This document shows, in pieces, positions 1 to 59,416 of a stretch of DNA of 59,416 bases. Numbering within the stretch: position 1 is the stretch's first letter; the number at the start of each line of letters is the position of its first letter. A program made the position numbers and the translations under genes. The notes below the pieces were generated by a model, which was not told where the DNA came from, made no database searches, and was given only the letters and a program-made list of their open reading frames with translations. Source of the DNA: a virus (lineage: Duplodnaviria; Caudoviricetes); IMG/VR virus record IMGVR_UViG_3300025402_000010, positions 1 through 59,416 of that record, one strand, 5' to 3'.

Positions 1-854
1 GGGGTCATGTAGACAGTACCCTGAGGCACTTCGATCGAACGCTGAACCTGGAAACCACCGAACTGCACGATGCGCTCACCAGCAACAACACGGTCCTTGA
101 AGGCCCAACCGGTCTGGTTGATGTCCCACTTGTAGAGGTCACGGTAGTCGATGGGGTTGAACAACAGTCTCGAAGCTTCCAACTGGTGGACTTCGATGAG
201 TGCAACGAGGTCGTACAGCGAGTCAGGGGTGATGTAACCCGAGAGCTCGTTAACGATGTGGTTAGGCGATACAACGTGGTTGGGGTCAACCGCGTAGTTG
301 TTGATAGCAGCCTCGAGCACAGTGATCAAACGGGCGTCTTCCTGCATCATGATTGCCTGCTTGGACATGTCCTGGGCGTACTCCACGATGTTCACGCGGA
401 GGTACCACAGGTCTTCCTTCTTAATCTGGGGGAAGGTAGCGATACGGAACAAGCGGACTGGAACCTTCTTACCTTCGAAGGGGGTCACACGGACTTCACC
501 TTCGTTACCGGAAAGAATGTAAGCCTGACCGTACTCGTCCAAGACGTCGTACATGACGGGAACACCAGGAGTGAGTGGGTCTTCCAGCAGGACGTTACGG
601 GTCATACCCTGGTAACGGAGCTTAAGCTGGATAGGACCAATCATACCCTGACCCAAACGGACCATGTAGTTGTCCTTGTCGGCAAGGATGCCAGCGAGGC
701 GACGTTGCTTCTCTTCACGGGTAGCAGTCTTACGACCAGTAGCCGAAGCGAGACGCTCTTGAGCCTCTACAATGCCAGCGACGTAGTCGTCTGACTTCTT
801 GGCTGTACGGGGAGCAAGGTGCTCAGCAACAGCGCCATTAGGAGTAATTGACAT
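1..854 (-). CDS. Major capsid protein, Bxz1/cluster-C-like (3' end outside window)
   Basis: Not in the ORF track because it has no stop in the window. Manual translation: MSITPNGAVAEHLAPRTAKKSDDYVAG...RLGQGMIGPIQLKLRYQGMTRNVLLED...FEGKKVPVRLFRIATFPQIKKEDL...WDINQTGWAFKDRVVAGERIVQFG, which closely resembles the mycobacteriophage Bxz1 MCP as recalled. GAAAGGA RBS upstream; alternative ATG at 860; strong codon bias. Confidence 0.9.
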   Translation of the reverse strand, partial: MSITPNGAVAEHLAPRTAKKSDDYVAGIVEAQERLASATGRKTATREEKQRRLAGILADKDNYMVRLGQGMIGPIQLKLRYQGMTRNVLLEDPLTPGVPVMYDVLDEYGQAYILSGNEGEVRVTPFEGKKVPVRLFRIATFPQIKKEDLWYLRVNIVEYAQDMSKQAIMMQEDARLITVLEAAINNYAVDPNHVVSPNHIVNELSGYITPDSLYDLVALIEVHQLEASRLLFNPIDYRDLYKWDINQTGWAFKDRVVAGERIVQFGGFQVQRSIEVPQGTVYMT

Positions 855-872
855 TTTCATGTTCCTTTCAGA

Positions 873-1403
873 TTAAGCCTGTGCACCGAATGGTACGAGG
901 CGGATAACGATCTGGGTGGGGCTGATCACGTCAATCAACTCAGCGATAGGCTGGAAGCACAGAGTACCGGAAGTGGCACTTGTGTTCTGGTTTGACGTAA
1001 GCTGACCGGTACCAGAAGCGGCGTACAGGAACTGACGAGTACCGTTCGTAGGAACGTTGTACTGCTGAGTCGTGTCAAAAGCAGGAGCCGTGATCGTGAA
1101 GAAGGCGTTAGAACCACCGAGCCACACAGCCCATGCGTTGACGCCAACCTGAGTCACATCGTCAATGTTGGGGTTGCGGTCAAGACACGACAGACCAAAG
1201 ACACGTGCACCAGAAACGGTAGCACCCGAGCCAGCATTGGCAACGGTGTCAGGACCAGTACGGTACATGGCCATACCCGAGTAGATGTTCGTGGTGTCCG
1301 AAGGATCCAGGAACGTGTTATAGGGTGTAGCTTCGTACTTTTCGTACAATGGGGTGCACGTACGGTGAACCCCAACGTTAGCTACGCTATTAAGTTGCAG
1401 CAT
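873..1403 (-). CDS. Putative head decoration/capsid-associated protein
   Basis: 176-aa beta-rich ORF directly upstream of the MCP with the same codon bias; AGGAG RBS. Confidence 0.6.
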   Translation of the reverse strand: MLQLNSVANVGVHRTCTPLYEKYEATPYNTFLDPSDTTNIYSGMAMYRTGPDTVANAGSGATVSGARVFGLSCLDRNPNIDDVTQVGVNAWAVWLGGSNAFFTITAPAFDTTQQYNVPTNGTRQFLYAASGTGQLTSNQNTSATSGTLCFQPIAELIDVISPTQIVIRLVPFGAQA

Positions 1404-1434
1404 ATTTTCTTTCTCCTGTTAGTAGGGGATTTGG

Positions 1435-3048
1435 TTATAGTGTCATCAGCCAATCGTCAGACTGAATGTCCTGACGAGTAACTGTTGAGGCCGTTGTCAA
1501 CCGACCCATTTCTGGCAATGAGTTATTACCCTTTGCCACTTTCTGGCTCCGGGGTTGACGAGCCCCAGACTCTTCAAACAGCTCCATCGAAGCTACAAAA
1601 CCTGCTAGCTTAGATTCGGACATCTGTTCAAACTTTGCGATGTGCTTAGCACGATCGTCGTGATTGACCATACCCATCTTTTCAAGGCGGTCAACAACCT
1701 CAATAGCAGCGAAGATCTTTTCGCGGCTAGCTTGTACAGCAGCAACTGTACCTGCGTAAGGAGCAATGGCAGGGTTGGTACCATCTTGGAAGTCAAGTTG
1801 CTGCTTGTGAGGGCCATTGCCAGGCTCGATGCCCGTCGTTCCACCATCGTTGTAGAATGGCACGTAGGCAGCATCCTCACCATTGACTTCCTGAGGAACC
1901 AACACGTTTGTGGTGTGGTTAGGCTGCATAACCTTTTGACGGTCCCAGACACCAGCCTGGTCGTCAAGGTCACGGACATCAACAACTTGAAGCGTTTCTT
2001 GGTTACCATTGGTAGCGTAGTAGTAAGAAGCTGTTGTTGGAGCTGGCTGACCATTGCAGTCGGGAATCTTGCAACCAGGACCGGTGCAACCACCCATGGC
2101 TTTATTTCTCTTTCTTTCTTCATGGGTTGCACCAAGACCGGCACCAATTGCAGCACCTGGGAAACCACCCAACAAACTACCGGCTGCAGCACCGGCTGCA
2201 GCGTCAACAACAGGAGACCAAGCAACTTTATCGAAAGAAGCCTTCTTCTTCTTTTTCTTCAAGAAGGCAGGCATGTCATCATCGTCATCTTCGTCTTCTT
2301 CGTCTTCTTCGTCTTCGTCCTTAGCAGACTTCTTGCAGTTCTTGCAGCCTTTGCCCTTGCAGACACACTTCTTCTTCTTGGCAGCAGTCTTCTTGTCGTC
2401 CTCGTCGCCATCGTCTTCTTTTTCTTCTTTGTCGTCTTCACCAGTGGCAGCGACCTTGATGTCCTCAAGAAGACCCTCAAGTGACTTAAGATCAGCAGAG
2501 GCTTGACGGTAGTCACCGTAAGTAGCAAGGTCATTCTCAATGTCAACAACAATGCTTGCAACTGTACCGATGACTTGGTTAACGGTGTCATCTGAGCTAG
2601 CAAAACGCATAACAGTTGAAGCTTCGTTAGCAGCAGTGATCAAGTTAGAGAAATCAAAGTCAACTTGCTCGCTAATAGCATTGCGAATGTCACGGCTAGC
2701 CTTGTACACCTGGTACAAGCTTTCATCAATGACTTGTGTGCTGGCGTACATAGGCTGCTTCTCAGCCCAAACTGCGCTCGAGCCAGGACCACCCATAATC
2801 TCTCCTTCAAGATTATCCAAGTTTCTAACGTCAACAACGTTAGGGCTAGTAGGCTGCAAAGCACCCCATGAACCAACCTCGTCTACTGGAGCAGCAGGAG
2901 CTTGGAACTGTCCAGGTGCTGGATCAGTGCCAACCAAACCAGTTTGGTCATACTCTTTTTGTCTTGGTGTGGTGGTCTTACCTTCACCCACACTATTCTG
3001 ATAAGCATTGTTCGCTTGTCTGACCAGTTCGTTGTCGAAACGGCTCAT
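1435..3048 (-). CDS. Putative capsid scaffold/assembly protein
   Basis: Lies between protease and MCP; acidic and Lys-rich low-complexity tracts, repeated VVDVRxLD motif, helical C-terminus, many [KR]xA motifs. Confidence 0.6.
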   Translation of the reverse strand: MSRFDNELVRQANNAYQNSVGEGKTTTPRQKEYDQTGLVGTDPAPGQFQAPAAPVDEVGSWGALQPTSPNVVDVRNLDNLEGEIMGGPGSSAVWAEKQPMYASTQVIDESLYQVYKASRDIRNAISEQVDFDFSNLITAANEASTVMRFASSDDTVNQVIGTVASIVVDIENDLATYGDYRQASADLKSLEGLLEDIKVAATGEDDKEEKEDDGDEDDKKTAAKKKKCVCKGKGCKNCKKSAKDEDEEDEEDEDDDDDMPAFLKKKKKKASFDKVAWSPVVDAAAGAAAGSLLGGFPGAAIGAGLGATHEERKRNKAMGGCTGPGCKIPDCNGQPAPTTASYYYATNGNQETLQVVDVRDLDDQAGVWDRQKVMQPNHTTNVLVPQEVNGEDAAYVPFYNDGGTTGIEPGNGPHKQQLDFQDGTNPAIAPYAGTVAAVQASREKIFAAIEVVDRLEKMGMVNHDDRAKHIAKFEQMSESKLAGFVASMELFEESGARQPRSQKVAKGNNSLPEMGRLTTASTVTRQDIQSDDWLMTL

Positions 3049-3743
3049 TGTTGCTCCTCGCTATTTTCTGCGTCTTGGGGTTGTGCTTGAAGAGCTGCGT
3101 CTTGTAGTTGCATGCTTCTCATACGAGTAGTTGCATCCATTGAAGCTGCTGCTGCATCGTTTAGAATTGCACCAGGATCATTTTGTTCCTTAGCACTATT
3201 CTTTTTTAATTTAGTTTTTGTATTCTGAATTGCTAATTCCGCTGGGCTTGGAAAGTTGCGACCTCTGTCAACTTTTTTTCTCCACCTAGGATCTATACCC
3301 AGGAACTTGGGTCTTTTAAATCCTGTTGCACCAGCAATTTCTTTCATACATTTAGGATTTGTGCATTGCCCTGAAATTTCACCTTTTTTCAAAGAATCAT
3401 TTTCAAAAGTAATTTCACCACATTCTGGACATTTAACCTTTGTTGCAGCCGAAGACGGGAACATATCAGTAAATGCCAAACTTCTATAAGCAGCTTTTGA
3501 CATTTCATTTTGCTCTGCAAGGCTTTGTTGCTGTTGCTTCATAACCTGCTCAATGCCCATAGCTTTTTGCCATTCAGCAATTGCTTCTTGGACACGAGGA
3601 TCAATGAAAGCACAGTCTGGACAGATACCGTCTCTGTAACCGTTGCTCTGGCACTGAGGGCAGTCACCGAGAACAGTAATTGGTACCTTAATTACTTCCA
3701 ATGCATACTTCTTAATTTCTTCAGATACTTTAAGAATAGGCAT
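3045..3743 (-). CDS. Zinc-ribbon protein in head module
   Basis: CPQC/CPDC and CPEC/CTNPKC pairs; likely start MPILK at 3743, just after the protease stop. Confidence 0.6.
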   Translation of the reverse strand: MPILKVSEEIKKYALEVIKVPITVLGDCPQCQSNGYRDGICPDCAFIDPRVQEAIAEWQKAMGIEQVMKQQQQSLAEQNEMSKAAYRSLAFTDMFPSSAATKVKCPECGEITFENDSLKKGEISGQCTNPKCMKEIAGATGFKRPKFLGIDPRWRKKVDRGRNFPSPAELAIQNTKTKLKKNSAKEQNDPGAILNDAAAASMDATTRMRSMQLQDAALQAQPQDAENSEEQQ

Positions 3744-3745
3744 TG

Positions 3746-4405
3746 TTAGTAACGCTTCTTTTGTAGCAACCAAGCTGATTCGTCTGCTGGCTCAAAAACA
3801 AAGCTCAACTCAAAAAAGTTTGGTTTAATGCAGCTCTCGTAAACAAGACTTTCAATTCTCTTTCCAGCTTTGTATACGGTAACCGTACGTCCTTTAAGAC
3901 GAGGGATGTGGGTGCAGTATTCAGCTGGTTTGCTAGCGTACTTACCGCAAGCTGAGCACTGCGTACCTTCTACGTCAGCACCCATACTGACAGCGTTCAA
4001 GCTACCCTCCATAATGGCATTGGCAAGCTTTGGGAAATTCTGTGCGTCTACTTCCATAAGGCAGTAAACACTGGCGTCTGTAGCACCTGAGGCAAGCTTG
4101 CTCTCACGGTATACAGCATCCAAAATTACACCTCGAGCACGATCTGGATCAGAGTTGTTGTGCTCTACGTAGATTGGGCGACCTATAAAAGTCTTATAAC
4201 TTTTCTTAATTTGGTCTACAGGCCAACCATCGTAATTAGCGTTTACTCTGGAAGAGATGGCTCTAGAAACAGCATAAACAAAATTAGGTTCTGGTTTAAA
4301 ATTGAAGTCATCAAGGGTAACATTGTGTAACTCAATAGGCTGACCAATACCGGCCAGCGTCTCTCTACCCTGTAGAGCAATTGAGGGTGCACCAAATTTA
4401 ATCAT
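3746..4405 (-). CDS. Prohead (capsid maturation) serine protease
   Basis: Motifs NANYDGW, TFIGRPIYVEHN (His), VSMG (Ser), FFELSFVFEPAD, with a CxxC insertion; position between portal and MCP. Confidence 0.8.
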   Translation of the reverse strand: MIKFGAPSIALQGRETLAGIGQPIELHNVTLDDFNFKPEPNFVYAVSRAISSRVNANYDGWPVDQIKKSYKTFIGRPIYVEHNNSDPDRARGVILDAVYRESKLASGATDASVYCLMEVDAQNFPKLANAIMEGSLNAVSMGADVEGTQCSACGKYASKPAEYCTHIPRLKGRTVTVYKAGKRIESLVYESCIKPNFFELSFVFEPADESAWLLQKKRY

Positions 4406-4468
4406 CTGTAACCTTTTTTGCCTTAATAAGACTTTTACATCGTCTTTATAATAAATCTATGTTAAATA

Positions 4469-4864
4469 TTAATGGTGTAGATTGATTTCATCTTCTAATG
4501 CATCTACAAGATTGTGTACTTCTTTGCTTTGTTCTTTTTCAATCTCAAGGATTTGATTAATTTTTATAAGCAATTCTTCAATTGTTTCAAGGCTTTTGCG
4601 CAAAACTTTTGCATCTGCACGAGTTTGCTCGAACATACTTATACCAACAACAGATTCAATAAACAAAGCCATATAAGAGGCCCATACATTCCACCAGCTG
4701 ATCACACCAATATCAAACGTTCCCCATACAGCACAGAACAATGTAATAAAAGTAATAGTGCCAATAAAATACCAATTACGAATAGAGAACTGAATTTTCC
4801 AAGAAATATGTTTGCCAAGGCCTATATCATCGCCCGTAATAGGGTGCCTGAATGTCCTTGCCAT
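4469..4864 (-). CDS. Two-TM membrane protein with coiled-coil tail (DUF1003/holin-like)
   Basis: Two hydrophobic segments (WYFIGTITFITLFCAVW; VWASYMALFIESVVGI) followed by a heptad-rich tail. Confidence 0.55.
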   Translation of the reverse strand: MARTFRHPITGDDIGLGKHISWKIQFSIRNWYFIGTITFITLFCAVWGTFDIGVISWWNVWASYMALFIESVVGISMFEQTRADAKVLRKSLETIEELLIKINQILEIEKEQSKEVHNLVDALEDEINLHH

Positions 4865-4865
4865 G

Positions 4866-5243
4866 TTAGTCCTCGTCTTCGTGTGCTGCTCTTAATCCCT
4901 CGTGGTAGCCCAAGTGACGATCCATCATTTGGCCAATCTTGTCTACTTGCTTTTCAATCTGCATAAGGTGATCAACTTTATTTTCTAAACGATTCCACTG
5001 GTCTTTAGGGCTTGATCCACCATTGGTTTTATACTGACTAAGAATTCTGTCAAACTTCTGATCCATATCTAACTTTGTATTCACTAACTCTTCTTCAATG
5101 CGTTGCAATTCTTTTGAGCTGTGGTGTGTAAAATACTTTTGAACCAATTTAGCTACAGCTGCAAGAGCACCTACAGTAAAAAATGCGTTGGCAATATAGC
5201 CAAACCATACGTTTGATGTGTTAAAAAAAGAGGAGGCAAGCAT
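4866..5243 (-). CDS. Holin-like membrane protein
   Basis: One N-terminal TM, then a coiled coil containing the NGGSS.KD motif typical of actinophage lysis-associated membrane proteins. Confidence 0.55.
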   Translation of the reverse strand: MLASSFFNTSNVWFGYIANAFFTVGALAAVAKLVQKYFTHHSSKELQRIEEELVNTKLDMDQKFDRILSQYKTNGGSSPKDQWNRLENKVDHLMQIEKQVDKIGQMMDRHLGYHEGLRAAHEDED

Positions 5244-5431
5244 TAGTCCTCCAATTTTTCGTAGATACTGTTAGCAAGGTTCAGTTTGTGAGCGTTGCGA
5301 CAGATCCGACCTTCACCTTCTTTAATGATATCCATCTTGACAAGGGGGCTAACTACGTCAAGAAAACTAACCCGGTTAAAGGCAGTTTTTGGCAGCATGC
5401 GAGGCGTCTCGTTATTAAACAGAGTGCTCAT
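5243..5431 (-). CDS. Small hypothetical protein
   Basis: GGAG RBS; TAATG coupling to the next gene. Confidence 0.55.
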   Translation of the reverse strand: MSTLFNNETPRMLPKTAFNRVSFLDVVSPLVKMDIIKEGEGRICRNAHKLNLANSIYEKLED

Positions 5432-5483
5432 GAAAACTCCAAGGAAATTAGTGCGTCTATTAATTAGTGCATTTAATGGTTAT

Positions 5484-7817
5484 TTATAAATCTTCTTTTG
5501 TAGGATCAATTTGTCTACGAGCTGGTTGATCCATGCCACCTTCACCACTGCTGTGTTCGTCAAGGTTGGTTGGTTCTTGAATCATTGGCTCTTCAAGCAT
5601 TGATGCAAGGTGTTTCTTAAATTCATCTTCATTGAATTTTTCGTATGAATTATCAACAATGATCTTCATACCAGAGGCAAGCTTCATGCGCTTACGCTTT
5701 CTCTGCTCAAATGGTACGGCAAACTTCATGCGGTCACCGTATTCAACGCGGCCACTAAAGTCATCAAAGTCGTCCTCATCCCAGCCAGAAACAGATGCTG
5801 TCTTCTTCTTAGGTCCATTCTTAGGACCTTTCTTAGAAGGCTTAGGTTGATCCTTACGCTGTTCGTAGGAGACTTCAGGGCGTTGACGTTGTTGCTGTGC
5901 AGCCATTTCGTTAACGCTTGGGTAAACCTGTGCACCAGCAGCGGCATCGCTATTGCCAGCAGTGTTTCCAGTCATGTTTGGAGCACTTGGAGGAGTAACG
6001 AGACCCGCCATAGCTCCTGGTGCAAGTTGTGCAGCGATGGCAGGATTTTCCATCATTGCTAGGTAGGCCTGGTATTCCTGTACATATTCTGGCGGGATAG
6101 GCAATTGAAGAACCATTAAACGATTGAACAATTCTTTCTTGAACTGTTGTTCAGCAACAACCGTCTTAATTTTTTCTTCTTTACGGGCATGGATCTCATC
6201 ATCAAAGTCAATTGGGATATTAACTGCAAGAGTACTGAGAGAAATTGGAAAGCCAGAAGCACTAAGCTGTTGCAAAAACCCACGCTCAACTGTTTCATCT
6301 CGCAAGTTCATTGAGCGGAAACGGACCTCAGGAATGGCCAGCTTGGGTCGTTCTTCAACATATTCAGCGCCAGTTTCTTCATCAACCATAAGAACAGTTT
6401 CCATAACAGGAACCATTTGGCCGCCCACTTTACGCATCTCATAGTGACCTTGTCTTTCTGCCACTGGTTCCATGCGAGAACGAATAAACTTCTCAATCTT
6501 GTGCTGGTAAGTACTGAGCATTTGTGTAATGAGCTCACGGTTCAAAGCACCTGAAGCATACGTACCATTAGCACCACCTTGGATAAGGTCAGCACCGATA
6601 CCAAAAACACCCATGACGTTTGTCTGCACGCGCATGAAGTCTTGGTCAAGACGTGGCATTGACTCACGGCCAAACGCGTTCTGGATCTGCAAACCGTGGT
6701 GATACGTCATCAAACGGAAGTCTGAGTTGATAGCCATAGACAAGTCATCACGCAATGACTGGAGCTCCATAGCGTCAGGAACCCATGGACCGTCTTGGTC
6801 TACATCAGGAAGACCAAGAGTAGCCAGAATAAGAGGACTGTAGAGACGGTCAGCAATAGCATCCTGGGCTGCATTGAGTGACTCTTCCAACATAAGCATA
6901 CGGAAAGCACGTAGAAGAATAGGAGTACCATGTTCGCTCCAAGGGTTAGTCTTAAACTTGATTTGCTTCATGATGACATCGGAGACGGGGATCTCCTTGT
7001 CCTGTCGTGCCCACGCCACAACGTCTGGGTACATTTGCATAAGCATGGCATATTCTTGTGGAGGGTCACGACGTTCAATAAGTCGCTTGATCTCTTCAGG
7101 AACCTTTACGTGGAACTGGTATGTTCTTAGAGCGCGATTCTTAGCAACAATAACGTCGTTAGGGTTGATGATCTCGTCTTCTTCCCATGCACCAATACCA
7201 TCGTGCCAAGAACCCATGGCAAACACTTCACCAACAGTCCAGTGCTCACGGCCAAGGTCAAACAAGAATTCGTTGTAGTTAAGACCATCAAAGAACAACT
7301 CATTATAAAAATCCGAGATACGCTTGTCTGGGTGAACCAGCTCTACGTCAAGGAGAGGGAAACGAGTGTAGATGTCAATAAGAGAAGGCACAAGGTGGTG
7401 AGTAGTATAAAGAAGACGAGCCCAGTCACGAATTTTGCGTGTTTGCTCATCTGGGTCCTCCATGTTGAACCACCAGGTGCGCTCACGCCAGTATTCAAAT
7501 GGGTCGTGGAGCTTAGGCCAAGCCCATTGAGCATCTGAACCAGTAGCTGCACCGGTTTTACGGTTGGCAGTACGTGCCATACCATTCTCAGCTATAAAGT
7601 CTTTACCAAGACCATTTAGACGCTGTCTGCCCTCTGGTGGTCCACCCATTGCCATAGCCATAGGACCAATTTCATTAAGCATCGATCCACTAGTCTTAGC
7701 TCTATTGAGCATGTCACGTGCAGCGACACGTCCAGCAATAGGGTTCTTAGGGAGAGTAATACCGGCTGTTCTCATGCGGTTAAACTCCGCAGAAGCACTC
7801 CAGTCGTTTGTAGCCAT
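5484..7817 (-). CDS. Portal protein
   Basis: 777 aa upstream of protease and MCP; motifs LIDIYTRFPL, GREHWTVGEVF, WSEHGTPILLRAFR, AQDAIADRLYSPLILATLG as in Bxz1-like portals. Confidence 0.8.
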   Translation of the reverse strand: MATNDWSASAEFNRMRTAGITLPKNPIAGRVAARDMLNRAKTSGSMLNEIGPMAMAMGGPPEGRQRLNGLGKDFIAENGMARTANRKTGAATGSDAQWAWPKLHDPFEYWRERTWWFNMEDPDEQTRKIRDWARLLYTTHHLVPSLIDIYTRFPLLDVELVHPDKRISDFYNELFFDGLNYNEFLFDLGREHWTVGEVFAMGSWHDGIGAWEEDEIINPNDVIVAKNRALRTYQFHVKVPEEIKRLIERRDPPQEYAMLMQMYPDVVAWARQDKEIPVSDVIMKQIKFKTNPWSEHGTPILLRAFRMLMLEESLNAAQDAIADRLYSPLILATLGLPDVDQDGPWVPDAMELQSLRDDLSMAINSDFRLMTYHHGLQIQNAFGRESMPRLDQDFMRVQTNVMGVFGIGADLIQGGANGTYASGALNRELITQMLSTYQHKIEKFIRSRMEPVAERQGHYEMRKVGGQMVPVMETVLMVDEETGAEYVEERPKLAIPEVRFRSMNLRDETVERGFLQQLSASGFPISLSTLAVNIPIDFDDEIHARKEEKIKTVVAEQQFKKELFNRLMVLQLPIPPEYVQEYQAYLAMMENPAIAAQLAPGAMAGLVTPPSAPNMTGNTAGNSDAAAGAQVYPSVNEMAAQQQRQRPEVSYEQRKDQPKPSKKGPKNGPKKKTASVSGWDEDDFDDFSGRVEYGDRMKFAVPFEQRKRKRMKLASGMKIIVDNSYEKFNEDEFKKHLASMLEEPMIQEPTNLDEHSSGEGGMDQPARRQIDPTKEDL

Positions 7818-7828
7818 TGGTTATCTTT

Positions 7829-8014
7829 CTAGAATGCCATGCAGCTGCAGGATTCAACGCCTGGGATTGCTTGGTGGCCGCAAGGGTAATTTGCACTTCT
7901 TGTAGCTCTAATAATACCACCAGATGTATTTTGTGCAATAGGATTGCCATTAAAATCAAAATTAGCGCCAACACGTCTAATAGCTGCTTGTCTAATGTTT
8001 TGTTGTCTTTCCAT
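7829..8014 (-). CDS. Small Cys-containing hypothetical protein
   Basis: AAGGAG RBS; co-oriented in the operon. Confidence 0.6.
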   Translation of the reverse strand: MERQQNIRQAAIRRVGANFDFNGNPIAQNTSGGIIRATRSANYPCGHQAIPGVESCSCMAF

Positions 8015-8023
8015 GGTTTCTCC

Positions 8024-8788
8024 TTAGCCGAAGTAGTTGTGGTTATTGTCTACACTTGAGTAAGGAACGTTTCTTTCACTGTAAACGGTAACTGTCCCGC
8101 CAGAGATTGTGAGGGAGTCAACATCATTGAGGTTTTGTTGACCAATACTGCCGTTAACCCAAGTGGCTTCCTGACCAATCTGCTGTGCGCTAAGGTCAAG
8201 GAACATACCAGGAAGAGTCCAGTCAATAATGCCACTAGCTGTAGCACCGGAAGCAGCAACTCTGTAAACGTTGTAGAAAATGCCACTTGCCACAGGGACC
8301 TTAAGGAGCACCGGTACGCTAGCAGCGGTAACAGAACCAGTTACAATTGTAGTCCAGTTTGTGGAATTGTATAAAGTAGCGTTTGAAGTGTAGTAGGCAT
8401 TTGGAGTAAAACGGTCAAATGTTCCCTGAATAGCCACTGCGGCTGTACCGGTCCAACCAGTCTCTGCGCTAAGCACAGCAGTAAGGGATTGAACATCCTG
8501 CAAAGAAACATTGTTGTCAGGAGCACAGATAAAGCTAACGTCAACGGCACCGTTACCATTGACGTTCAGGTTAAGACCAGGATTTAATGAACCGGGTTGT
8601 GCGTAGCCGATGTTGCCGCTAGTAGTCATGTAACCTACACCACTAGTAGTATTAATTTGCTGGCCATAAGCCACAGCAGGAGAGTATACCGAACCAGGAG
8701 TACCGTCTCCACCATAATTGGTAACGAATTGACCCAATGGCCATGTCTTCTTTGTTTGCTTTGGGCCTTTACCTTCTGCGATGTTCAT
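8024..8788 (-). CDS. Putative virion structural protein (beta-rich)
   Basis: Gly/Thr/Ser/Asn-rich composition, AGGAGAG RBS, strong codon bias. Confidence 0.55.
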   Translation of the reverse strand: MNIAEGKGPKQTKKTWPLGQFVTNYGGDGTPGSVYSPAVAYGQQINTTSGVGYMTTSGNIGYAQPGSLNPGLNLNVNGNGAVDVSFICAPDNNVSLQDVQSLTAVLSAETGWTGTAAVAIQGTFDRFTPNAYYTSNATLYNSTNWTTIVTGSVTAASVPVLLKVPVASGIFYNVYRVAASGATASGIIDWTLPGMFLDLSAQQIGQEATWVNGSIGQQNLNDVDSLTISGGTVTVYSERNVPYSSVDNNHNYFG

Positions 8789-8796
8789 GCTCTCTC

Positions 8797-9414
8797 CTAG
8801 AGGCTCATATAATCTATGCCTAGATCCGGCGTATTAGATTCTTGTAAAAATCTCATGGCGTTTGCGCTGATATCACTATCAGCTACTCCGCCCATTGCCG
8901 GTAAATCTGTTGTTGGTACTGATTGGACTGTCTGTGGTCTTGGCGCTGGCTGAGCTTGTACAGGAGCAGGTGCCGGAGCAACCCTTACAGTCAGTGCCTT
9001 TTCTACCTTGCCTTCAAGAGTCTTAAAGGATGTGGTAACTTGGTTTAGTGCGCTACTTATTGCACGTTCAACCTGTTGCCCAATTGGCTCTTCAGCTTTC
9101 TTTGGCTCAGGTCTAACAAAATATTTTTTGAGAACATCATCACAAAGGTCCCAAGTCAACTTATTGATTTCAGGTCCAGTGAGGCGTTGAATTCTCTTGG
9201 GTTTTTCATCCCATGCATAGTGGTAAACATTACCGTCGTAATCAGTTAGAGTTCCAAAAGAAACACCATCTGCTGATACTTGGAATGTTAAGAACTCTAT
9301 ATTTGCCACCGTTTTATTTTGTGGAAGTGGAGTTTCTTCAACAACGGGGGCTTCAACCTCAAGGACCTCTTCTACAGGAGTAGAAACGATCTTAGTTTTT
9401 CTAGATCTAAACAT
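8797..9414 (-). CDS. Hypothetical protein
   Basis: 205-aa ORF in operon; Pro/Ala-rich linker. Confidence 0.65.
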   Translation of the reverse strand: MFRSRKTKIVSTPVEEVLEVEAPVVEETPLPQNKTVANIEFLTFQVSADGVSFGTLTDYDGNVYHYAWDEKPKRIQRLTGPEINKLTWDLCDDVLKKYFVRPEPKKAEEPIGQQVERAISSALNQVTTSFKTLEGKVEKALTVRVAPAPAPVQAQPAPRPQTVQSVPTTDLPAMGGVADSDISANAMRFLQESNTPDLGIDYMSL

Positions 9415-9417
9415 GGT

Positions 9418-9984
9418 TTATTGAGCAATCACCAATTCGTAGTCGCCCTTGCGCTCAACGGAGGCAGTCTTATCATCCCAAACGACAGCAAATTCACTGT
9501 CGCCAACGGCAATAACTGTACCGGCAATCTTGGTATTAGGCGTTTCAGCAACGACACGGGAGTTAACAATCGTGCCAGTGTTGATGTTTGCAACGATACC
9601 CATCGTAAAACCATCGTAAGCCTGATCACGTCTAAAACCTTGTGACTGTGAAGCAAACTTAGAAGCTTTAACAGGTGCGAGTTGAAGGTCACGAGTGCCA
9701 GCAACTTCTGGTTCCATAACCATCAAAGCACGGTCTTGTGCAGGGTTTGACATGACATTGTTCTGCATACCAATTGCATTGTCGCGGTCAATCTGTGCAG
9801 CCTCACCAGACTTGTACTCATCATAAGCTTGCTGGTTGCGCTGGTAGTCACTCTTGTTATTAACAAAGTCGCCAAGCCACTGCTGGCTAGGGTCTTGAAA
9901 ATTGACATCTGGGCCTTGACCCATTTCGTCAGCAGCTGTTTTAGTAAAAAGATCAGCTACGTTTACGTTTAAACGTGGTTCCAT
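9418..9984 (-). CDS. Hypothetical head-module protein with C-terminal SH3-like barrel
   Basis: GGAG RBS before ATG 9984; KTAA and KFAS motifs; C-terminal GTVIAVGDSEFAVVWDD. Confidence 0.6.
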   Translation of the reverse strand: MEPRLNVNVADLFTKTAADEMGQGPDVNFQDPSQQWLGDFVNNKSDYQRNQQAYDEYKSGEAAQIDRDNAIGMQNNVMSNPAQDRALMVMEPEVAGTRDLQLAPVKASKFASQSQGFRRDQAYDGFTMGIVANINTGTIVNSRVVAETPNTKIAGTVIAVGDSEFAVVWDDKTASVERKGDYELVIAQ

Positions 9985-10043
9985 TGATTTCTCCTGTACT
10001 TGGATACATACACTATGGTACATATCGACTTTAATTACATTGT

Positions 10044-10457
10044 CTATTTGCTAGGTGGTTGTGAAGCACCAGTGTTTGGGTCAGAATATTCTTCTTCAGC
10101 ATTTGCATTTGTCATTGGCTTTACTTTTGGTTTTTTTGCTGTTTCAGTGACATTATCCATGTCTGTGTGAGCAACATAACGCATTTTTGAAGCAAATTCC
10201 CAAATATTTTCTTTTTTGGAAGACGTTCTATTATTAGCGTTTAGATCTTGTAGAGAAAAGTCATGATTATCTTGCTTAAGACCACCTGAATTCATTAAGC
10301 AGTATGCGTGTGAAAACAAAGGACGTTTCCCGTCAACAGCTACACCATCTGATAAGACTCTACCCAAACCTTGTGCACCAGCTGGCATATCACAAAAACG
10401 GCATGGAACACCAGGGGGAGCATCCTTTGGATCTACATAGCTTCTTTTAATTGTCAT
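10044..10457 (-). CDS. Small zinc-finger protein
   Basis: GGAG RBS before ATG 10457; CRFC...HAYC. Confidence 0.55.
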   Translation of the reverse strand: MTIKRSYVDPKDAPPGVPCRFCDMPAGAQGLGRVLSDGVAVDGKRPLFSHAYCLMNSGGLKQDNHDFSLQDLNANNRTSSKKENIWEFASKMRYVAHTDMDNVTETAKKPKVKPMTNANAEEEYSDPNTGASQPPSK

Positions 10458-10458
10458 A

Positions 10459-12807
10459 TTATTCTCCATCTTCTTCTTCACCGATACCAAGCTCTTCAAG
10501 GCCAGAGTTGATATTGTTACCTTCTCTAATTGCTTTTTTAGCTCTCTCGTATTGCTCGGGGAAAAGATCTTTACCTGTAACTTGCTTATAAGTGCTTTTA
10601 ACAACATCCATTGTGGATGACTCTTTTTCTGGAGAAAGCTGCTTTTCTGAATCAGGTGTCATGTCATAGGGGATAGAGTCAAATGGTTTATCGTCAAGTG
10701 TTGGGGTGCTGCTGTTAAAATTCGTTTCGCCTGGTTTTTCAATTTTTTCCAAGCCGTGTGGTTTAAGTTCGTTACCGCCAATTGGTACAACAAGACTATC
10801 TTTGTGGTTGTAGTCAACTGTACCTGTCTGCTTTACACCCAACTGAAGGTCGTTAGCAAGCTCTCGAGACCATTGATCCATGCGTTGTCTAGTTGCTGAG
10901 TCACTAGACCGTACACTGTTTTTAATTTCGTCCTGGCTAAGTCCAATACCGTTTCTATAAACGACATCCATCTTTACTTTTTTAAGCGGATTAATCTTTC
11001 TACCGCCAGGGTAGCTACCTGTGATGTTTGTTGCTGGCAATGTTGATGTAACAACACCAGCATATCCAACCATTGGTGCGTTTGCTGGGGATAGTCTTGC
11101 TAAAGCAGTTTTTGGTACAGAAGTGTGAACCTGCCAGTAACCAACATCATTCAAAGGAGACTTTTCACCAGTAAAATGGGCAATCGATTGGTGAGCATTT
11201 TTAATGTGTGTGATTACATCTTTGTATATTTGTGGTCTTTTGTTAAAACGAGTATCTTCATTTGGGTTAGAAAATCCATCAATGGTTGGTACACCATTAA
11301 TTGTTTTTTCAATTTGAATCTGCTTGTCTGGACGGTCTTGCACTTTACGCCCAAGCTCACCGCTGCGCTCACCACGAATTGCTCCCATTGGACGATAATA
11401 AACAGCAACGTCAGCAGTGTGCTCACCAGCATTAAGAACAATTCCAGCTACTGCTTTGTCACGAGTAGACCGTCCTTGGAACATATTTTCAATTTTTTCA
11501 CGGTCTTCTTTTGTGTACATGCGTTGTTTAGCAATGTGATTAATGTTTCCTTTGTTCATACCACATTTTGCGCATGTATTTTGTGGTATTACACTAGGTG
11601 TTGGTTTAACATTAGGGCTTAATGAATCTGGACCAGGTTGTGGGTTTGTCCAATCTGTTACTTCTGATGTTTCGCCTGTTTGGTGGTTAAGTTCTTGTCG
11701 AGTGTAAGTATCTACAAATTGGTGAAAGCCTTCATCTGGTTTATCCAAAGAATAGTCTGGATCAACCGTGTTCCAGTTGAGGAAATGAACCATGTCATGC
11801 TTACGAATAGGATCATCTTCGTGGCCAGCGGCCATTACAAGAGCTTTGGCAGGTTCTTTATAACGGTCACGAACAGCTATTGGTCTAAGTAGATCTTGAA
11901 TAAATGGACTACTTTTAGAGCGGTTATGCGTATCTTTTTTCTTTACGCTATTAATACCAATTCGTTTACGAATTTGATCAACTTGTGGCTTAAATGCACA
12001 ATCTACGTGACATTTTTTACTTGTGCACCAAGTGTCGTGGAAATTAATAGCAGAATTAATTTGTCTAGCTCTACCAGCAATATCCATTATGCTTGTTTCA
12101 AGCGGTTGTCTCCCAGTTGCTGAATAAACGTAATGTTTTGTTGGTGAAGATATTCTATCGCCAGCTTTAAGCGCACGAAATTCATTAGTTTTTTCATCTT
12201 TAATGCGATAATTAGGATTATCAACTGGTGACCACTTTGTAAGAGTGTGTCCTTGATTCAAACATATTGTGCAAAATTTTTGTTTAGCAAGTTTTTGGGT
12301 CTCATAACCAACGCTTGGATTGCCACCGTTTTTTCTTCCACCGCAGCCACCACCAACTTTCACACCATCTTTATTGTATACAGGATCTGGGCAGCGATAA
12401 GCCTCTGAGTGACGAAGCATATAATCTACAGAAGCATAGGTAGCATTAATTTTCTTTTTGTTTTCTTCATGCTCACGCATATATGCTTGATGGGGGAAAG
12501 AACCAGCGAGACTATCCTTGCCAGGAGAATCACCTCTAGCCCAGCTTGCTTTGACCGCTTGTGCTCTTTGGTGCCAAAAAGCGGCATTCTCTTCCGGAGA
12601 AGCAATATTTTCATTGGGTCTTAATTCTTGGTCTGGTTTTTTAACGTAATAAGTTATTGATTCACCTGATTTTTCATGGTCATCAGAATTATCATTTTCA
12701 AAGTAGTCCTGAACTGCCGGGTCAATATGGACGTTATAATCTTCAAGGCCCCCAAGGCCTCCAAAGTCAATAGCATATTTAGAATTAAATTGTTTCTTAT
12801 CAGTCAT
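10459..12807 (-). CDS. Large Cys/His-containing hypothetical protein (putative internal virion protein)
   Basis: 782 aa; CTIC and CAKC motifs; N-terminus QFNSKYA. Confidence 0.65.
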   Translation of the reverse strand: MTDKKQFNSKYAIDFGGLGGLEDYNVHIDPAVQDYFENDNSDDHEKSGESITYYVKKPDQELRPNENIASPEENAAFWHQRAQAVKASWARGDSPGKDSLAGSFPHQAYMREHEENKKKINATYASVDYMLRHSEAYRCPDPVYNKDGVKVGGGCGGRKNGGNPSVGYETQKLAKQKFCTICLNQGHTLTKWSPVDNPNYRIKDEKTNEFRALKAGDRISSPTKHYVYSATGRQPLETSIMDIAGRARQINSAINFHDTWCTSKKCHVDCAFKPQVDQIRKRIGINSVKKKDTHNRSKSSPFIQDLLRPIAVRDRYKEPAKALVMAAGHEDDPIRKHDMVHFLNWNTVDPDYSLDKPDEGFHQFVDTYTRQELNHQTGETSEVTDWTNPQPGPDSLSPNVKPTPSVIPQNTCAKCGMNKGNINHIAKQRMYTKEDREKIENMFQGRSTRDKAVAGIVLNAGEHTADVAVYYRPMGAIRGERSGELGRKVQDRPDKQIQIEKTINGVPTIDGFSNPNEDTRFNKRPQIYKDVITHIKNAHQSIAHFTGEKSPLNDVGYWQVHTSVPKTALARLSPANAPMVGYAGVVTSTLPATNITGSYPGGRKINPLKKVKMDVVYRNGIGLSQDEIKNSVRSSDSATRQRMDQWSRELANDLQLGVKQTGTVDYNHKDSLVVPIGGNELKPHGLEKIEKPGETNFNSSTPTLDDKPFDSIPYDMTPDSEKQLSPEKESSTMDVVKSTYKQVTGKDLFPEQYERAKKAIREGNNINSGLEELGIGEEEDGE

Positions 12808-12816
12808 ATTTTTTTC

Positions 12817-15414
12817 CTAAACTTCTTGCATTCTAGGCAGCTGTCGGCTGGGGAATCTGTCAATTTCTTTTCTAATCTCTTCGTCATTATCAACGTGCTT
12901 ACCAATTGTCTTCAACAATTCATCGCGAGCAGATTCAAAAGGCTCCCAGTGACTACTGTCATCACTATTGGTTTTTTCTCTGTCTTCTTGGATTCCAGAT
13001 GCTTCTGTGTATAATTTATTCAATGATTCATTAATTTTATCACGGGCATCGCCTTGCAAACCAGTTCTGTCAAGTACCTTTTCAACCCGTTGAATTCTGC
13101 TTTGAACCTTTGGGTGGAAGTTGTTAAGGTCAACTCTTGAATTGTCGGTAAGATTTTCTTTTCTTTCGGCAGACAATGGTGTATTAATTGGAAGAGCTTT
13201 AAACCCTTTAGTGTCAAGAAAATCTTTAACCAATTTCAATTCTCTACTAGAGCCATTGTATGAATAGTTAGGGCTTTTTCTAATAACAGCTGCTTGTTTA
13301 TTTAATGATTCAAGATCTTTTTTAGAAATGCTCACGCCGTTTCTAACAAAACCAAGAACACTTGAATCACCGATAAGTTCACCACTAGGCCATCCCCATT
13401 TTTCACCCATTTTTGAACGTGCCCATTCAGGTAATTTACTTACATTTTTAGGTGGTTTAGCATTGATTGCACCAACAGGCACTACTTTATGCGGATTAGA
13501 ATCTGGATCATCTTTGTAAGCGTTGTGCATAGCAAGTTGGTACATAGATGCTGGAATTGTTATGTGAGTTGGGTGAATCCATTGAGAACCAGCGGGAGCA
13601 ACCATGTGATCTTTCTGGTCATACCAGCCATACGTACAAGGGCATGGTTTGTTATCTACCGTGCGATAGTCGTTCTGGTCTTTACCAGTTTTCTTAGCCC
13701 ATTCTGAGCAGCGTGGGCAAGTGGGATCAGCTGGTTTGTAACCATCTGGTTCGTTTCCATGATTATTTAAACCAGTAACTCTGTAAATAGACAATGTCAT
13801 TGGGTTACCATCAAATTCTTTTACTTTGATATCAAAGCCAGGTTCTCTTGACGATTTACCAACAGTTTTTGTTTTAGTAATAAAACCTGGGTCATCAAGG
13901 CATTTTGGGCAACGGTTGTCTGGCGTAATACGAATTGTTGGGTCAATAACATCACCATGGTTTTTGCATACCATACCAACATTTTTAAAATTGTATCCGT
14001 GTACCTGATTAAGGTTTTTACCCGTGCTTTCGCCAGTTTCATCGTCATAGCATGCTTTACATGGCCCAATTGCTCTTGAACCGGTTGAATCTGTATGGAT
14101 TTTTTGTTTTGTACCCTTACAAGAAGTGCAACGACCAGCATCATCTTTATCAATATACAATAAAGAACCACCCATACCAATAGTGTATGGTTTTAAAACA
14201 ATTTTACCAGTATCTGTTTTAAAAGCCTTGTAATTAATTTTACCCTCTGAACAATCATTGCATGGGATATTATTTTCTCTTTGCAATGCATTGAGTTTGC
14301 CTTTATAACAATCAGGGCATACTGTTTTTTTAGTTACTTCTTTTGGTTCTTCTTTTTCTTCATATTTTTCACCTGATTTAGGATCAATTTTATAACGGGA
14401 AAGTCTAATTGGTTTTACACCAATGTGAAAAACGGGAACTCTGCCGCCAAGGTCTTGAATCTTATATTTTGTGTTGCCATCTTCATCAACAATTGGTACA
14501 GCTGCAACTCGCAAAGAAGAATCCTCTGCTCTGTAAACTGAATTGTCAAGTACGGATCTAAATTCGTGGTGTCCTTCAAGGTGCTCACCAGTTGCATTGT
14601 AGTGATCAATAGCAGATTGTTTTTCTACGTGCTTATCAGCAGGCAAGTGGCATGCTGCGCAAAGATCTTCACCTGGTTTCATTGGTGGGTGAGCTACATC
14701 ATCAGTAAAAATCTTTTGGATAGCAACATCGCCACCATAGTTAGCAATAAGGTTTAAAGGGTGTGTAGGGTCAAACTCAGGTGCATTTAATTTTGGCATG
14801 TTATTTACACGCTTGCGCATATCATTACGCATATTTGCATGGTCAAGTATCTGATGGAATTTACGAAGAGGACCTAGATCGTCATCTTTTGTAATACCTG
14901 CATCACTATTGAATGATTTAATGAATGGACCATTAAATTTATCACTCGCTCTAGGAGTTTCTTTTAATCTGTAACCAATCATACCTTTAGGAGCAAGCTT
15001 AGACAATTCACTATTGGCACCATATTGGCTTGGAGAAATGCCTGGAGTTTTGCTGCCATCTTCGTTTGCATTAGCAATTTCTTCGTAACCATTTTTAGGG
15101 TTCATTACATGCAAACGAATAGAACGCACCATCTCTTGTGCATTACCAAGACTGTGTCCTTGAGCAGTAAATACATCCGGGTGAATAACAGCCCATTTAC
15201 TTGGCCGGTGACCAGCTTCTGTATTAAGGTGACTCATAGGATCACCCATGTGAACTGCAAAGGGTTTGATTAAATCGTCTTCTTTTTCGTTGTGTTCGTC
15301 GCGTTGTTTATCATAACGATCGTTGTTGGCATCATTTGCCTCGATCATTTCACGGGCCCCTATATTGACCCATCTTTCAGCAGCAGTTTTTTTAAAAAAA
15401 GAAAATTTGTACAT
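12817..15414 (-). CDS. Large multi-zinc-finger protein (DnaJ-type CxxCxGxG-like repeats)
   Basis: 865 aa; CPDCYKG, CNDCSEG, CTSCKGT, CKAC, CPKC, CPRC; N-terminus FKKTAA. Confidence 0.65.
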   Translation of the reverse strand: MYKFSFFKKTAAERWVNIGAREMIEANDANNDRYDKQRDEHNEKEDDLIKPFAVHMGDPMSHLNTEAGHRPSKWAVIHPDVFTAQGHSLGNAQEMVRSIRLHVMNPKNGYEEIANANEDGSKTPGISPSQYGANSELSKLAPKGMIGYRLKETPRASDKFNGPFIKSFNSDAGITKDDDLGPLRKFHQILDHANMRNDMRKRVNNMPKLNAPEFDPTHPLNLIANYGGDVAIQKIFTDDVAHPPMKPGEDLCAACHLPADKHVEKQSAIDHYNATGEHLEGHHEFRSVLDNSVYRAEDSSLRVAAVPIVDEDGNTKYKIQDLGGRVPVFHIGVKPIRLSRYKIDPKSGEKYEEKEEPKEVTKKTVCPDCYKGKLNALQRENNIPCNDCSEGKINYKAFKTDTGKIVLKPYTIGMGGSLLYIDKDDAGRCTSCKGTKQKIHTDSTGSRAIGPCKACYDDETGESTGKNLNQVHGYNFKNVGMVCKNHGDVIDPTIRITPDNRCPKCLDDPGFITKTKTVGKSSREPGFDIKVKEFDGNPMTLSIYRVTGLNNHGNEPDGYKPADPTCPRCSEWAKKTGKDQNDYRTVDNKPCPCTYGWYDQKDHMVAPAGSQWIHPTHITIPASMYQLAMHNAYKDDPDSNPHKVVPVGAINAKPPKNVSKLPEWARSKMGEKWGWPSGELIGDSSVLGFVRNGVSISKKDLESLNKQAAVIRKSPNYSYNGSSRELKLVKDFLDTKGFKALPINTPLSAERKENLTDNSRVDLNNFHPKVQSRIQRVEKVLDRTGLQGDARDKINESLNKLYTEASGIQEDREKTNSDDSSHWEPFESARDELLKTIGKHVDNDEEIRKEIDRFPSRQLPRMQEV

Positions 15415-15425
15415 TGTTTACCTTA

Positions 15426-16061
15426 TTACAACAAGTCTTCAGCAGAAGATTGTCCGTACTCTGTTCCAACATCAAACATATCAACATCATTTTCATCTTC
15501 AATCGGGTGTTCAAGATCTGGTTTATACGTAATTGGTGTAGTATCAAGCCCCATATTACGTTTTCTTCTAGAAGCGACTTGTTTATTCCAATTAGTTTTA
15601 ATTTGTTCAAACCGTTTTCTTTTTGCTTCTTTAACCTCGTATGAAGCTTCAGGAGATTCGTTTGGGTTTACATATGGTCTAATATTTAATGAATCATTCA
15701 ATGCTTTCATTTGGTGATAAGCAACAAAAGAAGCATGGTTGATGCATGATGGAGTAGGGCTGGAGCCTTCATAGCAAACTACAGCTGTAGCGTCTGGGTT
15801 GTTAACTTTTTTGTTGTAATCACCCAAACTTTCAAGGTGTTCAATATCCGGATCAAGATCTCCACCGTTTTCACCCAGTGCATCAATATCAGCGCCTACT
15901 CTTCTGTCGTAAACGTCGCATTCACCAACTTGGTCTTTAGGCATACCAAACAATTTTTGAAAAGTTGGTTCATCAAATGATTGTTTAGCTGTATCCCAAA
16001 TACAGCGACCAACGTGAAGTGGCCGACCTGGTTTAATTTTTGTTGGTACTTGCCCTCTCAT
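15426..16061 (-). CDS. Hypothetical protein
   Basis: 211-aa ORF in operon. Confidence 0.6.
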   Translation of the reverse strand: MRGQVPTKIKPGRPLHVGRCIWDTAKQSFDEPTFQKLFGMPKDQVGECDVYDRRVGADIDALGENGGDLDPDIEHLESLGDYNKKVNNPDATAVVCYEGSSPTPSCINHASFVAYHQMKALNDSLNIRPYVNPNESPEASYEVKEAKRKRFEQIKTNWNKQVASRRKRNMGLDTTPITYKPDLEHPIEDENDVDMFDVGTEYGQSSAEDLL

Positions 16062-16063
16062 TG

Positions 16064-18178
16064 CTATTCACCTTCTCTGCACTTATATTGTTCAAGAAGG
16101 AATTTATTCAAAGCATCTGCATGCTCATCAGGATCTTTTATCTGATTAATTTTTTTTGTTCCTTCTTTAAATTCTTTACTATCATTGATAGCTGCAATTT
16201 TTTCTGGATATTCATCTTTATCAATGAGACCAGTCCCCTTGCAGATTGAACACCATTTACCGTGCCCCTGTACCGTATAGGTTGGAGTCTGATCTTTATA
16301 ATCATGGTCCGGCATAGGAGATTTTTCTTTTTCCTCATAGTCTGTATCTGGTTCTTCAGTGTCAACTAGCTCAGGGACATTACTCTCTGGTGTATATGTG
16401 TCAAATTCATCTGGGTTAGGTTCTCTTGCTGTAACAGTTGGTTTTGATCCACCATTAATATCACTAAAATCTTCATCATCATCTTCAACGTTTCTGTTTG
16501 CTTCATCTGGATCAACTTTAACTTTTTTAGCAAAACCTGAGAAATTTGTTTCTGATGCTTTGTGATACCAAGCATTTTCTGCGCCCGACGTTCCACAAAT
16601 TTTACAAGCTTCAGAACCTTCTTGTGGAACGTAAGCATGCGCTTTGTGATAATTAGCGTTGCCATTGCTAGGAACTTCACAGCCTCTGCAGTGCCCTGGG
16701 TGACCTTTGAGCTCAAGCTTTGCGCCAGATTCGTCGTATGGTTCACACTCATGTTCTTTAGTTTCACCATTATTGTATGTAGTCTTGTAAATACCTTTAC
16801 AAGTTACACAGTGATCAGGTCTGTCTTCAATTTCTCCAAAATTTTTGCAAAGATTGCAAACAGTGTCAGGACTACCCCAATAACCACGAAGTTTACCTTC
16901 GCAATTTTGATTTCTTGGATCGTGTCCAAAACAATGTTGGTCTTTATCATATTTGTCACTGCCACAATTGCCATTTTTTTCTTTCATGCAATTTTTGCAA
17001 TGTGGTTCAACCCAATAAGGGTTATCAGGGCGATTATATTGTGATTTGCCTTCACATTCTGGGCATATTCTGTAGTCAGCATCACTTTTTTTAGAATAAT
17101 CTTCAACAGTACCTTGTGTGTCTGCAGTGGAAGATTCACCACCCTGTTCAAGCAAAAAGTGAGCCTCAGGCATCTCTAATTCATCAAGGTGTCTAAAGTT
17201 ATCGTCAGAATCGTAGTCATCCGATGCTGGAGTTTCTACCAATCTGCCTTCATTAAAATAACCGGGGATAATAGAATCAGCAGTTCTTCTAAAACTAGCT
17301 GTTTTACCTGGTTCTTCAACACTGACAGGGTATAACTTTTTATTACTCTTCCAATTGTCAAGAATGTTACGGAAGTGATCGTGAAAAGACAGGCCTTCAT
17401 TAGTATTAGACAATGCTGTATACATGTCTTCTCTAAGCTGAGGGTCAGAAACGTTTTCATTAATCATTGATTGAAGTTTTTGACTAGGCAATGGAAGTTC
17501 TCTTGGGTTAGAACTTATAAGAGCGTTGGGATCACTAACATCAATTTTTTCAGGGTCTTTAATTAAGTGAATACCAAAACCTATATTGTTATCACCTTTA
17601 CAATCTATTTTTTTGCAATATCTACATGCGCCACCGTGATTACCAAAACCACGAAGACCACCAACACATGTTTCCATTGCTCTATTGATTCTAGGGCTAT
17701 CAATATTTTTGGGGTTTGCTAGAACATTTTCATCGTAATTACGGCACTCTGAATCATCAGGGCAACGTGCGTGATCAAATTTACCTTGGCAGTACATGTG
17801 ACCAGGATATGCATTGCCTTCTGGATCTCTTCTACCATTAGTGAGTCTATTGTCTGGAATATACTTATCGCATTTTGAACAGACCCAACCTTTTTCTTGA
17901 TTAAAATAGGCTGGTGAACGGTCATCTACACCATTAAACTTATGATAGGTATACCCTGGGGTGGGGCTCCTATAAGTTTTATGAGCGTCATCCATCTTGG
18001 GCATAGACCCTTTTTCGTAGCTCATGTACCAAAAAGGATTGTCATCTGTAGTTTCGGGACCATCACCATGCTCTTGCATAAATTTTGCAAGTTCTTCAGG
18101 CGATAATTTTGGGTAATTAGGACCAAATAATGGTGCAGCCGATTGCTTGTTAAATGATGAATTAAATGTTTTAGACAT
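16064..18178 (-). CDS. Large multi-zinc-finger acidic protein
   Basis: 704 aa; many CxxC (CSKC, CRYC, CPECEG, CKNC, CNLC, CVTCKG, CRGC, CKICG, CSICKGTG); internal KTASFRRTAD. Confidence 0.65.
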   Translation of the reverse strand: MSKTFNSSFNKQSAAPLFGPNYPKLSPEELAKFMQEHGDGPETTDDNPFWYMSYEKGSMPKMDDAHKTYRSPTPGYTYHKFNGVDDRSPAYFNQEKGWVCSKCDKYIPDNRLTNGRRDPEGNAYPGHMYCQGKFDHARCPDDSECRNYDENVLANPKNIDSPRINRAMETCVGGLRGFGNHGGACRYCKKIDCKGDNNIGFGIHLIKDPEKIDVSDPNALISSNPRELPLPSQKLQSMINENVSDPQLREDMYTALSNTNEGLSFHDHFRNILDNWKSNKKLYPVSVEEPGKTASFRRTADSIIPGYFNEGRLVETPASDDYDSDDNFRHLDELEMPEAHFLLEQGGESSTADTQGTVEDYSKKSDADYRICPECEGKSQYNRPDNPYWVEPHCKNCMKEKNGNCGSDKYDKDQHCFGHDPRNQNCEGKLRGYWGSPDTVCNLCKNFGEIEDRPDHCVTCKGIYKTTYNNGETKEHECEPYDESGAKLELKGHPGHCRGCEVPSNGNANYHKAHAYVPQEGSEACKICGTSGAENAWYHKASETNFSGFAKKVKVDPDEANRNVEDDDEDFSDINGGSKPTVTAREPNPDEFDTYTPESNVPELVDTEEPDTDYEEKEKSPMPDHDYKDQTPTYTVQGHGKWCSICKGTGLIDKDEYPEKIAAINDSKEFKEGTKKINQIKDPDEHADALNKFLLEQYKCREGE

Positions 18179-18210
18179 TATTAACCTATCTAATATTTTA
18201 TAGGTTAAAC

Positions 18211-19035
18211 TTATTGTTTACAAGTATTGCAATTAATTTTGTTTGGGTTTGCTTTGCAATTATCGCAAAAAATTTCATGATTATCTGCAGCGTGTTTAGA
18301 ACCAAGAAGAGCAAGGCCAGCAAGGCCAGCTGCACCAGCACCGAGAGCTGAAGCACAACCGTGGCAAAAGCCTCCAATCAAATTACCAGGAAGGTCGGTG
18401 CCCGCAGGTGCACCAATAACTCTACGTGAAGCATGAACCGTTTCAGGGTGATCTGGGTGGTGCTCTGCGTCTGTGTGCTGGTCTGAGTTATAATCTCTAC
18501 TTTGTGCATCAAGGTCTTTGTGAAGCTGATCATCTTTTTTAATGTAGTGGCTCTTGTTAAGAGCTTCACCAATATAACCACCGACAGCAGCACCACCGGC
18601 AAAACCAGCTGCGCTACCAGCACCAGGTGCAATTAGAGTACCAAGACCCGCACCCATCAAACCGCCTGCAAGTTCACCAGCGCCAATTGCTGCGTGATCT
18701 TTAAGCATTGCTTTACCCGTACCAGGAGCAAGACCAAAAGCAGCTACTTTACACATTTCGCAAGAAGCGTGGCGCAACTGCCACTCATCATAGATAGCGC
18801 GAACCAACTTAGCCTTAGAGTCACTAACGTTAGCAAGCTTGTGGTAAGCAACCTTCTCGATGTCTTCTTCAACCATGCGCATGCGTTGTGCAAGCTCACG
18901 GTCACTGTGGGCGAGAAAAAAGAAATCACCGGTTCTAGTAAGCAAATCGTGCTTAGCAGCTACCAGGCTCTTACCAGCAAACTTGGCATCAAATGCCATG
19001 TTTACTGAATCGTCAAAATCGAACATCGAGGTCAT
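18211..19035 (-). CDS. Glycine-zipper-containing protein
   Basis: AAGGAG RBS; GELAGGLMGAGLGTLIAPGAGSAAGFAGGAAVGGYIG; CxxC motifs. Confidence 0.65.
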   Translation of the reverse strand: MTSMFDFDDSVNMAFDAKFAGKSLVAAKHDLLTRTGDFFFLAHSDRELAQRMRMVEEDIEKVAYHKLANVSDSKAKLVRAIYDEWQLRHASCEMCKVAAFGLAPGTGKAMLKDHAAIGAGELAGGLMGAGLGTLIAPGAGSAAGFAGGAAVGGYIGEALNKSHYIKKDDQLHKDLDAQSRDYNSDQHTDAEHHPDHPETVHASRRVIGAPAGTDLPGNLIGGFCHGCASALGAGAAGLAGLALLGSKHAADNHEIFCDNCKANPNKINCNTCKQ

Positions 19036-19124
19036 CGTGTTACTCCTTGGCTATGCCCTTAAAGGGCGCTGGACAATAGGCAATATATACCTAATACCTG
19101 TTATAAGATAGAGCTTGTTTTAAA

Positions 19125-19208
19125 TGGTCGATGGGGAGAGATTCGAACTCCCGTACCCGAAGGATCTGGTTTACAGCCAGACGCGATTGGCCACTCCGCC
19201 ACCCATCG
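19125..19208 (-). tRNA. tRNA-Tyr(GTA), long variable arm, encoded CCA
   Basis: Cloverleaf: CGATGGG/CCCATCG acceptor, TCTGG-CTGTAAA-CCAGA anticodon arm, GGGAG-TTCGAAT-CTCTC T arm, A73-CCA. Confidence 0.92.
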
Positions 19209-19213
19209 ATTCG

Positions 19214-19246
19214 CTGAGGGAGAAGGACTCGAACCTTCAACAAAGG
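19214..19246 (-). pseudogene. 3' half of a disrupted tRNA (T arm and acceptor 3' strand)
   Basis: CCTTTGTT-GAAGG-TTCGAGT-CCTTC-TCCCTCA-G; the acceptor strand is complementary to the 5' half at 20047-20071. Confidence 0.8.
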
Positions 19247-19317
19247 CTCTGGGGCCTCGGGTCGAACGAGGGCTAGAAGTTCCAAAGACTCCGGTGCTAC
19301 CTTTACACTACCCCAGA
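19247..19317 (-). tRNA. tRNA-Gln(TTG)
   Basis: TCTGGGG/CCCCAGA acceptor, GGAGT-CTTTGGA-ACTTC anticodon arm, CCTCG-TTCGACC-CGAGG T arm, G73; overlaps the last codons of the HNH ORF. Confidence 0.88.
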
Positions 19318-19980
19318 ATGTTTTAAGCGTTTACGCACAGCATTATCTGAAACGCCTAATTTTAATCCAACTTGAGTATAGCTGCTTTCTTCAACCATAG
19401 CAAGCAATGTATAATTATCTGGCCAATTAATTTTATTTTTACGAGGATAGCAGCTTCTACAAGTACCTGTTTTGCTGTTTTGCTGTATGTAATTTTTACA
19501 TTTTTCACATTGGCGTCTTGGTTTTTTGGTGCCATAAGTTTCTGTTTGTGAATGACAATTAGGGCAAAGAAAACGAAGGTTTTTTAAACTATTATCAATA
19601 CGATCACCATTGATGTGATCGATTTGGAGTGTTAATTCTTTCTCATTCCAATTGTTATTGATTCCACAAATTGCGCATTTATATTCGATGCCCATCTCTA
19701 GAAGAGCTCTAAGAAGATGAACACGTTGTGTACGCGATGACCCATAGGGTTTTTTTACTAATATTTCTTCTGGTTTTAATTTATCACGATGAATACCATA
19801 AATATTATTATTAGGCAAAAAATGCTTAGTTGATATACCAGCATCTTTAATCCGCTTTGAGTAGTGCCCATGGGTACCACCATTTGGTGATAACCCTAAA
19901 GACCTTAACGCATGCGATATTGATGGAGAATTAGTTACTGCTTCTCTAAGCTGTTCATCTGTTATTTTTTTTCTGCTCAT
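19303..19980 (-). CDS. HNH homing endonuclease
   Basis: CAICG...LQIDHINGDRIDNSLKNLRFLCPNCHSQT; N- and C-terminal HTH-like segments; AT-richer than neighbours. Confidence 0.9.
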   Translation of the reverse strand: MSRKKITDEQLREAVTNSPSISHALRSLGLSPNGGTHGHYSKRIKDAGISTKHFLPNNNIYGIHRDKLKPEEILVKKPYGSSRTQRVHLLRALLEMGIEYKCAICGINNNWNEKELTLQIDHINGDRIDNSLKNLRFLCPNCHSQTETYGTKKPRRQCEKCKNYIQQNSKTGTCRSCYPRKNKINWPDNYTLLAMVEESSYTQVGLKLGVSDNAVRKRLKHSGVV

Positions 19981-20046
19981 ATTTACTTCTATACTCTAAC
20001 GGCAATATTAAATCATTAATTTATATTTACGTTCGAGTCAGTGAGA

Positions 20047-20071
20047 CGTGTTGCCTTTACACCATCCCTCA
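20047..20071 (-). pseudogene. 5' half of a disrupted tRNA (acceptor 5' strand and D arm)
   Basis: TGAGGGA-TG-GTGT-AAAGGCA-ACAC; pairs with TCCCTCA at 19215-19221. Confidence 0.8.
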
Positions 20072-20072
20072 A

Positions 20073-20149
20073 TGGCGATCTTGATGGGACTTGAACCCAC
20101 GACCCCCTCCGTGACAGGGAGGTGCTCTAACCAACTGAGCTACAAGACC
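20073..20149 (-). tRNA. tRNA-Asp(GTC), encoded CCA
   Basis: GGTCTTGTAGCTCAGTTGGTTAGAGCACCTCCCTGTCACGGAGG...GTTCAAGTCCCATCAAGATCGCCA. Confidence 0.95.
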
Positions 20150-20154
20150 TTAAG

Positions 20155-20226
20155 CTCCCCGGGATGGGATCGAACCACCGACCAAGTCATTAACAGTGAC
20201 CCGCTCTGCCGCTGAGCTACCGAGGA
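20155..20226 (-). tRNA. tRNA-Asn(GTT)
   Basis: TCCTCGGTAGCTCAGCGGCAGAGCGGGTCACTGTTAATGACTTGGTCGGTGGTTCGATCCCATCCCGGGGAG; no encoded CCA. Confidence 0.92.
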
Positions 20227-20236
20227 ATTAAAGCAA

Positions 20237-20521
20237 TTACTTCTTAGGTGTAGCCTTAGCAGCAGGTGCTGGGGTGGGGTCTACAACAGCCTTAGGCTGA
20301 GGCAATGTTCCAAGCAACCAACCAAGGTTAGGGTACTTCTTCTCGAGCTGAGTGATCAGCGTGTAGTACAGACCAGTGGCAACAGGGACCAGTACGGTGA
20401 ACGTACCAGTATTTAGATTACCCCACTTAGTAGCACCCCAAGCAAGCAAAGCACCAACAATAGCTGATGCAAAAGCACGACCTGTTGCTCTAGTTGTTGT
20501 TGTATTAACGGGATTAGACAT
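20237..20521 (-). CDS. Small two-TM membrane protein (holin-like)
   Basis: Two hydrophobic helices and the LEKKYPNLGWLLG motif common in actinophage holin-like proteins. Confidence 0.6.
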   Translation of the reverse strand: MSNPVNTTTTRATGRAFASAIVGALLAWGATKWGNLNTGTFTVLVPVATGLYYTLITQLEKKYPNLGWLLGTLPQPKAVVDPTPAPAAKATPKK

Positions 20522-20523
20522 TA

Positions 20524-20694
20524 TTATTTCTCCTTATTTGTATTTGTAAATTTGACAGACACCTGTACGCCATTAACTTGAGTACGCAAACTATTAAGAA
20601 GGCCAGACATAGTCTCGCTGATCTCTTGGCTTGCTAGCTCGTCGCTTTGTGCGTCACGAGGGTCATAACTAATTGTAATGACAGCTTTTTTCAT
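20524..20694 (-). CDS. Small hypothetical protein (56 aa, below ORF-track cutoff)
   Basis: Manual translation MKKAVITISYDPRDAQSDELASQEISETMSGLLNSLRTQVNGVQVSVKFTNTNKEK; fills the gap. Confidence 0.6.
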   Translation of the reverse strand: MKKAVITISYDPRDAQSDELASQEISETMSGLLNSLRTQVNGVQVSVKFTNTNKEK

Positions 20695-20726
20695 ATTTTT
20701 ACTTTAATGCATAAATTGCACAAAAG

Positions 20727-21275
20727 TCAAGTATTTGGCAATTCTGTTAAAATATTAAAAGCTGCAGCCAAATCAGCTGGCATCATTTGATATGGGTTGC
20801 GGTCAAAAACAATACCACCAGCCCATAGGGATTGAGCTACTACAGCACTACAAATCATAGTGTTGCTATTGGTAAACTGTATTTTAATACCAGTTGCTAA
20901 TTCTAAAGCAATACTCAAGATGGTTAAGAAACCATACTTATCCTTAATAAAACTTTTACAAGCAGCTACCGTTTGATCACGGCTTTGCTTGTTAAGTTTT
21001 GTTGTAACGTAGTAATATTCTACGTTTTTGTACTCACTAATATTGCTAGTAATAACACCACGACCAACAGCCTCAACAATAGTGCCATCCTCGTCAATAA
21101 CCATGGCAGCGTGATTCCAATGAGAATAAGGCTTCATTTTTCCATGATAACGAGTAAATTGACCAAAACGGATAAATTTAGCAAGAATACCATTACTAAA
21201 AACCAATATAAAGTCCCCAGGTACATATTTAATTGGTTCTTTGCCTGCGTCGTATACCTTATATGTTGTAGTCAT
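20727..21275 (-). CDS. Permuted papain-like NlpC/P60 (YiiX/YebB-like) amidase/peptidase
   Basis: PGDFILV, HWNHAAMV (His), MICSAVVA (Cys) in permuted order. Confidence 0.75.
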   Translation of the reverse strand: MTTTYKVYDAGKEPIKYVPGDFILVFSNGILAKFIRFGQFTRYHGKMKPYSHWNHAAMVIDEDGTIVEAVGRGVITSNISEYKNVEYYYVTTKLNKQSRDQTVAACKSFIKDKYGFLTILSIALELATGIKIQFTNSNTMICSAVVAQSLWAGGIVFDRNPYQMMPADLAAAFNILTELPNT

Positions 21276-22281
21276 CTACATCGCCTTCATAATCATATGT
21301 TTCATTCATTCCAAAGATTGAACCGTATGTTGCGCCACCCATTGGGTGATCTCCTACACCAAGTACGTCTAAAGTGTCTCCATAGGGCCCCTCAATGCTC
21401 TGTTTGTCATCTTCAGCTTTAAGGGTAGGGGAGATAATACTATTGGCTACAATGCTGCCAAAAGGTGCTGTAGAGCCATCGTCTTTTAACCGTTCAACAC
21501 CTGGTTGTGTGCCTTGTTCATTGCCTGGTTGAGTAACATACCAGCTAGCACCGCTAATATATGCTCCGCCACCAATGCCAGTAGCTGAATTAGCTCTTTC
21601 GTGTCTTGCACCGCCTCGAGGTGGTTCACCAACGTCTTGGAACCCATTCGGAGTAGTAAGCGTAAAAGAACCACCAGTATCACTATCTACAGCAACGACT
21701 CTAAACCCCATAAACAACTTTGCATGGCTTTTAGCTACTTCAGTGGCATCGCTTCTAACATTTTCATCTACATGTTGATCTTCTTCAGCACCAGGACCAA
21801 AGATCTTTGGGACAATATCACCAGTTAGGTCAGCATAGTGAACGCTAGCATGCCACCCAAGAGATCCATCAGTGTTGGGTCCTATTGTGTATTGAGGGTT
21901 ATGATCTAATGGCACGTTAAGCTTCTCATCTACTCCGCTGTCGCTACCGTGTGGACCAAAACCACCGACAGTGCCTTCGTTTTCTTTATTAGCCTTAGGC
22001 AAACGAAGAATTTGTATCTTACGGATCTCGTCCGCAATGCTTACGCTCTCAATAAACTGATTCCAAAGAATTTTATCCCGAACAGTTGTTGGTGACAGGT
22101 TATCCCCCACCAACAAAGAAATAATAAACCCAGAATCAGTAACAGTTACTTCGGGCTCAGCAAAAAAACCTTCAAATTGAGCAATGACGGAACGAACTAC
22201 GGCGTCCCTGTTGTATTCAGAAACGTATCCATTAAAAATGCATTTAAAGTTCTTGCGTTTAGAAGATTTTGCATTACCCAT
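21259..22281 (-). CDS. Hypothetical protein
   Basis: 340 aa; Gly/Asp-rich C-terminal half; HASVHYA and GFRVVA motifs. Confidence 0.6.
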   Translation of the reverse strand: MGNAKSSKRKNFKCIFNGYVSEYNRDAVVRSVIAQFEGFFAEPEVTVTDSGFIISLLVGDNLSPTTVRDKILWNQFIESVSIADEIRKIQILRLPKANKENEGTVGGFGPHGSDSGVDEKLNVPLDHNPQYTIGPNTDGSLGWHASVHYADLTGDIVPKIFGPGAEEDQHVDENVRSDATEVAKSHAKLFMGFRVVAVDSDTGGSFTLTTPNGFQDVGEPPRGGARHERANSATGIGGGAYISGASWYVTQPGNEQGTQPGVERLKDDGSTAPFGSIVANSIISPTLKAEDDKQSIEGPYGDTLDVLGVGDHPMGGATYGSIFGMNETYDYEGDVDDYNI

Positions 22282-22284
22282 ATA

Positions 22285-23139
22285 TTACATATGCGGGTAC
22301 TTGAGCTTTTTAAACCGTTCAAGGCTCATGCCTTCGTATCTACGGCATAAAGAGTCAAGAGAAACTTGTTGAATGTCATAGCTACCATTATGCACACCAT
22401 GCTTTACAACAATTCCTCTAAAGTGTGCGTTACCCTGCGGCCCCTTGTAGTCCTCATCGTGGAGATAACACGCGCCTGCGACAAGACCGTGCTGAGAATA
22501 AGGTTTAACGCTGTCATTAACATAACGCATACCATATAGGAATGTTTGTTGGTGACCCATAGTAAATGAGTGACCAATTGTTTTCAAACGCGTATCAATA
22601 TTGCCGCCATACGGTACACCAGTCATGTGGTTATAAAAAAAGTGGCTGTAAGCCACTCCATCCAACCATAAAATCTTTTTAAACGGGCTGACTCTCCAAC
22701 CACTTCTTGCGTAATCAAGATCATCAGTGCTGAAAAGACCGTCTATTTGTGCATCCATCTCTGTTGCACGATTAATTCGATCTTCATGGTTCCCAAGCAA
22801 GATGTGACGCTCTGGGTTCCACACAGCGTGTTTATTCTTACGTTTATTATCATTGTAATCATACAAAGGCTTGTTGAGTATATTCCAATGCTCATTAGCA
22901 GCTTCAATATCTGCTTTTACACGGCGCCCTTCCATGCTTTTTTTGCCCTTGTCATACAAAGAAAGAGCAGGCATGTCAGCGTGGTCTCCAAGATGAATAA
23001 TCTTTACATCTTGGTTGTGGAATTCATCTACGATGTAGTTACCAATCCAAGTTAGATGGTCAGTTGGTACACCGTTCTTAGCCTGGGTGTCAGGTATTAC
23101 AATGTGTGTAGCTGGATTGGTTTCCAGTTGATCAGTCAC
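22285..23139 (-). CDS. Calcineurin-like metallophosphoesterase
   Basis: IPDTQ, HLGDHAD, LLGNHEDR, YSH and MGHQQ motifs. Confidence 0.85.
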   Translation of the reverse strand: MTDQLETNPATHIVIPDTQAKNGVPTDHLTWIGNYIVDEFHNQDVKIIHLGDHADMPALSLYDKGKKSMEGRRVKADIEAANEHWNILNKPLYDYNDNKRKNKHAVWNPERHILLGNHEDRINRATEMDAQIDGLFSTDDLDYARSGWRVSPFKKILWLDGVAYSHFFYNHMTGVPYGGNIDTRLKTIGHSFTMGHQQTFLYGMRYVNDSVKPYSQHGLVAGACYLHDEDYKGPQGNAHFRGIVVKHGVHNGSYDIQQVSLDSLCRRYEGMSLERFKKLKYPHM

Positions 23140-23147
23140 TATTGTCC

Positions 23148-23318
23148 TTAGTTGTCGTTTGCATCCTCGGCATCAAAGTCCTGCAAATTCTTAATGCTTT
23201 CGCTAGGTTTGCCTTCATCATTAAGACCAGCAAAATCTTTTGTTGTCTTAATCGGTGAAGTTGGACTATCAGTGATTACCTTGGAATTTTTATCGGGTGT
23301 ATTGCTATACCTAATCAT
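23148..23318 (-). CDS. Small hypothetical protein (MIRYS...)
   Basis: GAGG RBS before ATG 23318. Confidence 0.5.
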   Translation of the reverse strand: MIRYSNTPDKNSKVITDSPTSPIKTTKDFAGLNDEGKPSESIKNLQDFDAEDANDN

Positions 23319-23613
23319 TTTTATGCCTCTCCATGTGTTTGTCAAGCTTTGATGCCAAATTTTCATTTAACATTTTAATTGATCGTACACGGTCTCTTGG
23401 GAGCGAGTTTTCCCAAACAGTTTTGCCGTTTGTTATAGCTTTAATAAAACCAGAGTGTCTATAGTTATCTGTAACTAATACAGCTTGTAAATACAAACCA
23501 CATTTAATACATTTAGTATCATTTATAATTTCTTCAATAAATTCTAATTCTATATTGTTAGAATTATTTTTATTATAAGTAATTCCTTCTGGTAAATTCA
23601 TTTTTTCAATCAT
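23311..23613 (-). CDS. Hypothetical protein with CxxC
   Basis: Overlapping operon gene; CIKC. Confidence 0.55.
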   Translation of the reverse strand: MIEKMNLPEGITYNKNNSNNIELEFIEEIINDTKCIKCGLYLQAVLVTDNYRHSGFIKAITNGKTVWENSLPRDRVRSIKMLNENLASKLDKHMERHKND

Positions 23614-23839
23614 TGTGGTTTAAAGCAAATATTCCTAAATTTTTTAGGAAATCTTCTACGGTTGTACCAGTTAATTCACAATATTTACCAATTGTACTAA
23701 GCAATACACCAGTAATTGTACTAAACAATTGGATAGGATCGCTTTCTAACACCATTGAATACGCAAGTTCTTGCTGTTCACTTGTAATTGCAGTTAACAA
23801 AGCTACTACGTTTTTAATGTTATCTGATACTGAATCCAT
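23606..23839 (-). CDS. Hypothetical protein
   Basis: TAATG-coupled to the Dps gene. Confidence 0.6.
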   Translation of the reverse strand: MDSVSDNIKNVVALLTAITSEQQELAYSMVLESDPIQLFSTITGVLLSTIGKYCELTGTTVEDFLKNLGIFALNHND

Positions 23840-24369
23840 TAGTCCTCAATAGAAGCTTTCAAGAACCAACTCCATTTTTGGTGTTGGTCAATACGCTCTG
23901 CAATAAAATTAGCAACACCTTGCTCATTATCTTTGTTAGCAATATTGAAAAATTCTTTAATGTGTTCAATATATTCTTCATTCATGCTATAAAATTTACT
24001 AGCAAGCTCATGAGGTGTTTTGCCAGGCAAACCAGTTTCTTTTAGCTTGCTTAGACCAACAAGTTCACTCATCGTAAACGGTGCTTGGTCGCCTAACTTA
24101 AGAATATTCTCGGCAATAGGATCAATGTGTTCGTAAATGTCATCTACGATTTCATCAAATAATTTGTGATATTCATAAAAGTCTTCACCTTTTACATTCC
24201 AGTGAAAACCATGAATGGTGTGATAAAGAACATATGCTTCAGCAAGCATTGTCTTTAGAGACGATACAAGATCGTTTTCATTGCTATTGCTATTATCAGC
24301 AATAGTATTTTTGCTGGTAGTGTCGTCTTCTACTGCGCCGACGACTCTAAAACCGTTCCACTCTTCCAT
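23839..24369 (-). CDS. dps: Dps-family mini-ferritin with N-terminal extension
   Basis: HGFHWNVKGEDFYEYHKLFDEIVDDIYEHIDPIAENILKLG (ferroxidase motif) and HQKWSWFL. Confidence 0.9.
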   Translation of the reverse strand: MEEWNGFRVVGAVEDDTTSKNTIADNSNSNENDLVSSLKTMLAEAYVLYHTIHGFHWNVKGEDFYEYHKLFDEIVDDIYEHIDPIAENILKLGDQAPFTMSELVGLSKLKETGLPGKTPHELASKFYSMNEEYIEHIKEFFNIANKDNEQGVANFIAERIDQHQKWSWFLKASIED

Positions 24370-24370
24370 G

Positions 24371-25084
24371 TTAGAGCCAGTTTAAACCATTCCCAAAGGA
24401 ATCGTCAATGGCATCTTGTACAAATGTTGCAGCAAGTTTATTAGCCTTTGCGCTCTTAACAGTACGGAACTCTGCACTTGCGTTTTTAGTTCTGCGGCAA
24501 ATTTCAACATTATCAACAAAGTTATCAATAATTGAAGCACGTTTGACAGTGTCAAGAAGAGGCAATGTTTTTTGTTCAACGTAGTATACGGCAGCTTCAC
24601 GAGTGTCCAGCTGACTGTTGAGCAAACGTGGATTTTGGTCTTCAACCCAAACTTCAGCACCAGCAGTAACAAAGTTAATCCAGTCAGCATCGTAGTACTC
24701 AAATTCAATTGAAGAAGCTGTGCGGTAAAGCAAGCTACCATCATCTTCACCAAGATCACTAGTGCCAGCACTGCTAATACGGTATTCCTTAGCAATGGTA
24801 CCACCGGGGAGGCTATTTAGGTAGTCTTCTGTGTCAAAGTCAACATACTCTGAAGCTAGCTTCTCGAGTGACTCTTTCTCAGCACCAAGCTCAGTTAGAA
24901 TGTTGGCATAACGCTCAATATCTCTAAAGTCAGCATTGGGGTTGCTTGCTGCCATGCGTGTTCTGTCCAAGATATCTTGCAATCTGTCAAGTCTTGTCAG
25001 AATGCTCTCTGATGTTCCGTTAAACCAACGTGTGTCAGCAGCGGCGGTCTTAGCTTCAATTTCAATGTTGTCGTAATTCATCAC
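24371..25084 (-). CDS. Hypothetical head-module protein
   Basis: 237 aa; KTAAA, KLAS and RTAS motifs. Confidence 0.65.
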   Translation of the reverse strand: MMNYDNIEIEAKTAAADTRWFNGTSESILTRLDRLQDILDRTRMAASNPNADFRDIERYANILTELGAEKESLEKLASEYVDFDTEDYLNSLPGGTIAKEYRISSAGTSDLGEDDGSLLYRTASSIEFEYYDADWINFVTAGAEVWVEDQNPRLLNSQLDTREAAVYYVEQKTLPLLDTVKRASIIDNFVDNVEICRRTKNASAEFRTVKSAKANKLAATFVQDAIDDSFGNGLNWL

Positions 25085-25108
25085 AGAATCTTTCTATTCT
25101 CTTATTGA

Positions 25109-25771
25109 CTATTGCGAGTTTTCGTCTGGATTACATCCATCATATACCATGTGTTGCGTGCAAAATTTTTTGCCAAGTGTATCTTCAAGAAGCTCAGCAA
25201 TCTTTTTTCTAGCAGTAGTACCACTGTTTACTGGCGTGTTGCTATTCATGTTTCCAGGTTGCATACCACCAGGTGCTGTAGCTTCTCCTATGCCAGTCTG
25301 ACCAGTGTTGCTAAAGTCTTGTGAACTTGTTGGCTGTGCTTGAACGTTTGTAGACCCTTTAAGATCTGGTGCAGCCGTTGGTGAGGTTGGTGGCTGAGGA
25401 GGCATCAAAGAAGTTGGTGCGCCCATAAATCCTGCTGTAGAATTAACAATCCTAGAAGCAATTTTGTTGTGCTCATGGGCATAAGCGGAGTCAATTGCTC
25501 TTGATTTAGCAGCTTGTTCACCCTCAGAGTCACCTGGTTCAAAGATGTGGCACTTAGCTTTCTTACCAGGACCTTTCCAGCCAGGCATTGGGCCTTGTGG
25601 AGTCTCAACCTTACATTCTTCAATTTCATCAGCAGCTCTAGCAGCAGTAAAGTTAAAACCAAGGTAGGAACTAAGAATTACTCTGCGGCAACCATTGCAA
25701 TAAATTTCAGGGCCAAACTTGCTAGCGGTTCTAACAAGATTACCTTTATTACAAACGTGGCAAGTTTCCAT
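25109..25771 (-). CDS. Zinc-ribbon protein
   Basis: CHVC...CNGC; PGWKGPG segment; GAGGTG RBS before METC. Confidence 0.6.
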   Translation of the reverse strand: METCHVCNKGNLVRTASKFGPEIYCNGCRRVILSSYLGFNFTAARAADEIEECKVETPQGPMPGWKGPGKKAKCHIFEPGDSEGEQAAKSRAIDSAYAHEHNKIASRIVNSTAGFMGAPTSLMPPQPPTSPTAAPDLKGSTNVQAQPTSSQDFSNTGQTGIGEATAPGGMQPGNMNSNTPVNSGTTARKKIAELLEDTLGKKFCTQHMVYDGCNPDENSQ

Positions 25772-25773
25772 TA

Positions 25774-26676
25774 TCACACCTCAAAAAACTTTTGGATAAC
25801 GTCAATAGGAAGCGATGTTGCTCTTCTGCTAGCGGTAGCGTGATTGAACCCATCAGTTAATTCAAGTGGGCCACGGTCGTAATCACCTGGTGTCATTGTT
25901 CCTTGCATTGTGCCACCATCAGTGCGTGGGATTGCATTGCTATTTGGTTTAATATCAAACAAGCTCTGGCCAGCACTTTGTTGTGGCGTCTTGTTGTAGT
26001 ATTTTCTGTCTTGATAACCGTTGTAGTAATCTTTGCTCAACAAAGCCATGTCTTCGTCGAGTGGTTTGCCTTGAATTGCATCCATATTGCCTTGGTAGTA
26101 AAGCTTACTTGCATCGCCACCGTTAGAAGCAAAGATTCTCATGTATTCATCAGAAGCACTAGCAGTTGTAGCTTCTTCTTTAATTATGTCGCGCTTACCA
26201 TCAAGATCACCAATGGTTGGGCCTTCAACATGGCTAAAGTTCTTGTCACCCAAGCCGTGATCATCTTGTGGCTTACCACAACCGCAGTGGGTGCAAGCAA
26301 TACGAGCGCCTGGGAAGTAATTAGTCTCACAGTGGTTGCAGAATGGCTCACCATTCTCCATAACGTACGCAATTCTTGCATTCATGCTCATGTTTGCTCC
26401 AATAATTGTTGAAAGCGATCCTGGTGAGACGCTTGACAACCCTTCATTTCCTACAACTGGTGGTTGACCAGTTACATCAATTTTTGTTACACGTTTTGGT
26501 GCTGAAAGCTCTGTGGAGTTTTCATCCTCATTACCAATGTCTGCAAATCTAAAACTACCAACAGTACCAACTGCAGATTGTCCTGGAATACCAAAACCTT
26601 CTTCATTGTTTTCAATGGCTTTTAACGAGTCATCATTCTCGTAGCTGCCTGCACTGGTGTCCGCGTATTTCATCAA
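25774..26676 (-). CDS. Hypothetical protein with zinc ribbon
   Basis: 300 aa; CNHC...CTHC; N-terminus MMKYAD. Confidence 0.6.
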   Translation of the reverse strand: MMKYADTSAGSYENDDSLKAIENNEEGFGIPGQSAVGTVGSFRFADIGNEDENSTELSAPKRVTKIDVTGQPPVVGNEGLSSVSPGSLSTIIGANMSMNARIAYVMENGEPFCNHCETNYFPGARIACTHCGCGKPQDDHGLGDKNFSHVEGPTIGDLDGKRDIIKEEATTASASDEYMRIFASNGGDASKLYYQGNMDAIQGKPLDEDMALLSKDYYNGYQDRKYYNKTPQQSAGQSLFDIKPNSNAIPRTDGGTMQGTMTPGDYDRGPLELTDGFNHATASRRATSLPIDVIQKFFEV

Positions 26677-26708
26677 TTACTACTGCGTCTCAAGAACCGT
26701 TTTAACTC

Positions 26709-27134
26709 TTATTCCCAAGTAGTGGGAACAACAAAACGATTTTGATCTTCTTCAATAAGTTGTGCAAGTTTTGTGCCCGCAATAGCCGCTGGCAAAGCCA
26801 ATTGCATTGTTGGTTTTGGTCCTTCACACTCTGTTCTACCATCACAACCTCCGCAGTGGCCAGTGTTACGAATACCATCGCAACTACCATCACAACTATT
26901 GCAGTGTGCGTCTTGAGGTTTTGCTTTTGGGCCTAATTGGCTAATAGGGCTGTAATAACTAGTAAATGGGCTAGCATTAGCGTACTCAGATACATTACAG
27001 CCAGGCGTTGGGCATCTAAGCATTTGACCATCTGGAATGCTTAGCGGATTCCTGTGAATAGGGCAAACAAAGTTATTACCCGCCGTTTTTTGTTGTTCAA
27101 GAACTTCTTCAGTTCTCAATGGGATAGTAGCCAT
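26709..27134 (-). CDS. Small Cys-rich protein
   Basis: KTAG followed by CPIH/CPTPGC and CNSCDGSCDG...HCGGCDG. Confidence 0.6.
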   Translation of the reverse strand: MATIPLRTEEVLEQQKTAGNNFVCPIHRNPLSIPDGQMLRCPTPGCNVSEYANASPFTSYYSPISQLGPKAKPQDAHCNSCDGSCDGIRNTGHCGGCDGRTECEGPKPTMQLALPAAIAGTKLAQLIEEDQNRFVVPTTWE

Positions 27135-27862
27135 TATAATTTCCCTAAGTCAGCAGTTAGATCTTCAAGACGCATATTGCCATATGCACCTTTTTCAACA
27201 ATTTCTGGAGTGATGAGAGCCCAACTCTCTTCCATGTAGCTTTGCAGCCATCTCCACGTAATCTGTTGCACTTTACCCCATGTTATACATTGCACGTGAT
27301 CTTTATCGTACCCAACCAGGATGATACAATGGCCACCTTCAATTTGATTATCAGCAGGAGTACCTGTAAGGTCCCATGGTTGGTTGTTTCTGAATTGGTC
27401 GCTAAATGTAACAGGCAGTTGAACGCCAATATACGCAAGTCCATATGAAGCAATAACGCTACGAAGCTCATCAAGGTCAGCGTGATCAGTAGGAGCAAAA
27501 GCAGTAAGTTTACTGCCAAACAAATCATTATTTTGCCAGAACTTGAGCAAATCTGCTTCTACTGCTCCCTGATCCGCTCCTCCCGTATAAGAAAGGTACG
27601 TGTTGACCACATCGGTGTCGGAGGGGAAGGTTTCTGTGATACCCAATACAGCAGCGTGAGCCATTCTGGCGTGTACAATACCAGCAAAAGTGCAATCCCC
27701 ATGAGTGTCATTACCTAACATTCCCCAGTTGTCTACGGTTGGCACTGGTACAGTATCTGGAGCTACTGGCAGTGGGTTGCCTTGGTAATAAGCTAATTGG
27801 TGGAGTCCAGCTGGTCTCCGTGGATCAAGCTTACCTAATTTACCTACAATACGATCTGTCAT
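27134..27862 (-). CDS. Papain-like cysteine peptidase
   Basis: GNDTHGDCTFAG (Cys), EGGHCIILVGYD (His), ITWG. Confidence 0.8.
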   Translation of the reverse strand: MTDRIVGKLGKLDPRRPAGLHQLAYYQGNPLPVAPDTVPVPTVDNWGMLGNDTHGDCTFAGIVHARMAHAAVLGITETFPSDTDVVNTYLSYTGGADQGAVEADLLKFWQNNDLFGSKLTAFAPTDHADLDELRSVIASYGLAYIGVQLPVTFSDQFRNNQPWDLTGTPADNQIEGGHCIILVGYDKDHVQCITWGKVQQITWRWLQSYMEESWALITPEIVEKGAYGNMRLEDLTADLGKL

Positions 27863-27870
27863 TATTCTCC

Positions 27871-28632
27871 TTAATGCTCTCCACTTTTTTCAAGACGATC
27901 AAATTCTTCTGAGGCACCTTCTGGCAATGAACCATGGTGAACAGTTAACACATCGTGACCTAAATGTGTTCCAATGTAAGAACTAGAATCTTGTTTAAGC
28001 TGTGTTAATTCAACCACTTTCCACCCTGGTTGTGGTTTGAAACTATAATCTTTTCCAATTTCTAATCTTGGCCAATCGGCAATTGCTCTAGATGGGGGGT
28101 CATGCTCAAGAATGTATGGTGTGCTTCCATCTTCAGGCATTTGGTGATTTAATAAAACACCTACACTAATTTTCCCATTTTCTTTTTTAGAAAATTGTGT
28201 AAATATTCCAGGCAATTCTAGTTTGCTTCCATCATGAGTTGGAATATCTGAATAACGTCTAAATACGGCATCGTTTTTAAATCTAGGGTGGACAAACAAT
28301 GTTAAATCTTGTGGAGCCATATATAAAGGTTGGGTAGCACCACGTGTTGCATGATATTCTTGAATTAATGGGTGTTTAATCCTATCCCACATTGGTATTT
28401 TTTTATCGAAGTCATCAGCATGTTCAGTGCCAGCAAATGGGTTCTTGGTGTTTTTTCTTCTTCTGTAAACACTTCCAGCTACTCCAGAAAAACCAAAAAT
28501 TCTATCATCTGTATTTCCTGTCGTTGGTGGGCCAGAAAAAGTTGGTTCTTTAGAAAATTCGTCAATGCTTTCAATTTTTAAATGACCTCTACCAGGTACA
28601 GATTCATTAGCGTATCTTCTATTCCAATTCAT
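27871..28632 (-). CDS. Hypothetical protein with MNWNRRYA leader
   Basis: Likely start ATG 28632; carries the shared N-terminal motif. Confidence 0.6.
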   Translation of the reverse strand: MNWNRRYANESVPGRGHLKIESIDEFSKEPTFSGPPTTGNTDDRIFGFSGVAGSVYRRRKNTKNPFAGTEHADDFDKKIPMWDRIKHPLIQEYHATRGATQPLYMAPQDLTLFVHPRFKNDAVFRRYSDIPTHDGSKLELPGIFTQFSKKENGKISVGVLLNHQMPEDGSTPYILEHDPPSRAIADWPRLEIGKDYSFKPQPGWKVVELTQLKQDSSSYIGTHLGHDVLTVHHGSLPEGASEEFDRLEKSGEH

Positions 28633-28846
28633 TACTATCCCCATGAATTAGAGGATCAAGATCTTTGTGGACATAGTTGTCAAGTTGTTGAAGTTCGCGT
28701 TCTTTTTTTCGTTGATCCATTTTGTCAGAAACAATTTTTTGTGTTATAATTGCAACTGGGGTAAGCAATTGAACAATCTCTCTAGCGGTAAGATCAATCA
28801 GCGGATTTGCTAACCGTTCGTTTCTATAACGTTCACTAAAGTTCAT
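28619..28846 (-). CDS. Small protein with MNFSERY leader
   Basis: ATGA-coupled to the upstream gene; carries the shared N-terminal motif. Confidence 0.55.
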   Translation of the reverse strand: MNFSERYRNERLANPLIDLTAREIVQLLTPVAIITQKIVSDKMDQRKKERELQQLDNYVHKDLDPLIHGDSNELE

Positions 28847-29265
28847 TTGATAAGTCCTCTAACATATTTCTCAGCTTCATAGTCGGCTGCAGCGGCTGTA
28901 TGGACGCCACCGTGACCTCTGTGGTGGAATAAGCAGAGCCATTCCAAGTTTTCTGCGCTTTCTACCCATGCACCAACAGTGTCAGGGTCAGATACGCCGG
29001 GATAGTCAACCTCGAGCCACTTAAGATCGACACCATTTTGTAGAGAAAACTCAATGTGAGTGTGGTGAAGCTCCAATGGAGCGTCTAGAGTACATTCACT
29101 AAAATCATTACGGTGCAAACCAACAGCGCACTGAGCAGTGTCTTTCGTTCTAGCTCGGTAGTGGCTGAAATCCACGTAGTGAGGGTCGCTGGTGCGCTCA
29201 GGATGAGCAGGATAGTGAATAGTATAGCGATGGGTAACATTTTGATCGTGTTCTTCTACAGTCAT
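28843..29265 (-). CDS. HNH-like His/Cys nuclease-fold protein
   Basis: CAVG...C...LELHHTHIEFS...NLEWLCLFHHRGHGGVH. Confidence 0.55.
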   Translation of the reverse strand: MTVEEHDQNVTHRYTIHYPAHPERTSDPHYVDFSHYRARTKDTAQCAVGLHRNDFSECTLDAPLELHHTHIEFSLQNGVDLKWLEVDYPGVSDPDTVGAWVESAENLEWLCLFHHRGHGGVHTAAAADYEAEKYVRGLIK

Positions 29266-29675
29266 TGTTCGTCTTCTCTTTTATTTTGAAGATAATCAAT
29301 GACTTCATCAAGACTTTTGAACACGACGACGTCATTTTCATAGTCAAGATCATTGACGTCATCATTATCGTCAATATCTAAGTCAAAAAACTCGTCTAAT
29401 AACATCGTGAAGTCAAATTCATCTACTTCACGGGAATATTCCATGCAAGTTTTAGCAATTTCATCAAATTCTGAGATTGTGATACGAAAAAACTTGTTGC
29501 TTTTAGGTTTTTCGTCGGATTTAGTCAATTTACTGAGAACTTTTGACGAAATATTGCTAGTTTGGGCAATATTTTCCTTAAATCCGGAGATTTTGTCAGT
29601 ATTTTTGACTATTTTCTGTTTATCTTGGTACTTTTCTCTAACAGTACAAGCTTCACAGTCACACTTTTCAGTCAT
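29262..29675 (-). CDS. Acidic hypothetical protein
   Basis: AAGGA RBS before ATG 29675; CDCEAC; Asp/Glu-rich tail. Confidence 0.55.
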   Translation of the reverse strand: MTEKCDCEACTVREKYQDKQKIVKNTDKISGFKENIAQTSNISSKVLSKLTKSDEKPKSNKFFRITISEFDEIAKTCMEYSREVDEFDFTMLLDEFFDLDIDDNDDVNDLDYENDVVVFKSLDEVIDYLQNKREDEQ

Positions 29676-29740
29676 GAAATTTCCTTGAGTTATATATAAG
29701 AGGATTTTTTTGATTTTGTCAAGTATCTTTTTCAAAAATT

Positions 29741-31102
29741 TTATGCCAAACCTCGTTCGTAACCTTCCTCAGTGATATCACCGATACTAATATCGGGTAC
29801 ATTCTCAGGAATAATGTCTGCATGACCAGCAAACAACGAGTCTTCCTGGTCTCTTCTACCCTGTACGGCTCGTTCAGCCCAAAGTTGTGTGTGAGGCTTA
29901 GGCCAATCGTTGCGAAGTGGATCAAGTTTTCCTCTAGGGCCAAGGCTTGACATTCTGTCATCAAGCATTGGGCTGTATCTTGATGGGAATCCTCGGAAAT
30001 ATGCACGCTTAACTGCTTCATCTTTGCTTGTAGCAGCAGCATGGTGGTTTTGAACGTCAATCCAGCTGTCTGAAGGGTGAGCATTTTTGTTTAGAATTAA
30101 AGCAGGGTGGTTACTAAGCACAAAACTTGCTGTTCTTGCATTGTTGTAATTAGTTTGCTCAGCTGGATTTTTAGCATATGTATTTTTAGGATCAAAAATT
30201 GAACTAAAAACACCCTCAATTTCTTTGTGAGCAGCTACACCGGGTTGATCTGGATCGTTGTGGTCATTGTGAGCAAAATGACTAATGGGTTTCATAGTAT
30301 TCCACCATGTCTTTGTGTCAGTTATACCACGGTTTAAAAGGTTGTCAGCAGCCATTCTTCTAAGGTGGTGAATGCCACCAATGGTCACATCAGGGTAAGC
30401 CATCTGTGGTTTATTCTTCTCATCAAAGTATTGACCAATAGCAATAGGTTTATTTGGGTTTTTTGTACCATCTGGGTTTTTACCCCAGCGTACAATGGTG
30501 TTAGGGTTAGAGAAGTAATAGTCAGCAGTAAGATTACGAATCTTGTTTTCGTCTGCGTCACGGCCAGCAGGTTTAAGCTGGATGTTAAGGTATGAACTTA
30601 ACGTGGGCAAGTTTGCCAATTTTGACGTATTAGAACCGTCATTGATGCCTAGATCTTTTAATTGTCTTCTCTTGCAGTCACCGGAGTACATCCAGTTACC
30701 ACGACCTTTACCAGTTTTAGGTTTTACTAGACCAAACGTATCAATTGCCTCTTGAGTAGGTTTGCTAAGACCTTGGTCTTTGTAACCACCAACACAATTG
30801 TTGCGCTCACAAGAGTCATCAATGCGGCATTCCCCTTCAGCGTGATTACAAGCATGGTGACAACCATATAAATAGTGGTGAGCAGCAACTTGAGCACCCT
30901 TGTCAAGACCTCTCTTCATTGGGTCTTGATCAAACGAAGCAAATTGATTAAAGAAGCGCATCTTTAATGGGCCAATTTTTCTCTCTTGCTTAACTGCATC
31001 GTCTGGCACTTGTGGTATATCCGTGGGGATATCATCAAAAATACCTGCAAGAATACTATTAAACGTTTTACGTGTATTCTTACTACTATTGAATATCTTC
31101 AT
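29741..31102 (-). CDS. Hypothetical protein with Cys/His cluster
   Basis: 453 aa; HHYLYGCHHACNH...C...C...C. Confidence 0.65.
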   Translation of the reverse strand: MKIFNSSKNTRKTFNSILAGIFDDIPTDIPQVPDDAVKQERKIGPLKMRFFNQFASFDQDPMKRGLDKGAQVAAHHYLYGCHHACNHAEGECRIDDSCERNNCVGGYKDQGLSKPTQEAIDTFGLVKPKTGKGRGNWMYSGDCKRRQLKDLGINDGSNTSKLANLPTLSSYLNIQLKPAGRDADENKIRNLTADYYFSNPNTIVRWGKNPDGTKNPNKPIAIGQYFDEKNKPQMAYPDVTIGGIHHLRRMAADNLLNRGITDTKTWWNTMKPISHFAHNDHNDPDQPGVAAHKEIEGVFSSIFDPKNTYAKNPAEQTNYNNARTASFVLSNHPALILNKNAHPSDSWIDVQNHHAAATSKDEAVKRAYFRGFPSRYSPMLDDRMSSLGPRGKLDPLRNDWPKPHTQLWAERAVQGRRDQEDSLFAGHADIIPENVPDISIGDITEEGYERGLA

Positions 31103-31168
31103 ACCATTACCTTATATTGTTAAATTTGCATCATGCGCGCCCATAGGAAAAAAGTTCCGAATTTCCAT

Positions 31169-31225
31169 TTTCCCTTATATTACAAGGCTTCTAGATTTTA
31201 CGTTGATTTCCCTTTATTTACAAGG
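31169..31225. repeat. Pair of 19-bp imperfect palindromic direct repeats
   Basis: TTTCCCTTATATTACAAGG (31169-31187) and TTTCCCTTTATTTACAAGG (31207-31225), intergenic. Confidence 0.6.
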
Positions 31226-31227
31226 GT

Positions 31228-32130
31228 TTACATGAAATCAACATCGGAGATTTCATAGGGAGTGTTATCGTCGTGTGCATTGGCTTCATTGAAACATTGT
31301 GGGCATGCAGCATCATTCATAACAGCGGTAAGGGGTACACCATGCTCACAAGTTTCTTCTTGTTGAGTTCTAGGAGCATGGTTTCTCACCATATTATCCT
31401 TCTTATGGTTAAAGTAGTTAGTGAACGGTGTAGGTACTTTAATACCAAGCATGCCTGCGCTACGGAGAGCTGCTAGTGTACCGTCATAAGCTGTTTCTGC
31501 TTCTAGTTTGTGGTCTGGGGTGCCCATAGCCCGCATTCTAAGGATGTCATCAATATCACGGGTGAGGCGTGCATGCTGCTCCGCTAGCTTAGAGTGACGA
31601 GCAGCTGTTTCCTCGTCTAGTTCGTTCTTAGGCTTGTTGCGGAAGTAATTGACAATGTTCTCAGCAGTGTTACCCATGGCATAAGCATTGTGATACTTGC
31701 TAAGAACATTAAAGGCTTTTTTGCTGTGGCCCCAGTGGGTATCTGTAATGTGATCAGTAACATTTGTGTGATTAAGGATTGCTGTACCAATAGTTCTAAG
31801 AACGTGTTGAACGGCGTCGCCCGTTCCCGCAGCAGTCTTTACAGAAGCAGTAGTGGTTCTGTTGATGCCCTCTAGCAATTGTCTCATGTGGTGTAGCTGT
31901 GCATCTCTATTAGAGTCTGCAGAGTCTCTAACACGATCAAGCTCTCCAGTGGTTTTAGCCATTTCACTAACAGCTTGCAAATCGTTATTAAATTTGCCTC
32001 GCATCTGTTGAGCAGTAAGTTCAGCCTGCTCTAGTGCTTCGTTAAAGCTCTCATGCTCACCACGGATAATGCCTGCGGCAGCAGGATTACCCTCAAGCTC
32101 ACTGGCGTAACGTAGTTTCCATGTAGACAT
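31228..32130 (-). CDS. Helical hypothetical protein with MSTWKLRYAS leader
   Basis: 300 aa; variant of the shared leader; internal TASVKTAAG; C-terminal CEHG...CPQC. Confidence 0.65.
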   Translation of the reverse strand: MSTWKLRYASELEGNPAAAGIIRGEHESFNEALEQAELTAQQMRGKFNNDLQAVSEMAKTTGELDRVRDSADSNRDAQLHHMRQLLEGINRTTTASVKTAAGTGDAVQHVLRTIGTAILNHTNVTDHITDTHWGHSKKAFNVLSKYHNAYAMGNTAENIVNYFRNKPKNELDEETAARHSKLAEQHARLTRDIDDILRMRAMGTPDHKLEAETAYDGTLAALRSAGMLGIKVPTPFTNYFNHKKDNMVRNHAPRTQQEETCEHGVPLTAVMNDAACPQCFNEANAHDDNTPYEISDVDFM

Positions 32131-32132
32131 GA

Positions 32133-32486
32133 TTAGTAGCTACCTTTAGGCTTAATGGACTCAAGGATCGTAGGCAGAATACTGCCTCCTTCTCTAACGT
32201 CATCAAAGTTGCGAGCATTCATATTAGGGTTTTCCCAGCTTTTGTGATTGTTAGCAACCTGGCTAAGGTAATCAGCAAGCTGTTTTGATCCTTCATCCCG
32301 GTTGTATCTGTACACCCAGTGAGCTCGAGCAGCACCAATATGTGCATTCATTCTGTCATAGTCACCAACTTTGTTGGCTTCTTGAGCAAGATCAGCGTGA
32401 CGTCTAATATAACGGTCAGTAATTTCGTGCTCTCCAGAATCATCACCAGCAGTACGGATATTCCACATGTCATTAATAAAGGGCAT
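32133..32486 (-). CDS. Hypothetical protein with WNIRTA leader
   Basis: AAAGGA RBS before ATG 32486; first gene of the leftward operon. Confidence 0.6.
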   Translation of the reverse strand: MPFINDMWNIRTAGDDSGEHEITDRYIRRHADLAQEANKVGDYDRMNAHIGAARAHWVYRYNRDEGSKQLADYLSQVANNHKSWENPNMNARNFDDVREGGSILPTILESIKPKGSY

Positions 32487-32523
32487 AATCAATCCTTTCG
32501 TATACTTCCTATACCAAAAAGTG

Positions 32524-32552
32524 TTGCTTTTTACATTGCGGACCTATATACT
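32524..32552 (+). promoter_or_regulatory. Sigma70/SigA-type promoter
   Basis: TTGCTT (32524-29), 17-bp spacer, TATACT (32547-52). Confidence 0.55.
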
Positions 32553-32598
32553 TAATAACACCAAACAAACAATGGTGTGTGTGGTTGGTATGCAACTT

Positions 32599-32646
32599 GA
32601 AAGCCCCTCTCTAGGAAATTCCTGGAGGGGGTTTTCTATTTACTTT
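32599..32646 (+). terminator. Intrinsic terminator
   Basis: GAAAGCCCCTCTCTAGGA-AAT-TCCTGGAGGGGGTTTTC then TATTTACTTT; G:U pairs fit the plus-strand RNA. Confidence 0.7.
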
Positions 32647-32759
32647 AGTGCACTTAGTATTGCAAAAGGGGTCTTAGGCCCCCCGCGATTTTTTTATACG
32701 TGCTTCGTGCCTGCCCATTTGGCCCCCTTCTTGGCCCCTTTTTTAGTGCACCTAGTATT
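32644..32759. repeat. Direct repeat TTTAGTGCACYTAGTATT flanking an inverted AAAAGGGG/CCCCTTTT pair
   Basis: Copies at 32644-32661 and 32742-32759, located at the strand and GC switch. Confidence 0.6.
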
Positions 32760-33162
32760 CAAAGTCCAAAAAGTTGCCATCCTATTATTTGCCTTACTGT
32801 GACGTTTGCATCACCAGCAGAAAAAGATTATGAACTTCTTTTGGTATTCGCCAACTAAGGCGGTACTCCTAACTCAAGGGTGTCCCCGAGAGTGTCACGC
32901 ACGGTATCTCACAGGCATTGTGTGCTGTGAGGGTGTGTGATCGTGCCAGCGTAGACGTAATGCGTCGTGCTGCGTAGTCAAGAGTACTACGAATGCCTCT
33001 CCACGCGTGTGAGCACTGTGCTGCTCAACAATACACGTCTCTGGTGCTGAAGAGTTAGCTGCAGGCGAGGTTCATCAGGAACTACGGTATCCACTACGGT
33101 ACCGTGGTTCGTGATGTGCAACGTATGCACGGGCAGTACCAATAGTCCTGAGGAGGACAACT

Positions 33163-33561
33163 ATGCAGTATTTGGTAATCAACACTTACCGTGACTTCCC
33201 TTTGTTCGGGGGTTGTCACTGGAGTCTTGAGGAGGCTTTCGAGGAAGTCGTCGCTGGTTGGCGCAGTGACATCGAAGAGCCGATCGTCATGAGGCCAACA
33301 ATGGACTACCCATTCGCCAACCGCGTCTCTCTCGAAAAGTCGGGCGAGGACTGGAAGCCAACTCCATTCAAGGCATGGACGACCGGTCCTGACCACCTGA
33401 ACCACTGGTACATCGTGCCATTGTTCGAGTGGGAAGACCGGATGTGCCTTGCAGACGAGCGCACTCCAGAGACAATCGATCAGGGTGATGAGCTCAAGGC
33501 ACAACTCCGTAGGGAGTTCAGCGAAGAGCTTGTCTTCTCCCCAGACGTTACGTCATTGTAA
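33163..33561 (+). CDS. Hypothetical acidic protein (first gene of plus-strand block)
   Basis: GAGGAGG RBS; biased codons. Confidence 0.7.
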   Translation: MQYLVINTYRDFPLFGGCHWSLEEAFEEVVAGWRSDIEEPIVMRPTMDYPFANRVSLEKSGEDWKPTPFKAWTTGPDHLNHWYIVPLFEWEDRMCLADERTPETIDQGDELKAQLRREFSEELVFSPDVTSL

Positions 33562-33675
33562 CATCCGGTGGATGCACTGACTCACGTACAGGATCATTTG
33601 TACGTGGGTTGTGTGGGTCAACCGGGACTCAGTGTCATAGTGGTCGTGCTATGGCGCTTGAAAGGAGGTGAAATC

Positions 33676-33969
33676 ATGACTAAATTTGATGTTTACAAGG
33701 CTGCTAGGGACGCTGCTGAGGCTAAGGTCGAAGCTGCTTTGGCTGCTTACGACGATGCTGGGGCTACGTACTACCCTGCTTTGGCTGAGCTCTGCGCTGC
33801 TCAGGCTGAGCTCGAGGCTGTTAAGGCTGCGTGCAAGGCTGCGTACGACGCTGCTGCGCTCAAGGCTGCTTCGGCTAAGTACAAGGCTGCTTTGGCTGAG
33901 CTCTACGCTGCTAAGGCTGCGTACGACGCTGCTTGGGCTGAGTACAAGGCTGCTAAGGCTGAGCAGTAA
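33676..33969 (+). CDS. Alanine-rich helical repeat protein
   Basis: AGGAGGTGA RBS before ATG 33676; repeated AAYDAA, ALAEL and KAA units. Confidence 0.75.
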   Translation: MTKFDVYKAARDAAEAKVEAALAAYDDAGATYYPALAELCAAQAELEAVKAACKAAYDAAALKAASAKYKAALAELYAAKAAYDAAWAEYKAAKAEQ

Positions 33970-34081
33970 ATAGTCCGGCTCATGCTAGGACCCACGAAGG
34001 AACATCGTCGTGGGTCTCATGGGTCAGTCGGACCCAGTGATCATGACGGTCGTGTCATGACACTTGAGAGGAGGTGAAATT

Positions 34082-34240
34082 ATGACAAATCGTCGCCGCA
34101 GGGCATGGCGCCCCTCTGAGCTGTCTCAAGTCACAGCTCGGTACATCACATTAATTGGATGTGGTGCTGCGATTGCTGCTTCTGCAGTAGTCAGCGTTTG
34201 GATCTTTGTAGAGACTCTTCGTCTCTGCTTCGGTCACTAG
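34082..34240 (+). CDS. Small single-TM protein (52 aa, below ORF-track cutoff)
   Basis: AGGAGGTGA RBS; MTNRRRRAW...LIGCGAAIAASAVVSVWIFV... Confidence 0.65.
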   Translation: MTNRRRRAWRPSELSQVTARYITLIGCGAAIAASAVVSVWIFVETLRLCFGH

Positions 34241-34321
34241 TTCTTCGTTGGGTTCCCACCCAGCACTGCGTGTGTTAGGCAAGCACGTGGTTTAGTAAGT
34301 GCCTAGAAAGGAAACGATACC

Positions 34322-34657
34322 ATGGAATACTTTTACAAGGTTACCTGGTCGTATCAGTCAACCGTCGGTCGGATTGACGAAGACAACTACGAAAGGGTTA
34401 AGTATCGTCCATACATTGGTGTAGTAGAGCCAATGGTCCGCTACTTCAAGTCACTTGAAGACGCAATGGAGTTCTACTCTTCTTACGACTTCACATTCAC
34501 TGTGGACTACGGCCTCGTGGTTGGCGAGCGTTTTGACACGGCAGAAGAACCCTTCTTCCCAGTCAGCGTGGACAACGAGCTCATTGAAGAAGAGACCACC
34601 ATCATCACCACCACTCTCGTTGTAAAGCGAGAGTGCTTCACTGAGATTACTTATTAG
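34322..34657 (+). CDS. Hypothetical protein
   Basis: GAAAGGA RBS. Confidence 0.65.
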   Translation: MEYFYKVTWSYQSTVGRIDEDNYERVKYRPYIGVVEPMVRYFKSLEDAMEFYSSYDFTFTVDYGLVVGERFDTAEEPFFPVSVDNELIEEETTIITTTLVVKRECFTEITY

Positions 34658-34731
34658 TTTCTCATCCGTTCATACGGTATGCGTTGAGCAAACATGCCGT
34701 GCAGTAAGTGCTCAGAAAGGAGGGGGTCATC

Positions 34732-34938
34732 ATGAAGACCAAGACCACCCCACGCACCGCAGTTAGCATCGCTACTGCTCCCAAGTGCTCCTGTGGCTAC
34801 ATCCCCTTGTTCGTCGACTCAACTGTTTGGGTTGACCGCGAGGGTAACAAGCTCCCAGGTATTGTTCCAGTATCCATGACGATCGATGGAGTCCAGCACT
34901 CCGTTGAGAAGTGCGGTACTGAGACCAAGCGCAAGTAG
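34732..34938 (+). CDS. Small Cys-containing protein
   Basis: AAGGAGG RBS before ATG 34732; CSCG. Confidence 0.65.
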   Translation: MKTKTTPRTAVSIATAPKCSCGYIPLFVDSTVWVDREGNKLPGIVPVSMTIDGVQHSVEKCGTETKRK

Positions 34939-35048
34939 TACTCAGGTAGTGCCCTGGCAGGGGGCGTTGTACTCTGCTATCCCATCAACCAACTATAGGT
35001 CCAGTGACTAGGTTTGTCATAGCCTAGCACTGTAGAGGAGGTGAAATT

Positions 35049-35360
35049 ATGACTAAGTCAACCCGCAACATGCGCTTTGCGCAGGTAGTGAAGGAGGAGC
35101 TCTCAGACGTCCTCGTTCGTCCTACCGTGCTCAGCTTCGATGCTATCCAGGAGAAGATTGCTTACTTCGACTCCATGATGGCTCTCGACGCTGACGGTGT
35201 GTGGAAGAAGTGGTACCCACGTACCACTCGTATCACACGCGCTCGCAAGCTTGAGGCCCACTTCTGTGTGGAGAACCCCAAGCAGATCGACGCACGTTCC
35301 AAGAAGGAGCGTCGCCTCGTGTTCTGCGAGACCTGCATCGAGTTCGAGGCAGGACTGTAG
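35049..35360 (+). CDS. Hypothetical protein with C-terminal CxxC
   Basis: AGGAGGTGA RBS; strong codon bias. Confidence 0.7.
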   Translation: MTKSTRNMRFAQVVKEELSDVLVRPTVLSFDAIQEKIAYFDSMMALDADGVWKKWYPRTTRITRARKLEAHFCVENPKQIDARSKKERRLVFCETCIEFEAGL

Positions 35361-35540
35361 TAGGTAACCCATCTAGGTAAGCCCGTGTGCCTAGACGCTG
35401 ACTGTGTAGTACGTGCAGTCAGTGGGTGGGGGTCACTCCCCACCTGGGTACGGTTACCCACGGGTAACCCCCGGCGACTGGGTTAAGTCGAATTATCACA
35501 CGAACGTATTGTGTGACGTAACAAACATTAGGAGACTGCC

Positions 35541-36416
35541 ATGAAGGCATCTACTTTTGTGTCCCTGTCCACCCTCGACTTCAACGAGGAGGAGCTGTCA
35601 ACTGACCTTGACATCCTTCTCTTCGCTGACGAGGAGACGTCCGCTCAGTCAGACGGAGCCGTGCGTGTAGCGCGTCTCAACAAGACTGAGGCCATCACCC
35701 TGTCAGGTCTTTCTACTGACCTGGTGATCGGTCGCGGGCTCGCTGACTTCCGCAAGGAGTACTTCGACTGTGTCGTTGACTCCGAGGGGAAGATTGGTAG
35801 CTTCGTAGGCAAGCCCCTCCCCCAGGGTATTGTCTTCGACGCCACCTCCAAGCGTGACCGTGCGTACGGTACCCACGTGTACAACATTGCAGCGGCTCTG
35901 TCGCCTGCCTCTGTTGTCCACAGCGGTATGGTCTACGGTAAGTCGTTCCTGGCTAACCGTATGCAGGTTCAGATTGCATCTGACTTGCAGACCGACCCTC
36001 GTACCGGTGAGAAGTTCTACTTCATCGGTGTGCGTCGCTTCGGTATCCTCTCAGAGGCTACTGACTTCGCGTACCGTGACACCGGTCGTGGTGGCGTGCA
36101 GGCGCGTATCAAGTTGTACACCAACGTTGAGAAGGGTACCTTCTACTTCAAGGTGTTCAACAAGCTCACGCAGAAGCACGACCGCATCTACCAGGTTCCT
36201 GGTGACGTGCAGTGGTACGACCTCGTTAAGACTCGTCTTAACATGGCTCTGCCATCCGGCGCGTCGCGGTTGGACATCTACACCTCCGAGCTCAACAAGC
36301 TCGACGAGAACGTTGCTGAGGACCTGCGTGGTACCCAGCTGATGTTCTTCGAGGTGTACAAGACTGCCAAGGCTGCTATCATCGCGGCCAAGGTAGTGGA
36401 CGCCCCACAGGCCTAG
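35541..36416 (+). CDS. Hypothetical protein, apparently highly expressed
   Basis: 291 aa; AGGAG RBS; very strong codon bias. Confidence 0.75.
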   Translation: MKASTFVSLSTLDFNEEELSTDLDILLFADEETSAQSDGAVRVARLNKTEAITLSGLSTDLVIGRGLADFRKEYFDCVVDSEGKIGSFVGKPLPQGIVFDATSKRDRAYGTHVYNIAAALSPASVVHSGMVYGKSFLANRMQVQIASDLQTDPRTGEKFYFIGVRRFGILSEATDFAYRDTGRGGVQARIKLYTNVEKGTFYFKVFNKLTQKHDRIYQVPGDVQWYDLVKTRLNMALPSGASRLDIYTSELNKLDENVAEDLRGTQLMFFEVYKTAKAAIIAAKVVDAPQA

Positions 36417-36575
36417 TCAGCCCCCAGTCCTGAGTCAGACTGGGTTACCTTAAACTGACTCGCCCCCACACCCACAGATGTTGTGTGTGCCCTCGAAGGG
36501 AGTGTGGGGGTCTATGCCGCAACGTATGCAGCAGAACATGTATCATACATACATGTAGTAGTAAAAGGAACAAGC

Positions 36576-36857
36576 ATGGATGCATTCCGTGTTATTGCAA
36601 TCGAACGCAAGTTCGGTAAGGTAGTCAACCGTACCATGTTGGGAGATGTATATTCCAACGTGAATCGTGCCAAGTATCAGTTGCGTACTTGGTATGGAGT
36701 GAAACGGTTCAACGAAGTGGCGGACAGGCTAATTGTGGGCTCATGCCGCCCCAGGTGGCACACAAAGCTCACGTTCGTCATCGCGCAACAGTCTTACTAC
36801 GAGGAGATCGCTAGCTACACCAGCGATGAGCTCGAGGAGATTGCAGCTAATGGCTGA
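36576..36857 (+). CDS. Hypothetical protein
   Basis: AAAGGA RBS before ATG 36576. Confidence 0.6.
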   Translation: MDAFRVIAIERKFGKVVNRTMLGDVYSNVNRAKYQLRTWYGVKRFNEVADRLIVGSCRPRWHTKLTFVIAQQSYYEEIASYTSDELEEIAANG

Positions 36858-36926
36858 GGAGTACACCGATTGGTGGAGAGTATTCAACCAGGTGCCTAGG
36901 GTCTAGGGCCTAGTTGTAACTCAAAT

Positions 36927-36942
36927 TGTTTCACGTGAAACA
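36927..36942. promoter_or_regulatory. parS: parS site 1 (ParB/Spo0J loading site)
   Basis: Perfect palindrome TGTTTCACGTGAAACA, the canonical chromosomal parS consensus. Confidence 0.85.
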
Positions 36943-36962
36943 TATGTGTTTGTCTAAGCATA

Positions 36963-36978
36963 TGTTTCACGTGAAACA
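36963..36978. promoter_or_regulatory. parS: parS site 2
   Basis: Second perfect TGTTTCACGTGAAACA, 36 bp after the first. Confidence 0.85.
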
Positions 36979-37377
36979 TTCCCCGCATGGGGGGATATAT
37001 TTAGCTAAAGCTAACTCCTCCCATTGCATTTATGTTCATTGATGCGTACGTAAGGCATCGCAATACCATACCAATGTATGTTAAGTGGGTGGGTTCTATG
37101 AACCCGAGGTATGCTTGTTGACCTTGATGGCCCTAAACGTATCCTGCCATGTATACGTGCATACATACATGACTGTGCATGGCTAAGCATTTTTCCGTAT
37201 GTTAACGGGTATGTGCCTACATTGGTGTGGTATTGGGATGTCTTAAAATTTTTATGTGTGTTTAGACACACATGACATCCTCATATTCCTGCTCTAGTTG
37301 GATTTATATAGCAGGGGTATGGTTGTATATGTACTTACTAAGTAAGTAAGCTACAAATAGTATCAAAGGAATAACCC

Positions 37378-37596
37378 ATGGCAATAGTAACTGCCGAAGA
37401 GGTGCTGTCCAAAATATTGGCCAATGCCTGCCCTAGCAAACTACTCGATGGTGAGTACAAGTTGTTTCTCATAGAGACACACTGCGTCAATTGGCACGTG
37501 CAAGCCAAAATCATCCAAGAACCCTCGGACGACCAAGGTTGGTTGTTCGAAGTGCGTTCAATCGAGCCAGTAAACGAGGTGGTATATGATGACTGA
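37378..37596 (+). CDS. Hypothetical protein
   Basis: AAAGGA RBS. Confidence 0.6.
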   Translation: MAIVTAEEVLSKILANACPSKLLDGEYKLFLIETHCVNWHVQAKIIQEPSDDQGWLFEVRSIEPVNEVVYDD

Positions 37597-38074
37597 CCCT
37601 ATCCAGGCGTTGTTCGACCGCATCATGGAGGATGCACGTGATCAAAAGAGGGCAGAATCAAGTTATTACAACCTTGGTGACTTGATCGATGCCCTCGAGG
37701 GGATTGATTCAACTCTCCCCGTTGAGTTCACGTCAGCTGATAACAGGTACGGCAACGACCAACCAGGTGAGTTCTTCAGCTGGCGTGGTGACTACCACGA
37801 GCTTGCTCTTGGCTATTGCACCTCTAAGGTATACGACTGGAACACCAGTGAATACATCCCAGTTCCACCGCCCACCGTTGGTAGCTTGCTTGCTCGATGC
37901 ATTGCCGCTGATGGTGCTACCTTTGAGGGTTACAAGGGTGGTGACTTCACAATGAATCGGTCGTGCAGGATCTTTGTAGAGTTTGACCAGTCTTACTACA
38001 ATGGCCCGCAGATTGCTGATGTAACTGTGGTCGATGGCAAGTGCCTCATCAAGCTTGAGAACTGGACTGAGTAA
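37586..38074 (+). CDS. Conserved phage hypothetical protein
   Basis: LGDLIDAL...SWRGDYHELA...FEGYKGGDFTM motif seen in many phage early regions. Confidence 0.7.
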   Translation: MMTDPIQALFDRIMEDARDQKRAESSYYNLGDLIDALEGIDSTLPVEFTSADNRYGNDQPGEFFSWRGDYHELALGYCTSKVYDWNTSEYIPVPPPTVGSLLARCIAADGATFEGYKGGDFTMNRSCRIFVEFDQSYYNGPQIADVTVVDGKCLIKLENWTE

Positions 38075-38297
38075 CAATGTACCATCACTCAGCTCTATGC
38101 AAGTGTGGTGAGTATTACTTGCTTGATGTTTGTTGCGGTGAGTATGTTCGTCGAGTTTCTACTGACGAACTAATCAACGAAGTACATGTTGACATCGGAA
38201 ACCATGCACCTACTGGGTGCAACGATGAGTACCGCAACCATTAAGCAGTAACAATACCCAAGTAGGGTAGTAGTAAACAAACACATGGAGATCCCCT

Positions 38298-38735
38298 GTG
38301 GACATAGTAACACCAAGCAGTGCCCCCGACTCGTTCGGGTTCATACCAATAGATGCTGAGACCAGCACTGATAACGAGTACCAAAATTGGGTTAAATGCT
38401 TGTGCAAATGTGGCAACTGGTTTGAGCTGGACTTTGGTGACGAGACTACGGATTTGATTGTTCACCGCGAACGCCCAGGTAATGAAGCAGTTATCAGTAT
38501 TGTTCTTTCCAAGCCTGAGCTTGAGAAGTTGCTCGAGCTTGTGCAGAAAGCATTGGCTGGGCAACCAGAGGCTACAAAAGAACCAGACGAGAAAGAACCA
38601 TTTCATCCATATCCTGATGCTGTAGAAAAACATTACTGCAGTTATTGTGACTGTGAGTACTACAAGCTTGAGGATGGTACGATAACGCCTTGTTGTTGCA
38701 CTGATGATGAAACAATTGAACAGGAGGAATGTTGA
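38298..38735 (+). CDS. Hypothetical Cys-containing protein
   Basis: GGAG RBS, GTG start, AAGTA hairpin upstream. Confidence 0.65.
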   Translation: MDIVTPSSAPDSFGFIPIDAETSTDNEYQNWVKCLCKCGNWFELDFGDETTDLIVHRERPGNEAVISIVLSKPELEKLLELVQKALAGQPEATKEPDEKEPFHPYPDAVEKHYCSYCDCEYYKLEDGTITPCCCTDDETIEQEEC

Positions 38736-39013
38736 TGAGCAGAACACACATCAAACCAAAGTCCAAACTGTGGTGGAAAAAGGTTGCTGCTGCTTGGGAA
38801 GAGCAAGAGCGCCCGGATGCACCACACGCTGGTACTGCGTGGCCTAAGCAGATAGAGAAGCGGCACAGGAAGCGCACTCTACGAGCAGACAAGAAGGGTA
38901 ATCCCTTTCGTATCTGGTGGTCTGATGACCCACCCCAGAAGCCAGTGGCTCACAAATGGGAGCGTCGAGTACGTAAGCAACAGGTGCTACGTGAACAACT
39001 AGAGGAGGAATAA
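38735..39013 (+). CDS. Basic hypothetical protein
   Basis: TGATG-coupled; Arg/Lys/Trp-rich. Confidence 0.6.
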   Translation: MSRTHIKPKSKLWWKKVAAAWEEQERPDAPHAGTAWPKQIEKRHRKRTLRADKKGNPFRIWWSDDPPQKPVAHKWERRVRKQQVLREQLEEE

Positions 39014-39222
39014 TGTTCATTGTTACTGAATACAACTACGATGAAAACATCGTGGGTGCGTATCATACTCTTGATGATGCTAAGGATATTATCCAAAGCA
39101 ACTTGCCAAGTTTAACTTGGGAATGGTTGGTTGACCCTATCAAACCAAAGAGGACATACGCATTGACTAACAAAGTCATACTCTTTGTTATCGATGAAGA
39201 AAACAGCTGGCCTGTTGATTGA
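39013..39222 (+). CDS. Small hypothetical protein
   Basis: GAGGAGG RBS; IVGAYHTLDDA motif, similar to 53961-54155. Confidence 0.6.
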   Translation: MFIVTEYNYDENIVGAYHTLDDAKDIIQSNLPSLTWEWLVDPIKPKRTYALTNKVILFVIDEENSWPVD

Positions 39223-39285
39223 TCTGATGTTCGCAGTACCAATTACCCAAGTAGGGTAGCAACAAATAAACACAAGGAGATTCTT

Positions 39286-39615
39286 GTGGAAGTAACAACA
39301 ACAAACAATGCCACCGGCTGGTTCGGTGGTTTGCCAGTAGGTAAGTGCACCCGCTGCCAGCAGGATATCAAGATGTACAGCGAGAATCAACCAAGGGACG
39401 GTATGCACTTGCGCTTGTTTGATGGCTACGGCATGTTCACTGACAGTTGGGAAAAACCGCTCGAGGACATCATCCTTTGCCACAATTGTGTTCTGTGGTT
39501 CTTGGAAGGTTTCCCAGAAGAATACAAGCAACAGTTCATAGGCGGTCACGGTCCTGGCGGTGATTGCTCACCTGCTTGCGAGTACGCATTCAATCTAAGA
39601 GAGGATATGCAATGA
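39286..39615 (+). CDS. Zinc-finger hypothetical protein
   Basis: CTRC...GYGMFTD...LCHNC; AAGGAG RBS. Confidence 0.65.
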   Translation: MEVTTTNNATGWFGGLPVGKCTRCQQDIKMYSENQPRDGMHLRLFDGYGMFTDSWEKPLEDIILCHNCVLWFLEGFPEEYKQQFIGGHGPGGDCSPACEYAFNLREDMQ

Positions 39616-39908
39616 AAGTATGGGCAGTAGATACAACGGTTAGTGCTCATGCCCATGAAGAGGGCATGAATATCCTATCCATTAAATGGTTTGGTTTCTT
39701 CAAGGAATTGAAGGATGCCCAAACTTCAGTGGAGCAGTGGTACTCAACCCTTCGGCCAGGCAAAAAAGTCTTGCCCATTGGCAAGGGATGGAGTCTTGAT
39801 GATGATGGCGATTACATTGCCTCGTTCATTGAGTATGACATCATCGACGGTGAGAAGATGAGTCAAGAAGCGCATGTAGTACGCATTTCCAAGCACAAAG
39901 TGCAGTAA
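39612..39908 (+). CDS. Hypothetical protein
   Basis: ATGA-coupled start at 39612. Confidence 0.6.
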   Translation: MKVWAVDTTVSAHAHEEGMNILSIKWFGFFKELKDAQTSVEQWYSTLRPGKKVLPIGKGWSLDDDGDYIASFIEYDIIDGEKMSQEAHVVRISKHKVQ

Positions 39909-39960
39909 CAAAGTAGTACCAGTAGCAAGTAGCTACGCATTTAGTAGAAAGATACACGCC

Positions 39961-40431
39961 ATGAGTGATCTGTTTACAATCAACAACATAAATATGGAAG
40001 AGGGTGAGAACCTGTTTGAGCCTACTTGTTTCAAGTATCGCTTTGACAAGCTCTACCACTTCCACATGGCAGTCGTCGACTGCTGTGACGTATACGCAGC
40101 TGTGCTTATGCAAGCTGCTGAGGCAGGAGGTACATGGGAAATCAAACAGAACATACCAGTGCTGAGGGAAGACATTCCAGCATTGGACTTACGTGCGATC
40201 GATAACCCGCTTGACATTGTGCTGCAATACTTCCAGCGCCTCAAGCGTGACGTGCGTGATGGTCAACTTAACCTTGACATTACGCAATTGATTTCTTGTC
40301 AGGACATACCAGGCAAGATTGCGATGTCATTCAAGCACGTCTTGTTCAATCAAGGACAAGACTTGTTTAACCCACGGCTTCACGGTTGGGGTGACATCAA
40401 AACAATAGAAAGTGAGACATCATGTCACTAA
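39961..40431 (+). CDS. Hypothetical protein
   Basis: 156-aa ORF following an AAGTA hairpin. Confidence 0.6.
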   Translation: MSDLFTINNINMEEGENLFEPTCFKYRFDKLYHFHMAVVDCCDVYAAVLMQAAEAGGTWEIKQNIPVLREDIPALDLRAIDNPLDIVLQYFQRLKRDVRDGQLNLDITQLISCQDIPGKIAMSFKHVLFNQGQDLFNPRLHGWGDIKTIESETSCH

Positions 40432-40700
40432 ACATACAACGACTCATCGATGCAGGGTTTACAGATGAAGACATCCGCGTTGTCTTTACTGCGTTTGAGA
40501 CAACGATGTCTGAAATGAACAAAGCAATTGAAGAGATGAAAGACAATCTTCCGTTCAGCGATGAGATGATAAAGGGAGCTAACAGACGTTCAGAAGAAAT
40601 TATTGAACGCATTAAGTTGTACAAACAACGTTCAACTAATGACATCGATCAACTCTTTGGCATCTGGGCACAGATGGCAATAAACGGTGACGCAGACTAA
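40422..40700 (+). CDS. Hypothetical helical protein
   Basis: Overlapping operon gene. Confidence 0.6.
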   Translation: MSLNIQRLIDAGFTDEDIRVVFTAFETTMSEMNKAIEEMKDNLPFSDEMIKGANRRSEEIIERIKLYKQRSTNDIDQLFGIWAQMAINGDAD

Positions 40701-40791
40701 CAGTTCTCAAGGCCTCACCACTCAACAGTGAGTGGTGGGGTCGAGACCGTAGCTAAGTAAGCTACAAATTACCAAGTAACAAGGAGTTACA

Positions 40792-41094
40792 ATGGCTATT
40801 TCAATGAAGCAAGCAGCACCAGCACCAGCTGCGCAGGGTTCAACCATAAGTAAGTTGTTCCAGGAACGTCGTCTGACGCTCATGGAAAACCCTGGTGTGT
40901 GGTACGAATACAGCAACAATCTGCGAGCTAACACCATGGGAAGCGTTCTTTCCAGCCTTTGTGGTGTCAAGCTCCCTGCTTTAAAGGGAATTGATCGTAA
41001 GCTGTTGCCCTACCAGGTGGCATCACGACGTATGGAAGACGGGACCTATTCGGTCTTTGCTCGTTACGTGGGTGAACAACAAGAGTGGGTATAG
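40792..41094 (+). CDS. Putative small DNA-binding protein
   Basis: LMENPGVW...VASR...VFARYVG pattern common in actinophage early proteins; AAGGAG RBS. Confidence 0.55.
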   Translation: MAISMKQAAPAPAAQGSTISKLFQERRLTLMENPGVWYEYSNNLRANTMGSVLSSLCGVKLPALKGIDRKLLPYQVASRRMEDGTYSVFARYVGEQQEWV

Positions 41095-41188
41095 CCCCGC
41101 TACTGTGTGTGGAACCTAACTCCACACATATCACGCACGTAATGTAAACTGGCTTGGTGGGAGCCAGCACAGAATCCCACCATCTAAC

Positions 41189-41758
41189 ATGAAAGGTACA
41201 AGGTACATGCGTAAACTGACAAGTTTGCTGTTGCTGAGTGCTTTTATTGTTGTCGGTGTTGATGTTAATAGCATTGGCGATAAGGGGCATGCTCCAAACG
41301 CCAGTGTCTATGTGACACCAAGGTTACCTGCTCCCGCATTTCAGGTGCAGGATGTCACGATGGCTAATATTCAAGCATACGTGATGAGCCAACCACGTGT
41401 GGTTGTTGAACCTACGCAACGATGGAACACTAAGCGCAGTGACCCAACAGCAACATGGCCTGATGCTACTGACCCAACGCGGCGATTGCCGATGGCAGTG
41501 CAAGTTAAGTTTGCTTGCATTCGTTATCACGAGAGCCGCAACCATCTACATTCTGTTGAGATACACAGTGGTGCTGGTGGTTGGTATCAGTTCATCCCAT
41601 ACATTTGGGATTATGCAAGGGCGAACATACCTGGTTTACCAGCGTTAGCTTCACAAGCTACCGGTGATGAACAATCTAAGGTAGCAATGTGGTATTACAA
41701 ACGTAACAACGGATTCACTCCCGAGTGGAGTGCAGACGCAGGCGTTTGCAACCTGTAA
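41189..41758 (+). CDS. Secreted/anchored lysozyme-like transglycosylase (Rpf-like)
   Basis: Signal/TM segment (LLLLSAFIVVGV); C-terminal CIRYHES...GAGGWYQF...W...ASQATGDEQ...W...C; start may be the MRKL ATG. Confidence 0.75.
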   Translation: MKGTRYMRKLTSLLLLSAFIVVGVDVNSIGDKGHAPNASVYVTPRLPAPAFQVQDVTMANIQAYVMSQPRVVVEPTQRWNTKRSDPTATWPDATDPTRRLPMAVQVKFACIRYHESRNHLHSVEIHSGAGGWYQFIPYIWDYARANIPGLPALASQATGDEQSKVAMWYYKRNNGFTPEWSADAGVCNL

Positions 41759-41815
41759 GTTATACAGGCGGTATGGGCTCCACCGTGACGGGCCTACTCA
41801 CCCAAGGAGGGCATT

Positions 41816-42127
41816 GTGATTGAATCAATTGACAATTTATCAATGAGCAAAGAACTTATTGAACGTTGGCAACACGTTGAACAAGCACTTACTGAGTGTT
41901 TGGAGCTAGCATTAAAAGAATCAAATGGTCAAGAAGATGTATGGATTCCTGATTGGGCTGTGCCTCTTTTTGAAAGAATGCAGGAAAACACTGATGAAAA
42001 CACTGATGACAATCAGGATGCACGTATCCAAGCTGCGTTGAAAGATTATCAGGAGAATCCTGAAGAGTACACATACGCTGACCTTGAAGCTATCTTTGAG
42101 GACCGTGACCCAGTGGAGTTTCTTTAA
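41816..42127 (+). CDS. Acidic hypothetical protein
   Basis: AAGGAGG RBS; C-terminal DRDPVEFL. Confidence 0.65.
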   Translation: MIESIDNLSMSKELIERWQHVEQALTECLELALKESNGQEDVWIPDWAVPLFERMQENTDENTDDNQDARIQAALKDYQENPEEYTYADLEAIFEDRDPVEFL

Positions 42128-42128
42128 C

Positions 42129-42386
42129 ATGAGTATTACAAACACAATCTCAGGAAATTACTTGGACTTTGAATCCAAGTGCCAATGCGGCGACGAACGA
42201 TGCCACAGTTTGTGGGTTGGCAATGGCACACCACAATTGGATGGCAGTCTTGAGTTTGTTTCAATTGCACCGAATAAAGAAAATGGTGAAGGCGTAATGC
42301 TTCACTTTTCTCAGGTTCTTGAACTGTACAAGAAACTAGATCAGTTTGTTGCATCAGTTAAGTACCACGGTACAGAAAACAGGTAG
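42129..42386 (+). CDS. Hypothetical protein
   Basis: ATG 42129 directly after the preceding stop; CQCG...CH. Confidence 0.55.
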   Translation: MSITNTISGNYLDFESKCQCGDERCHSLWVGNGTPQLDGSLEFVSIAPNKENGEGVMLHFSQVLELYKKLDQFVASVKYHGTENR

Positions 42387-42529
42387 CAACAAGCAGGGCC
42401 GGGTGTTGTACTGCCCGGCTACTGCGATGTATACACGAGCAATCATGGCTGTTCGTGTATACATCGGAGTAGTCATAAACCCTGCTACTCTGTATCAAAT
42501 TAGTAAGGGCAAACATCAAGGAGAAATCC

Positions 42530-42976
42530 ATGAGCGTTAACAACATGAGTCAGATTATTAAGAACGTGCTGGAAGTTACAGACACGGTTCTTGAACGTCC
42601 TGCTACTCGCAACGAAGTAATCAAGGTGCTCGAGCTCATCGAATCATTTAAGATGGGCAAGACAATTGACAACGCACTTCCAATGCCAACACCACAGCCA
42701 GTGGATGTTGTCAAGGTTGAACGCAAGAAGCCAATGCGTCCAGCAACCAGCATTCGTTGGAAGCAGCACAAGGAATGGCTTGACGCTATTCTTGACGGTC
42801 AGCCGCACATCATTCCGTATTCCAACCTTGAATTGGTGATCCCATTCAAGAAGTTTGGTAACGACAACATGCGCACTCGACTGTACCGTGAGGCTGTCAA
42901 GCGTGGTTACAAGACAGCGACTATCTCATTCGACAACAAGTCGAAGTCGTTGTTTGTGCAGGCTGTAGCCAAGTAA
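42530..42976 (+). CDS. Hypothetical (possibly DNA-binding) protein
   Basis: AAGGAG RBS; basic C-terminal domain. Confidence 0.65.
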   Translation: MSVNNMSQIIKNVLEVTDTVLERPATRNEVIKVLELIESFKMGKTIDNALPMPTPQPVDVVKVERKKPMRPATSIRWKQHKEWLDAILDGQPHIIPYSNLELVIPFKKFGNDNMRTRLYREAVKRGYKTATISFDNKSKSLFVQAVAK

Positions 42977-42982
42977 CAGGTC

Positions 42983-43053
42983 ACTGCAGTAGCTCAATGG
43001 TAGAGCAACCTGGTTAACCAGGTAGGTTGTGGGTTCGATTCCCACCTGCAGTA
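42983..43053 (+). ncRNA. tRNA-like RNA with non-canonical palindromic anticodon arm
   Basis: ACTGCAG/CTGCAGT acceptor, GCTC-AATGGTA-GAGC D arm, GTGGG-TTCGATT-CCCAC T arm; anticodon arm is ACCTGGTTAACCAGGT with no 7-nt loop. Confidence 0.8.
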
Positions 43054-43123
43054 CGGTTCACATACCAACCCAGGTATGTGCCCGGTGTTCCCAAGCACCG
43101 TTAAACACAGGGAGAAACATATT

Positions 43124-43882
43124 ATGACCACTGAATTCATCGAGGGAATCCCGGTTCCCCAGTGCTTCATTGACCTTAACGATGTACTTGCTGCAGGTTG
43201 CAAGCGTGTCATCCTCTACGGTCCCCCCGGCACTGGTAAGACGTATTCAGCTCAGACCCTGCATGTCAATGCAGCTGGGTTCGAGACTCTCCTTTGCTCC
43301 GAGGACATGAGCAATGCTGACATTGTCGGCGCCATGCTTCCTAACGAGCGTGGTGGTTTCTCGTACGTCAAGGGCATCGGTCCAATCACCTGGGATGGTG
43401 ACGGTACTGTTGGTGGTCGTCTCGTTGTTGACGAGATCAACCGTGCCAGCGGTGACGTTGTCACCACGTTGATGAAGTTCCTCGACAGTCCGGAGTCGGC
43501 GGTCTGGAAGAATCCTTACACTGGTGAAGTTCACTTCCCACGTGAGGGCTTCTCTGCCATCATGACCACCAACTTTGAGGATCCCAACGAGATCGAGGGT
43601 CCGCTGCGTGACCGCTTCCCGGTTGCAATCAAGATTGACGCTGCTCACCCAGCTGCGTTGGTCTCTGCATTGCCACCAGAGTTGCGCATGTTGGCTGCGA
43701 CTATCGTTGCTGGTCGTCCCGGTGAGCGTGCTTCGCTACGTGCCTGGAAGGAATTCCAGACGCTGCGCAACAGCCCTCTGTTCACCACTGAGCGTGCTGC
43801 CAAGCTGGTATTCGGTAAGATGGCTGACCCCATCATCGATGCCATCCGCATCGGCACCCTTAACACGGAAGTGTCACTGTAA
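43124..43882 (+). CDS. MoxR/CbbQ-family AAA+ ATPase
   Basis: Walker A GPPGTGKT, Walker B LVVDEINR, sensor MTTN, arginine finger LRDRF; GGGAG RBS before ATG 43124. Confidence 0.88.
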   Translation: MTTEFIEGIPVPQCFIDLNDVLAAGCKRVILYGPPGTGKTYSAQTLHVNAAGFETLLCSEDMSNADIVGAMLPNERGGFSYVKGIGPITWDGDGTVGGRLVVDEINRASGDVVTTLMKFLDSPESAVWKNPYTGEVHFPREGFSAIMTTNFEDPNEIEGPLRDRFPVAIKIDAAHPAALVSALPPELRMLAATIVAGRPGERASLRAWKEFQTLRNSPLFTTERAAKLVFGKMADPIIDAIRIGTLNTEVSL

Positions 43883-45345
43883 TGGTTGACGAGCAGAAGC
43901 CCCTTGTAGGGGCAATCACTGCGTTCCGTGACGACGTAGCTGAGCCGATTGACTGGACTATTCAGCCCACTGTGGGTCAGAATGGTGTCGGTGTCGACTG
44001 GGCTGCAAAGGTACTGGCCGTCCCCCTTCGGGGGGACGACTGGTCCCGTCGTACGCAGCTCCGTGAGCTTATCCGTGCTCGTATATCACCTACGACTGGT
44101 GATGTAGCCAGGGTATTGGCCGATGGTTACAAGAACCAAGGGGTCAACAATGCTCTTCTCAATCTTGCAGAGGAGGCTCGTATCAACGCTGTTACTGAGC
44201 CTTTTGCCAAGATTAAGGGTCTTGAGCTTGACTCTACCGGTGCGGAGAAGAAGTCAGGTATCCGTATGGCAACGTCCGGTAGCCCTAACGACTGGGAAGA
44301 TGCAGTCGACTTCACTGTTCGCAACTACGCCAACAAGTCAGCATTCGACTCGTTTGCTGCTGGCGTACGTTCTGTGAACCCAGAGTGGAGTGACAGGCTA
44401 CGTAGGCTTGCTGGTCGCCTTGATAGTATCTTTGAGGGTACGCCGGATGACATTGGTTCTACCATGCCGTATTACTACAGTAGTGACGTGGTTGGTCCAA
44501 GGGGTTACAACAATACTCTTGTTGCAGCCTCTGAGATTGCCATCTATGCCAATGGCAAGCGCGCTCCTAGTGATGTTAAGCAACAGCGCCAGGATGATGA
44601 CGACAAGGCTCTTGAGGAGTATGGTGAGACGGAGCAGGAAACCAACCGTCTTAATCCTGACCAGACAATGCTCGAGGACGAGTTGCCTAACGACTTTGAG
44701 TTCCCTCACGACGAGAACGGAGATTTTGCGGAGCTTGTCATTGACGACACGCTTCCACTATCTGTCCAAGTCGAGGGGTTCATGAAGCGTAAGCGTAAGC
44801 CTGTTCTTGTCGGTCGTAAGATCGGTAACATTACCAGGTTCTACACTGACCCCGAGCGTCGTATCTTTACCCAGAAGATGCGTGTCAAGGGTGGCATGGT
44901 CATCATCGACATCTCAGGTTCTATGTCTCTGTCGCAGCAGGACATTGAATCAATTGTCGAGGCAGCACCTGCTGCTACCATCCTTGCATACAGTCAGACT
45001 CACTACCTTGACGCTAACGCGTGGCTCCTTGCCAAGCGTGGCTGGCGTGTACGTGAGATTCCATCTATCGGTGGTGCTGGTAACGGTGTTGACGGTCCTG
45101 CTCTGGTATGGGGCATCAAGAATCGTCACCCTAACGAGCCAATCATCTGGGTAACAGATGGTGAAGTCACTGCTGACGGTGGTGGTCAGAACGACCGCAT
45201 CATTATTCAGTGTGCTCAGTTGGTCAAGAAGCACAAGATCATCATGATTCCTTCTGTTGCAGAAGCAGTCAAGATGTTCAAGTCCGGTAAGCTTATCAAC
45301 AAGCCTGCCGGTCCGATTCGCAAAGCGCTTCTTGGTCGTCTGTAG
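43882..45345 (+). CDS. VWA-domain protein (MoxR partner, CobT-like)
   Basis: MIDAS motif IIDISGSMS...GGAGN...WVTDG; TAATG-coupled to the ATPase. Confidence 0.8.
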   Translation: MVDEQKPLVGAITAFRDDVAEPIDWTIQPTVGQNGVGVDWAAKVLAVPLRGDDWSRRTQLRELIRARISPTTGDVARVLADGYKNQGVNNALLNLAEEARINAVTEPFAKIKGLELDSTGAEKKSGIRMATSGSPNDWEDAVDFTVRNYANKSAFDSFAAGVRSVNPEWSDRLRRLAGRLDSIFEGTPDDIGSTMPYYYSSDVVGPRGYNNTLVAASEIAIYANGKRAPSDVKQQRQDDDDKALEEYGETEQETNRLNPDQTMLEDELPNDFEFPHDENGDFAELVIDDTLPLSVQVEGFMKRKRKPVLVGRKIGNITRFYTDPERRIFTQKMRVKGGMVIIDISGSMSLSQQDIESIVEAAPAATILAYSQTHYLDANAWLLAKRGWRVREIPSIGGAGNGVDGPALVWGIKNRHPNEPIIWVTDGEVTADGGGQNDRIIIQCAQLVKKHKIIMIPSVAEAVKMFKSGKLINKPAGPIRKALLGRL

Positions 45346-45461
45346 TACAAAGTCTTTGAGTAACTAGATACTCAAGTCACTGGGTGTAGTCACACACGTA
45401 TGAGGTGTGACTACACCCGGATGCACCAAGTAGGTGCAACATTAAACATTGGGAGATAATC

Positions 45462-45839
45462 ATGGAAGATTTCAACTTCGGTGACCTTACCCTCGACGAA
45501 GCAACAGTTTCACGTGTTGCTCATGCAGAGTTTCTTAACTCTATTAAAGAATGGGGTTCCAAGATGGGCATGGTATTACAGCCCTTCATTGGTGTAGCCA
45601 ACATTCTTATGGAGGATGAGATTCCAGAAGATCAGTTGGACAAAATTTCTGTTGCGTTCCCACTTGGTTTGCGCCTTGCGCTTAACCACATGAACTCTCT
45701 GTATGACATCATGCAGAAGGAAGCAATCAAGGTACTCGGTGCACCTTTTGCTATCCACGGTGAGCACCACCCAGAGTGCGATGGCACCAAGGATGGCTGT
45801 GGTCACCAGGACCACTGGCTAGAGAAGGAAGGAGAGTAG
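45462..45839 (+). CDS. Hypothetical protein
   Basis: GGGAG RBS; His/Cys C-terminus. Confidence 0.65.
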   Translation: MEDFNFGDLTLDEATVSRVAHAEFLNSIKEWGSKMGMVLQPFIGVANILMEDEIPEDQLDKISVAFPLGLRLALNHMNSLYDIMQKEAIKVLGAPFAIHGEHHPECDGTKDGCGHQDHWLEKEGE

Positions 45840-45840
45840 T

Positions 45841-46008
45841 ATGAACGAAGCAGAAGCTTACAAAGAGTTAAGCCTTAATCTACTGTACGTAATTGAGGAG
45901 ATTGTTGACGCGCTCAAACCTATTGGTCTTGACTTGTCTTCATTGCCTCACTACGAAGAGATGATTAACAATGCCCGCGCAGTATTGGGTGATAGCTCTA
46001 ACGACTAA
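45841..46008 (+). CDS. Small hypothetical protein (55 aa)
   Basis: Manual translation MNEAEAYKELSLNLLYVIEEIVDAL...; AAGGAG RBS. Confidence 0.6.
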   Translation: MNEAEAYKELSLNLLYVIEEIVDALKPIGLDLSSLPHYEEMINNARAVLGDSSND

Positions 46009-46700
46009 CTCCACGCGTTTCTCACAAGTGTAGTTAGTAACAACGCGCAGTGTATGGTGATGCCCGTCAATTATCATGTAGATAATAGCACCAGCCTCTT
46101 ACCATTGCATTGCACAACGCAGCATAAGGTATGAAGCTTATGTAGTGGTGGTCCAGTAACACTTAAAACTGGGATGCGCGGTCGTGCTATGGACCCAAAA
46201 AGCATAGCGGTGTCATCCACCCCTTAACGGATGAGCCTATACATTATTCATTTGATGTATAGGCGCTGTCCAATGGTGGCGCTGGACGAAGCACCCACCC
46301 GCTAGCAACGTACTGCTAAACTCAGCACATGGGGGAAGCCGGTGCAGGAAAGTGGTGGATGCCTATTTAAAGAACACACGCAGAGGAGCGACAGAATCCA
46401 TACTTATCGGTTGGAAGGAAGAGTAACCGTTGTGCAAGGGAGCGCGTGTACGGTGAAGACGCTCACACCACCTGGACATGTGGTTAAACTGTCCCTTTTC
46501 TTGTTAGCAATGATGTACCGGCTTATGAGCCCATGAGATCATTATTTAACGGACTCACCATAAGGGGAAGTTTATGGAGGTAACCTGAAGCCTACTGAAT
46601 AGATGGGGTAACCAGCACTCAGTCTGGACTGCTACACCGAGGGCGCGGTGTGTAGGGTATGGGTTCCACCCGAACTTCCAACGGGCCCACACAACCCACT
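46009..46700 (+). ncRNA. Candidate large structured non-coding RNA
   Basis: ~700 nt with no credible ORF; long-range helix 46110-46119/46428-46437, many hairpins and at least three pseudoknots. Confidence 0.6.
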
Positions 46701-46717
46701 AGTAAGAAAGAAGCATC

Positions 46718-46960
46718 ATGCAAATTGAATGTAATCAGCAAGGGCCTAACTTGCAAATCAACATCACGTTTGATGAACCTGAACAGTCACGTATTTTTCA
46801 TGAAAAGTTTAATAAAATGCTTGAAGATTTGGCTAATGAAATGAATGGCATGATGCTGACTGTTGATGGTGACAACCAAGAAATTAATAAAGAAGTAGCC
46901 AAGAAAGCTATGGAAGAAGCAATTAATATGTTTGTACCTAAGGAGAATAATGGTAGATAG
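46718..46960 (+). CDS. Hypothetical protein
   Basis: 80-aa ORF starting the next operon. Confidence 0.6.
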   Translation: MQIECNQQGPNLQINITFDEPEQSRIFHEKFNKMLEDLANEMNGMMLTVDGDNQEINKEVAKKAMEEAINMFVPKENNGR

Positions 46961-47360
46961 ACAATTACAATGGAGACGTTCTTATGCGTATGATGATTTA
47001 ATTTGGACAGCAAAAACTAAACCAGATAATCGTTGGTATGCGCACAGAGTAGATTTATCTTTTACTTTGAAAGCTGGTTTTCACGGTGGCATTGTTAATA
47101 AAAATGCTGTTCTTATAGTTAAAAAATGTGCTGAGGGTAAAAAAGTAGCTAACATTGTTGTTATGAAAAAAGAATTTATAAACAGTTATATTGCAAAATC
47201 TTTTTTAGATTCTTTGTTGTATGCTTCAACTATTATGTTTGATACAGTTGAAAAAGGAGAAGAATGGTTCCTTAAACAATTGAATGATTATAAAGATGCT
47301 CCACCACCAGAACAAAGAACTTCTTTGCCAAGTTCAATTAGTGCTGGTTACCCAATCTGA
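46950..47360 (+). CDS. Hypothetical protein, paralog of 48177-48791
   Basis: AAGGAG RBS before ATG 46950; FDTVEKGEEWFL. Confidence 0.65.
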   Translation: MVDRQLQWRRSYAYDDLIWTAKTKPDNRWYAHRVDLSFTLKAGFHGGIVNKNAVLIVKKCAEGKKVANIVVMKKEFINSYIAKSFLDSLLYASTIMFDTVEKGEEWFLKQLNDYKDAPPPEQRTSLPSSISAGYPI

Positions 47361-47406
47361 TAATTGACCGTTTATCAGGTAAAACAACAAGGTCAGAAAG
47401 AATATC

Positions 47407-47796
47407 ATGGATAATGAAATCCAATTGTCAGATGAAGTAAAGCTTGCAATTATCAAGAAAGAACTATTAAACCTAGTTGATATTGTAAAAGTATTATTCA
47501 CTGTTAACACAACTCTTGAAGTTCACAGACAAGAGTTAACAGGTGAAATTCCTGAACAATTTAAGGAATTAATTGAATCAGATATATACAAAAAATCTAT
47601 TCCTCTTGCTATCAATGCAAGTAATGAATTGCTTAATAATCTTGTTGTGTTTACTAATAATTTAGCAGGTGTATTTGATATTGATTTTATATCACAGTTA
47701 CCTACTAATGAACAAGAATTTCTTAATATGAATAAAACAATGCATAAAGATTTAGAAAATAAAGTAATGCGTGAGTATGGTTGGGAGACCGAATGA
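47407..47796 (+). CDS. Hypothetical helical protein
   Basis: 129-aa ORF, AT-rich. Confidence 0.6.
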   Translation: MDNEIQLSDEVKLAIIKKELLNLVDIVKVLFTVNTTLEVHRQELTGEIPEQFKELIESDIYKKSIPLAINASNELLNNLVVFTNNLAGVFDIDFISQLPTNEQEFLNMNKTMHKDLENKVMREYGWETE

Positions 47797-47978
47797 TTGA
47801 TTTAACTAGTAAGATTATTGCTTACGAGCAAGATGAGCTCAGCTATGAGGAGACAGTTGAACTGTTCCAAGAGCTTATTGATAACGGTATGGCCTGGCGT
47901 TTGCAAGGTCATTACGGTCGTATGGCAATAGCACTCATTGAGAGTGGTGACTGCACCCCAAGTAAGGAGAATGTATGA
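47793..47978 (+). CDS. Conserved small phage protein
   Basis: IIAYE...LFQELIDNGMAWRLQGHYGR motif, widespread in phages. Confidence 0.7.
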   Translation: MIDLTSKIIAYEQDELSYEETVELFQELIDNGMAWRLQGHYGRMAIALIESGDCTPSKENV

Positions 47979-48109
47979 GTGATATTCCAAGAGAAGAAGT
48001 GATTGAGATGCTTACGCATATTGAGATGCTTCTTCTTGCAATGCAGGATCAGGATGCGTGGTCGTATACACACATCCTGCTTAAAGCCATCAAGGATGGT
48101 GAGTATTAA
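47975..48109 (+). CDS. Small hypothetical protein (44 aa)
   Basis: AAGGAG RBS; ATGA-coupled. Confidence 0.5.
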   Translation: MSDIPREEVIEMLTHIEMLLLAMQDQDAWSYTHILLKAIKDGEY

Positions 48110-48176
48110 TACGCAAGTAGCGTAGGTAGAGTTGACCGTCTGCCATTATTAATAGGTCAAATGAGAAAGGTAACCT

Positions 48177-48791
48177 GTGTCAAAAGACATGGTTTGGCTT
48201 AAGAAAAAGGACGGTAGAGGTTGGACTTCCAACCGTACCCGTGACGTGATTGACTATGCTTTCACGGTAAGTAACAATACGCCATGCAAAGTTGAGATAA
48301 GAAAATCATGGCGACCAAATGGTAGAGCTAACAATACGTTTGCTAGCTTGACGTTTGAAACTCCTGAGATTGCTAAAGCAACTATTGAGCACTTAGTTAA
48401 TACAGTGCGTGATTGCTTTGACACTCAGACTGAAGGACGTAAATGGTTCTTGGAAACCATGCTTGCTAAGTGTGTTGACGATGGCCGTGCAGAAGTATGG
48501 ATGCCTAACTCTAGCAACACTAGTAGTGTTCGGGTAGGCAAGATGGGGTATACTCCACCTGCTACTCCACCGCCATTAACTGCTATTACTCCACCTCGTG
48601 TAATAGCACCAACCTGGCCAGCTAAACCAACAGCAGAAGATGTTGAAGAGATGATTAATATCATTACTGAAACATCTAGTGCAACTGATGAAGCGACTGT
48701 TGAACCTGAGATTGTTGAACCTGTAGTTGTTCAGCAACCTAAAACCATTGTTATCAATGGTAAAGAAATTCAAATCGGCTGGCCTCAGTAG
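48177..48791 (+). CDS. Hypothetical protein, paralog of 46950-47360
   Basis: GAAAGG RBS, GTG start; FDTQTEGRKWFL; Pro-rich tail. Confidence 0.65.
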   Translation: MSKDMVWLKKKDGRGWTSNRTRDVIDYAFTVSNNTPCKVEIRKSWRPNGRANNTFASLTFETPEIAKATIEHLVNTVRDCFDTQTEGRKWFLETMLAKCVDDGRAEVWMPNSSNTSSVRVGKMGYTPPATPPPLTAITPPRVIAPTWPAKPTAEDVEEMINIITETSSATDEATVEPEIVEPVVVQQPKTIVINGKEIQIGWPQ

Positions 48792-48860
48792 TAAATGTAG
48801 TAAGCACCTGGGTATGTGTCTAAACTGCCCACTTAAACCCACAAACAGTTAGGATACAAA

Positions 48861-49253
48861 ATGAAGTATGCAATTACAGTTACCGCAGAAAACAAGCTTG
48901 ACATCATTGATTTTGATGAATCTAAATCATATGAAACAATCAAAGCAGCTATTGGAGGCGGTACAATTCAATGCATTCACATACCATCATTGGATGTTGA
49001 CATGTGGATTGATGACGAAGGTAAGTTGGTTAATGAACCAGTAATCAATGCGTTTGGTTCTGCACTATGGGTTGACTCATATGGTATGACTGATCTTATT
49101 GTTGGTGACATCATTGTTACTGGTGGTGTTGATGATGAAGGTCATACACTTGGTCTTACGTTTGATAAAGCCGCTAATGTTTACAAGCGAGTTCATGAAG
49201 TTATGAAAAAAGCAATTGCAGAAGATAATGAAATTGAAACCGTAACCAAGTAA
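48861..49253 (+). CDS. DUF3846-like protein
   Basis: IKAAIGGGTIQ...MWIDDEGKL...N...IVGDIIVTG. Confidence 0.7.
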   Translation: MKYAITVTAENKLDIIDFDESKSYETIKAAIGGGTIQCIHIPSLDVDMWIDDEGKLVNEPVINAFGSALWVDSYGMTDLIVGDIIVTGGVDDEGHTLGLTFDKAANVYKRVHEVMKKAIAEDNEIETVTK

Positions 49254-49266
49254 GAAAGGAACATAC

Positions 49267-49908
49267 ATGCCCAATCATGTATACAATTCAGTAACATTAA
49301 CCGGTAGCTTTAGAGACCTTACAAGGTTAAAAATGCTACTTAACATGCCTCATGAATGTCAACATGTTCATAATGATACTGATATTTCACAGTTTAATTT
49401 TTTCAGTTTACTAGCACCAGATAAATCTGTATGGGATGAATACTATGGTGAAGAACCTAGTTATAAAGACCTTGCAGAAAGAGTGCGCCATTCTACTAAT
49501 CATTGGTACGATTGGAACGTTCGTAACTGGGGTACTAAATGGAATGCTTATGACATTGATTACTCAGATACATTTGACAATGATGACATTGATAATAACC
49601 AACACAGTATTAGTTATCATTTTAATACTGCTTGGTCACCACCATATGGTATCATTACTGCTCTTTCTAAAAAGATTGAAGAGCTTAAATTAAACGTTAC
49701 GTTTAGTTGGCACTACGAAGAAGAGCAGGGTTGGGGTGGTGAATTTGAATACGATGGCAACACATTAAGTGTTGTTGGAGAGTGGGATATACCCGCAAGC
49801 CATGCTGATTATCAATCACGAGACAAGGTAGAAAATTGTGTTTGTAGTTGGTCAGACGACATGGATGATTGGTTTGAGGATTGTCCTCGACCAGAAGAAA
49901 GTAAGTAA
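49267..49908 (+). CDS. DUF1281/Api92-like ferredoxin-fold protein
   Basis: MPNHVYN...WYDWNVRNWGTKWNA...FNTAWSPP...YEEEQGWGG. Confidence 0.75.
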   Translation: MPNHVYNSVTLTGSFRDLTRLKMLLNMPHECQHVHNDTDISQFNFFSLLAPDKSVWDEYYGEEPSYKDLAERVRHSTNHWYDWNVRNWGTKWNAYDIDYSDTFDNDDIDNNQHSISYHFNTAWSPPYGIITALSKKIEELKLNVTFSWHYEEEQGWGGEFEYDGNTLSVVGEWDIPASHADYQSRDKVENCVCSWSDDMDDWFEDCPRPEESK

Positions 49909-49913
49909 ATAAT

Positions 49914-50462
49914 ATGGGACTTGATCAGTATCTATACGGTGTTCAGGCACACCCTGATAACACTGATTTTGATGTATCACCAGAAGCTAAGTACCTTGGC
50001 ATCTCTACTTGGCGTAAGCACCCTAACCTTGAAGGTTGGATGGAAAAGCTATTCAATATTAAAGCTGATGCTCAAGGTTATAAAGGTCAAACAGATTTTC
50101 CTGACTCTGTAATTGCTAAGGTTGTTGGTAAGATTGATGAAGATAAAGTTACTCCTGAGTTGCTTGAACAAGCATCTATGCAAGATGATATGCAACAACT
50201 AATTCTTGAACAACAATATATATCTGCTACTGCATCTCTTAATAAGAAACGTATGTTTAACAACCAGTATTTAAAGTTGAACATGGGTGATCTTGATCAA
50301 CTAGAGATGGCAGTTAAGTTAAGTGAATTGCCACCAACAACAGGGTTTTTCTTTGGTGATGACTCTAGTGATGAGTACAAGGAACAAGACCTAGCAGTTA
50401 TTGAAATTGCCCGTGATGCTATTAGGCATGGGGTTGATGTCTACTACCGCAGTTCGTGGTAG
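49914..50462 (+). CDS. Conserved phage hypothetical protein
   Basis: MGLDQY...WRKHPNLEGWM...LPPTTGFFFG...YYRSSW. Confidence 0.75.
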   Translation: MGLDQYLYGVQAHPDNTDFDVSPEAKYLGISTWRKHPNLEGWMEKLFNIKADAQGYKGQTDFPDSVIAKVVGKIDEDKVTPELLEQASMQDDMQQLILEQQYISATASLNKKRMFNNQYLKLNMGDLDQLEMAVKLSELPPTTGFFFGDDSSDEYKEQDLAVIEIARDAIRHGVDVYYRSSW

Positions 50463-50512
50463 AAACGTTAGCAAGTAGCTAACACGCAGTAAACAAACAG
50501 TAAGGAATAATC

Positions 50513-50854
50513 ATGGGTGACCGTGGACAAGTAGAGCTGGTTATGCCAGAAGGTAGCATCTTTCTATATACGCATTGGGGCGCTGAAGGATTGCCTTGGG
50601 TTGTAGCCAAAGCATTAGACCGTGGTCGTAGCCGTTGGGGCGACGATGAGTATCTCAACCGCATCATCTTTTCACAGATGATCAAGGATGAAGTCATGGA
50701 AGAAACCGGCTATGGTATTAGCCTTGGTGAGCATGGTGACACATGGCGTTTAGTACGTGTTGATTATAACGACAGCACAATTACTGTTGTAGACAATGGA
50801 CATTCCGGCCCTGAACTTACATTCGATGAGTTTGTAAGTATCCATGGAAATTAA
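50513..50854 (+). CDS. Conserved phage hypothetical protein
   Basis: MGDRG...LYTHWG...RWGDDEYLNRI...GYGI. Confidence 0.7.
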   Translation: MGDRGQVELVMPEGSIFLYTHWGAEGLPWVVAKALDRGRSRWGDDEYLNRIIFSQMIKDEVMEETGYGISLGEHGDTWRLVRVDYNDSTITVVDNGHSGPELTFDEFVSIHGN

Positions 50855-50863
50855 GGAGCAAGT

Positions 50864-51112
50864 ATGAGTGAAGAATGGCGTGAACAAGCCAACTGTCGAG
50901 GCAAGGATATCAGTATATTCTTTGCAGAGAAAGGAGATGCTGGCATACAAGCTGTTAAGTTAGCCAAAGAACTTTGCAGTGTTTGCGTAGTGCAACAACA
51001 ATGTCTTGACTATGCAATTGACAACAACATTAAAGATGGCATCTATGGTGGATTACCACCTAAGCAACGTTGGGCATACAAGCGTGAAAGGAAAAAGAAT
51101 GCAGTTAAGTGA
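50864..51112 (+). CDS. whiB: WhiB-family Fe-S transcription factor
   Basis: WREQANCRG...FF...AKELCSVCVVQQQCLDYA...GIYGGL; four Cys and the G[IV]xGG turn. Confidence 0.9.
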   Translation: MSEEWREQANCRGKDISIFFAEKGDAGIQAVKLAKELCSVCVVQQQCLDYAIDNNIKDGIYGGLPPKQRWAYKRERKKNAVK

Positions 51113-52159
51113 TTATGGTTTGCTACCACCAACAAACTTGGTAGAAGCATATCTAGTGATTGAGAAGTTACTAGATCGTTGTGACCAACTCAATGAAGTA
51201 ATTGATATTATGGAGGAAGAACTATGAAAGTATATGAAGTAACATGCGGGTTAACCGTAGTGTTGGAAGCAGAGACTCAGGAAGATGCTGAGAAAGCAGC
51301 TCGCCAGTTAGTTGATGGTGAGTTGGGTAGCCAGGTAGGCAAGATGATGTGGTACCAAGTAAAGGATAATAATGAATCTAAGTGAGAAACAATTGCGTTG
51401 TCTTCTAGAAATTATAGAAGCTGACATGGAATATGCTGAGATGACTGCGGACATGGAGTTTCGTGGTTTTCTTGGTGAGCTACACACAGAATTACAATCA
51501 GAGTTGTACAACAAAATGAAAGTGAAGTAATCATAATGGATAATCCAAATGAACCAAAGAACTGTCCACGCTGTAAGCAAATCTATGTAGGGTTCCCCGC
51601 CCTATCTAGGTTGGATAACAAGTCACGCATCTGCTCGCCCTGTGGTATGGACGAAGCATTGCAGGACTTTACATGTGTACCACTAACCAATTTCCTTGAG
51701 GAGGAAGAATGAGAAAGTATGAAGTCACGTTAGTCATGGAGCTAGAATACAATCCTGATAAATGGGATTGGGGTTCTCTCTTAGATTTAAACGTCACTGA
51801 GACACTTGAGTCAGTCAAAGTAGAGGAGTTATAATGAATTCAGAAACATCAATCATCTCAGGTGCAAAGTCATTAGTCCTGTGGGCTATTGATGATGCAA
51901 AAAGGAATGGTAGTTTGGAACACGCTATCCATAACCTTAAGCGCATCTACGCATTCCTGGCAGACGAAGAGTTTGTAACAGAAAAACAAGGAAAGGAGGC
52001 ATAATGGATGAAGTAACTAAAGATAACCTAGAAGAATGGTTTGAAGAGATTGATTTTACTGATTTAGATCAAGATGATCTTGATGAGTTGAACAATGAGT
52101 TGGACAAAGCTCGGGCATCAGTCTTTGAAACATTCCTCAATGAGTTCCCAATCAAGTAA
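51099..52159 (+). other. Run of about seven tightly coupled small ORFs (40-60 aa)
   Basis: Manual reading finds starts at 51099, 51224, 51372, 51536, 51709, 51834 and 52004, mostly with GGAG/GAGG RBS and overlapping stop/start codons. Confidence 0.6.
51536..51712 (+). CDS. Small zinc-finger protein
   Basis: CPRC...PALSRLDNKSRICSPCG...EAL, a common phage motif. Confidence 0.7.
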   Translation: MDNPNEPKNCPRCKQIYVGFPALSRLDNKSRICSPCGMDEALQDFTCVPLTNFLEEEE

Positions 52160-52169
52160 GGAGTAAGTT

Positions 52170-52571
52170 ATGATATGTGAACCATGTGATCATGGACCTA
52201 CTGTATATGAAAACTATTGTCAACATTGCAATGGTTTATGCCCCATATGTAGTGAGATGGGTGAGTGTGACACCTGTGGTAGAGAATATGAATTAGCTAG
52301 CCGTGATGGTCGTTGTGGTGACTGTGGTGACTGTAGTTCATGTTGTACACATACTGAGGAGGAAACAATGAGTAAGTACCTTATCCGTGACTGGATGAAC
52401 AACATCCTGTTTGATGGTATTGAGTTTGATAGTTTTGAGGAAGGGTGGGATTGGTTGTATGCCAACCACCCTGAGCCAGATGAATCAAGCCCCGACTGGG
52501 TTGACGGTTGGAACGACGACTGGTTTGTAGTAGAGAAAGGTTACAGTGTAACCGGAAAGAAGGAGGAATAA
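52170..52571 (+). CDS. Cys-rich protein, possibly two fused genes
   Basis: Many CxxC in the first half; an internal GAGGAGG RBS precedes in-frame MSKYLIRDW. Confidence 0.55.
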   Translation: MICEPCDHGPTVYENYCQHCNGLCPICSEMGECDTCGREYELASRDGRCGDCGDCSSCCTHTEEETMSKYLIRDWMNNILFDGIEFDSFEEGWDWLYANHPEPDESSPDWVDGWNDDWFVVEKGYSVTGKKEE

Positions 52572-52573
52572 CA

Positions 52574-52738
52574 ATGGCTAAGTATCAAACGTCATTTGTT
52601 ATTGATGTAACAATCAATGCAATTAACAGGGACGAAGCCCAAATAATTATAGATGAGATTGTTTTTGATGTTGCCTCAAGGGGTGGCAAAAAATATAAAT
52701 ACAATTTGCATCAGACCCTAGACATGAAAGAAGAATAA
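52574..52738 (+). CDS. Small hypothetical protein
   Basis: AGGAGG RBS; MAKYQ...VTINAINRDEA. Confidence 0.55.
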   Translation: MAKYQTSFVIDVTINAINRDEAQIIIDEIVFDVASRGGKKYKYNLHQTLDMKEE

Positions 52739-52740
52739 CA

Positions 52741-52917
52741 ATGGATAAATGGACTAGGTTCACCTACGTTTGCGAAGACATTGATGAGTGTGATACGCTT
52801 GTTCAAGCAACGTCCCGCAAAAAGGAACTGTACTATACGTGGTGCCTTGCCTGCGGCAAGCGTCTTAACCTTATTAACATGGAAGACGCAACAGTAGAAG
52901 AAGTAGAGTTAGAATAA
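52741..52917 (+). CDS. Small zinc-ribbon protein (58 aa)
   Basis: Manual translation MDKWTRFTYVCEDIDECDTL...WCLACG. Confidence 0.55.
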   Translation: MDKWTRFTYVCEDIDECDTLVQATSRKKELYYTWCLACGKRLNLINMEDATVEEVELE

Positions 52918-53017
52918 CAACTAACTCCTATCATTACATATACTAAGTATTGCACATAAGTTGGTGCCTGCTAAGTGTTGTAGATCGCAGTAAATAAACA
53001 AACAAGTAAGAGGGAAT

Positions 53018-53254
53018 ATGGAAGATAGTAAGTTATTTCAAGCGCACGCTGCAGTAGTTCAGATACATGAGCTAGCAGGTCGGTTTGATGAGTTGCTTGA
53101 TGGCTTTAAGTTGTATGACGAGTACAAAGGCAACTTAGATATCGACGTGTACGAAAAAGCTCTCGAGCTATACCGTAAAGCTATGAACGCCATGGATGAG
53201 CAATGTAAGTTATTGCATGCTGTGGCTAACTGTCTTGATGATGTGTTTAAATAA
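53018..53254 (+). CDS. Hypothetical helical protein
   Basis: GAGGG RBS. Confidence 0.6.
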   Translation: MEDSKLFQAHAAVVQIHELAGRFDELLDGFKLYDEYKGNLDIDVYEKALELYRKAMNAMDEQCKLLHAVANCLDDVFK

Positions 53255-53272
53255 ATAAGGAGGCAGTAATGT

Positions 53273-53959
53273 ATGGATAAATTAGATAATGTAGTTAGCA
53301 AAATTGAAAAGTTGCTAACTCTAGCCGGTCGCTCCCCATTCCCGGGCGAAGCAGAAGCAGCTCAGGCACTGGCTCAAGAACTAATTACTAAATATCAAAT
53401 TGAGCAGGGTCGACTGTATAATCGTGACACTAGCTCTGGTATAGGTAATAGGAAGATTAATACTCCAGCGCCGTATGACGTAGACAAGAGTGTTTTACTC
53501 AATGCTATAGCTAAGAATAATTTCTGTAGAGTGCTACGCGGTGACGGTTACTGTTACCTCTATGGTACTGAAGATGATATTAAGCTATGTTTAGCATTGT
53601 ATAATACGCTTGTGGTGCATATGATTAGTGAGATGCCCGCCAAGCTAGCTAAAGCTAAGCAAAATAGTGATACTACGTTCCATAAGCGGACATGGATCAC
53701 TAGTTTCTTTGGCGGCTATTGCCTATCAATTGCAGAGCGTCTTAAAGCTATCAAGGATAAAACCATAGCAGATCAAGTTAAGGTTGATGCTTCGGTTAGT
53801 CTAGTAATACGTGATAAAGAACACGCTATAGAAGAGTTTTATCAAGGTATTGATCGTGATCCCGGCTACCGCCGTAATCTTAGCTCAGAATCAGGTTATG
53901 AATACGGTAGGGAAGCAGGTAACGAGGCAGACTTACTACAGACCAAGCTAAAGGAGTGA
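53273..53959 (+). CDS. DUF2786-domain protein
   Basis: KIEKLLTLA...EAEAAQALAQELITKYQI; SFFGGY...I.ERL; GYEYGREAG. Confidence 0.8.
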   Translation: MDKLDNVVSKIEKLLTLAGRSPFPGEAEAAQALAQELITKYQIEQGRLYNRDTSSGIGNRKINTPAPYDVDKSVLLNAIAKNNFCRVLRGDGYCYLYGTEDDIKLCLALYNTLVVHMISEMPAKLAKAKQNSDTTFHKRTWITSFFGGYCLSIAERLKAIKDKTIADQVKVDASVSLVIRDKEHAIEEFYQGIDRDPGYRRNLSSESGYEYGREAGNEADLLQTKLKE

Positions 53960-53960
53960 T

Positions 53961-54155
53961 GTGCAACTAATTTACGCTTTACTATATGACACAAGCTACA
54001 ATAGCATGGAGATCTCAGGTCTCTATGCAAGTTTAGATAAAGCTAAGGCTGCTGTGCCTGGCGCAGAGTGGAAGAAGCATGAGAATTTAGCTATGTGGGA
54101 AGCTATTACTGGTGAACAGTATTGGTGTATTACTGTGCATGCTATGTTAGATTAA
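53961..54155 (+). CDS. Small hypothetical protein (last gene of plus-strand block)
   Basis: AAGGAG RBS, GTG start; GLYASLDKAK. Confidence 0.6.
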   Translation: MQLIYALLYDTSYNSMEISGLYASLDKAKAAVPGAEWKKHENLAMWEAITGEQYWCITVHAMLD

Positions 54156-54177
54156 TTCTGCTATTCCAATTAATACT

Positions 54178-54762
54178 TTACCTTGGATCGTATAAGAAGT
54201 CAAAGTGTTTAGGTCTAATTACACCAGGTTGTAGCTTATATGGTTGAGTAGTGTTGTTTTTAAATGTTGGATGATTCATTTCTTTCTTCCAACCTCCGCC
54301 TTGCTGAGCCCAAGTAACACTTCTAAGGTGGCTAGCTGGTACCTCGCCTTGCACTACAGTAAAACCATTTGGACCAAATTGGCCACCCTCACCTCTGCGT
54401 ATACCATGCGTCTCAACACTGGTGGGGCTTATTCCTACCCAGTCACCACGATAAATAGCAGGTACGTGGTCTGCATCCTGAGCGCGATAAATAGTGATGG
54501 GAGCATTAGGTTTACCATGCACTTGTTTAATCATATTCATTAATTCATCATGTTCACTTGATGGAATATCATCTCGTCTAATACCAGGAGTAGGGTTTAA
54601 ATAAAGATTCACTAGTGAGTGCAAGTTACCACCAGGTTGTAAGTGGGGCCAAAGCTCGTGCAGAGGCACACCAATCATTGCATCTCGAGGGCTTAACTGA
54701 TCAGCAGGTATGTTAGGCGTAACTGCATTTATTGCTTCAGCGTAACGTAAATTCCAATTCAT
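54178..54762 (-). CDS. Putative internal virion protein with MNWNLRYA leader (possible ART-like fold)
   Basis: Shared leader; ITIYRA...GDWVGISP...HG pattern. Confidence 0.6.
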   Translation of the reverse strand: MNWNLRYAEAINAVTPNIPADQLSPRDAMIGVPLHELWPHLQPGGNLHSLVNLYLNPTPGIRRDDIPSSEHDELMNMIKQVHGKPNAPITIYRAQDADHVPAIYRGDWVGISPTSVETHGIRRGEGGQFGPNGFTVVQGEVPASHLRSVTWAQQGGGWKKEMNHPTFKNNTTQPYKLQPGVIRPKHFDFLYDPR

Positions 54763-55691
54763 TGTATCGGTTTATCCCATTTAAGTTCTTTACCCAATGC
54801 ATCAGAGAATGGAGAAAACTTTTTATGTCTTTCCCACATTCCATAACGTTCTAGTATATAGTTTTTATGCCATTCTGCATGTGCTTCAATTAAATTACTC
54901 TCGCCATACCCACTAATAGAATTAGTTTGAAGAACTTTCTTTAAACTATCAGGTGCATTGTCTTTCATTGCTATATATTGATCATTCATAGAATCAATAT
55001 CTGTGCCAGTATGTGCTGCGAGTGTGCTTGATACATGATCTAAAATAGGTTTCTTGTCTACTCTATCTTCAAATCTTGCGGTAGCGTTGTGGCGATCAAC
55101 AAGCATATCAGTGAACTTAAGTAGTTCGTCTGGTTTTCTAATAGCTCTGGTGTGTCCAAGTTCATGGGCAAGTGTTTGAGACAATACCATAGAATTTGTA
55201 GTATCATTCTCTTCTGCATACGGTATAGAAGAGTTGACATTTTTGCTGTCATTCGCAGACATTATGCCTGGGTCTTCAAAAAGATTGCCTATGTGTTCAC
55301 CGTGTCTAGTGAACCTAAAACTTACATCTCTGGCCAAAAGATCTAAAGCACTTAACGTATCACGAATTGATTCTGGATGATTGATTGGATTCCAATAAGC
55401 TCTTCTAGTATTTTCGTTCATCTTAGAGTGATCATAAATTAATGCAGTGTTGCCGGTGGCTCTATTGATTAACTTATGTACATCAGGTGTTTTTACTTTA
55501 TTGCGTCGAGCAAATGGTGAAGGGTCACCAAATGTTGGCTCTTCCCCTTCTCTTTTACTCCATTCCTGCGGAGCAAACCAATGTTCACCGTCTGGCTGTC
55601 CTGTTGTCTGGATCTCCCACCCTTCGGGCAGTACCGTTTCAAGCTCCCGTCTACTCTTGCGTGTTGTAGCGTAACGGGTAGACCAATTCAC
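54759..55691 (-). CDS. Zincin metallopeptidase-like protein with MNWSTRYA leader
   Basis: TLAHELGH (HExxH) and SGYGESNLIEAHAE (third-ligand Glu region). Confidence 0.7.
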   Translation of the reverse strand: MNWSTRYATTRKSRRELETVLPEGWEIQTTGQPDGEHWFAPQEWSKREGEEPTFGDPSPFARRNKVKTPDVHKLINRATGNTALIYDHSKMNENTRRAYWNPINHPESIRDTLSALDLLARDVSFRFTRHGEHIGNLFEDPGIMSANDSKNVNSSIPYAEENDTTNSMVLSQTLAHELGHTRAIRKPDELLKFTDMLVDRHNATARFEDRVDKKPILDHVSSTLAAHTGTDIDSMNDQYIAMKDNAPDSLKKVLQTNSISGYGESNLIEAHAEWHKNYILERYGMWERHKKFSPFSDALGKELKWDKPIQ

Positions 55692-56026
55692 GATTGCTCT
55701 CTCCCCACCATTAAACCGTGAATTGTAGTGTAACTTGCATTATCAATACTAGGCCCATGTACTACTGTGAATTTTCCACCTTTATGACCATCAAGCCCAT
55801 TAGGGTCATAAATTGCAGTATCTTCACTAGACTTTCTACATCCACCATTTGAGCAATGATGAATTATTGCCATAAACGGACGCCATTGCTCTCGGTACAT
55901 TTTTTCATTGCTTGTACCAGGCACTCTTCGCCATTGTTTATTACCAAAATTAAACTCATAGGCATTACTTAAACCACCTATGAACCTAGTGTTATCGTCA
56001 CTAGAGTAACGTAAATTCCAGTTCAT
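55688..56026 (-). CDS. Small protein with MNWNLRYS leader
   Basis: ATGA-coupled to the terminase; carries the shared leader. Confidence 0.6.
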   Translation of the reverse strand: MNWNLRYSSDDNTRFIGGLSNAYEFNFGNKQWRRVPGTSNEKMYREQWRPFMAIIHHCSNGGCRKSSEDTAIYDPNGLDGHKGGKFTVVHGPSIDNASYTTIHGLMVGREQS

Positions 56027-58758
56027 CGTCTACCTGGCCTTCCCCGAGACATACCACCGTAATCACGCTGTGAACGCTGCGCACCAAACACACGTAGCCT
56101 ATCTCTAGCAGAGACAGGTTGCATATCGTTAGCGTTGCGGGTGTGGTAGCCACCCTGAGAACCAGACAATAGCTGTGTTTGACCAAGTTTATCACGCATT
56201 TCTAGCTTAACAAAGTTATCTTCTAGTAGAGAATCAACAATAACCATGAGGCAGTCAGATAAGTCTTCTGTACGGATAGGTCCAATATCTTGCTTCTTAA
56301 CTCGACCATTGACCTCTTGCAAGAACTTTAGCTCTTGCTCTAGCAAACTTGTTCCATTGGGGCCATACACATCACGGAACGAGTGTACCCAATTCATACC
56401 CAATGCAGATTTGAATCGTTCAGCACGACGCATGTTGCTTTCTTTGGTAAATTTTTCTTCACGCACCTTAACCTGGTGGGCAGGTCTAACCTGTTGCAAA
56501 CGCTTTTTTAATCGTGGCAATGTAACAAACGCACCGTATTGGTCAAATGAGAAAACCTTAGTTGTACGGAAATTGCATAACGTATCAACTAATTCCTCCT
56601 CTATCTCTTCGTAGTCGATCTGATTATCAGGGTAGTTTTCGGGGTCCCATACCTTGATCCAGTCAATAACAACGTGGTACCACTCTTCACCGTCTTCAGG
56701 GTCAGCGATCTTTTCTACGTGACCAATCATGGCTGCTGTATTAGCACCGGATTTTGATGGGTCGCAGTGGCCCGTGTAAACAATGCTAAATTTGCCTTCG
56801 TGCTGTAGCTCAAGCTCTCGAAGCTCACCATTAGCATCAATAAACGGATCAAACATACGCTCAACCATTTTTGGATTGAGGTAAGCATTAGTAACTTCAG
56901 CCCATTGGCTTAGACGCTCAACCCTAAACGTGTCAGGCTCACGCTTTTCCATGGATTGCATTTGTTCGTCGTAGCTCTGAGGTGCACGACGGTAAAACGA
57001 AACAAATCTTGGGTCATCCCAGTCTTCGTATGGCCCCCACGATGGTAGCTGTGCCATCATCATGTTTGGATACATGGGTGCACCGTCTTCATTCTTCTCT
57101 AACGCAGACTCGTACAGGCTGTATGCTTTACCAACCTTGGTATTGTGGCTAAACATACCAGCAGCAAGCAATGTGCTAGTAGAAGTACCCAGAGCAATAA
57201 CATCGCGGTTGCCCGCATCTTCTATGGACTCAACAGTAACATACTTGGACGTCTTATCATAAATTCTTGTGCCATAGAATTGGTTAGTAAATTTTGAGAG
57301 TAAACGACGTGGTCGGATTGAACCGAGGAACTTCATCTTTTCCGATGAACCACCATTGATAATAATATCAATGCAATCTCTTCCTTCTTCTTTTAATGTT
57401 GTGCTAATATCACAACCACGTTCGATAAGTAACTCAACGATGTTATCTAATACTGGGCCTTTATTCTGTGCTATGCCGAGCAAACCCTGCTTAGAATAAT
57501 AACCTTCGCCATCGAATATCCCTGAAAGATAACCAGCATCGTATGATTTGTCTGTTTCCCATGTATCCGTGTAACGAATCATGTCACCCGGCTTAAGATT
57601 TTTGGTTTTAACCCAGTTTAATTCAGAAGAATAAGGCTTCTTTGTTAGCCAAAGGTGCTCACCGGTGCAAACAACTTCAGGACCATCAGTTTTTAATTTA
57701 AGTGTTGGAGCGTTGATAATAGATGTTTCTTCAACGACTGCTTGACGCCAGCTTCTACCGTTGCCCTTGCCACCTGGAGCATACTCATCAAAACCAATTA
57801 TCTTATCCCCGACTTTTAATGAACCGACAGGAACCCACGTGAGGTCTTCTAGAAGGACCGGAGTCTCCGGTACCAAACAAAACGGTGATGTGGGTACGTA
57901 AATCAAACCATCTTTACCCATCTGGTCCAATGCAGGGGTAATAGCGTTGTATACTTCGTCAGACGTTCTTGCACCACCCGTACCGACCAACATGTGTGCA
58001 AACTCGTCGAACATAACGCCAAAGGCAGCAGCACCACGCGAGGCTTTAGAGTTACTCGTCACAGCCATGTTACGGATACTAGCGATCAAACGGCTAGGTC
58101 TGATGTCTCTCGATTCAAATGCGGCGATGCGTCTGATGTCAGCAGGCGTACGCAAAGCAAGAAAGTGCTCCTTAGCGTCAGCAATATATGGCTGGAAGCA
58201 TGGAGCATTAATGATGGTGTTTGCAAGGTCAGCAAACTGGTATTTCTTAGCCTGTTCAATGTTCGTAGCAACGCAAAACAGGTAAAGGTCTTTTGACTTG
58301 TCAATGTTGTAGTAGTACTGGGGGTCGTCAAGCATAAGCAGTTCCCAGTTTTTATATGCACCCAGGATTCCGCCAATGTGGCCCTTACCGCCACGACGAC
58401 CCGTGATGTTTACCACTTCACGAAAATGCTTGTAACCATTTGCTTTCAAGTATGCGATCCGGTCAAGGATGTCCGGGCTTACGCCTATTCTATCACCGTT
58501 AAAATCAAAATCTTTGGTCCACTTATCAATGATTTCGTAGTCATAATCGTCAAGGTTTTCTGTCTCAAGCATGATAAGTTTAAGAAGCGTGCGTTGACGT
58601 GGGAAAAGCTTACTACCACCCAAGAAGCTTGGGTGCTCAGCAAACGTGACAATATCAGGTAGATCAGCCTTTTCTTTGAGGCTTTTCTTGGCTATCTCAA
58701 AGAAGTCTTGCTGTCCACGAAGAATGTTAGCATTACTATTCTTTGTAATTTTAGGCAT
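56023..58758 (-). CDS. terL: Terminase large subunit (intein-containing)
   Basis: Adenine-binding FPRQ, Walker A GRRGGKG, Walker B VMFDE, nuclease HCDPS...FDQY...EDLSD. Confidence 0.88.
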   Translation of the reverse strand: MPKITKNSNANILRGQQDFFEIAKKSLKEKADLPDIVTFAEHPSFLGGSKLFPRQRTLLKLIMLETENLDDYDYEIIDKWTKDFDFNGDRIGVSPDILDRIAYLKANGYKHFREVVNITGRRGGKGHIGGILGAYKNWELLMLDDPQYYYNIDKSKDLYLFCVATNIEQAKKYQFADLANTIINAPCFQPYIADAKEHFLALRTPADIRRIAAFESRDIRPSRLIASIRNMAVTSNSKASRGAAAFGVMFDEFAHMLVGTGGARTSDEVYNAITPALDQMGKDGLIYVPTSPFCLVPETPVLLEDLTWVPVGSLKVGDKIIGFDEYAPGGKGNGRSWRQAVVEETSIINAPTLKLKTDGPEVVCTGEHLWLTKKPYSSELNWVKTKNLKPGDMIRYTDTWETDKSYDAGYLSGIFDGEGYYSKQGLLGIAQNKGPVLDNIVELLIERGCDISTTLKEEGRDCIDIIINGGSSEKMKFLGSIRPRRLLSKFTNQFYGTRIYDKTSKYVTVESIEDAGNRDVIALGTSTSTLLAAGMFSHNTKVGKAYSLYESALEKNEDGAPMYPNMMMAQLPSWGPYEDWDDPRFVSFYRRAPQSYDEQMQSMEKREPDTFRVERLSQWAEVTNAYLNPKMVERMFDPFIDANGELRELELQHEGKFSIVYTGHCDPSKSGANTAAMIGHVEKIADPEDGEEWYHVVIDWIKVWDPENYPDNQIDYEEIEEELVDTLCNFRTTKVFSFDQYGAFVTLPRLKKRLQQVRPAHQVKVREEKFTKESNMRRAERFKSALGMNWVHSFRDVYGPNGTSLLEQELKFLQEVNGRVKKQDIGPIRTEDLSDCLMVIVDSLLEDNFVKLEMRDKLGQTQLLSGSQGGYHTRNANDMQPVSARDRLRVFGAQRSQRDYGGMSRGRPGRR
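57142..57879 (-). mobile_element. Intein with LAGLIDADG homing endonuclease in terL (246 aa)
   Basis: Begins CLVPETPV after PTSPF; block B CTGEHLWL; YLSGIFDGEG; ends FSHN followed by Thr. Confidence 0.9.
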
Positions 58759-58761
58759 GTA

Positions 58762-58998
58762 TTACCAGTCTGCGTCGAGATCCATGTAATCGTTGCGCCA
58801 GTCGCTTGGGTCTAAGCTAACATTACCATGTTTGTGTGCCATCATAGCTTTGAATGCTTCGATAGCTTTCTCACGGCTATCATGATGAGACAAGACCTTA
58901 CCCGTACCTTTTTGTATGATGACCCACTTACCATCACGCTCTTTAATGTATTGGTAGTGGTCTTTCTTTTCTTTAGCATAACGCTCGTTGAAGTTCAT
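58762..58998 (-). CDS. Small putative head protein with MNFNERYA leader
   Basis: Shared leader; IKERDGKWVI...GKVLSHHDSREKA motif often found in phage head-associated proteins. Confidence 0.6.
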   Translation of the reverse strand: MNFNERYAKEKKDHYQYIKERDGKWVIIQKGTGKVLSHHDSREKAIEAFKAMMAHKHGNVSLDPSDWRNDYMDLDADW

Positions 58999-59013
58999 TA
59001 GAAACATATATAA

Positions 59014-59416
59014 TCAACCTTGATAAGGGCAATCTGGTCCATGATAATTAGTGGTGCTCAAATCTACACCACAACCACCGCATGGTTGTTTATATGAAAT
59101 TGGTTCACGAGAACGTCTGAATTCGTCATTATCAATTTGAGAACGTCTGAATTCATCCATTTGAGAACGTCTGAATTCGTCATTATCAATATAACTCTGG
59201 TCGGGTATCGACATGTTGCCCTGGTTTTCACCATAAAAATCAGAAGCTTCCTTCTTGTTATCCCCGCCGCCATGCTTCTTTACAATGCTTGCAGCCCATG
59301 ATGCACCAGCGTCACCGCCCCATGCAAGCCATGCAACCTTACCGGGACTGTCGTTGTTCCAGTCCTTACCCTTCTTGTCAACACGGTGACGTGAAAAGTA
59401 TGAGTGCATACGCTTA
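59014..59416 (-). CDS. Putative head-associated protein (5' end outside window)
   Basis: Frame is open to the edge (KRMHSYFSRH...SPGKVAWLAWGGDAG), a motif seen in phage head-module proteins; KKEAS; internal tandem repeat. Confidence 0.65.
   Translation of the reverse strand, partial: KRMHSYFSRHRVDKKGKDWNNDSPGKVAWLAWGGDAGASWAASIVKKHGGGDNKKEASDFYGENQGNMSIPDQSYIDNDEFRRSQMDEFRRSQIDNDEFRRSREPISYKQPCGGCGVDLSTTNYHGPDCPYQG
59109..59190. repeat. Three-copy intragenic tandem repeat (DEFRRS)
   Basis: GAGAACGTCTGAATTC at 59109, 59139 and 59163; periods of 30 and 24 nt, in frame. Confidence 0.85.

Follow-up and report, generated by a model that had tools for sequence, protein, structure and literature searches.

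Within a 59,416-nt record from a virus of the Caudoviricetes (IMGVR_UViG_3300025402_000010; the whole of this stretch is referred to here as the window), we found a tRNA-Gln(UUG) gene that has been split and destroyed through the loss of its positions 27-36, in which the anticodon falls. We put at roughly 70% the probability that the interruption is an intron-less homing cassette, in which the 3′ end of a free-standing gene for an HNH endonuclease is joined to a complete tRNA-Gln(UUG), and which is inserted in the anticodon arm of the resident tRNA-Gln(UUG). The features of the locus all lie on the minus strand (Table 1).

Table 1. Features of the interrupted tRNA-Gln locus and its neighbours (positions in the window).
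Feature	Position	Strand	Basis
tRNA-Asn(GUU), upstream neighbour	20154..20226	-	ARAGORN; Rfam 59.8 bits
tRNA-Asp(GUC)	20073..20149	-	ARAGORN; Rfam 68.9 bits
5′ half of the disrupted resident tRNA-Gln(UUG), 25 nt	20047..20071	-	sequence; match to intact allele
Cassette leader, 66 nt, AT-rich, weak ribosome-binding site ahead of ATG	19981..20046	-	sequence
HNH endonuclease gene, 225 aa	19303..19980	-	ORF; Pfam; PHROG; AlphaFold model
Complete replacement tRNA-Gln(UUG)	19247..19317	-	ARAGORN; Rfam 49.9 bits (gathering score 29)
3′ half of the disrupted tRNA-Gln, positions 37-73	19214..19249	-	sequence; match to intact allele
tRNA-Tyr(GUA), downstream neighbour	19125..19208	-	ARAGORN; Rfam

The 5′ half comprises the 7-nt acceptor strand, a TG dinucleotide, the 4-bp D stem with its loop and position 26, and the 3′ half carries the 3′ strand of the anticodon stem, the variable loop, a perfect T arm, the complementary acceptor strand and G73, ending at 19214. 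A first-pass annotation of this DNA had placed both halves correctly, except that the 3′ half starts at 19249-19245 and not at 19246; the sequence GAGC (19249-19246) is a microhomology common to the end of the new tRNA and to the 3′ half. When we compared the halves with the intact tRNA-Gln(ttg) of five relatives (L102, L107, L110, L111 and L112), 24 of 25 and 35 of 36 nucleotides were identical, and the halves are therefore no chance resemblance. The suspicion that the broken gene had also been a glutamine tRNA is confirmed by these relatives, in which the intact alleles are called tRNA-Gln(ttg), and the T1:A72 pair and G73 are found in both the broken and the new tRNA by sequence and by Rfam. 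A repeat search showed that the 5′ half and the start of the new tRNA form a 27-nt direct repeat with 78% identity. As to the site of insertion, the anticodon arm was rightly named, but only 10 nt of it (positions 27-36) were lost and not the whole arm.

Relatives with an empty site, which the first-pass annotation had proposed to look for, do exist: an intact tRNA-Gln was present at 15 of 19 loci in one scan (a count that takes in other intact alleles besides the L102 type) and at 12 of 13 loci in another. The intact gene of the five relatives named above is followed by a tRNA-Tyr that matches the one in the window over the ~70 nt compared.

The ORF and ARAGORN calls bear out that the final codons of the HNH ORF are at the same time the beginning of the new tRNA-Gln: the overlap is exactly 15 nt (19317-19303) and covers the last four codons and the stop. 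The HNH gene and the new tRNA are conserved as one unit, again as had been proposed. The ORF is free-standing, with its own ATG, RNA genes on both sides and no match to an intron model. Promoter and terminator scans gave results at the level of shuffled sequence (6 found against 4.3 expected, and 4 against 2.0, respectively). The GC content of the cassette (0.32-0.37) is below that of the tRNA genes and within the range of nearby phage genes, and we did not use it as evidence.

It might be supposed that the old tRNA-Gln is still made, either because the intervening DNA is an intron (of group I or another kind) or because the halves are joined in trans; the nested layout does resemble that of group I introns with endonuclease ORFs in anticodon loops, and the T arm of the 3′ half in the window is still perfect. 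However, no group I or group II model matched in Rfam, even at E-values up to 10, in agreement with the first-pass annotation, and the supposed intron contains a complete tRNA. The halves also decay in relatives, the T stem being broken in L002 and the 5′ half absent in L096 and L009. Since positions 27-36 with the anticodon are in neither half, the halves cannot rejoin into a tRNA, whatever the splice. No intact gene joined from the two halves was listed among the contigs of four runs, although contigs cannot show absence. We regard a functional interrupted tRNA as very improbable.

The new tRNA was found in nine sequences, namely eight IMG/VR contigs and the window, and a tRNA-Gln 3′ remnant lies directly after it in all nine. 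The full HNH gene is kept in only two of them, four have both halves and just a 3′ remnant of the HNH gene in which the last codons are retained, and in the other three the 3′ half alone is left. Three relatives without the HNH gene (L094, L097 and L113) have the same halves, a situation that, according to the first-pass annotation, would speak against an insertion by the nuclease. However, they still carry the leader's initial 5 nt and the ORF's final 33 nt, and thus represent secondary deletions rather than an ancestral state. In run X2, a contig with a 691-nt deletion of the HNH gene (joint 19350 to 20042) was found alongside the full form, at a depth of 803 versus 977, in data that consist of contigs and not raw reads and that may come from the window's own source sample. 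None of the runs listed as containing this stretch of DNA was an RNA run. The nine copies of the new tRNA vary only in the anticodon stem, at position 26 and at position 37 of the loop; the stem variants are compensatory (GGAGT/ACTTC, GGAGT/ACTCC and CAACT/AGTTG). This covariation, along with the retention of the new tRNA when the HNH gene is lost, suggests that the new tRNA is functional and takes over the role of the old one.

The HNH protein is predicted to have a helical domain at its N terminus and a helix-turn-helix at its C terminus, in addition to an HNH core that binds zinc (residues ~100-146) and a second cluster of Cys residues. Its match to Pfam PF01844 (HNH) is barely over the cutoff (21.9 against 21.4 bits), and PHROG phrog_10822, annotated as "HNH endonuclease", matches residues 2-180 with an E-value of 2.3e-55. 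A comparison with 16 homologs showed that all 17 invariant columns are kept, among them C102, C105, D121, H122, N124, N134, C139, C142 and H143, so that the catalytic His/Asn/His and the two CxxC pairs of zinc ligands are present. The AlphaFold model has a pLDDT of 88.9, with values above 90 for the strands 119-122 and 135-138 and the helix 140-143, which may form the beta-beta-alpha-metal fold of His-Me finger endonucleases. A Foldseek search with the whole model gave nothing significant, the weak PDB matches being to the HNH domains of McrA and Cap5 (best E 0.099), and a sequence search of the PDB was equally without a significant match (best E 0.041). Between the window and relative L002, the gene has six nucleotide differences in 678, of which five are synonymous; given a synonymous-site fraction of 0.21, the excess of synonymous changes has a P of ~0.002 by our own binomial estimate. 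The HNH gene is thus under purifying selection, judged by these substitutions, and intact, judged by the invariant columns that it keeps.

Homologs of this protein are commonly associated with tRNA genes, also in cultured phages. tRNA genes were present at 27 of the 29 homolog loci scanned, which were the best-scoring of 80 homologs returned, and in 15 of 34 rows the ORF stops inside the next same-strand tRNA or at most 20 nt ahead of it (in 8 of these the two overlap). In the Escherichia phage mistaenkt, the CDS of the homolog ends 1 nt before a tRNA-Leu. Other homologs in the tRNA clusters of cultured phages occur in a Pakpunavirus and a Schiekvirus, and the hosts of such cultured phages are Escherichia, Pseudomonas and Enterococcus. 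When 37 loci of distant homologs were searched by script for split tRNAs, a single candidate pair was found, in L138; it lies inside an ORF and we rejected it as a chance match. Splitting of a tRNA is thus not a trait of the family. Orphan tRNA fragments that have no link to this HNH gene are common in these clusters: L002, for example, has the 3′ remnant of a tRNA-Asn, L012 contains fragments, and orphan T arms occur in L017, L125, L133 and L146.

The cassette seems to have moved recently. From tRNA-Asp to the new tRNA, the window and L002 differ at 12 of 904 nt (98.7% identity), while the flanks are about 80-88% identical (30-47 of 50 positions per 50-nt window, mostly 38-47). tRNA-Asp is the left end of this near-identical block, where its two differences from L002 form a compensatory pair, and tRNA-Asn is outside it; beyond the block, the two genomes carry different genes, both where the adjacent tRNA-Asn lies and at the downstream tRNA (Tyr in the window, Ile in L002). 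On this pattern of identity, the recently exchanged block includes tRNA-Asp, which would have travelled with the cassette, an addition to the first-pass reading. The metagenome contig L118, which is 1.6 kb long and may be chimeric, is 100% identical to the window from 20155 to ~19115, then ~72-80% identical over the next ~300 nt and less so further on. The high-identity block therefore reaches past the cassette, taking in tRNA-Asp in L002 and also tRNA-Tyr in L118, and its movement could be due to general recombination from one tRNA cluster to another. No match was obtained when 3.1 kb were compared by megablast with 50,697 phage records, and a search for distant matches by blastn returned only generic tRNA genes and one short HNH stretch. 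An exact 24-mer of the new tRNA had no match in 185,579 species genomes, which leaves no clue to a host or donor.

The insertion has counterparts in other alleles. A second tRNA-Gln allele, with covarying acceptor strands in its halves, is split in the same arm in L093 (= L207), and its intact form is found in L218. Its junctions differ from those in the window, the 5′ half running to position 29 and the 3′ half starting from ~position 31 with 2 nt lost, and a diverged C-terminal remnant of the HNH gene joins the new tRNA at exactly the base where the ORF in the window does. A third junction, at ~position 39, occurs in L009 and L010. Junctions thus vary between lineages, and since they do, the first insertions must have been imprecise. 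All three types lie within positions 26-40 of tRNA-Gln, and the old alleles involved number two at least and probably three.

These data also bear on the idea that the locus is a plain recombination scar, left by the illegitimate or homologous recombination that shuffles tRNA clusters, with the HNH gene as a resident that neither caused nor directed the split. Heterogeneous junctions, the inclusion of neighbouring tRNAs in the exchanged block, the frequency of orphan tRNA fragments where no HNH gene is present and the want of an accepted split tRNA around the distant homologs would all be expected of such a scar. It would hardly be expected, however, that every one of the nine copies of the new tRNA adjoins a tRNA-Gln 3′ remnant, that three types of junction in different alleles all fall between positions 26 and 40, or that the point of fusion between the HNH ORF and the tRNA is conserved across two HNH lineages whose remnants have diverged. 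The cassette is, moreover, far more alike between genomes than its flanks are, and its HNH gene shows purifying selection. We consider a plain recombination scar unlikely.

We also considered an island of the integrase or transposase type targeting the tRNA gene, as genomic islands and prophages do, since tRNA genes are classic integration sites and integrating elements often restore the gene they enter. This is extremely improbable here: the sole ORF of the cassette encodes the 225-aa HNH protein and no recombinase gene is present in it, the only flanking direct repeats are the homologous 5′ parts of the tRNAs, and there are no terminal inverted repeats beyond one 9-nt pair. The insertion is in the anticodon arm with 10 nt lost instead of at the 3′ end, and a whole tRNA is replaced rather than merely a 3′ segment. 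The 9-nt inverted repeat at the cassette ends was itself dismissed as chance, 11 such pairs being found in 1 kb.

A homing cassette could have spread as follows. During a mixed infection, a relative without the cassette would have its intact tRNA-Gln gene cut or nicked, at or close to the anticodon arm, by the HNH endonuclease; that the enzyme's target is the tRNA-Gln gene is suggested by the positions of the insertions. The break would be repaired off a cassette-bearing genome, with the halves and the neighbouring tRNA genes serving as homology arms, and this repair would copy in the HNH gene, its tRNA and a variable flank, in keeping with the tract pattern that we observed. The target tRNA loses positions 27-36, and the linked, divergent tRNA-Gln would take over its function. 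Later the HNH gene degenerates and is lost by deletion, and what stays behind, as seen in the relatives, is the new tRNA together with scar fragments. Since the ORF ends inside a tRNA, processing of the polycistronic tRNA precursor by RNase P would strip the last codons and the stop from the HNH message, and by analogy with T4 segB this truncation would probably keep nuclease levels low.

A stronger version of this scheme is that the cassette is a natural cleave-and-rescue element, in which the HNH endonuclease destroys the tRNA-Gln(UUG) gene of competitors, the fused, recoded tRNA-Gln is a rescue immune to cleavage, the pair spreads as a unit through a population of phages and tRNA processing at the overlap of ORF and tRNA throttles the nuclease. 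We hold this version tentatively and at somewhat less than even odds. It implies that the new tRNA resists the HNH endonuclease, as we infer it does. Of the 17 positions of the anticodon arm, only 3 distinguish the new tRNA in the window from the sensitive allele, and the basis of the putative self-immunity may therefore lie in the D arm or elsewhere.

Among known systems, the closest parallel is T4 SegB, which is encoded within a tRNA cluster, cleaves tRNA genes and promotes the inheritance of the tRNA genes beside it, and whose stop codon is removed during tRNA-Arg maturation (PMC2330249). SegB (PMC2330249; PMC13096335) and the cassette share a nuclease ORF inside a phage tRNA cluster, a wide association with tRNAs and the carrying along of neighbouring tRNA genes. 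In both, the stop codon abuts or overlaps the next tRNA, so that tRNA processing truncates, or in the cassette would truncate, the message. A further likeness, probable for the HNH cassette, is that the targets are the tRNA genes of relatives without the element. SegB is a free-standing GIY-YIG enzyme; its gene is located between intact tRNA genes, and it recognises the T-loop motif at the 3′ ends of tRNAs, whereas our cassette encodes an HNH protein, is located within a tRNA gene that it destroys, and supplies an isoacceptor in exchange. Pfam and PHROGs gave HNH families alone for the cassette protein, with no GIY-YIG domain found. The cassette thus appears to work like SegB, yet by its domain content it is not a member of the SegB family. 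We interpret it as the counterpart of T4 SegB among HNH enzymes, arranged in a new layout that is nested and self-compensating, and as probably aimed at tRNA-Gln genes.

Phage T5 reportedly has site-specific nucleases of the HNH type, F-Tfl, whose ORFs are intergenic in the tRNA cluster and which nick DNA. They share with the cassette an HNH-type nuclease ORF in a phage tRNA cluster, and no split or replacement tRNA was reported for them in the literature searched. Group I introns occur in the anticodon loops of tRNA genes, some introns encode HNH enzymes such as I-HmuI, and they spread by homing. The cassette resembles them in its point of insertion in the anticodon arm, in the endonuclease ORF between the gene halves and in homing; however, it has no ribozyme or splicing, and the host gene is inactivated. 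Its neutrality would come from a second gene copy, whereas that of group I introns comes from RNA splicing.

Mobile endonuclease elements in fungal mitochondria, as reported for atp6 of Allomyces, supply a new end for the gene that they enter. In synthetic cleave-and-rescue gene drives, a nuclease is coupled to a functional but divergent version of the gene which it disrupts or displaces. As in both of these, a nuclease and a divergent functional copy are linked in the cassette and the old part is left as a remnant. However, those systems act on genes for proteins, use nucleases of other families and belong to other hosts, and one of them is designed, while the rescue copy of the cassette is a whole tRNA gene in a bacteriophage. 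We found SegB-type work only, and no published case of a homing endonuclease that splits a tRNA gene and brings a replacement tRNA, in a search of openly readable literature.

Homing endonucleases in phage tRNA clusters are already known from T4 SegB and T5 F-Tfl. Self-splicing introns and inteins are the known routes by which an element can enter a gene harmlessly, and the cassette would represent a third, in which the gene is broken and a linked substitute is supplied; the logic of this substitute is the same as that of engineered cleave-and-rescue drives. The nearly complete natural series, from the empty site through the full cassette and the HNH-deleted form to the bare replacement tRNA, makes the cycle of invasion and decay readable. 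Such a cycle would explain the litter of tRNA fragments in these clusters and the exchange of tRNA alleles between phages that are only ~83% identical. The homologs in cultured phages of Escherichia, Pseudomonas and Enterococcus make the idea testable at the bench. If the cassette is indeed a cleave-and-rescue element, and if phage tRNAs counter the anticodon nucleases of the host, the drive would also swap anti-defence alleles between phages.

The tRNA cluster belongs to a 59,416-bp IMG/VR virus record, covered here in full, which is 39% complete according to CheckV; among its genes are those for a portal protein and a large terminase. The first-pass annotation had described two tRNA halves about 800 bp apart, with an HNH gene and a complete replacement tRNA-Gln between them that overlap by 15 nt, and our tRNA calls (ARAGORN and Rfam) and reading of the sequence confirm this arrangement, the one correction concerning the start of the 3′ half, which moves a few bases earlier, from 19246 to 19249-19245. 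The first 15 nt of the new tRNA-Gln are the final four codons and the stop codon of the HNH ORF. In the 3′ half, the 3′ side of the anticodon stem and the variable loop are still present ahead of a perfect T arm, the complementary acceptor strand and G73.

Features of the split tRNA-Gln locus in the window
Feature	Coordinates	Strand	Basis or position
tRNA-Asn	20226-20154	minus	ARAGORN, Rfam
tRNA-Asp	20149-20073	minus	ARAGORN, Rfam
tRNA 5′ half (acceptor strand, D arm, position 26; perfect)	20071-20047	minus	sequence reading; directly after tRNA-Asp
HNH ORF, 225 aa	19980-19303	minus	ORF between tRNA-Asp and tRNA-Gln
tRNA-Gln(UUG), new tRNA	19317-19247	minus	ARAGORN; Rfam 49.9 bits (gathering score 29)
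tRNA 3′ half	start 19249-19245, end 19214	minus	directly after new tRNA-Gln
tRNA-Tyr	19208-19125	minus	ARAGORN, Rfam

Related phage contigs were reached through homologs of the adjoining 274-aa protein, and a pattern search with the 5′ half yielded 19 loci. The empty sites whose discovery had been called for are present in 15 of these: five (L102, L107, L110, L111 and L112) carry an intact 71-nt gene that ARAGORN names tRNA-Gln(ttg), followed by a tRNA-Tyr matching that of the window over the ~70 nt shown, and ten hold two other intact alleles, while the remaining four contain the cassette or a derivative of it. The window halves agree with the intact L102-type gene at 24 of 25 nt (5′ half) and 35 of 36 nt (3′ half), which bears out the suspicion that the broken tRNA was formerly a tRNA-Gln. 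Against this allele, the cassette sits between positions 26 and 37, in the anticodon arm as had been claimed; the 10 missing nt comprise the 5′ side of the anticodon stem plus the loop up to and including the anticodon, and at the right junction four bases (GAGC) form a microhomology with the new tRNA's end. Judged by these alignments, the halves derive from a genuine tRNA-Gln gene that was broken recently, and an insertion into its anticodon arm, at the cost of 10 nt, is demonstrated. We rejected an intron, since the halves lack the anticodon and no Rfam intron model matched the locus at E up to 10, in agreement with the first-pass statement that no group I intron core was seen. An integrase island or transposon was likewise rejected because the insert has a single HNH ORF and no att-like direct repeats; a repeat search for terminal inverted repeats of the cassette returned nothing past one chance-level 9-mer.

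The same arm has been hit more than once. In contig L093 (= L207), the halves belong to another tRNA-Gln allele, whose two acceptor strands covary and whose intact form, with the same upstream flank, is found in L218; 12 of the 13 loci found with this type of 5′ half are intact. The L093 5′ half extends to position 29 and its 3′ half starts at about position 31, two anticodon bases having been lost and three filler bases gained, and its HNH remnant encodes a diverged C-terminus, yet the base at which it is fused with the new tRNA is unchanged. A third junction type, at about position 39 of the old allele, occurs in L009 and L010, whose 3′ remnant resembles the intact tRNA-Gln of L012. At least two old alleles, and probably three, were thus struck. 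All three junction types fall within positions 26-40 of tRNA-Gln and the insert is always the same HNH-tRNA unit, a pattern that speaks for an element with a preferred site and against scars left at random.

The 122.8-kb contig L002 has the same cassette arrangement as the window. From the tRNA-Asp start to the end of the new tRNA, the two differ at 12 of 904 nt (98.7% identity), in contrast to flanks that agree at 30-47 (mostly 38-47) positions per 50 nt. Upstream, the tRNA-Asn of each is a different gene, as is the tRNA downstream of the cassette (Tyr in the window, Ile in L002). The right end of the shared tract coincides with the junction between cassette and 3′ half, as would be expected if the old tRNA had been broken and its repair had involved little co-conversion at this end. 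L118, a metagenome contig of 1.6 kb that could be a chimeric assembly, matches the window at 100% from tRNA-Asp up to and including tRNA-Tyr; beyond this, identity falls to ~72-80% for ~300 nt of the neighbouring gene and then lower. These comparisons point firmly to a recent lateral spread of the block. Within the HNH ORF, five of the six differences (in 678 nt) are synonymous although synonymous sites make up only 21% (our own binomial estimate, ~0.002), which marks the gene as being under purifying selection; the proteins differ by one residue, the tblastn identity of "100%" being rounded.

The new tRNA was found in nine contigs, the window and eight from IMG/VR, and in all nine it is directly followed by the 3′ remnant of another tRNA-Gln. 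The full HNH gene persists in only two, the window and L002. Three (L094, L097 and L113) carry a clean 691-nt deletion relative to the full cassette, which leaves 5 nt at the leader start and the final 33 nt of the HNH ORF, along with the new tRNA and both tRNA halves; L093 is an equivalent HNH-deleted derivative of a different lineage, and in L096, L009 and L010 the new tRNA and the 3′ half are all that is left. The exact deletion joint (19350 to 20042) also occurs among contigs assembled from a freshwater metagenome run, possibly the window's own source sample, where the depth is 803 for the deleted form and 977 for the full one. The new-tRNA copies vary only at position 26, at loop position 37 and in the anticodon stem, where the changes are compensatory. 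This series shows decay of the halves (L002 has a broken T stem in its 3′ half), in contrast to conservation of the new tRNA, and a later loss of the HNH gene with the new tRNA retained.

The HNH ORF scores barely above the Pfam HNH cutoff (21.9 against 21.4 bits) and matches PHROG 10822 "HNH endonuclease" (E 2.3e-55). Aligned with 15 homologs, it keeps 17 of 17 invariant columns, including two CxxC pairs and the D-H-x-N...N...C-x-x-C-H core. Its AlphaFold model (pLDDT 88.9) has a helical domain at the N-terminus, an HNH core made of a hairpin and a helix, another Cys cluster and, at the C-terminus, a bundle of three helices with weak Pfam likeness to sigma-70 region 4; Foldseek against the PDB gave only weak HNH-domain matches. 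Long homologs extend 10-15 residues past the point where the window ORF enters the tRNA. Homologs of 33-48% identity are abundant, and among 29 metagenome loci scanned (the best-scoring of 80 homologs returned, two duplicates excepted) 27 contain tRNA genes. Of the 34 rows in a mechanically built ORF table, some of them near-duplicates, 23 have a same-strand tRNA downstream of the HNH ORF, and in 15 of these the stop codon falls inside the tRNA (8 rows) or ≤20 nt before it. Among the distant homologs, the ORF ends within the next tRNA gene in L017 (2477-2968), L123, L131, L144, L147 and L148, overlaps of this type being 4 to 44 nt, often 15. In Escherichia phage mistaenkt, the homologous CDS stops 1 nt ahead of a tRNA-Leu, and the tRNA clusters of a cultured Pseudomonas Pakpunavirus and a cultured Enterococcus Schiekvirus also hold homologs. 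The coupling of ORF and tRNA seems to be characteristic of the HNH family. A scripted scan around the distant homologs found no credible split tRNA; its sole output, in L138, was inside an ORF and was judged a chance match. On this survey, only the tRNA-Gln clade has the nested layout. Distant homologs in L133 (1366-2211), L138 (1148-1836) and L125 (1324-2400) lie between tRNA-Leu genes, both tRNA-Leu(gag) in L133, and may represent the same process of allele replacement in a form that disrupts no gene.

Orphan tRNA pieces also occur elsewhere in these clusters. L002 has a T arm and acceptor remnant of a second tRNA-Asn (2859-2897) immediately after its tRNA-Asn, and L012 a T-arm remnant with a 5′ acceptor/D-arm fragment (3106-3180) between tRNA-Asn and tRNA-Ser, so that a complete tRNA with an isoacceptor 3′ remnant is not confined to tRNA-Gln. 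In the window, a tRNA at 42983-43053 (plus strand; Rfam 60 bits) could not be named by ARAGORN, which gave a two-base anticodon; by eye, its anticodon arm has a perfect 5-bp stem and a 6-nt loop, GTTAAC, and is hence palindromic. A pseudo-tRNA is one possible reading of it, an unusual suppressor or frameshift tRNA another. At 19036-19110 (minus), upstream of the 274-aa gene, the conserved motif TTGTCCAGCG lies between two hairpins whose stem sequences vary among relatives with pairing kept, and a strong ribosome-binding site comes after them; with the motif at the same place in L002, L003, L008, L009 and L012, the region looks like a conserved regulatory or processing element ending the tRNA cluster. 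The adjacent minus-strand ORFs of 704 aa (16064-18178) and 274 aa (18211-19035) are rich in Cys/His clusters; neither matched PHROG, nor did the latter match Pfam, its N-terminus being conserved among relatives and the remainder highly variable. A 182-aa protein (20727-21275, minus) weakly matches the permuted papain-like amidase C92 (Pfam E 2.8e-5, below cutoff) and PHROG 1128.

The intron-less homing element proposed by the first-pass annotation is largely supported, insertion, spread, selection and HNH loss being documented by these comparisons and the remaining steps being those that we infer. The HNH enzyme would cut tRNA-Gln genes that are intact, close to the anticodon arm; repair would use the halves and adjoining tRNAs as homology arms, and the new tRNA would escape cutting and then provide the tRNA-Gln(UUG) function. 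The new tRNA differs from the sensitive alleles at three D-arm positions and throughout the acceptor and T stems, and its anticodon arm at only 3 of 17 positions. Synthetic cleave-and-rescue drives and elements of fungal mitochondria offer parallels. By cleaving at the tRNA 5′ end, RNase P would strip the stop codon from the HNH message, and stop-codon removal by tRNA 5′ processing has been proposed for T4 segB and tRNA-Arg in PMC2330249. The same paper describes T4 SegB as a GIY-YIG enzyme of the tRNA cluster that cuts tRNA genes at a T-loop motif and drives the inheritance of tRNA genes next to it, and cites HNH enzymes encoded in the tRNA region of T5; PMC13096335 reports that SegB homologs are enriched near tRNAs and that SegB can amplify a tRNA-Tyr segment, evading a tRNA-cleaving defence. 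The window element would work like the T4 and T5 enzymes, but it comes from another HNH family, sits within its own target gene and offsets the damage by a fused isoacceptor gene. Our literature search found no account of a nuclease and replacement tRNA splitting a tRNA gene.

Follow-up and report, generated by a model that had tools for sequence, protein, structure and literature searches.

The internal proteins of phage T4 form a diverse set that shares only a capsid-targeting sequence (CTS), as two accounts describe (PMC3012670, PMC5694885). In giant phages of the phiKZ/SPN3US type the head precursors are cut at multiple sites, and their propeptides are considered to direct proteins into the prohead; the same source (PMC5694885) names AXE and SXE as the kind of site used by giant-phage prohead proteases, and describes two SPN3US paralogues, gp53 and gp54, that have an identical 15-residue N-terminus with AXE and SXE sites. 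A third system is the host cysteine protease Prp, which removes a short N-terminal motif found on the non-homologous ribosomal protein L27 and the capsid and scaffold proteins of phage 80alpha (PMC5744158).

The window, that is, the whole stretch of 59,416 nt analysed here, is an IMG/VR fragment with a phage portal of the Bxz1/Pupper-like type. It contains six minus-strand ORFs that begin with M/V-N-[WF]-[NS]-x-R-Y, referred to below as the tag. These ORFs and the other genes of interest, together with orthologues or homologues in related records and loci (numbered G and L), are the following:

59014..59416, minus strand: 3' part of the gene of a helical head-associated module, whose N-terminus lies past the window end; the G004 orthologue (92% identity) starts MNWNLRYAKD
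58762..58998, minus strand: 78-aa tagged protein MNFNERYAKE..., with a DUF2188 body (PF09954, E 2.3e-5), directly upstream of TerL
56023..58758, minus strand: large terminase TerL, 911 aa, with a 246-aa intein; anchors one variable slot of tagged genes
55688..56026, minus strand: 112-aa tagged protein MNWNLRYSSD..., without known family
54759..55691, minus strand: 310-aa tagged protein with a GTG start, VNWSTRYA..., and an H-E-x-x-H motif (likeness to Peptidase_M90 is a lead only); the L024 orthologue is tagged too
54178..54762, minus strand: 194-aa tagged protein MNWNLRYAEA..., with a body like the 'ParB C-terminal domain' PHROG (phrog_2579, E 3.4e-12)
32133..32486, minus strand: small protein opening the leftward operon; its tag, M-P-F-I-N-D-M-W-N-I-R-T-A-G-D, is extended and degenerate
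31228..32130, minus strand: 300-aa protein with a variant tag, M-S-T-W-K-L-R-Y-A-S-E
28619..28846, minus strand: 75-aa tagged protein MNFSERYRNE..., in a second variable slot; the G001 orthologue (~29% identity) starts MSNWNKRYN
27871..28632, minus strand: 253-aa tagged protein MNWNRRYANE..., also in the second variable slot; the L030 homologue, directly downstream of TerL, is tagged as well
25774..26676, minus strand: 300-aa conserved protein with a truncated tag, M-K-Y-A-D
20727..21275, minus strand: C92-like peptidase of 182 aa (permuted papain-like; PF05708 at E 2.8e-5, which falls short of the curated cut-off), an alternative candidate tag peptidase
10459..12807, minus strand: 782-aa protein with the core motif Q-F-N-S-K-Y-A-I-D at residues 6-14, four genes upstream of the portal
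3746..4405, minus strand: head maturation protease, 219 aa (phrog_18299, E 9.2e-26; phrog_2774, E 2.3e-64), a candidate tag-removing enzyme

The six canonical starts listed in a preliminary description of this DNA are all present on the minus strand, one of them with GTG: 58998 (MNFNERYA), 56026 (MNWNLRYS), 55691 (VNWSTRYA, GTG start), 54762 (MNWNLRYA), 28846 (MNFSERYR) and 28632 (MNWNRRYA). For ORFs 58998 and 28632 a start 3-4 codons earlier is also possible; in relatives, the same M-N-F/W start is preceded by a stop codon at a distance of 2-5 codons. When the window is translated in six frames, N[WF][NS].RY matches six times, in every case directly after ATG or GTG and never off a start codon, compared with 6.2e-5 expected at 100 called N-termini and with a mean of 0.115 (maximum 1) after shuffling the window 200 times. 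As had been claimed, the motif heads none of the plus-strand ORFs of the window, the nearest being 48861 (M-K-Y-A-I-T); it is also absent from the N-termini of the capsid, cement, scaffold-like, protease and portal proteins of the window. The full motif reads [M]-[NSD]-[WF]-[NS]-x-[RK]-Y-[AS]-x-[ED].

The variants proposed earlier fared unevenly. Those at 32130 and 12807 fit the core, and the latter motif is kept in G004, while those at 15414 and 23318 are not convincing. At 32486, T replaces Y, likewise in the G004 relative, and the extended form of this tag occurs in G004 also at 602 and 977. The variant at 26676 is a truncated form; its orthologue in G002 starts M-N-K-F-E-E-R-Y-R, and the tag is absent in those of G001 and G005.

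Codon usage in 37 strict leaders bears out the synonymous variation reported in the preliminary description: N2 is encoded by AAC in 20 and AAT in 17, R6 by CGN in 22 and AGA in 14 (one leader has Lys AAA), and Y7 by TAC in 27 and TAT in 10, while position 4 is Asn (AAY) in 28 or Ser (TCN) in nine and position 5 is unconstrained. The 30 nt upstream of the tag carry a purine-rich ribosome-binding signal and otherwise no conserved DNA. Since synonymous codons vary freely and the upstream DNA is not conserved, selection on the tag acts on the peptide and not on the DNA. One could still suppose that the peptide has no function, and that the shared stretch is either a DNA/RNA element over the start codon or a relic of a single ancestral gene, whose 5' end was inherited while recombination supplied new bodies. 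Cassettes gained and lost at fixed slots could recombine via the shared stretch of ~24 nt, and many tag starts overlap the stop codon of the upstream gene. However, freedom at synonymous sites, the use of either Arg codon family and of AAY or TCN at residue 4, the unconstrained codon 5, the lack of upstream conservation beyond the ribosome-binding signal and the confinement of the pattern to start codons in the window all speak against it, as does the persistence of the motif on bodies that are only ~29-36% identical (the 194-aa protein and its homologue, with 36% overall identity, keep M1, N2, W3, N4, R6, Y7 and A8 invariant). This explanation is extremely improbable: codon variation and the unconserved upstream DNA reject the start-codon DNA element that the preliminary description had set against its own reading, and a DNA/RNA element in general is largely refuted by the codon data.

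Behind the tag, the proteins have little in common. In related contigs 64 distinct tagged ORFs fall into 32 unrelated body clusters once 12 residues are taken off (blastp E 1e-5), which upholds the earlier statement that the bodies are otherwise unrelated. Singletons make up 20 of the 32 clusters, and the mean column identity in alignment A1 is 6%. One cluster counted among the 32, p57 ('Holliday junction resolvase'), is a false match of the relaxed pattern and should be dropped. An ordinary paralogous family with a shared N-terminal domain was rejected, as the similarity does not extend beyond the first 10-12 residues; true paralogues of G001, by contrast, share >60 residues. In a redundant set comprising the window and 40 loci, 67 of 76 motif matches lie directly after a start codon.

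With a median pI of 7.3 against 5.5 for other ORFs, the tagged bodies are comparatively basic; they include a DnaQ-like exonuclease (two members), ParB-like nucleases, an amidase, cupins, zinc ribbons and HTH repeats. Five of the six canonical tagged proteins of the window have no match in Pfam. A tblastn search against cultured phages returned nothing for the 310-aa and 253-aa proteins and, for the 194-aa protein, a sole match to the 'ParB C-terminal domain' of mycobacteriophage Myrna gene 78; a word-based protein search with the latter found a near-identical sequence only. The ART-like label once given to the 194-aa protein could not be maintained, with no Pfam match even at E 5; an ADP-ribosyltransferase reading was rejected, the putative S-x-S and E not being conserved in the homologue and a PARP lead of 0.81 being its only trace. 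MuF-type polymorphic virion toxins were likewise rejected: such toxins have an N-terminal MuF (head morphogenesis) domain before a variable body, and among the seven Pfam families matched by the 62 tagged proteins scanned there was no MuF family.

In structure prediction, tag residues 1-12 have pLDDT <50 beside a confident body, suggesting that the tag is flexible. A mostly N-terminal, flexible element that is not part of the fold might be a stability or expression signal, such as an N-terminal degron or a nascent peptide affecting translation, that gives a common short lifetime or dose to potentially harmful accessory proteins. Consistent with this, the carriers are accessory and some are potentially harmful (nucleases, the peptidase-like protein), and the tag has been gained, truncated or lost among relatives on one conserved protein (26676). 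Nevertheless, conservation extends to positions 8-10, conserved internal copies are hard to square with an N-degron, and the tag is not known to match a bacterial degron class, which leaves such a signal very unlikely.

The tag is also found between the modules of fused proteins. This occurrence at module junctions had been missed in the preliminary description. Among the 81 proteins examined (P0001-P0081, which take in the 13 matches of the profile search and one match of the word search, that with the 194-aa protein), 26 are fused proteins with two or three copies of the motif, and the internal copies keep [RK]-Y-A. Many of the apparent fusions retain an internal Met and may be two genes in one frame.

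Copies at module junctions would suit a processing signal without any targeting role, read by a peptidase of its own such as the C92-like papain-fold enzyme; multi-module precursors would be cut apart and N-termini trimmed in the cytoplasm, as by the host Prp. In the tag an aromatic residue is followed by a small residue and then Ala, as at the F|A site of Prp (PMC5744158). The C92-like enzyme was found in G001, G002, G004 and G015 and is absent from the complete leaderless records G005 and G010. It was not found in G006-G008 either, nor in G011-G014, which are four of five further leader-plus records, all incomplete, and its Pfam score is below the curated cut-off. Enzymes of this kind usually serve the cell wall or lysis. 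Moreover, trimming 8-10 residues off a free N-terminus would have no obvious purpose without a second role, and the frequent internal Met may mean that many apparent precursors are in fact pairs of in-frame genes. A pure processing signal is thus distinctly unlikely.

The other candidate for removing the tag is the head maturation protease. The sequence A/S-x-E/D at positions 8-10, which resembles the giant-phage sites, is present in 26 of the 37 strict leaders as counted by hand; the acidic residue at position 10 is absent from the other 11, and from three of the six in the window, and W3, R6 and Y7, the best conserved residues of the tag, lie away from the positions that a Glu-directed protease would recognise. 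The structural model of the protease has a mean pLDDT of 50 and is too poor for a fold search to be meaningful. A complex prediction of the protease, the 242-aa scaffold-like protein and the capsid protein against a 30-residue tag alignment scored 0.00, a 'no answer' that counts neither way. The 242-aa protein is not clade-specific and is fused to the scaffold gene in G005.

The most conserved tagged body is the helical module, and it is associated with head genes. Other phages carry it untagged, as a fusion to prohead proteases, to portals and to a protease-capsid polyprotein; it forms, for instance, the N-terminus of a 974-aa Peptidase_S78 and Phage_capsid fusion in Roseobacter phage CRP-821, and in the three other phages inspected it also lies among head genes. 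All four inspected homologues from cultured phages start without the tag. The module matches 59 BFVD models at E <= 1e-3, and among the 50 matches listed nine are named prohead protease, three XkdF and four portal; its fold search gave no PDB match at E <= 0.001. Separately, a profile search of PDB sequences gave nothing useful. The module was found in eight leader-plus sources (G001, G003, G011, G012, G013, G015, G004, which is the source of the query, and the window, with a partial copy), was not found in three of 11 leader-plus records (G002, G009 and G014, all incomplete) and is present in none of six leaderless records. Most of the records used are 50-89% complete. Fused elsewhere to proteases, portals and enzymes, the module may perhaps be an address domain.

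Tagged genes occupy slots of varying content, both next to TerL and where the morphogenesis operon begins. Between the same two conserved genes there are no ORFs in L006, two in the window, three in G004 and G001 and four in L015, nearly all tagged. Downstream of TerL, leader-plus relatives have 0-3 ORFs, mostly tagged, and six leaderless relatives have no tagged ORF at this place. A 59-kb fragment carries up to 7-9 tagged genes, and ~30 body families are found across the clade. The phages that use the tag form a clade of uncultured freshwater, Bxz1/Pupper-like actinophages. The best matches of the portal (~40% identity) are from Gordonia/Mycobacterium cluster-C-type myophages, and by the first word of the organism name the 227 matching records comprise Mycobacterium (209), Gordonia (9), Rhodococcus (4), Bacillus (2), Mycolicibacterium (1), Eggerthella (1) and 'Virus' (1). 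No T4-type phage is among them, and descent from T4-like head genes was rejected on this ground; as the portal lineages are unrelated, the likeness to T4 is one of analogy. Leaderless G005 has a 92% identical capsid protein and no tagged genes, and its DUF2188 domain is part of a 477-aa protein and is not preceded by the motif.

Outside the clade, the first 50 kb of Gordonia phage Pupper yielded no copy of the motif, and with one codon pattern 596 Gb of bacterial contigs gave four matches, which by estimate is about chance. An extension of the Prp/L27 type was rejected on this result and on the lack of the motif at the capsid and scaffold N-termini. A profile search with the tag (HMMER) gave 13 matches at E <= 1e-3, few because a single tag copy scores too low, and a word-based search gave 76 proteins at E <= 10 with one family dominant; neither count measures the breadth of the tag. 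No description of this motif was found in the literature, searched at the level of abstracts and selected passages.

The position of tagged genes on both sides of TerL raises the possibility that the tag docks onto a hub other than the capsid interior, such as the packaging motor (TerL or the portal exterior), the replication/recombination machinery or a host protein, and recruits accessory enzymes with no need of cleavage. That W/F, R/K and Y are the most conserved residues, and not a cleavage residue, is typical of a docking motif; internal copies keep [RK]-Y-A, and therefore a free N-terminus is not required. Several bodies, comparatively basic, would act on DNA (the DnaQ-like exonuclease, the ParB-like nuclease, zinc ribbons, HTH repeats), but the H-E-x-x-H protein, the amidase and the cupin are unsuited to a role in DNA packaging, the second slot is 25 kb away from TerL, and the head interior is indicated by the most conserved carrier, a module that elsewhere is joined to prohead proteases and portals. 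Docking to such a hub is possible, though rather doubtful.

The best explanation, with a probability of roughly 0.4, might be that the tag is a capsid-targeting tag like that of the T4 internal proteins, perhaps cut at A-x-E/D. The tag would then be an address label, a flexible peptide, probably helical and anchored by W3, R6 and Y7, which docks onto a component of the assembling procapsid; the attached protein would be enclosed in the head and later leave with the DNA, and the head maturation protease may trim the tag, or cut multi-module precursors, at A/S-x-E/D. This explanation is favoured by a tag that is real, non-random, modular and selected as a peptide, by gene slots of variable content, like the T4 internal-protein loci, and by the add-on nature of the tag, seen from the untagged homologues of the helical module and the untagged DUF2188 of G005. 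The head association of the main carrier, the flexibility of the tag, the maturation protease gene, the A/S-x-E/D sequence, the basic bodies and the T4 precedent are also in its favour. It is weakened by carriers that resemble ordinary intracellular DNA enzymes, by the leaders without an acidic position 10 and the conservation of W3, R6 and Y7 away from the site that a Glu-directed protease would read, and by the missing motif on the capsid, scaffold-like, protease and portal proteins. If the shell were the receptor, nothing in the capsid protein marks the difference from tagless G005; in addition, the head-associated module is missing from the three incomplete leader-plus records. The earlier inference of a modular address tag thus stands in that a peptide-level modular tag is found on exchangeable unrelated proteins and the T4 CTS is its closest analogue, and the address itself is retained as the possible function.

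A bolder version, which we consider unlikely, is that virion cargo is organised as a cassette system in which the tag both addresses a module and marks where it is cut. Tagged accessory genes would be shuffled among a few fixed slots, strung into multi-module precursors, loaded into the procapsid via the tag and released by cleavage, giving a polymorphic arsenal of ~30 families injected with the DNA.

If the tag is a capsid address, this would be the first CTS-like system outside T4-like phages, in phages that infect abundant, hard-to-culture freshwater Actinobacteria. Sequence alone would then label the whole set of proteins delivered with the DNA; the ~30 families so far, nearly all of unknown function, would be candidates for counter-defence or host take-over, and the tag would provide a minimal peptide with which foreign proteins could be brought into the heads of actinophages. 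Should the tag instead mediate docking to another hub, few networks built on a short linear motif have been documented in phages, and this would still count among them. Either way there is a testable handle, one peptide with one binding partner to find.

Compared with known systems, the propeptides of phiKZ/SPN3US-type phages are mostly >100 residues long and common to paralogues only, whereas the 8-10 residues of the tag are shared by unrelated bodies. The Prp/L27 motif similarly has aromatic-Ala at its end, with a small or charged residue after it, but in this phage the capsid and scaffold proteins are without the motif and the carriers are accessory proteins. With MuF-domain polymorphic toxins and the P1 Dar proteins, it is a folded domain or a partner protein that directs the cargo to the head; these, too, are exchangeable enzymatic bodies delivered with the virion, although the element here is a linear peptide of 8-10 residues and not a domain. 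In encapsulins, a short linear cargo-loading peptide brings unrelated enzymes into an HK97-fold shell; it is typically C-terminal and binds the shell protein, whereas the tag is N-terminal or internal. The T4 CTS (IPI-III, Alt) differs in its motif and belongs to an unrelated phage lineage; here the motif also stands between modules of fused proteins and is spread over ~30 body families. The likeness to the T4 system is that an N-terminal peptide of 10-20 residues is the sole common part of diverse, fast-changing accessory proteins; the loci are variable, the gene of a prohead protease is there, and most of the tags are followed by A/S-x-E/D.

Six minus-strand ORFs of the window, starting at 58998, 56026, 55691, 54762, 28846 and 28632, open with nearly the same peptide, and all six starts proposed in the preliminary description were confirmed exactly. 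Our proposal for the function of this tag, [M]-[NSD]-[WF]-[NS]-x-[RK]-Y-[AS]-x-[ED], given a probability of roughly 40%, is that it would be a capsid address loading proteins into the head. Six-frame translation of the window gives six matches to N[WF][NS].RY, always (6/6) directly after ATG or GTG, while 6e-5 matches are expected for 100 N-termini and shuffles give 0.115. For a slightly wider pattern, a start codon precedes 67 of 76 matches in the window and 40 loci, a redundant set in which contigs overlap and pieces of the window are present in two copies. Removal of duplicates left 64 distinct tagged ORFs, 41-473 residues long, whose bodies (first 12 residues removed) form 32 single-linkage BLAST clusters, including 20 singletons. 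One of the 32, p57, is a false match of the relaxed pattern. Synteny places all loci recovered by the DNA pattern alone in this one phage clade.

A nucleic-acid or purely historical explanation of the shared start seems highly improbable: the tag is invariant although the bodies have diverged to 36% or about 29% identity, and in 37 strict leaders third codon positions vary freely, as had been noticed earlier for a few codons (AAT/AAC, CGT/AGA, TAC/TAT). Asn2 is encoded by AAC (20) or AAT (17), Arg6 by CGN (22) or AGA (14) and Tyr7 by TAC (27) or TAT (10); position 4 has Asn (AAY) in 28 leaders and Ser (TCN) in 9, and codon 5 is without constraint. These observations show that conservation acts on the peptide, so that a DNA element overlapping the start codon, named as a refuting condition in the preliminary description, does not hold. 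The 30 bases upstream hold only a purine-rich ribosome-binding signal.

New relative to the preliminary description are copies of the core [WF]-[NSDE]-x-[RK]-Y-[AST]-x-[ED] inside longer proteins, at module junctions, usually preceded by Ser-Ser, Ala-Ser, Gly-Ser or a retained Met. Among 81 library proteins (P0001-P0081), 66 have one copy within the first six residues and 26 have two or three copies; some of the latter may be two genes in one reading frame. Since junction copies of diverged sequences keep R/K-Y-A, a free N-terminus is probably not needed for the motif to work. A role as a degron or expression tag is considered quite unlikely.

Most tagged carriers belong to no known family. 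Pfam matches among 62 tagged proteins were DUF2188 (3/62), RNase_T-type exonuclease (2), cupin (2), amidase (1), ParB-like nuclease (1) and zinc ribbons, to which PHROGs adds ParB-type and DNA-binding repeats. The H-E-x-x-H motif described earlier is present in a 310-aa protein of the window, its Peptidase_M90-like family being a lead only; the ART-like label given to the 194-aa tagged protein is unsupported, and a 'ParB C-terminal domain' PHROG was the match for this protein. The median pI is 7.3 for tagged bodies and 5.5 for other ORFs, the former being the more basic. The DUF2188 proteins (window 58762-58812 and relatives) end in a conserved acidic tail, S-D-W-R-N-D-Y-x-D-L-D-x-D-W, with the W-x-x-x-Y spacing of the tag; this tail may have arisen from a tag copy by decay, or may be a complementary motif. 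In contrast to the tagged proteins, five tail-fibre-like proteins of relative G001 (34943-48769, L062-L063) are ordinary paralogues whose common N-terminal domain (M-P-R-x-x-Y-S-x-N...) is longer than 60 residues.

The window is a complete IMG/VR virus record of 59,416 bases with a completeness rating of 39%. A minus-strand operon covers the first 32.5 kb, reading toward base 1, with the head genes at its end:
5484-7817, minus strand: portal, end of the operon
3746-4405, minus strand: head maturation protease, end of the operon
minus strand, end of the operon: two scaffold-like proteins, cement protein and start of the major capsid protein
32.5-54.2 kb, plus strand: opposite-strand block
54.2-59.4 kb, minus strand: second minus-strand block, with the large terminase (TerL)

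The portal shares about 40% identity with the portals of Gordonia/Mycobacterium cluster-C-type myophages such as Pupper, so the earlier 'Bxz1-like' placement is sound. Part of the opposite-strand block differs in base composition (G+C about 0.46-0.53 at 32000-46000 versus 0.37-0.44 in 10-32 kb and 46-58 kb). A small protein in this block (50864-51112, plus strand) shows, by eye, a WhiB-like cysteine pattern, which fits an actinobacterial host. Genes for tRNA-Tyr, Gln, Asp and Asn (19125-20226, minus strand) lie on both sides of the gene for an HNH endonuclease (19303-19980); another tRNA, the fifth (42983-43054, plus strand), scores 60 bits in Rfam, its anticodon being not assignable by ARAGORN.

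Via terminase, 25 related viral contigs were recovered, and four large relatives (G004, G001, G002, G005) were taken in full. Tagged genes occur in relatives with terminases at least 64% identical, G009 having one, and are absent at 61% or below (G005, a complete genome with terminal repeats, G006-G008 and G010). Gordonia phage Pupper has none in its first 50 kb, and the four exact-pattern matches in 596 Gb of bacterial and archaeal genomes are about as many as estimated for chance.

In G004, tagged genes are confined to the initial 5 kb of the long rightward operon and to 103-107.5 kb, around the terminase; the opposite-strand block has none, nor do any stand among the genes for tail, glycosyltransferase or replication functions. 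A variable slot bounded by two conserved genes, at 28843-29265 and 27134-27862 of the window, holds no ORF in locus L006, two in the window, three each in G004 and G001 and four in locus L015, nearly all tagged and most mutually unrelated. Directly downstream of the terminase, leader-plus relatives have 0-3 ORFs, mostly tagged, and six leaderless relatives have none tagged. Because a homologue of the window's 253-aa tagged protein occupies the terminase slot of another phage, tagged genes move between slots, tag included. Docking of the tag to another hub, for example the packaging motor, is a possible though doubtful alternative to the capsid address.

TerL of the window (56023-58758, minus strand) has 911 aa, and its counterpart in G004, 97% identical, has 665 aa. 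The additional stretch of 246 residues (294-539; window 57142-57879) begins with Cys, ends with His-Asn and is followed by Thr, an intein signature. The insertion is missing in most relatives; terminases of similar length occur in L016-L018.

In most leader-plus phages the gene directly upstream of the terminase codes for a tagged protein whose helical module spans about 100 residues (L005:1151-1459 in G004, an unnamed domain; 3' part at window 59014-59416). AlphaFold gave pLDDT 70-90 for residues 17-117 and below 50 for tag residues 1-12. Homologues of this widespread phage domain occur in 71 cultured-phage records, of which four were inspected:
Roseobacter phage CRP-821: N-terminus of a 974-aa fusion with Peptidase_S78 and Phage_capsid
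Vibrio phage 1.112.O: head of a 444-aa protein beside portal and MuF-like genes
Synechococcus phage S-CBS4: between portal and capsid genes
Vibrio phage K455: head of a 'DNA methyltransferase' between head morphogenesis and major head genes

The tag precedes the module in none of the four. Since these homologues are fused to head genes or lie among them, the module is a head-associated domain, standalone in the tagged clade, where the tag was acquired; it may itself be a head-address domain. It matched 59 predicted viral structures at E <= 1e-3, and names among the best 50 of these include prohead protease (9), portal (4), XkdF (3), Dps, ParB/sulfiredoxin and HAD-like. Its fusion partners across phages are enzymes (Dps, ParB/sulfiredoxin, HAD, a methyltransferase) as well as portals, prohead proteases, XkdF-like proteins and a protease-capsid polyprotein.

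Protease, zinc-ribbon protein (3045-3773) and scaffold (1435-3048) are three separate genes in the window; the latter two form one 540-aa gene in G005 (47900-49522), and Pupper gene 94 is annotated as a single 1082-aa 'capsid maturation protease', which makes a split or fusion series of the head-assembly polyprotein. The portal of leaderless G005 (50879-54400) has 1173 aa versus 777-780 aa in leader-plus phages.

As a capsid address, the flexible tag would dock in the procapsid during assembly as a short helix, one face of which carries W3 and Y7, next to R6, so that the docked protein would become enclosed in the head; the head protease might then cut at A/S-x-E/D after the tag. This site is found in 26 of 37 strict leaders. 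Counted against the proposal are the 11/37 leaders missing the acidic residue, some carriers that are ordinary DNA enzymes, and a capsid protein that is 92% identical in leaderless G005. Alternatively, the tag might be a signal for a dedicated peptidase, which is unlikely; the weak candidate is a 182-aa permuted papain-like protein (20727-21275, minus strand), Peptidase_C92-like below the cut-off, which is 72-93% identical among G001, G002 and G004 and absent from the complete leaderless G005 and G010.

The motif was not found described in the literature at the level of abstracts and partial texts, and no name beyond 'hypothetical protein' is attached to any of the 76 library proteins with a listed match at E <= 10. 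Giant phages are described as having AXE and SXE sites, multiple precursor cuts and identical N-termini on diverged head proteins (PMC5694885), and in T4 the targeting sequence can be the sole common feature of diverse internal proteins (PMC3012670). T4 already provides a case of unrelated phage proteins sharing an N-terminal tag; new here are the motif itself, the lineage of the phages, the copies at module junctions and how many carrier families there are.

Follow-up and report, generated by a model that had tools for sequence, protein, structure and literature searches.

Small AAGTA-loop hairpins before the genes of an uncultured freshwater myovirus and their possible role as RNA punctuation marks

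Hairpin inventory and conservation

The 59,416-nt stretch of DNA analysed here (IMG/VR record IMGVR_UViG_3300025402_000010), referred to as the window, belongs to an uncultured freshwater myovirus, whose hosts are probably freshwater actinobacteria. Eight small hairpins with an AAGTA loop are restricted to a + strand block of small, mostly lineage-specific ORFs, and all of them fall in the gaps between ORFs of this block. Proceeding 5′ to 3′ along the + strand, CTTACT-AAGTA-AGTAAG (37334..37350) lies 27 nt from the ATG at 37378; it is followed by two copies of TACCC-AAGTA-GGGTA, one at 38255..38269, 10 nt past the stop at 38244 and 28 nt from the GTG at 38298, and the other at 39244..39258, 27 nt from the GTG at 39286, the genes after these two copies being paralogues. 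GTAGC-AAGTA-GCTAC (39922..39936) stands 24 nt from the ATG at 39961, as counted on the printed sequence, GTAGCT-AAGTA-AGCTAC (40749..40765) 26 nt from the ATG at 40792, and TGCACC-AAGTA-GGTGCA (45422..45438) 23 nt from the ATG at 45462. As for the last two, TACGC-AAGTA-GCGTA (48110..48124) adjoins the stop at 48109 and is 52 nt from the GTG at 48177, and GTTAGC-AAGTA-GCTAAC (50467..50483) is 4 nt past the stop at 50462 and 29 nt from the ATG at 50513.

Seven of these hairpins, from 38255 to 50467, had been described in an earlier note on this DNA, and each was recovered on the + strand as a perfect Watson-Crick AAGTA hairpin; the copy near 37335, which the note had taken as degenerate, is in fact a perfect eighth hairpin with a 6-bp stem, formed out of an overlapping AAGTAAGTAAG run. 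Its description of the sites as intergenic and on the coding strand applies to all eight, that of the stems as purely Watson-Crick to every stem in the window, and the A/C-rich spacer followed by a ribosome-binding site is visible in the sequence, the latter being of the GGAG type. With start codons taken from ORF lists and not from a gene finder, the spacing of 23-29 nt from hairpin to start codon holds for seven of the eight and fails for 48110; the distance to the upstream stop varies from 0 to 76 nt, and is 0-21 nt in five cases. The stems are of 5-6 bp and fold with about -7 kcal/mol. Some minor features accompany the hairpins: a box RGTAnnAA occurs 0-1 nt 5′ of the stem at five of seven sites, several units have leader sequence in common beyond the hairpin, e.g. 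GCAGTAAACAAACA, and a weaker AAATA near-hairpin lies directly 3′ of the 37334 hairpin, at 37350-37364.

The hairpins are genuine: they keep to one strand, covary and are conserved. The number of AAGTA loops enclosed by stems of at least 5 bp, eight, compares with a mean of 0.147 and a maximum of 3 in 300 dinucleotide-preserving shuffles, scored on both strands; the AAGTA word itself is not enriched in the window (151 seen, 145 expected), and AAGTA is the most frequent 5-nt loop among its perfect hairpins of at least 5 bp (8 copies, against 3 for the runner-up). The pattern check suggested in the earlier note, on the opposite strand and in coding regions, gave no AAGTA hairpin on the minus strand of the window and none inside its ORFs. 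The covariation that the note had claimed is borne out over nine AAGTA hairpins: 91.7% of cells are paired, double changes occur at all six pairs, and the observed score was reached by none of 500 shuffles.

The comparison with G001, a relative that is 85% identical, revealed no change in 66 nt of stem and 99 changes in 480 nt of 40-nt flanks (Fisher p = 1.4e-6), a count that takes in site 39244, where the flanks are orthologous in part only. As for the loop, positions 1, 2, 4 and 5 have no change in 24 nt, and variation is confined to position 3: the loop is AAATA at three of the six orthologous sites, among them that of 39922, so that its consensus becomes AARUA and the invariance stated in the earlier note holds inside the window and not in G001. 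Outside the homologous block, G001 has no such hairpins, except for one chance-like 4-bp match. The loop is under lineage-specific constraint, and its fixed form suggests a factor that reads it.

Structures at the same and at orthologous junctions

Two of the window hairpins are placed 1-6 nt 3′ of very strong + strand stem-loops. The 14-bp stem-loop GGCCTCACCACTCA-ACAG-TGAGTGGTGGGGTC (40711..40742) ends 6 nt 5′ of hairpin 40749, and the gap that contains it (40701-40791) folds with -39.7 kcal/mol; it may be a 3′-end or terminator-like structure of the upstream segment. The other, of about 17 bp (45380..45420), appears in the fold of the gap 45346-45461, 1 nt 5′ of hairpin 45422; neither has a U-tract.

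Hairpin 48110 belongs with a family of hammerhead-like leaders, in which its homologue is stem III, and lies before a gene orthologous to that of the family. In relative G007 the leader matches Rfam Hammerhead_II (type II) with 40.0 bits (cut-off 37, E = 2.9e-7), and in G006 the score is 29.3 bits, below the 37-bit cut-off; in these matches, the small CGCC-GGGA-GGCG hairpin is stem III, beside the cleavage site. In the window, the + strand element 48125..48160 starts with a second hairpin, GGTAGA-GTTGACCG-TCTGCC (48125-48144), whose TTGACC loop can pair with GGTCAA within 48154-48160 to give a pseudoknot; its counterpart in the family is stem I with the loop contact, and the second-hairpin loop GTTGACCG and the pseudoknot partner are common to both. 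The catalytic core is lost in the window element, which has neither CUGANGA nor GAAA, and an Rfam hammerhead search with E up to 10 gave no match for the window copy or for the strictly orthologous copies of G004 and G006. A second helix is missing from the other seven hairpins of the window.

The relatives G002 and G004-G007 have 13 tRNA-like elements, each 2-3 nt before a hairpin of 4-7 bp that is followed by spacer, Shine-Dalgarno sequence and ATG. These elements lack the anticodon arm and consist of acceptor and T-arm; the two helices covary (97% and 100% paired, respectively, with double changes at 10 of 12 pairs), and a G-U pair is retained in 7 of 10. The sole window member of this class is a + strand tRNA-like gene (42983..43054), which has a 4-nt "anticodon" loop and therefore cannot decode; it does not adjoin any AAGTA hairpin, and at the same place G002 has a counterpart reduced to an acceptor plus T-arm mini-element.

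In more distant relatives, a small hairpin is kept at the same gene junctions, with both stem and loop different. Before the gene-50513 family, hairpins located 22-37 nt 5′ of the ATG have 10 different stems (including GTTAGC, CCTCA, TCCCA, TCCC, GGGC, ACGTC, ATGTC, CTTGC and GCTGCA) and 11 different loops; before the gene-45462 family the stems are TGCACC, TGCATAC, TGCATTAC, TGTACATC and GTACCA, and the orthologues of junction 45422 in G002, G004, G006 and G007 have hairpins that differ in inner stem and loop. AAGTA stands at junctions where relatives carry GGGA, GTGA, ATT, GTT or TAA loops; GGGA and GTGA are ordinary GNRA tetraloops, and the loops of G002 are partially uniform for GGGA. Finally, the hairpin of the G008 and L117 lineages is preceded by an extended -10 box (TGcTATAAT, TGcTATACT or TGtTATACT), which ends about 8-9 nt 5′ of it, so that the predicted start would place the hairpin at the 5′ end of the RNA.

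Leader hairpins at candidate processing sites and the alternatives

The reading preferred here, to which we assign a probability of about one half from the sequence evidence, is that the hairpins are RNA punctuation marks, which would border sites of mRNA cutting and protect the segments as a 5′ cap or insulator; it is put forward because the same places are occupied in relatives by tRNA-like elements or a hammerhead ribozyme. The hairpins would be transcribed and would mark the 5′ boundary of the leaders of single early cistrons in a long + strand operon. Every unit opens with a stop codon or strong upstream structure; next come the small stable hairpin, an A/C-rich spacer of 12-18 nt without structure and, last, the Shine-Dalgarno sequence with its start codon. 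The polycistronic RNA would be cut next to the hairpin, which would then cap the new RNA end, shield it against exonucleases and 5′-end-dependent RNases, and stop neighbouring structure from invading the ribosome-binding site. In relatives, the hairpins of the same junctions are fused to RNA-cutting or RNA-starting devices, namely hammerhead, tRNA-like elements and extended -10 promoters; in the window, we purely infer cutting beside the hairpins at the five of eight sites that have no adjoining ribozyme, tRNA-like element, strong upstream hairpin or recognisable promoter. No RNA run was found to contain the sequence. Some observations run counter to this reading: a plain end-cap has no loop requirement, yet four loop positions are constant with respect to G001, and AAGTA has replaced differing loops at several orthologous junctions; the capped end would not be uniform, being that of the upstream product in the hammerhead and of the downstream product after a tRNA-like element; and stems of 5-6 bp are weak as a block to 3′ exonucleases.

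The loop speaks for a possible, though doubtful, alternative in which the AARUA pentaloop is the operator of a regulator that binds RNA and acts in trans. This protein, of phage or host origin, would bring the eight cistrons under joint control, e.g. by repressing or activating translation or through antitermination as with boxB/N, and processing or stability would not be the primary role. A loop fixed within the lineage on variable stems, unchanged at four positions in G001, fits a co-evolved lineage-specific reader, as do the replacement of the relatives' loops and the partial GGGA uniformity of G002, and a 5-bp stem with a pentaloop has the geometry of lambda boxB. However, PHROGs and Pfam gave no RNA-binding family in the hairpin block and no candidate reader was found there; the most arginine-rich small ORF (38729-39013) is missing from G001 despite the same loops, and a protein bound 12-18 nt 5′ of the Shine-Dalgarno sequence would have no obvious means of blocking the ribosome. 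In the clade as a whole it is the structure that is kept and not the loop, with common tetraloops in some relatives, and eight sites, one per gene, are unlike nut sites, of which a lambda genome has two. It is improbable that the hairpins are weak intrinsic terminators or attenuators, or only 3′-end protectors, of the upstream gene: the close upstream stop in five cases and the hammerhead context, which would leave the small hairpin at the end of the upstream product, agree with this, but the stems are weak, no + strand U-tract follows any hairpin, the tail being A/C-rich, and the spacing is constant towards the downstream start and variable towards the upstream stop.

The earlier note had inferred a shared signal working as a folded strand, which stands on covariation, on stems conserved between diverged flanks and on hairpins at orthologous junctions; for its nature it had offered RNA or DNA, and the hammerhead-family membership of 48110 and the tRNA-like elements of relatives favour RNA. 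The DNA option, an inverted repeat extruded in supercoiled DNA and recognised by RNA polymerase as an N4-type hairpin promoter, or another promoter element, is very hard to credit, even if purely Watson-Crick stems, a single orientation 5′ of genes and the RGTAnnAA box would suit it. The loop has 5 nt and not 3, the relatives' loops are quite different, one copy (48110) is homologous to a ribozyme helix, and the two hairpins that directly adjoin large stem-loops leave no space for promoter elements. Among ORFs of 90 aa or longer, 96 in the window and 73 in G001, neither a sigma factor nor a phage RNA polymerase of the T7-like, N4-like or multisubunit kind was found, about 60% of the genome lying outside the window, and an 82%-complete relative likewise gave no phage RNA polymerase; long ORFs have no DxDGD-type motif besides that of the DNA polymerase, and for three large unknown ORFs the PDB holds no relative. 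The window shows no enrichment of sigma-70-like sites (20, against 25.7 expected), and none is at a hairpin. Equally improbable as the terminator function is a main role as cassette boundaries that, like PeSLs or integron attC sites, would serve recombination and the shuffling of genes in a hyperplastic region. In its favour, the hairpins are confined to the small-ORF block, a kind of region that PeSLs also occupy according to PMC2839356, the leaders are alike beyond the hairpin, and an 863-nt insertion relative to G001 separates the two units with identical TACCC hairpins; the end-points of this indel (38738 and 39601), however, are at the 3′ ends of the two paralogous genes and not at hairpins. 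About 7 conserved nt per site with a variable stem are too short for homologous exchange, and strict stem conservation with covariation indicates selection on folding.

Comparison with known systems

The punctuation reading has its closest parallels in the ompA-type 5′-terminal stabiliser stem-loops of bacterial and phage mRNAs, reportedly described by Emory, Bouvet and Belasco in 1992, and in RiboJ, said to be a synthetic-biology insulator made of ribozyme and hairpin (attributed to Lou et al., 2012): a small stable hairpin starts the leader, an unstructured ribosome-binding region follows, and in the relatives the hairpin is joined with a hammerhead that cleaves itself or with another device that generates ends. 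Those systems are not known to need a specific loop, whereas one lineage here fixes AARUA, and here the place of the hairpin at an RNA end is a prediction. The type II hammerhead (Rfam RF02276) is matched by the leaders of two relatives and shares with 48110 the architecture of hairpin, second hairpin and pseudoknot; the differences are the missing core and Rfam match of the window copy and the single helix of the other seven. tRNA punctuation and t-elements are tRNA-like processing signals of organelle transcripts; the mini-tRNAs of relatives resemble them in lying between cistrons, directly 5′ of the small hairpin, whereas the single window element is apart from the AAGTA hairpins, and cleavage by RNase P/RNase Z is putative.

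With lambda boxB/nut, the hairpins have in common a size of 15-17 nt, the 5-6 bp stem, the pentaloop, the predicted early transcripts and the lineage-specific loop; they differ in a loop that begins with A and is not GNRA-like, and in number, with eight sites that each precede a gene where lambda has one per operon, and no boxA or N-like protein was found. The N4 virion-RNA-polymerase promoters, whose loop is of 3 nt, likewise have a short hairpin with a sequence-specific loop 5′ of early genes; here the loop is longer, the cognate polymerase was not found, and homology and context indicate RNA. Finally, the PeSLs of T4-type phages and the SAS/ESAS of Cluster K mycobacteriophages are, according to PMC2839356 and PMC3203893, repeated intergenic signals just 5′ of small-gene starts in plastic regions, with a function that is unknown or composite. 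PeSLs are defined there by a strong sigma-70 promoter (PMC2839356), which is absent from the window hairpins and also weighs against a cassette role; SAS, located at the ribosome-binding site, is a sequence of 13 conserved bp and ESAS has conserved 17-bp arms (PMC3203893), whereas here the arms vary and the loop alone is conserved.

AAGTA hairpins of the early block

Scanning for perfect stems around AAGTA recovered the seven hairpins of the earlier note (38255, 39244, 39922, 40749, 45422, 48110 and 50467 on the + strand), together with an eighth near 37335 that had been called degenerate and in fact has a perfect 6-bp stem (37334-37350). All eight lie, as reported, in gaps between + strand ORFs; with gene starts taken from ORF lists, the proposed spacing of 23-29 nt to the start codon holds for seven of them and fails for the hairpin at 48110, where it is 52 nt. 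The minus strand has no such hairpin against eight on the + strand, so the pattern passes the comparison with the opposite strand, and dinucleotide-preserving shuffles (n = 300) averaged 0.147 hairpins and reached 3 at most, versus the 8 observed. The word AAGTA itself is not enriched in the window; it is by far the most frequent pentaloop of all the perfect hairpins there.

Regarding the stems, the covariation first noticed by eye is borne out by an alignment of nine AAGTA hairpins, in which all stem pairs changed on both sides; 91.7% of the cells were paired, the covariation score was reached by none of 500 shuffles, and pairing dropped to 23-50% in slid control alignments. G001, the nearest relative (122.8 kb, 82% complete, ~85% nucleotide identity to the window), has six orthologous sites, whose stems show 0 changes in 66 nt; the 40-nt flanks differ at 99 of 480 positions, a count that includes site 39244 with its only partly orthologous flanks, and at 57 of 400 for the other five sites. 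Three of these six sites have the loop AAATA in G001, every change falling at loop position 3, and the remaining four positions are unchanged. This defines the motif as a stem free in sequence with the loop AARUA (AAGUA or AAAUA as RNA), closed mostly by C-G. Outside the homologous block, G001 has no further copies except one 4-bp match. Among the 40 variant places listed, out of 843 in contigs of four DNA runs, none falls inside a hairpin, too small a share to count as evidence. In near-hairpins upstream of starts, G-T mismatches number 42 and A-C mismatches 39, of 213, a tally that is noise due to chance hairpins.

Two of the downstream genes are paralogous (38298-38735 and 39286-39615, +), and their leaders and hairpins are nearly identical; in G001 there is one copy, and the segment corresponding to window 38738-39601 is missing.

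The same junctions in related phages

The relatives were gathered via a conserved 487-aa protein and via the protein downstream of hairpin 50467, and are fragments, 29-82% complete. Before the orthologues of gene 50513, down to ~54% protein identity, a small hairpin is kept 22-37 nt upstream of the ATG in all of them, with the stem-loop pairs GTTAGC-AAGTA, GTTAGC-AAATA, CCTCA-TAA, TCCCA-GGT, TCCCA-AGT, TCCC-AAGTA, GGGC-AAATC, ACGTC-GGGA, ACGTC-GGGAT, ACGTC-GTGA, ATGTC-GTGA, CTTGC-AGATA and GCTGCA-AAT; phages more distant still that have a gene-50513 orthologue show no such hairpin. At the gene-45462 junction, the pairs are TGCACC-AAGTA in the window and TGCATAC-TATTTG, TGCATTAC-ATT, TGTACATC-GTT and GTACCA-GAT elsewhere. 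These differing stems and loops at orthologous junctions argue that the fold, and not the loop, is conserved clade-wide. The window lineage has a uniform loop at junctions where the loops of its relatives differ, and G002, one of the more distant relatives, has a partial uniformity, with GGGA. The small hairpin always precedes an unstructured A/C-rich spacer and an RBS.

As for what stands before the small hairpin, the early blocks of G002 and G004-G007 contain at least thirteen intergenic tRNA-like elements (for example L035:9448-9520(+) and L046:3751-3823(-)), in which an acceptor-like helix of 7 bp stacks on a T-arm whose loop is TTCRANY; in most of them the D and anticodon arms are replaced by just 13-19 nt. 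Each is followed by 2-3 nt, then a 4-7 bp hairpin, an A-rich spacer, an SD and the ATG. In an alignment of ten elements, 97% and 100% of the cells of the two helices are paired, with double changes in 10 of 12 pairs, and one G-U pair is conserved in 7 of the 10, which points to RNA. They are not called by ARAGORN, nor are they tRNA in Rfam at the gathering score; in phage mRNA they are candidate punctuation signals for RNase P/Z. A conserved, odd tRNA-like gene is also present in the window (42983-43054, +; Rfam tRNA, 60 bits), with counterparts in G001 (L020:19228-19320(-)), G002 (L027:10678-10744(-)), G006 (L045:2787-2878(-)) and G007 (L046:12455-12548(-)); its 'anticodon' loop has 4-5 nt across the relatives and 4 nt in the window, so that it is unable to decode. 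The G002 counterpart has lost its D and anticodon arms, leaving an acceptor/T-arm mini-helix at the same place.

A family of hammerhead-like leaders forms another context. The leader of a small gene in G007 carries a type II hammerhead (L046:16578-16639(-); Rfam 40.0 bits, with the gathering score at 37; E = 2.9e-7 when a short stretch was scanned; recovered in a 145-kb gathering scan), and that of a small gene in G006 a match of 29.3 bits, below the gathering score (L044:13158-13221(-)); the hammerheads were missed by a 56-kb Rfam scan in E-value mode and found in short-stretch and gathering scans. Stem III of both is the small hairpin, CGCC-GGGA-GGCG, with the cleavage site two nt downstream. 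More generally, the hammerhead-like leaders consist of the small hairpin, a second hairpin and then a stretch that pairs with the loop of the second hairpin; this Watson-Crick complementarity is at least 5 nt in 7 of 9 leader copies, and loop and partner covary (TTGACC/GGTCAA, ATTAGCC/GGCTAAT, TAGTC/GACTA).

The window hairpin at 48110 is a member of this family: it is followed by GGTAGA-GTTGACCG-TCTGCC, nine nt and AGGTCAA, with the same loop and pairing partner as in G004 and G006, and the gene 48177-48791 is orthologous to the genes after the leader copies of G002, G004, G005 and G006, as is the gene upstream. The type II hammerhead (RF02276) has the core CUGANGA ... GAAA ... UH with three helices; in the window, the corresponding positions are TTAATAC and ATTATTAAT instead. 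Both the window and G001 copies have lost the catalytic core, and 48070-48210 has no hammerhead match in Rfam at E up to 10. Nor does the Rfam hammerhead model fit the strictly orthologous copies in G004 and G006; in G002, G004 and G006, sister copies retain the helices and the loop-to-downstream pseudoknot, with damaged cores. G007 has a tRNA-like element and hairpin at this junction instead, so the devices have been exchanged at one junction over evolutionary time.

A second pseudoknot-type leader in the block lies at 41095-41188 (+), where the loop of the hairpin CTGGCT-TGGTGGG-AGCCAG can pair with CCCACCA just before the start of 41189. A further repeated structured non-coding element starts with CTCA, followed by a 6-7 bp stem with the loop GGGGAAG and by GAGGTAA; it occurs in the window at 46009-46341 and 46537-46717 (+; the window copy reads ACTCACCATAAGGGGAAGTTTATGGAGGTAAC), in G007 at 7916-8789 (-; five copies ~190 nt apart), in G004 at 6502 and 6666, and in G006 at 58859 and 59139, and it has no Rfam match at the gathering score.

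Finally, in G008 and in the L113/L119/L120 and L117 contigs, an extended -10 box (TGcTATAAT, TGcTATACT or TGtTATACT) ends ~8-9 nt before the hairpin; these boxes were found with a strict pattern, a generic scan for TGnTAnnnT plus hairpin being too noisy. A predicted start at the usual distance from the box would place the hairpin at the extreme 5' end of the RNA.

Proposed punctuation of the early transcript and competing explanations

We read the small hairpin as a transcribed RNA structure that would stand beside a site where the RNA is cut (hammerhead, tRNA-like element) or started (promoter). Since such devices adjoin the hairpins of the relatives, the AAGUA hairpins of the window are read as punctuating leader hairpins too: they would punctuate a long early transcript and border its processing sites, each capping the end left by processing and insulating the RBS. 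This suits two window sites directly, as a very strong stem-loop stops 1 nt upstream of the small hairpin at one and 6 nt upstream at the other; cutting between the two structures would leave both new ends protected, the 3' end of the upstream segment and the 5' end of the downstream one. At the remaining window sites, cutting may occur by analogy. A plain cap does not account for the fixed loop, which suggests a lineage-specific reader, a nuclease or other RNA-binding protein.

A bolder reading is that the clade punctuates its early polycistronic mRNA at the same junctions by three interchangeable devices, namely hammerheads that cleave themselves, tRNA-like elements without an anticodon that the tRNA-processing enzymes cut, and plain hairpins, and that the window lineage would have swapped the first two for AARUA hairpins recognised by a lineage-specific protein acting in trans, either an endoribonuclease or an RNA-binding protein; we give this roughly one chance in five. 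If true, it would provide a direct, testable role, operon punctuation, for phage hammerhead ribozymes, whose function is, to our knowledge, largely unexplained.

The main rival is that the hairpins are operators read by a regulatory protein, which is compatible with processing. Of the earlier proposal of an RNA loop bound by a regulator or nuclease, the fixed loop suggests a reader; the protein did not emerge, as PHROGs, Pfam and a search for arginine-rich ORFs identified none in the block, and the sole strongly basic small ORF (38729-39013) is absent from G001. A lambda-type nut site combines boxB, a GNRA-like pentaloop of GAAAA or GAAGA type, with an N-like arginine-rich protein and boxA; the loops AAGTA, and in G001 also AAATA, are not of that type, and the RGTAnnAA box found upstream of the hairpin in 5 of 7 sites is not boxA-like. 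The other suggestion of the earlier note, a DNA hairpin promoter as in N4, is unlikely. N4 promoters have a stem of 5-7 bp and a 3-nt loop, and a virion RNA polymerase encoded by the phage initiates on the extruded DNA at a set distance downstream; the window stems, of 5-6 bp, fit, but the 5-nt loop of all eight hairpins does not. No RNA polymerase family or sigma factor was found among 96 ORFs of the window (39% complete) or 73 ORFs of at least 90 aa in G001 (82% complete), in a search of the larger ORFs lying within locus borders, and long ORFs other than the DNA polymerase have no DxDGD-type motif. Moreover, two hairpin sites have no room for promoter elements, and one window hairpin is homologous to a ribozyme helix. 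Host-type promoters were also considered: 36800-51200 contains 20 sigma-70-like sites versus 25.7 expected, none at a hairpin, and a -10 box read as TAnnnT across the loop and 3' arm fits just 4 of 7 sites and is impossible for the GGGA loops of the relatives.

A terminator role fails because there is no U-tract and the spacing is fixed to the downstream start, not to the upstream stop; no + strand terminator-like call coincides with a small hairpin, and only 38255 was flagged, on the opposite strand. The case for a recombination role like that of PeSLs (promoter-early stem-loops) is weak. The hairpins do, like PeSLs, precede small ORFan genes of a plastic region, most downstream ORFs having no family and many being lineage-specific; however, the single indel relative to G001 ends at paralogous gene ends and not at hairpins, and the strong sigma-70-like promoter of the cassette, by which PeSLs are defined (PMC2839356), is absent at the window hairpins. 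The position before starts recalls the SAS and ESAS of Cluster K mycobacteriophages, a conserved 13-bp sequence 3-8 bp before the start and conserved 17-bp inverted repeats, respectively (PMC3203893). Those are conserved sequences, whereas the window arms differ between sites and the stems covary; what the window sites share is only the 5-nt loop and, for the most part, a closing C-G pair.

With rivals so weighed, punctuating leader hairpins remain our preferred reading. Hairpins before or between cistrons are a known kind of element, and a 5'-terminal stabiliser stem-loop begins within a few nt of the RNA 5' end; the hairpins of the relatives, 2-3 nt after a tRNA-like element or ~8-9 nt after an extended -10 box, would resemble such stabilisers. 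Comparable known systems include ompA-type stabilisers, RiboJ and t-elements. What is unusual here is an entire set of hairpins with one fixed loop and relatives that reveal its substitutes; no earlier description was found in the limited literature collection searched. The hypothesis that the early operon is cut into protected segments, each translated independently, is testable, and it suggests that the hammerheads and tRNA-like elements of phage genomes act as cutting signals; hairpin, A/C-rich spacer and RBS together may be natural, compact 'insulator' parts.

The phage and other features of its genome

The window is an entire IMG/VR record of 59,416 nt (CheckV estimate for the genome, 39% complete). 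Assignments with PHROGs and Pfam place a major head protein, portal, protease, HNH endonuclease and tRNAs on the minus strand at 1-33 kb, the large terminase at 56-58.8 kb, also on the minus strand, and ~50 small ORFs in the + strand block at 33.5-54.2 kb; the majority of the latter have no family, the exceptions being an AAA ATPase, the conserved 487-aa protein and a WhiB-like protein. G001 further encodes a tail sheath, baseplate, DnaB, primase, Pol III alpha-like polymerase, UvsX and a second WhiB. The DNA sequencing runs containing the stretch are freshwater metagenomes, a search for RNA runs with it gave none, and from WhiB and this habitat we infer a virulent myovirus of freshwater actinobacteria, the host being uncultured. 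No match to 38000-51000 was found by megablast in the GenBank phage collection, and three large unknown ORFs (782, 865 and 704 aa) had none in the PDB with phmmer.

Some features of the block stand apart from the hairpins. The ORF 52004-52159 (+) encodes a protein 100% identical in G006 and G007 and absent from G001, and the following ORF shares 94-97% identity with those of G001, G006 and G007, phages that are otherwise only 50-85% alike; 52004-52571 thus looks like a segment exchanged recently. The region 33.1-38.6 kb (50-53% G+C) is not represented in G001, where the contig stops at that point. Finally, 36858-37377 comprises 520 nt without genes, full of long inverted repeats (fold -206.6 kcal/mol) that include a perfect palindrome pair containing GTTTCACGTGAAAC; it could be an origin or the main control region.

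What the first reader, a model, noticed from the sequence alone, without database searches (positions are those of the whole stretch)
42983..43053. tRNA mimic with perfect acceptor, D and T arms but a palindromic arm instead of an anticodon loop
Seen: canonical elbow sequences and fully paired stems. The anticodon arm is ACCTGG-TTAA-CCAGGT, a 16-bp perfect palindrome giving a 4-6 nt loop. It has no encoded CCA, sits far from the tRNA cluster, and lies just upstream of the MoxR/VWA operon. Intact pairing argues against decay. Inference: a non-decoding RNA, such as a decoy for anticodon nucleases or tRNA-sensing defences, an RNase P/Z processing signal for the operon, or a dimerising RNA.
Basis: partly seen in the sequence, partly recalled or inferred. 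Interest (0 to 1): 0.7.

Follow-up and report, generated by a model that had tools for sequence, protein, structure and literature searches.

The report
Non-decoding tRNA-shaped punctuation element in phage
An uncultured freshwater phage carries a conserved tRNA-shaped RNA that cannot read codons and sits between two genes, most likely as a cutting signal that lets the host's tRNA-trimming enzymes split the phage's long messenger RNA.

Summary
Window 42983-43053 (+) scores as a tRNA (Rfam 60 bits). ARAGORN finds no 3-nt anticodon: the arm folds as 6 bp plus a UUAA loop. Contigs from four runs show no indel there, so it is not an assembly error.

Relatives settle the decoding question. At the same gene junction, 17 of 20 leader types carry a tRNA-like element. 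Ten distinct full cloverleaves have arms of 13-17 nt with loops of 3-5 nt (one of 8), and none has a canonical loop. Four distinct 'mini' forms keep only the acceptor stem and T arm. Stems covary.

Related contigs G001, G003 and G004 hold 3-5 such elements. Each lies just after a stop codon and 20-78 nt before the next start codon.

Best reading (about 0.5): a cis-acting signal for RNase P and 3' tRNA processing that punctuates polycistronic phage mRNA, like plant-mitochondrial t-elements or mascRNA. Cleavage is inferred; no RNA data were available. The decoy idea is untested. Dimerisation and decay are rejected. I found no description of such phage elements in seven literature searches.

The parts
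42530..42976 (+). Upstream ORF (148 aa, no family match). Its stop codon TAA at 42974-42976 lies 6 nt before the element.
   Evidence: ORF list; no Pfam or PHROG hit; tblastn homologues upstream of the element in 9 of 16 loci tested; distance.
42979..42982 (+). 5' flank GGTC. GGT at -4 to -2 recurs before most elements of the family; it is unexplained.
   Evidence: These columns are invariant in alignment A2. Flanks are listed (about 9-10 of 13 elements, counted by eye).
42983..43053 (+). Non-decoding tRNA-like element, 71 nt: acceptor 42983-42989 / 43046-43052; D arm 42992-43006; closed hairpin arm 43008-43023; variable 43024-43028; T arm 43029-43045; discriminator A 43053.
   Evidence: segmentation; covariation; no indel in independent contigs.
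43008..43023 (+). Arm replacing the anticodon stem-loop: ACCTGG-TTAA-CCAGGT, 6 bp plus a 4-nt loop, 16 nt instead of the standard 17.
   Evidence: Among 22 viral contigs carrying this 16-mer, only the close relative's contig has it inside a tRNA-like element.
43059..43080 (+). Leader hairpin 1 (CACATACC-AACCCA-GGTATGTG).
   Evidence: RNAalifold on 9 leaders: 8 pairs, 3 of them with compensatory changes. It is kept in L054, which lacks the tRNA-like element.
43083..43100 (+). Leader hairpin 2 (CGGTG(T)-loop-(G)CACCG).
   Evidence: RNAalifold: 6 pairs, 2 of them with compensatory changes.
43110..43126 (+). Shine-Dalgarno-like GGGAG and the ATG (43124) of the AAA gene.
   Evidence: Sequence; start conserved in the leader alignment.
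43124..43882 (+). MoxR-type AAA+ ATPase gene (252 aa).
   Evidence: Pfam AAA_5 at 3.9e-15; PHROG 'ATPase' at 9e-23.
43882..45345 (+). 487-aa protein: N-terminal helical domain of unknown kind plus a C-terminal VWA domain with the MIDAS-type motif D-I-S-G-S.
   Evidence: Invariant D343 I344 S345 G346 S347 in 14 orthologues; model with mean pLDDT 73.5. The best Foldseek hits are VWA domains but weak (E 0.17 and worse). No Pfam hit. That DxSGS is the MIDAS motif is recalled, not from a call.

Best explanation
The element is a tRNA gene converted into a non-decoding, tRNA-shaped cis-signal inside a polycistronic phage transcript. It is transcribed together with the upstream gene and the MoxR-VWA genes.

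Proposed mechanism, all inferred:
1. Its acceptor-stem/T-arm minihelix is recognised by host RNase P, which cuts between 42982 and 42983.
2. The host 3' tRNA-processing activity (RNase Z, or RNase E plus exonucleases) cuts after 43053.
3. This separates the upstream message from the MoxR-VWA message. The downstream message then begins with two conserved hairpins (43059-43100) that could shield its 5' end.
4. A by-product is a small L-shaped RNA that may receive CCA but cannot decode, because the anticodon loop is closed into a 6-bp/4-nt hairpin.

Shown here: the fold, its conservation and covariation, loss of the decoding loop, the position between same-strand ORFs, and several copies at other gene junctions in relatives. 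Not shown: co-transcription, cleavage by RNase P/Z, CCA addition, or any effect on mRNA stability or expression.
For: (1) tRNA fold: Rfam 60 bits and the MFE cloverleaf.

(2) Selection on structure. In 10 distinct full forms, 98.8% of cells in the acceptor, D and T stems are paired and 7 of 16 pairs show double changes; 0 of 500 shuffles reach this. In 10 mini forms, all 7 acceptor pairs show double changes.

(3) Not a decoder. Arms are 13, 14, 15, 16 or 17 nt with loops of 3-5 nt (one of 8). ARAGORN's 'anticodons' differ among orthologues: ta, cat, tca, att, ata, aat, ataa, tc. By my reading, position 33 is C, not U, in the four arms that could open to a 7-nt loop.

(4) The conserved core is the acceptor plus T arm. 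At the same junction, four distinct elements of 42-45 nt lack the D and anticodon arms. [quoted passage not shown]

(5) Embedded in mRNA. In 13 of 13 elements no same-strand ORF of 50 aa or more spans the element. The upstream ORF ends 6-58 nt before it (6-14 nt in 11 of 13), and the next start codon follows 20-78 nt after in 12 of 13; at G001 111452 the tabulated start (2 nt) is a mechanical ORF and the real start lies ~170 nt on. No plus-strand sigma-70-like promoter was found in 41000-46000. Three plus-strand terminator-like sites were listed, none in the leader, and the total is within chance (6 against a shuffle mean of 4.2).

(6) Not MoxR-specific. G001 has 5 elements, G003 has 3 and G004 has 3 (one doubtful), all on the MoxR strand, each followed by a small hairpin, an A-rich stretch and a Shine-Dalgarno sequence.

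(7) Strong constraint. The leader 42977-43123 is 99.3% identical to the relative G002, against 75.8% for the upstream gene, 93.9% for MoxR and 86.5% for VWA.

(8) Precedent. [quoted passage not shown] They are CCA-tailed but not aminoacylated (bioRxiv 10.1101/2024.09.09.612099, abstract).
Against: There is no RNA evidence at all, so neither cleavage nor co-transcription was observed.

In the window's own lineage (window and G002) only this one junction, out of about 40 plus-strand ORFs, carries an element. It cannot therefore be a general punctuation system in this phage.

Three of 20 leader types (L054/L072, L070, L073) have other hairpins instead.

Full forms keep a D arm and a stable closed arm, which a bare RNase P signal does not need. 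This could point to a function of the released RNA.

The near-identity of the whole leader, loops included, between the window and G002 exceeds what pairing alone requires.

The elements found by my own scan were selected for perfect pairing, so their percentage paired is partly built in. The host, and hence its set of RNases, is unknown.
Confidence: 0.5

Rival explanations
1. The function lies in the released small RNA, not in the cut. The element yields a stable tRNA-shaped or minihelix RNA that acts in trans. It could be a decoy or sponge for host factors that recognise the acceptor/T-arm half of tRNA, such as defence toxins that modify or cleave the tRNA 3' end, or it could titrate tRNA-processing enzymes.
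For: The full L-shape features are kept (G18 G19 in the D loop, TTCGA T loop, a stable closed arm), beyond what a cutting signal needs. Some genomes carry several copies. The sequence is very highly conserved. Phage tRNAs have been proposed to counter tRNA-targeting defences (PMC10264068; title and start of abstract seen in the listing).
Against: A decoy for anticodon nucleases would need an anticodon-loop mimic, yet the loop is closed, variable or deleted. No own promoter is apparent, and the position is fixed between ORFs. No defence or counter-defence gene was recognised nearby: 17 plus-strand ORFs were scanned against Pfam and six, five of them the same ORFs, against PHROGs, giving only AAA/ATPase-type matches and domains of unknown function. 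That acceptor-end toxins (MenT, CapRel, GNAT types) could bind it is recalled knowledge and was not tested.
Confidence: 0.2
2. The element is a structural or regulatory RNA module that works without tRNA-processing enzymes. Possible roles: a stable structure that insulates neighbouring cistrons, a binding site for a phage or host protein controlling MoxR-VWA translation, or a repeated intergenic cassette that promotes modular recombination.
For: The whole intergenic cassette (element, small hairpin, A-rich stretch, Shine-Dalgarno) is repeated with paralogous flanks in G001, G003 and G004. Hairpins 1 and 2 persist where the tRNA-like element is absent. The leader is almost identical between the window and G002 despite diverged flanks, which could reflect protein binding or recent exchange.
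Against: A canonical T loop (TTCRANY), a 7-bp acceptor stacked on a 5-bp T stem, and a free discriminator are kept across very different sequences. This is specifically the tRNA-enzyme recognition module rather than any stable hairpin. In a bacterial cell such a structure would be expected to meet RNase P (inference from the passages read).
Confidence: 0.17
3. It is a working decoder with an unusual loop, for example a 6-nt-loop tRNA reading two bases, a frameshifting tRNA or a suppressor.
For: ARAGORN assigns loops of 6 or 8 nt and 'anticodons' in several relatives, including tca and cat.
Against: No anticodon or loop size is conserved among orthologues. Eight of 9 distinct arms close to loops of 3-5 nt. 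None offers U33 in a 7-nt loop. Four distinct elements at the same site have no arm at all.
Confidence: 0.03
4. It is a decaying tRNA pseudogene, an attP-type tRNA remnant, or an assembly artefact with one base missing.
For: The arm is one base shorter than standard (16 against 17 nt). The best database similarity is to phage tRNA-Asn and tRNA-Met genes (84-86% over 55-60 nt).
Against: No indel in contigs of four runs. Stems are 98.8% paired with compensatory changes on both strands of the acceptor stem, which an attP remnant or a decaying gene would not keep. The leader is the most conserved stretch of the region.
Confidence: 0.03

Closest known systems
t-elements of plant mitochondria (tRNA-like structures at mRNA ends)
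   Same: Both are tRNA-like structures lying beside protein-coding sequences in longer transcripts. t-elements are thought to be cis-signals for RNase P and RNase Z (PMC1920247, abstract). [quoted passage not shown]
   Different: Those are organellar; these are in a phage of bacteria. Cleavage is not shown here. Here the family ranges from a perfect cloverleaf with a closed arm to 42-51-nt minihelices. In some genomes it forms a repeated cassette with a hairpin and a ribosome-binding site.
mascRNA / menRNA tRNA-like structures of MALAT1 and MEN-beta
   Same: These are tRNA-like structures within a longer RNA, cut by RNase P and RNase Z to release a small tRNA-like RNA (PMC4919922, passage read). 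That mascRNA has a reduced anticodon loop is recalled, not from a call.
   Different: They are eukaryotic, nuclear and at the 3' end of lncRNAs. The Rfam model RF01684 gives only 18.8 bits against a gathering score of 42.5, so this element is not a member.
tRNA punctuation of animal mitochondrial transcripts, and bacterial tRNA-mRNA co-transcripts such as the tufB operon (recalled, no call)
   Same: tRNA-shaped units between coding regions define the cutting sites of a polycistronic RNA.
   Different: Those units are functional decoding tRNAs. Here the decoding loop has been closed or removed.
Ordinary phage-encoded tRNAs
   Same: Same fold and Rfam family score (60 bits). The nearest sequences are phage tRNA-Asn and tRNA-Met.
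   Different: It has no 7-nt loop and no conserved anticodon. It lies alone on the opposite strand from the tRNA cluster. The 33 tRNAs that ARAGORN calls in the three tRNA-bearing stretches I fetched from a distant cultured relative (Mycobacterium phage Tonenili) all have 3-nt anticodons.
Bacterial Y RNA (YrlA) with Ro/Rsr, a TROVE plus VWA protein
   Same: It is a tRNA-mimicking non-coding RNA encoded next to a VWA-containing protein (PMC4201824, title and start of abstract in the listing; PMC7824862, passage read).
   Different: RF02553 scores 16.4 bits against a gathering score of 69. The neighbour has no TROVE domain by Pfam, and its fold search returns only weak VWA hits. Elements also precede unrelated genes.
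tRNA-like domain of tmRNA
   Same: An acceptor stem plus T arm without an anticodon arm, as in the mini forms.
   Different: ARAGORN calls no tmRNA here. There is no tag reading frame and no G3-U70 pair in any acceptor stem listed. That G3-U70 is the alanine identity element is recalled.

Membership tests
tRNA (Rfam RF00005), as a fold | Score at or above the gathering threshold of the covariance model | tested here: met
   60 bits against 29, over model positions 1-71.
tRNA, as a decoder | A 7-nt anticodon loop with U33 and a purine at 37 on a 5-bp stem | tested here: not met
   ARAGORN reports a 2-nt 'anticodon' in a 6-nt loop. The MFE fold has 6 bp plus a 4-nt loop. The arm is 16 nt, and none of the 10 full forms offers U33 in a 7-nt loop (my reading).
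tRNA, as a decoder | The anticodon is conserved among orthologues at the same locus | tested here: not met
   The calls differ among syntenic relatives: ta, cat, tca, att, ata, aat, ataa, tc. The arm is absent in four distinct mini forms.
tRNA, as a decoder | Aminoacylation and use on the ribosome | not testable with these tools
   This needs tRNA-seq with periodate treatment or charging assays.
t-element / mascRNA-type processing signal (a functional class) | A tRNA-like fold embedded in a longer transcript next to coding sequence | tested here: inconclusive
   The position between same-strand ORFs holds for 13 of 13 elements, and no plus-strand promoter-like site was found nearby. The transcript itself was not observed, and no RNA run was listed.
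t-element / mascRNA-type processing signal (a functional class) | Cleavage by RNase P at +1 and by RNase Z (or equivalent) after the discriminator | not testable with these tools
   Inferred only from the conserved acceptor/T-arm minihelix and the review passages.
t-element / mascRNA-type processing signal (a functional class) | Non-decoding: no functional anticodon loop | tested here: met
mascRNA-menRNA (Rfam RF01684) | Score at or above gathering | tested here: not met
   18.8 bits against 42.5, E = 0.2.
YrlA / Y RNA with Ro | RF02553 score at or above gathering, and a TROVE-domain protein next door | tested here: not met
   16.4 bits against 69. No TROVE hit in Pfam for the 487-aa neighbour. 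Foldseek gives only weak VWA hits.
tmRNA | A tRNA-like domain joined to a tag-peptide reading frame | tested here: not met
   ARAGORN searches for tmRNA and reports none in the window.
MoxR-VWA pair (the neighbouring genes) | An AAA_5-type ATPase followed by a VWA protein with a MIDAS motif | tested here: met
   AAA_5 at 3.9e-15; invariant D-I-S-G-S in 14 orthologues; top fold hits are VWA domains, though weak.

The most novel reading that the evidence does not exclude
A clade of freshwater actinophage-like viruses has converted tRNA genes into a family of non-decoding tRNA-shaped and minihelix cassettes. These hand the phage's polycistronic mRNAs to the host's tRNA-maturation machinery for punctuation. 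The released, CCA-tailed mini-tRNAs additionally act as sponges for host defence toxins that attack the acceptor end of tRNA. This would be a combined mRNA-processing and counter-defence device not described in phages.
Probability: 0.1. Interest if true: 0.85.

Novelty: new variant of a known kind. Interest (0 to 1): 0.66.

Why it matters
If the elements are cut by RNase P and RNase Z, this would be a phage counterpart of mitochondrial tRNA punctuation and plant t-elements. It would mean a virus recruits the host's essential tRNA-processing enzymes to set the ends, and hence the stability and stoichiometry, of individual messages. In T7 (recalled) this task is done by RNase III hairpins.

The natural series from full cloverleaf with a closed arm to a 42-nt minihelix is a ready-made deletion analysis of what these enzymes need in vivo.

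It also has a practical side for annotation. tRNA finders report such elements as tRNA-Met, tRNA-Asn(att), tRNA-SeC or 'undetermined'. That would inflate phage tRNA counts and suggest false suppressors.

Tried and rejected
Tried without useful result, or rejected:
- The 16-mer of the arm, scanned in IMG/VR, gave 22 contigs. Only one, the close relative, has it in a tRNA-like element; the rest are chance.
At the match, 78 of the 80 stretches I scanned have no tRNA. Uninformative.
- A 21-mer of the T arm plus acceptor found only 4 contigs, all of the same clade.
- The phages collection by DNA gave only generic tRNA similarity over 55-60 nt.
- The MoxR protein against cultured phages gave one 31% hit, Actinomycetia phage DSL-LC01. 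That phage has no tRNA-like element upstream of its AAA gene and only 3 tRNA matches, all scoring high.
- In Mycobacterium phage Tonenili (portal about 40% identical) I fetched three stretches holding the Rfam tRNA matches. All 33 tRNAs ARAGORN calls there have 3-nt anticodons. Mini forms were not searched there.
- RNA evidence: no RNA holder was listed. All laid runs were DNA contigs.
- Ro/Y-RNA idea: rejected.
- Dimerising RNA: rejected, because loops in relatives are not self-complementary.
- A relaxed minihelix scan of the window gave only chance-level extra hits (shuffled mean 8.85). The strict scan found only this element and the four ordinary tRNAs (shuffled mean 0.1).
- Rfam at E up to 1 found nothing for the three G001 minis.
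- Pfam on ten further plus-strand ORFs found no RNA-related gene.
- Covariance model R1 was built with a structure string that I mis-shifted by one column after the arm. I did not use it.
- Literature searches found no description of non-decoding tRNA-like intergenic elements in phages. One search, a search for t-elements, gave only organellar precedents. Supplements were closed and were not consulted, and subscription journals are not in the library.

Full report
WHAT IS THERE. The window is a 59,416-base IMG/VR virus record, estimated 39% complete. Its portal protein is about 40% identical to those of Bixzunavirus-type mycobacteriophages and Gordonia phages. All 22 listed runs, including the 20 that hold the stretch, are freshwater or unspecified metagenomes. 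It is therefore an uncultured freshwater phage with an actinophage-like head.

At 42983-43053 (+) the sequence reads as a textbook cloverleaf. It has a 7-bp acceptor ACTGCAG/CTGCAGT and a D arm GCTC-AATGGTA-GAGC. It also has a variable loop AGGTT, a T arm GTGGG-TTCGATT-CCCAC and discriminator A. Where 17 nt of anticodon stem-loop should be, there are 16 nt, ACCTGG-TTAA-CCAGGT.

ARAGORN reports 'tRNA-???' with a 2-nt anticodon. Rfam's tRNA model gives 60 bits against a threshold of 29. The minimum-free-energy fold is the cloverleaf with a 6-bp arm closed by a UUAA loop, and 0 of 200 shuffles fold as well. One exception: a missing CCA is not special here, because two of the four ordinary tRNAs of the window lack it too.

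NOT AN ARTEFACT. Contigs from four runs were laid on 42850-43250. Three cover the element with 0 differences. The fourth, from another year and study, has 5 substitutions at 42892-42968 (in the upstream gene) and none in the element. No insertion or deletion was reported in any run. The same arm stands in several other assembled contigs.

RELATIVES.
- Sampling. Using the downstream AAA+ protein as an anchor, I fetched 10 viral and 34 metagenome loci. ARAGORN calls a tRNA just upstream of the gene in 7 of 10 and in 13 of 34. The 'anticodons' disagree: ta, cat, tca, att, ata, aat, ataa, tc.
- Leader types. The 200 nt before the start codon fall into 25 distinct leader sequences. I set aside five. 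One is truncated (L063). Four (L074-L077) belong to distant 39-44% proteins in unrelated high-GC contexts. Of the remaining 20 leader types, 11 carry a full cloverleaf (10 distinct element sequences) and 6 carry a 'mini' element (4 distinct sequences). Three (L054/L072, L070, L073) carry other hairpins.
- Full forms. Segmenting the 10 full forms from the stored loci gives arms of 16, 16, 13, 17, 16, 17, 15, 17, 14 and 17 nt. Stems are 4-7 bp, and loops are 3-5 nt in all but one, which has 8 nt. In the four distinct 17-nt arms that could open to a 7-nt loop, position 33 is C, not the universal U (my reading).
- Mini forms. They are 42-45 nt: a 7-bp acceptor stem, a 10-13-nt connector, and a 5-bp T stem with a TTCRANT loop. 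They have no D arm and no anticodon arm.

SELECTION ON STRUCTURE. On the alignment of the 10 full forms, 98.8% of cells in the acceptor, D and T stems are paired. Seven of 16 pairs show changes on both sides, and 0 of 500 shuffles reach this. Slid controls give 34-56% paired. On 10 mini forms, all 7 acceptor pairs show double changes. A caveat applies: six of those ten rows were found by a scan that demanded perfect or near-perfect pairing, so their percentage paired is partly by construction. Their sequence diversity is not.

Between the window and its closest relative G002, the non-coding leader 42977-43123 is 99.3% identical (1 of 146 differs). The upstream gene is 75.8% identical, the AAA gene 93.9% and the VWA gene 86.5%. 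This rules out a decaying pseudogene and an att-site remnant.

IT IS A FAMILY, NOT A MoxR ACCESSORY. Rfam and ARAGORN found a second closed-arm cloverleaf in relative G001 (131,916 bases, 89% complete). It lies 5.8 kb upstream of the MoxR-linked one, at 111452-111521, with arm GCGAAC-GTAT-GTTCGT.

A simple scan followed. It required a TTCRA T loop, a 5-bp T stem and a 7-bp acceptor. It was run over whole fetched contigs and gave:
- G001: three further minis at 123284, 124587 and 125250.
- G003: three minis.
- G004: three minis, one doubtful because it has three G-U pairs.
- The window and G002: only the one element each.

Shuffled sequences give 0.1-0.3 hits per genome at the strict setting. 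All elements lie on the MoxR strand. For 13 of 13, no same-strand ORF of 50 aa or more spans the element. The upstream ORF ends 6-58 nt before it (6-14 nt in 11 of 13). A start codon follows 20-78 nt after in 12 of 13; at G001 111452 the start the script tabulated (2 nt) belongs to a mechanical 52-aa ORF, and the likely real start lies about 170 nt downstream. In G001 the cassettes are plainly paralogous: stop codons, then GGTN, the mini element, a small hairpin CTCCCARGTWGGGAA, an A-rich stretch, AAGGAG and ATG.

THE NEIGHBOURS. The 252-aa protein is an AAA_5 (MoxR-type) ATPase. The 487-aa protein has an invariant D-I-S-G-S motif in 14 orthologues. Its model (mean pLDDT 73.5) finds VWA domains as best fold matches, but weakly, with E of 0.17 and worse. 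There is no TROVE domain, so a Ro/Y-RNA-type partnership is not supported. A comparative study of jumbo phages proposes that MoxR-VWA pairs are assembly chaperones (PMC7824862, passage read). Nothing links them to RNA.

Two hairpins between the element and the ribosome-binding site (43059-43080 and 43083-43100) are conserved. Five of their 14 pairs covary, and they persist in L054, which lacks the tRNA-like element. No plus-strand promoter-like site lies in 41000-46000. The three plus-strand terminator-like sites lie outside the leader, and the total is within chance.

HOW IT MOST LIKELY WORKS. What all members share is the acceptor/T-arm coaxial minihelix with a canonical T loop and a free discriminator. 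[quoted passage not shown] It also states that RNase P processes mRNAs and phage regulatory RNAs, and that tRNA-like structures in MALAT1 and MEN-beta are cut by RNase P and RNase Z (PMC4919922, passages).

[quoted passage not shown] They are CCA-tailed but not charged (bioRxiv 10.1101/2024.09.09.612099, abstract).

An element of this shape, sitting inside a polycistronic message 6 nt after a stop codon, should be cut out by the host's tRNA-processing enzymes. The upstream message would then end just past its stop codon. The MoxR-VWA message would begin at two protective hairpins. That 5' hairpins protect bacterial mRNAs is recalled knowledge. Closing or deleting the anticodon loop would keep the by-product out of translation. 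L054/L072 carry two hairpins with about 17-bp stems at the same place. This would fit a swap of one processing signal for another, but it is only a suggestion.

I put this reading at about 0.5. The steps shown are fold, conservation, loss of decoding and embedded position. Transcription, cleavage and any effect on expression are inferred.

WHAT SPEAKS AGAINST IT, AND THE RIVALS. No RNA data exist for this phage. The window's lineage has the element at only one junction. Full forms keep more tRNA architecture than a cutting signal needs. The leader is conserved beyond pairing. These points leave room for three other readings:
- A trans-acting role of the released RNA, as a decoy or sponge (0.2). 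A decoy for anticodon nucleases is unlikely, because the loop is closed or absent. A decoy for acceptor-end-targeting factors is possible but untested.
- A structural, protein-binding or recombination cassette that does not depend on tRNA enzymes (0.17).
- An unusual decoder (0.03), or a pseudogene or artefact (0.03). Both are close to excluded.

NOVELTY. tRNA-like processing signals are known in organelles and in vertebrate lncRNAs. RNase P is known to cut some bacterial mRNAs and phage regulatory RNAs. Seven full-text searches found no description of a conserved family of non-decoding tRNA-shaped or minihelix intergenic elements in phage genomes, aimed at t-elements, gave only organellar precedents. 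The library lacks most subscription journals, and supplements were closed. I file it as a new variant of a known kind. It also matters for annotation, since these elements are called as tRNA-Met, tRNA-Asn(att), tRNA-Tyr(ata), tRNA-SeC or 'undetermined' by a standard finder.

Noticed in passing
G001 (contig of L027): 111452-111521, 123284-123331, 124587-124634, 125250-125300; in locus coordinates L199:953-1023 and L210:3884-5900: There are four further non-decoding tRNA-like elements on the MoxR strand: one full cloverleaf with a closed arm and three minis. Each forms an intergenic cassette with a small hairpin and a strong ribosome-binding site.
   Followed up: yes
window 42979-42981, and the 5' flanks of elements in G001, G003 and G004: GGT stands at -4 to -2 before the 5' end of about 9-10 of 13 elements. 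I have no explanation.
   Followed up: partly
L054:430-600 (also L072): Where relatives have the tRNA-like element, these contigs have two hairpins with about 17-bp stems, and they keep leader hairpins 1 and 2. This may be a swap of processing signal.
   Followed up: partly
window 19128-20226 (-), and the tRNAs of G001 and G002: Every tRNA, genuine or mimic, is followed by C at position 74. Full CCA is encoded after only some of them, 2 of 4 in the window.
   Followed up: no
G002 13677-13747 (L202:1378-1451): A weak tRNA (Rfam 30.1 bits; ARAGORN calls Ile, anticodon tat) stands where the window has tRNA-Tyr(gta).
   Followed up: no
window 32716-38738 against G002: The window runs across the two ends of the related 122,797-base contig: window 32716-33109 matches G002 394-1, and window 38583-38738 matches G002 122614-122459. 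This suggests a circular or circularly permuted genome. Window 33110-38582 has no counterpart in that contig.
   Followed up: no
window 43882-44620 (residues 1-245 of the 487-aa protein): An N-terminal helical domain (pLDDT mostly 80-95 from residue 50 to 245) has no family or fold match. It sits in front of the VWA domain.
   Followed up: partly
window 5484-7817 (-), 56023-58758 (-): These are the portal and large terminase genes. The portal is about 40% identical to those of Bixzunavirus mycobacteriophages and Gordonia phages, which hints at an actinobacterial host.
   Followed up: partly
L220:2315-2386 (Mycobacterium phage Tonenili): ARAGORN calls a tRNA with anticodon cta, of amber-suppressor type, in this cultured distant relative. 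It is unrelated to the finding.
   Followed up: no
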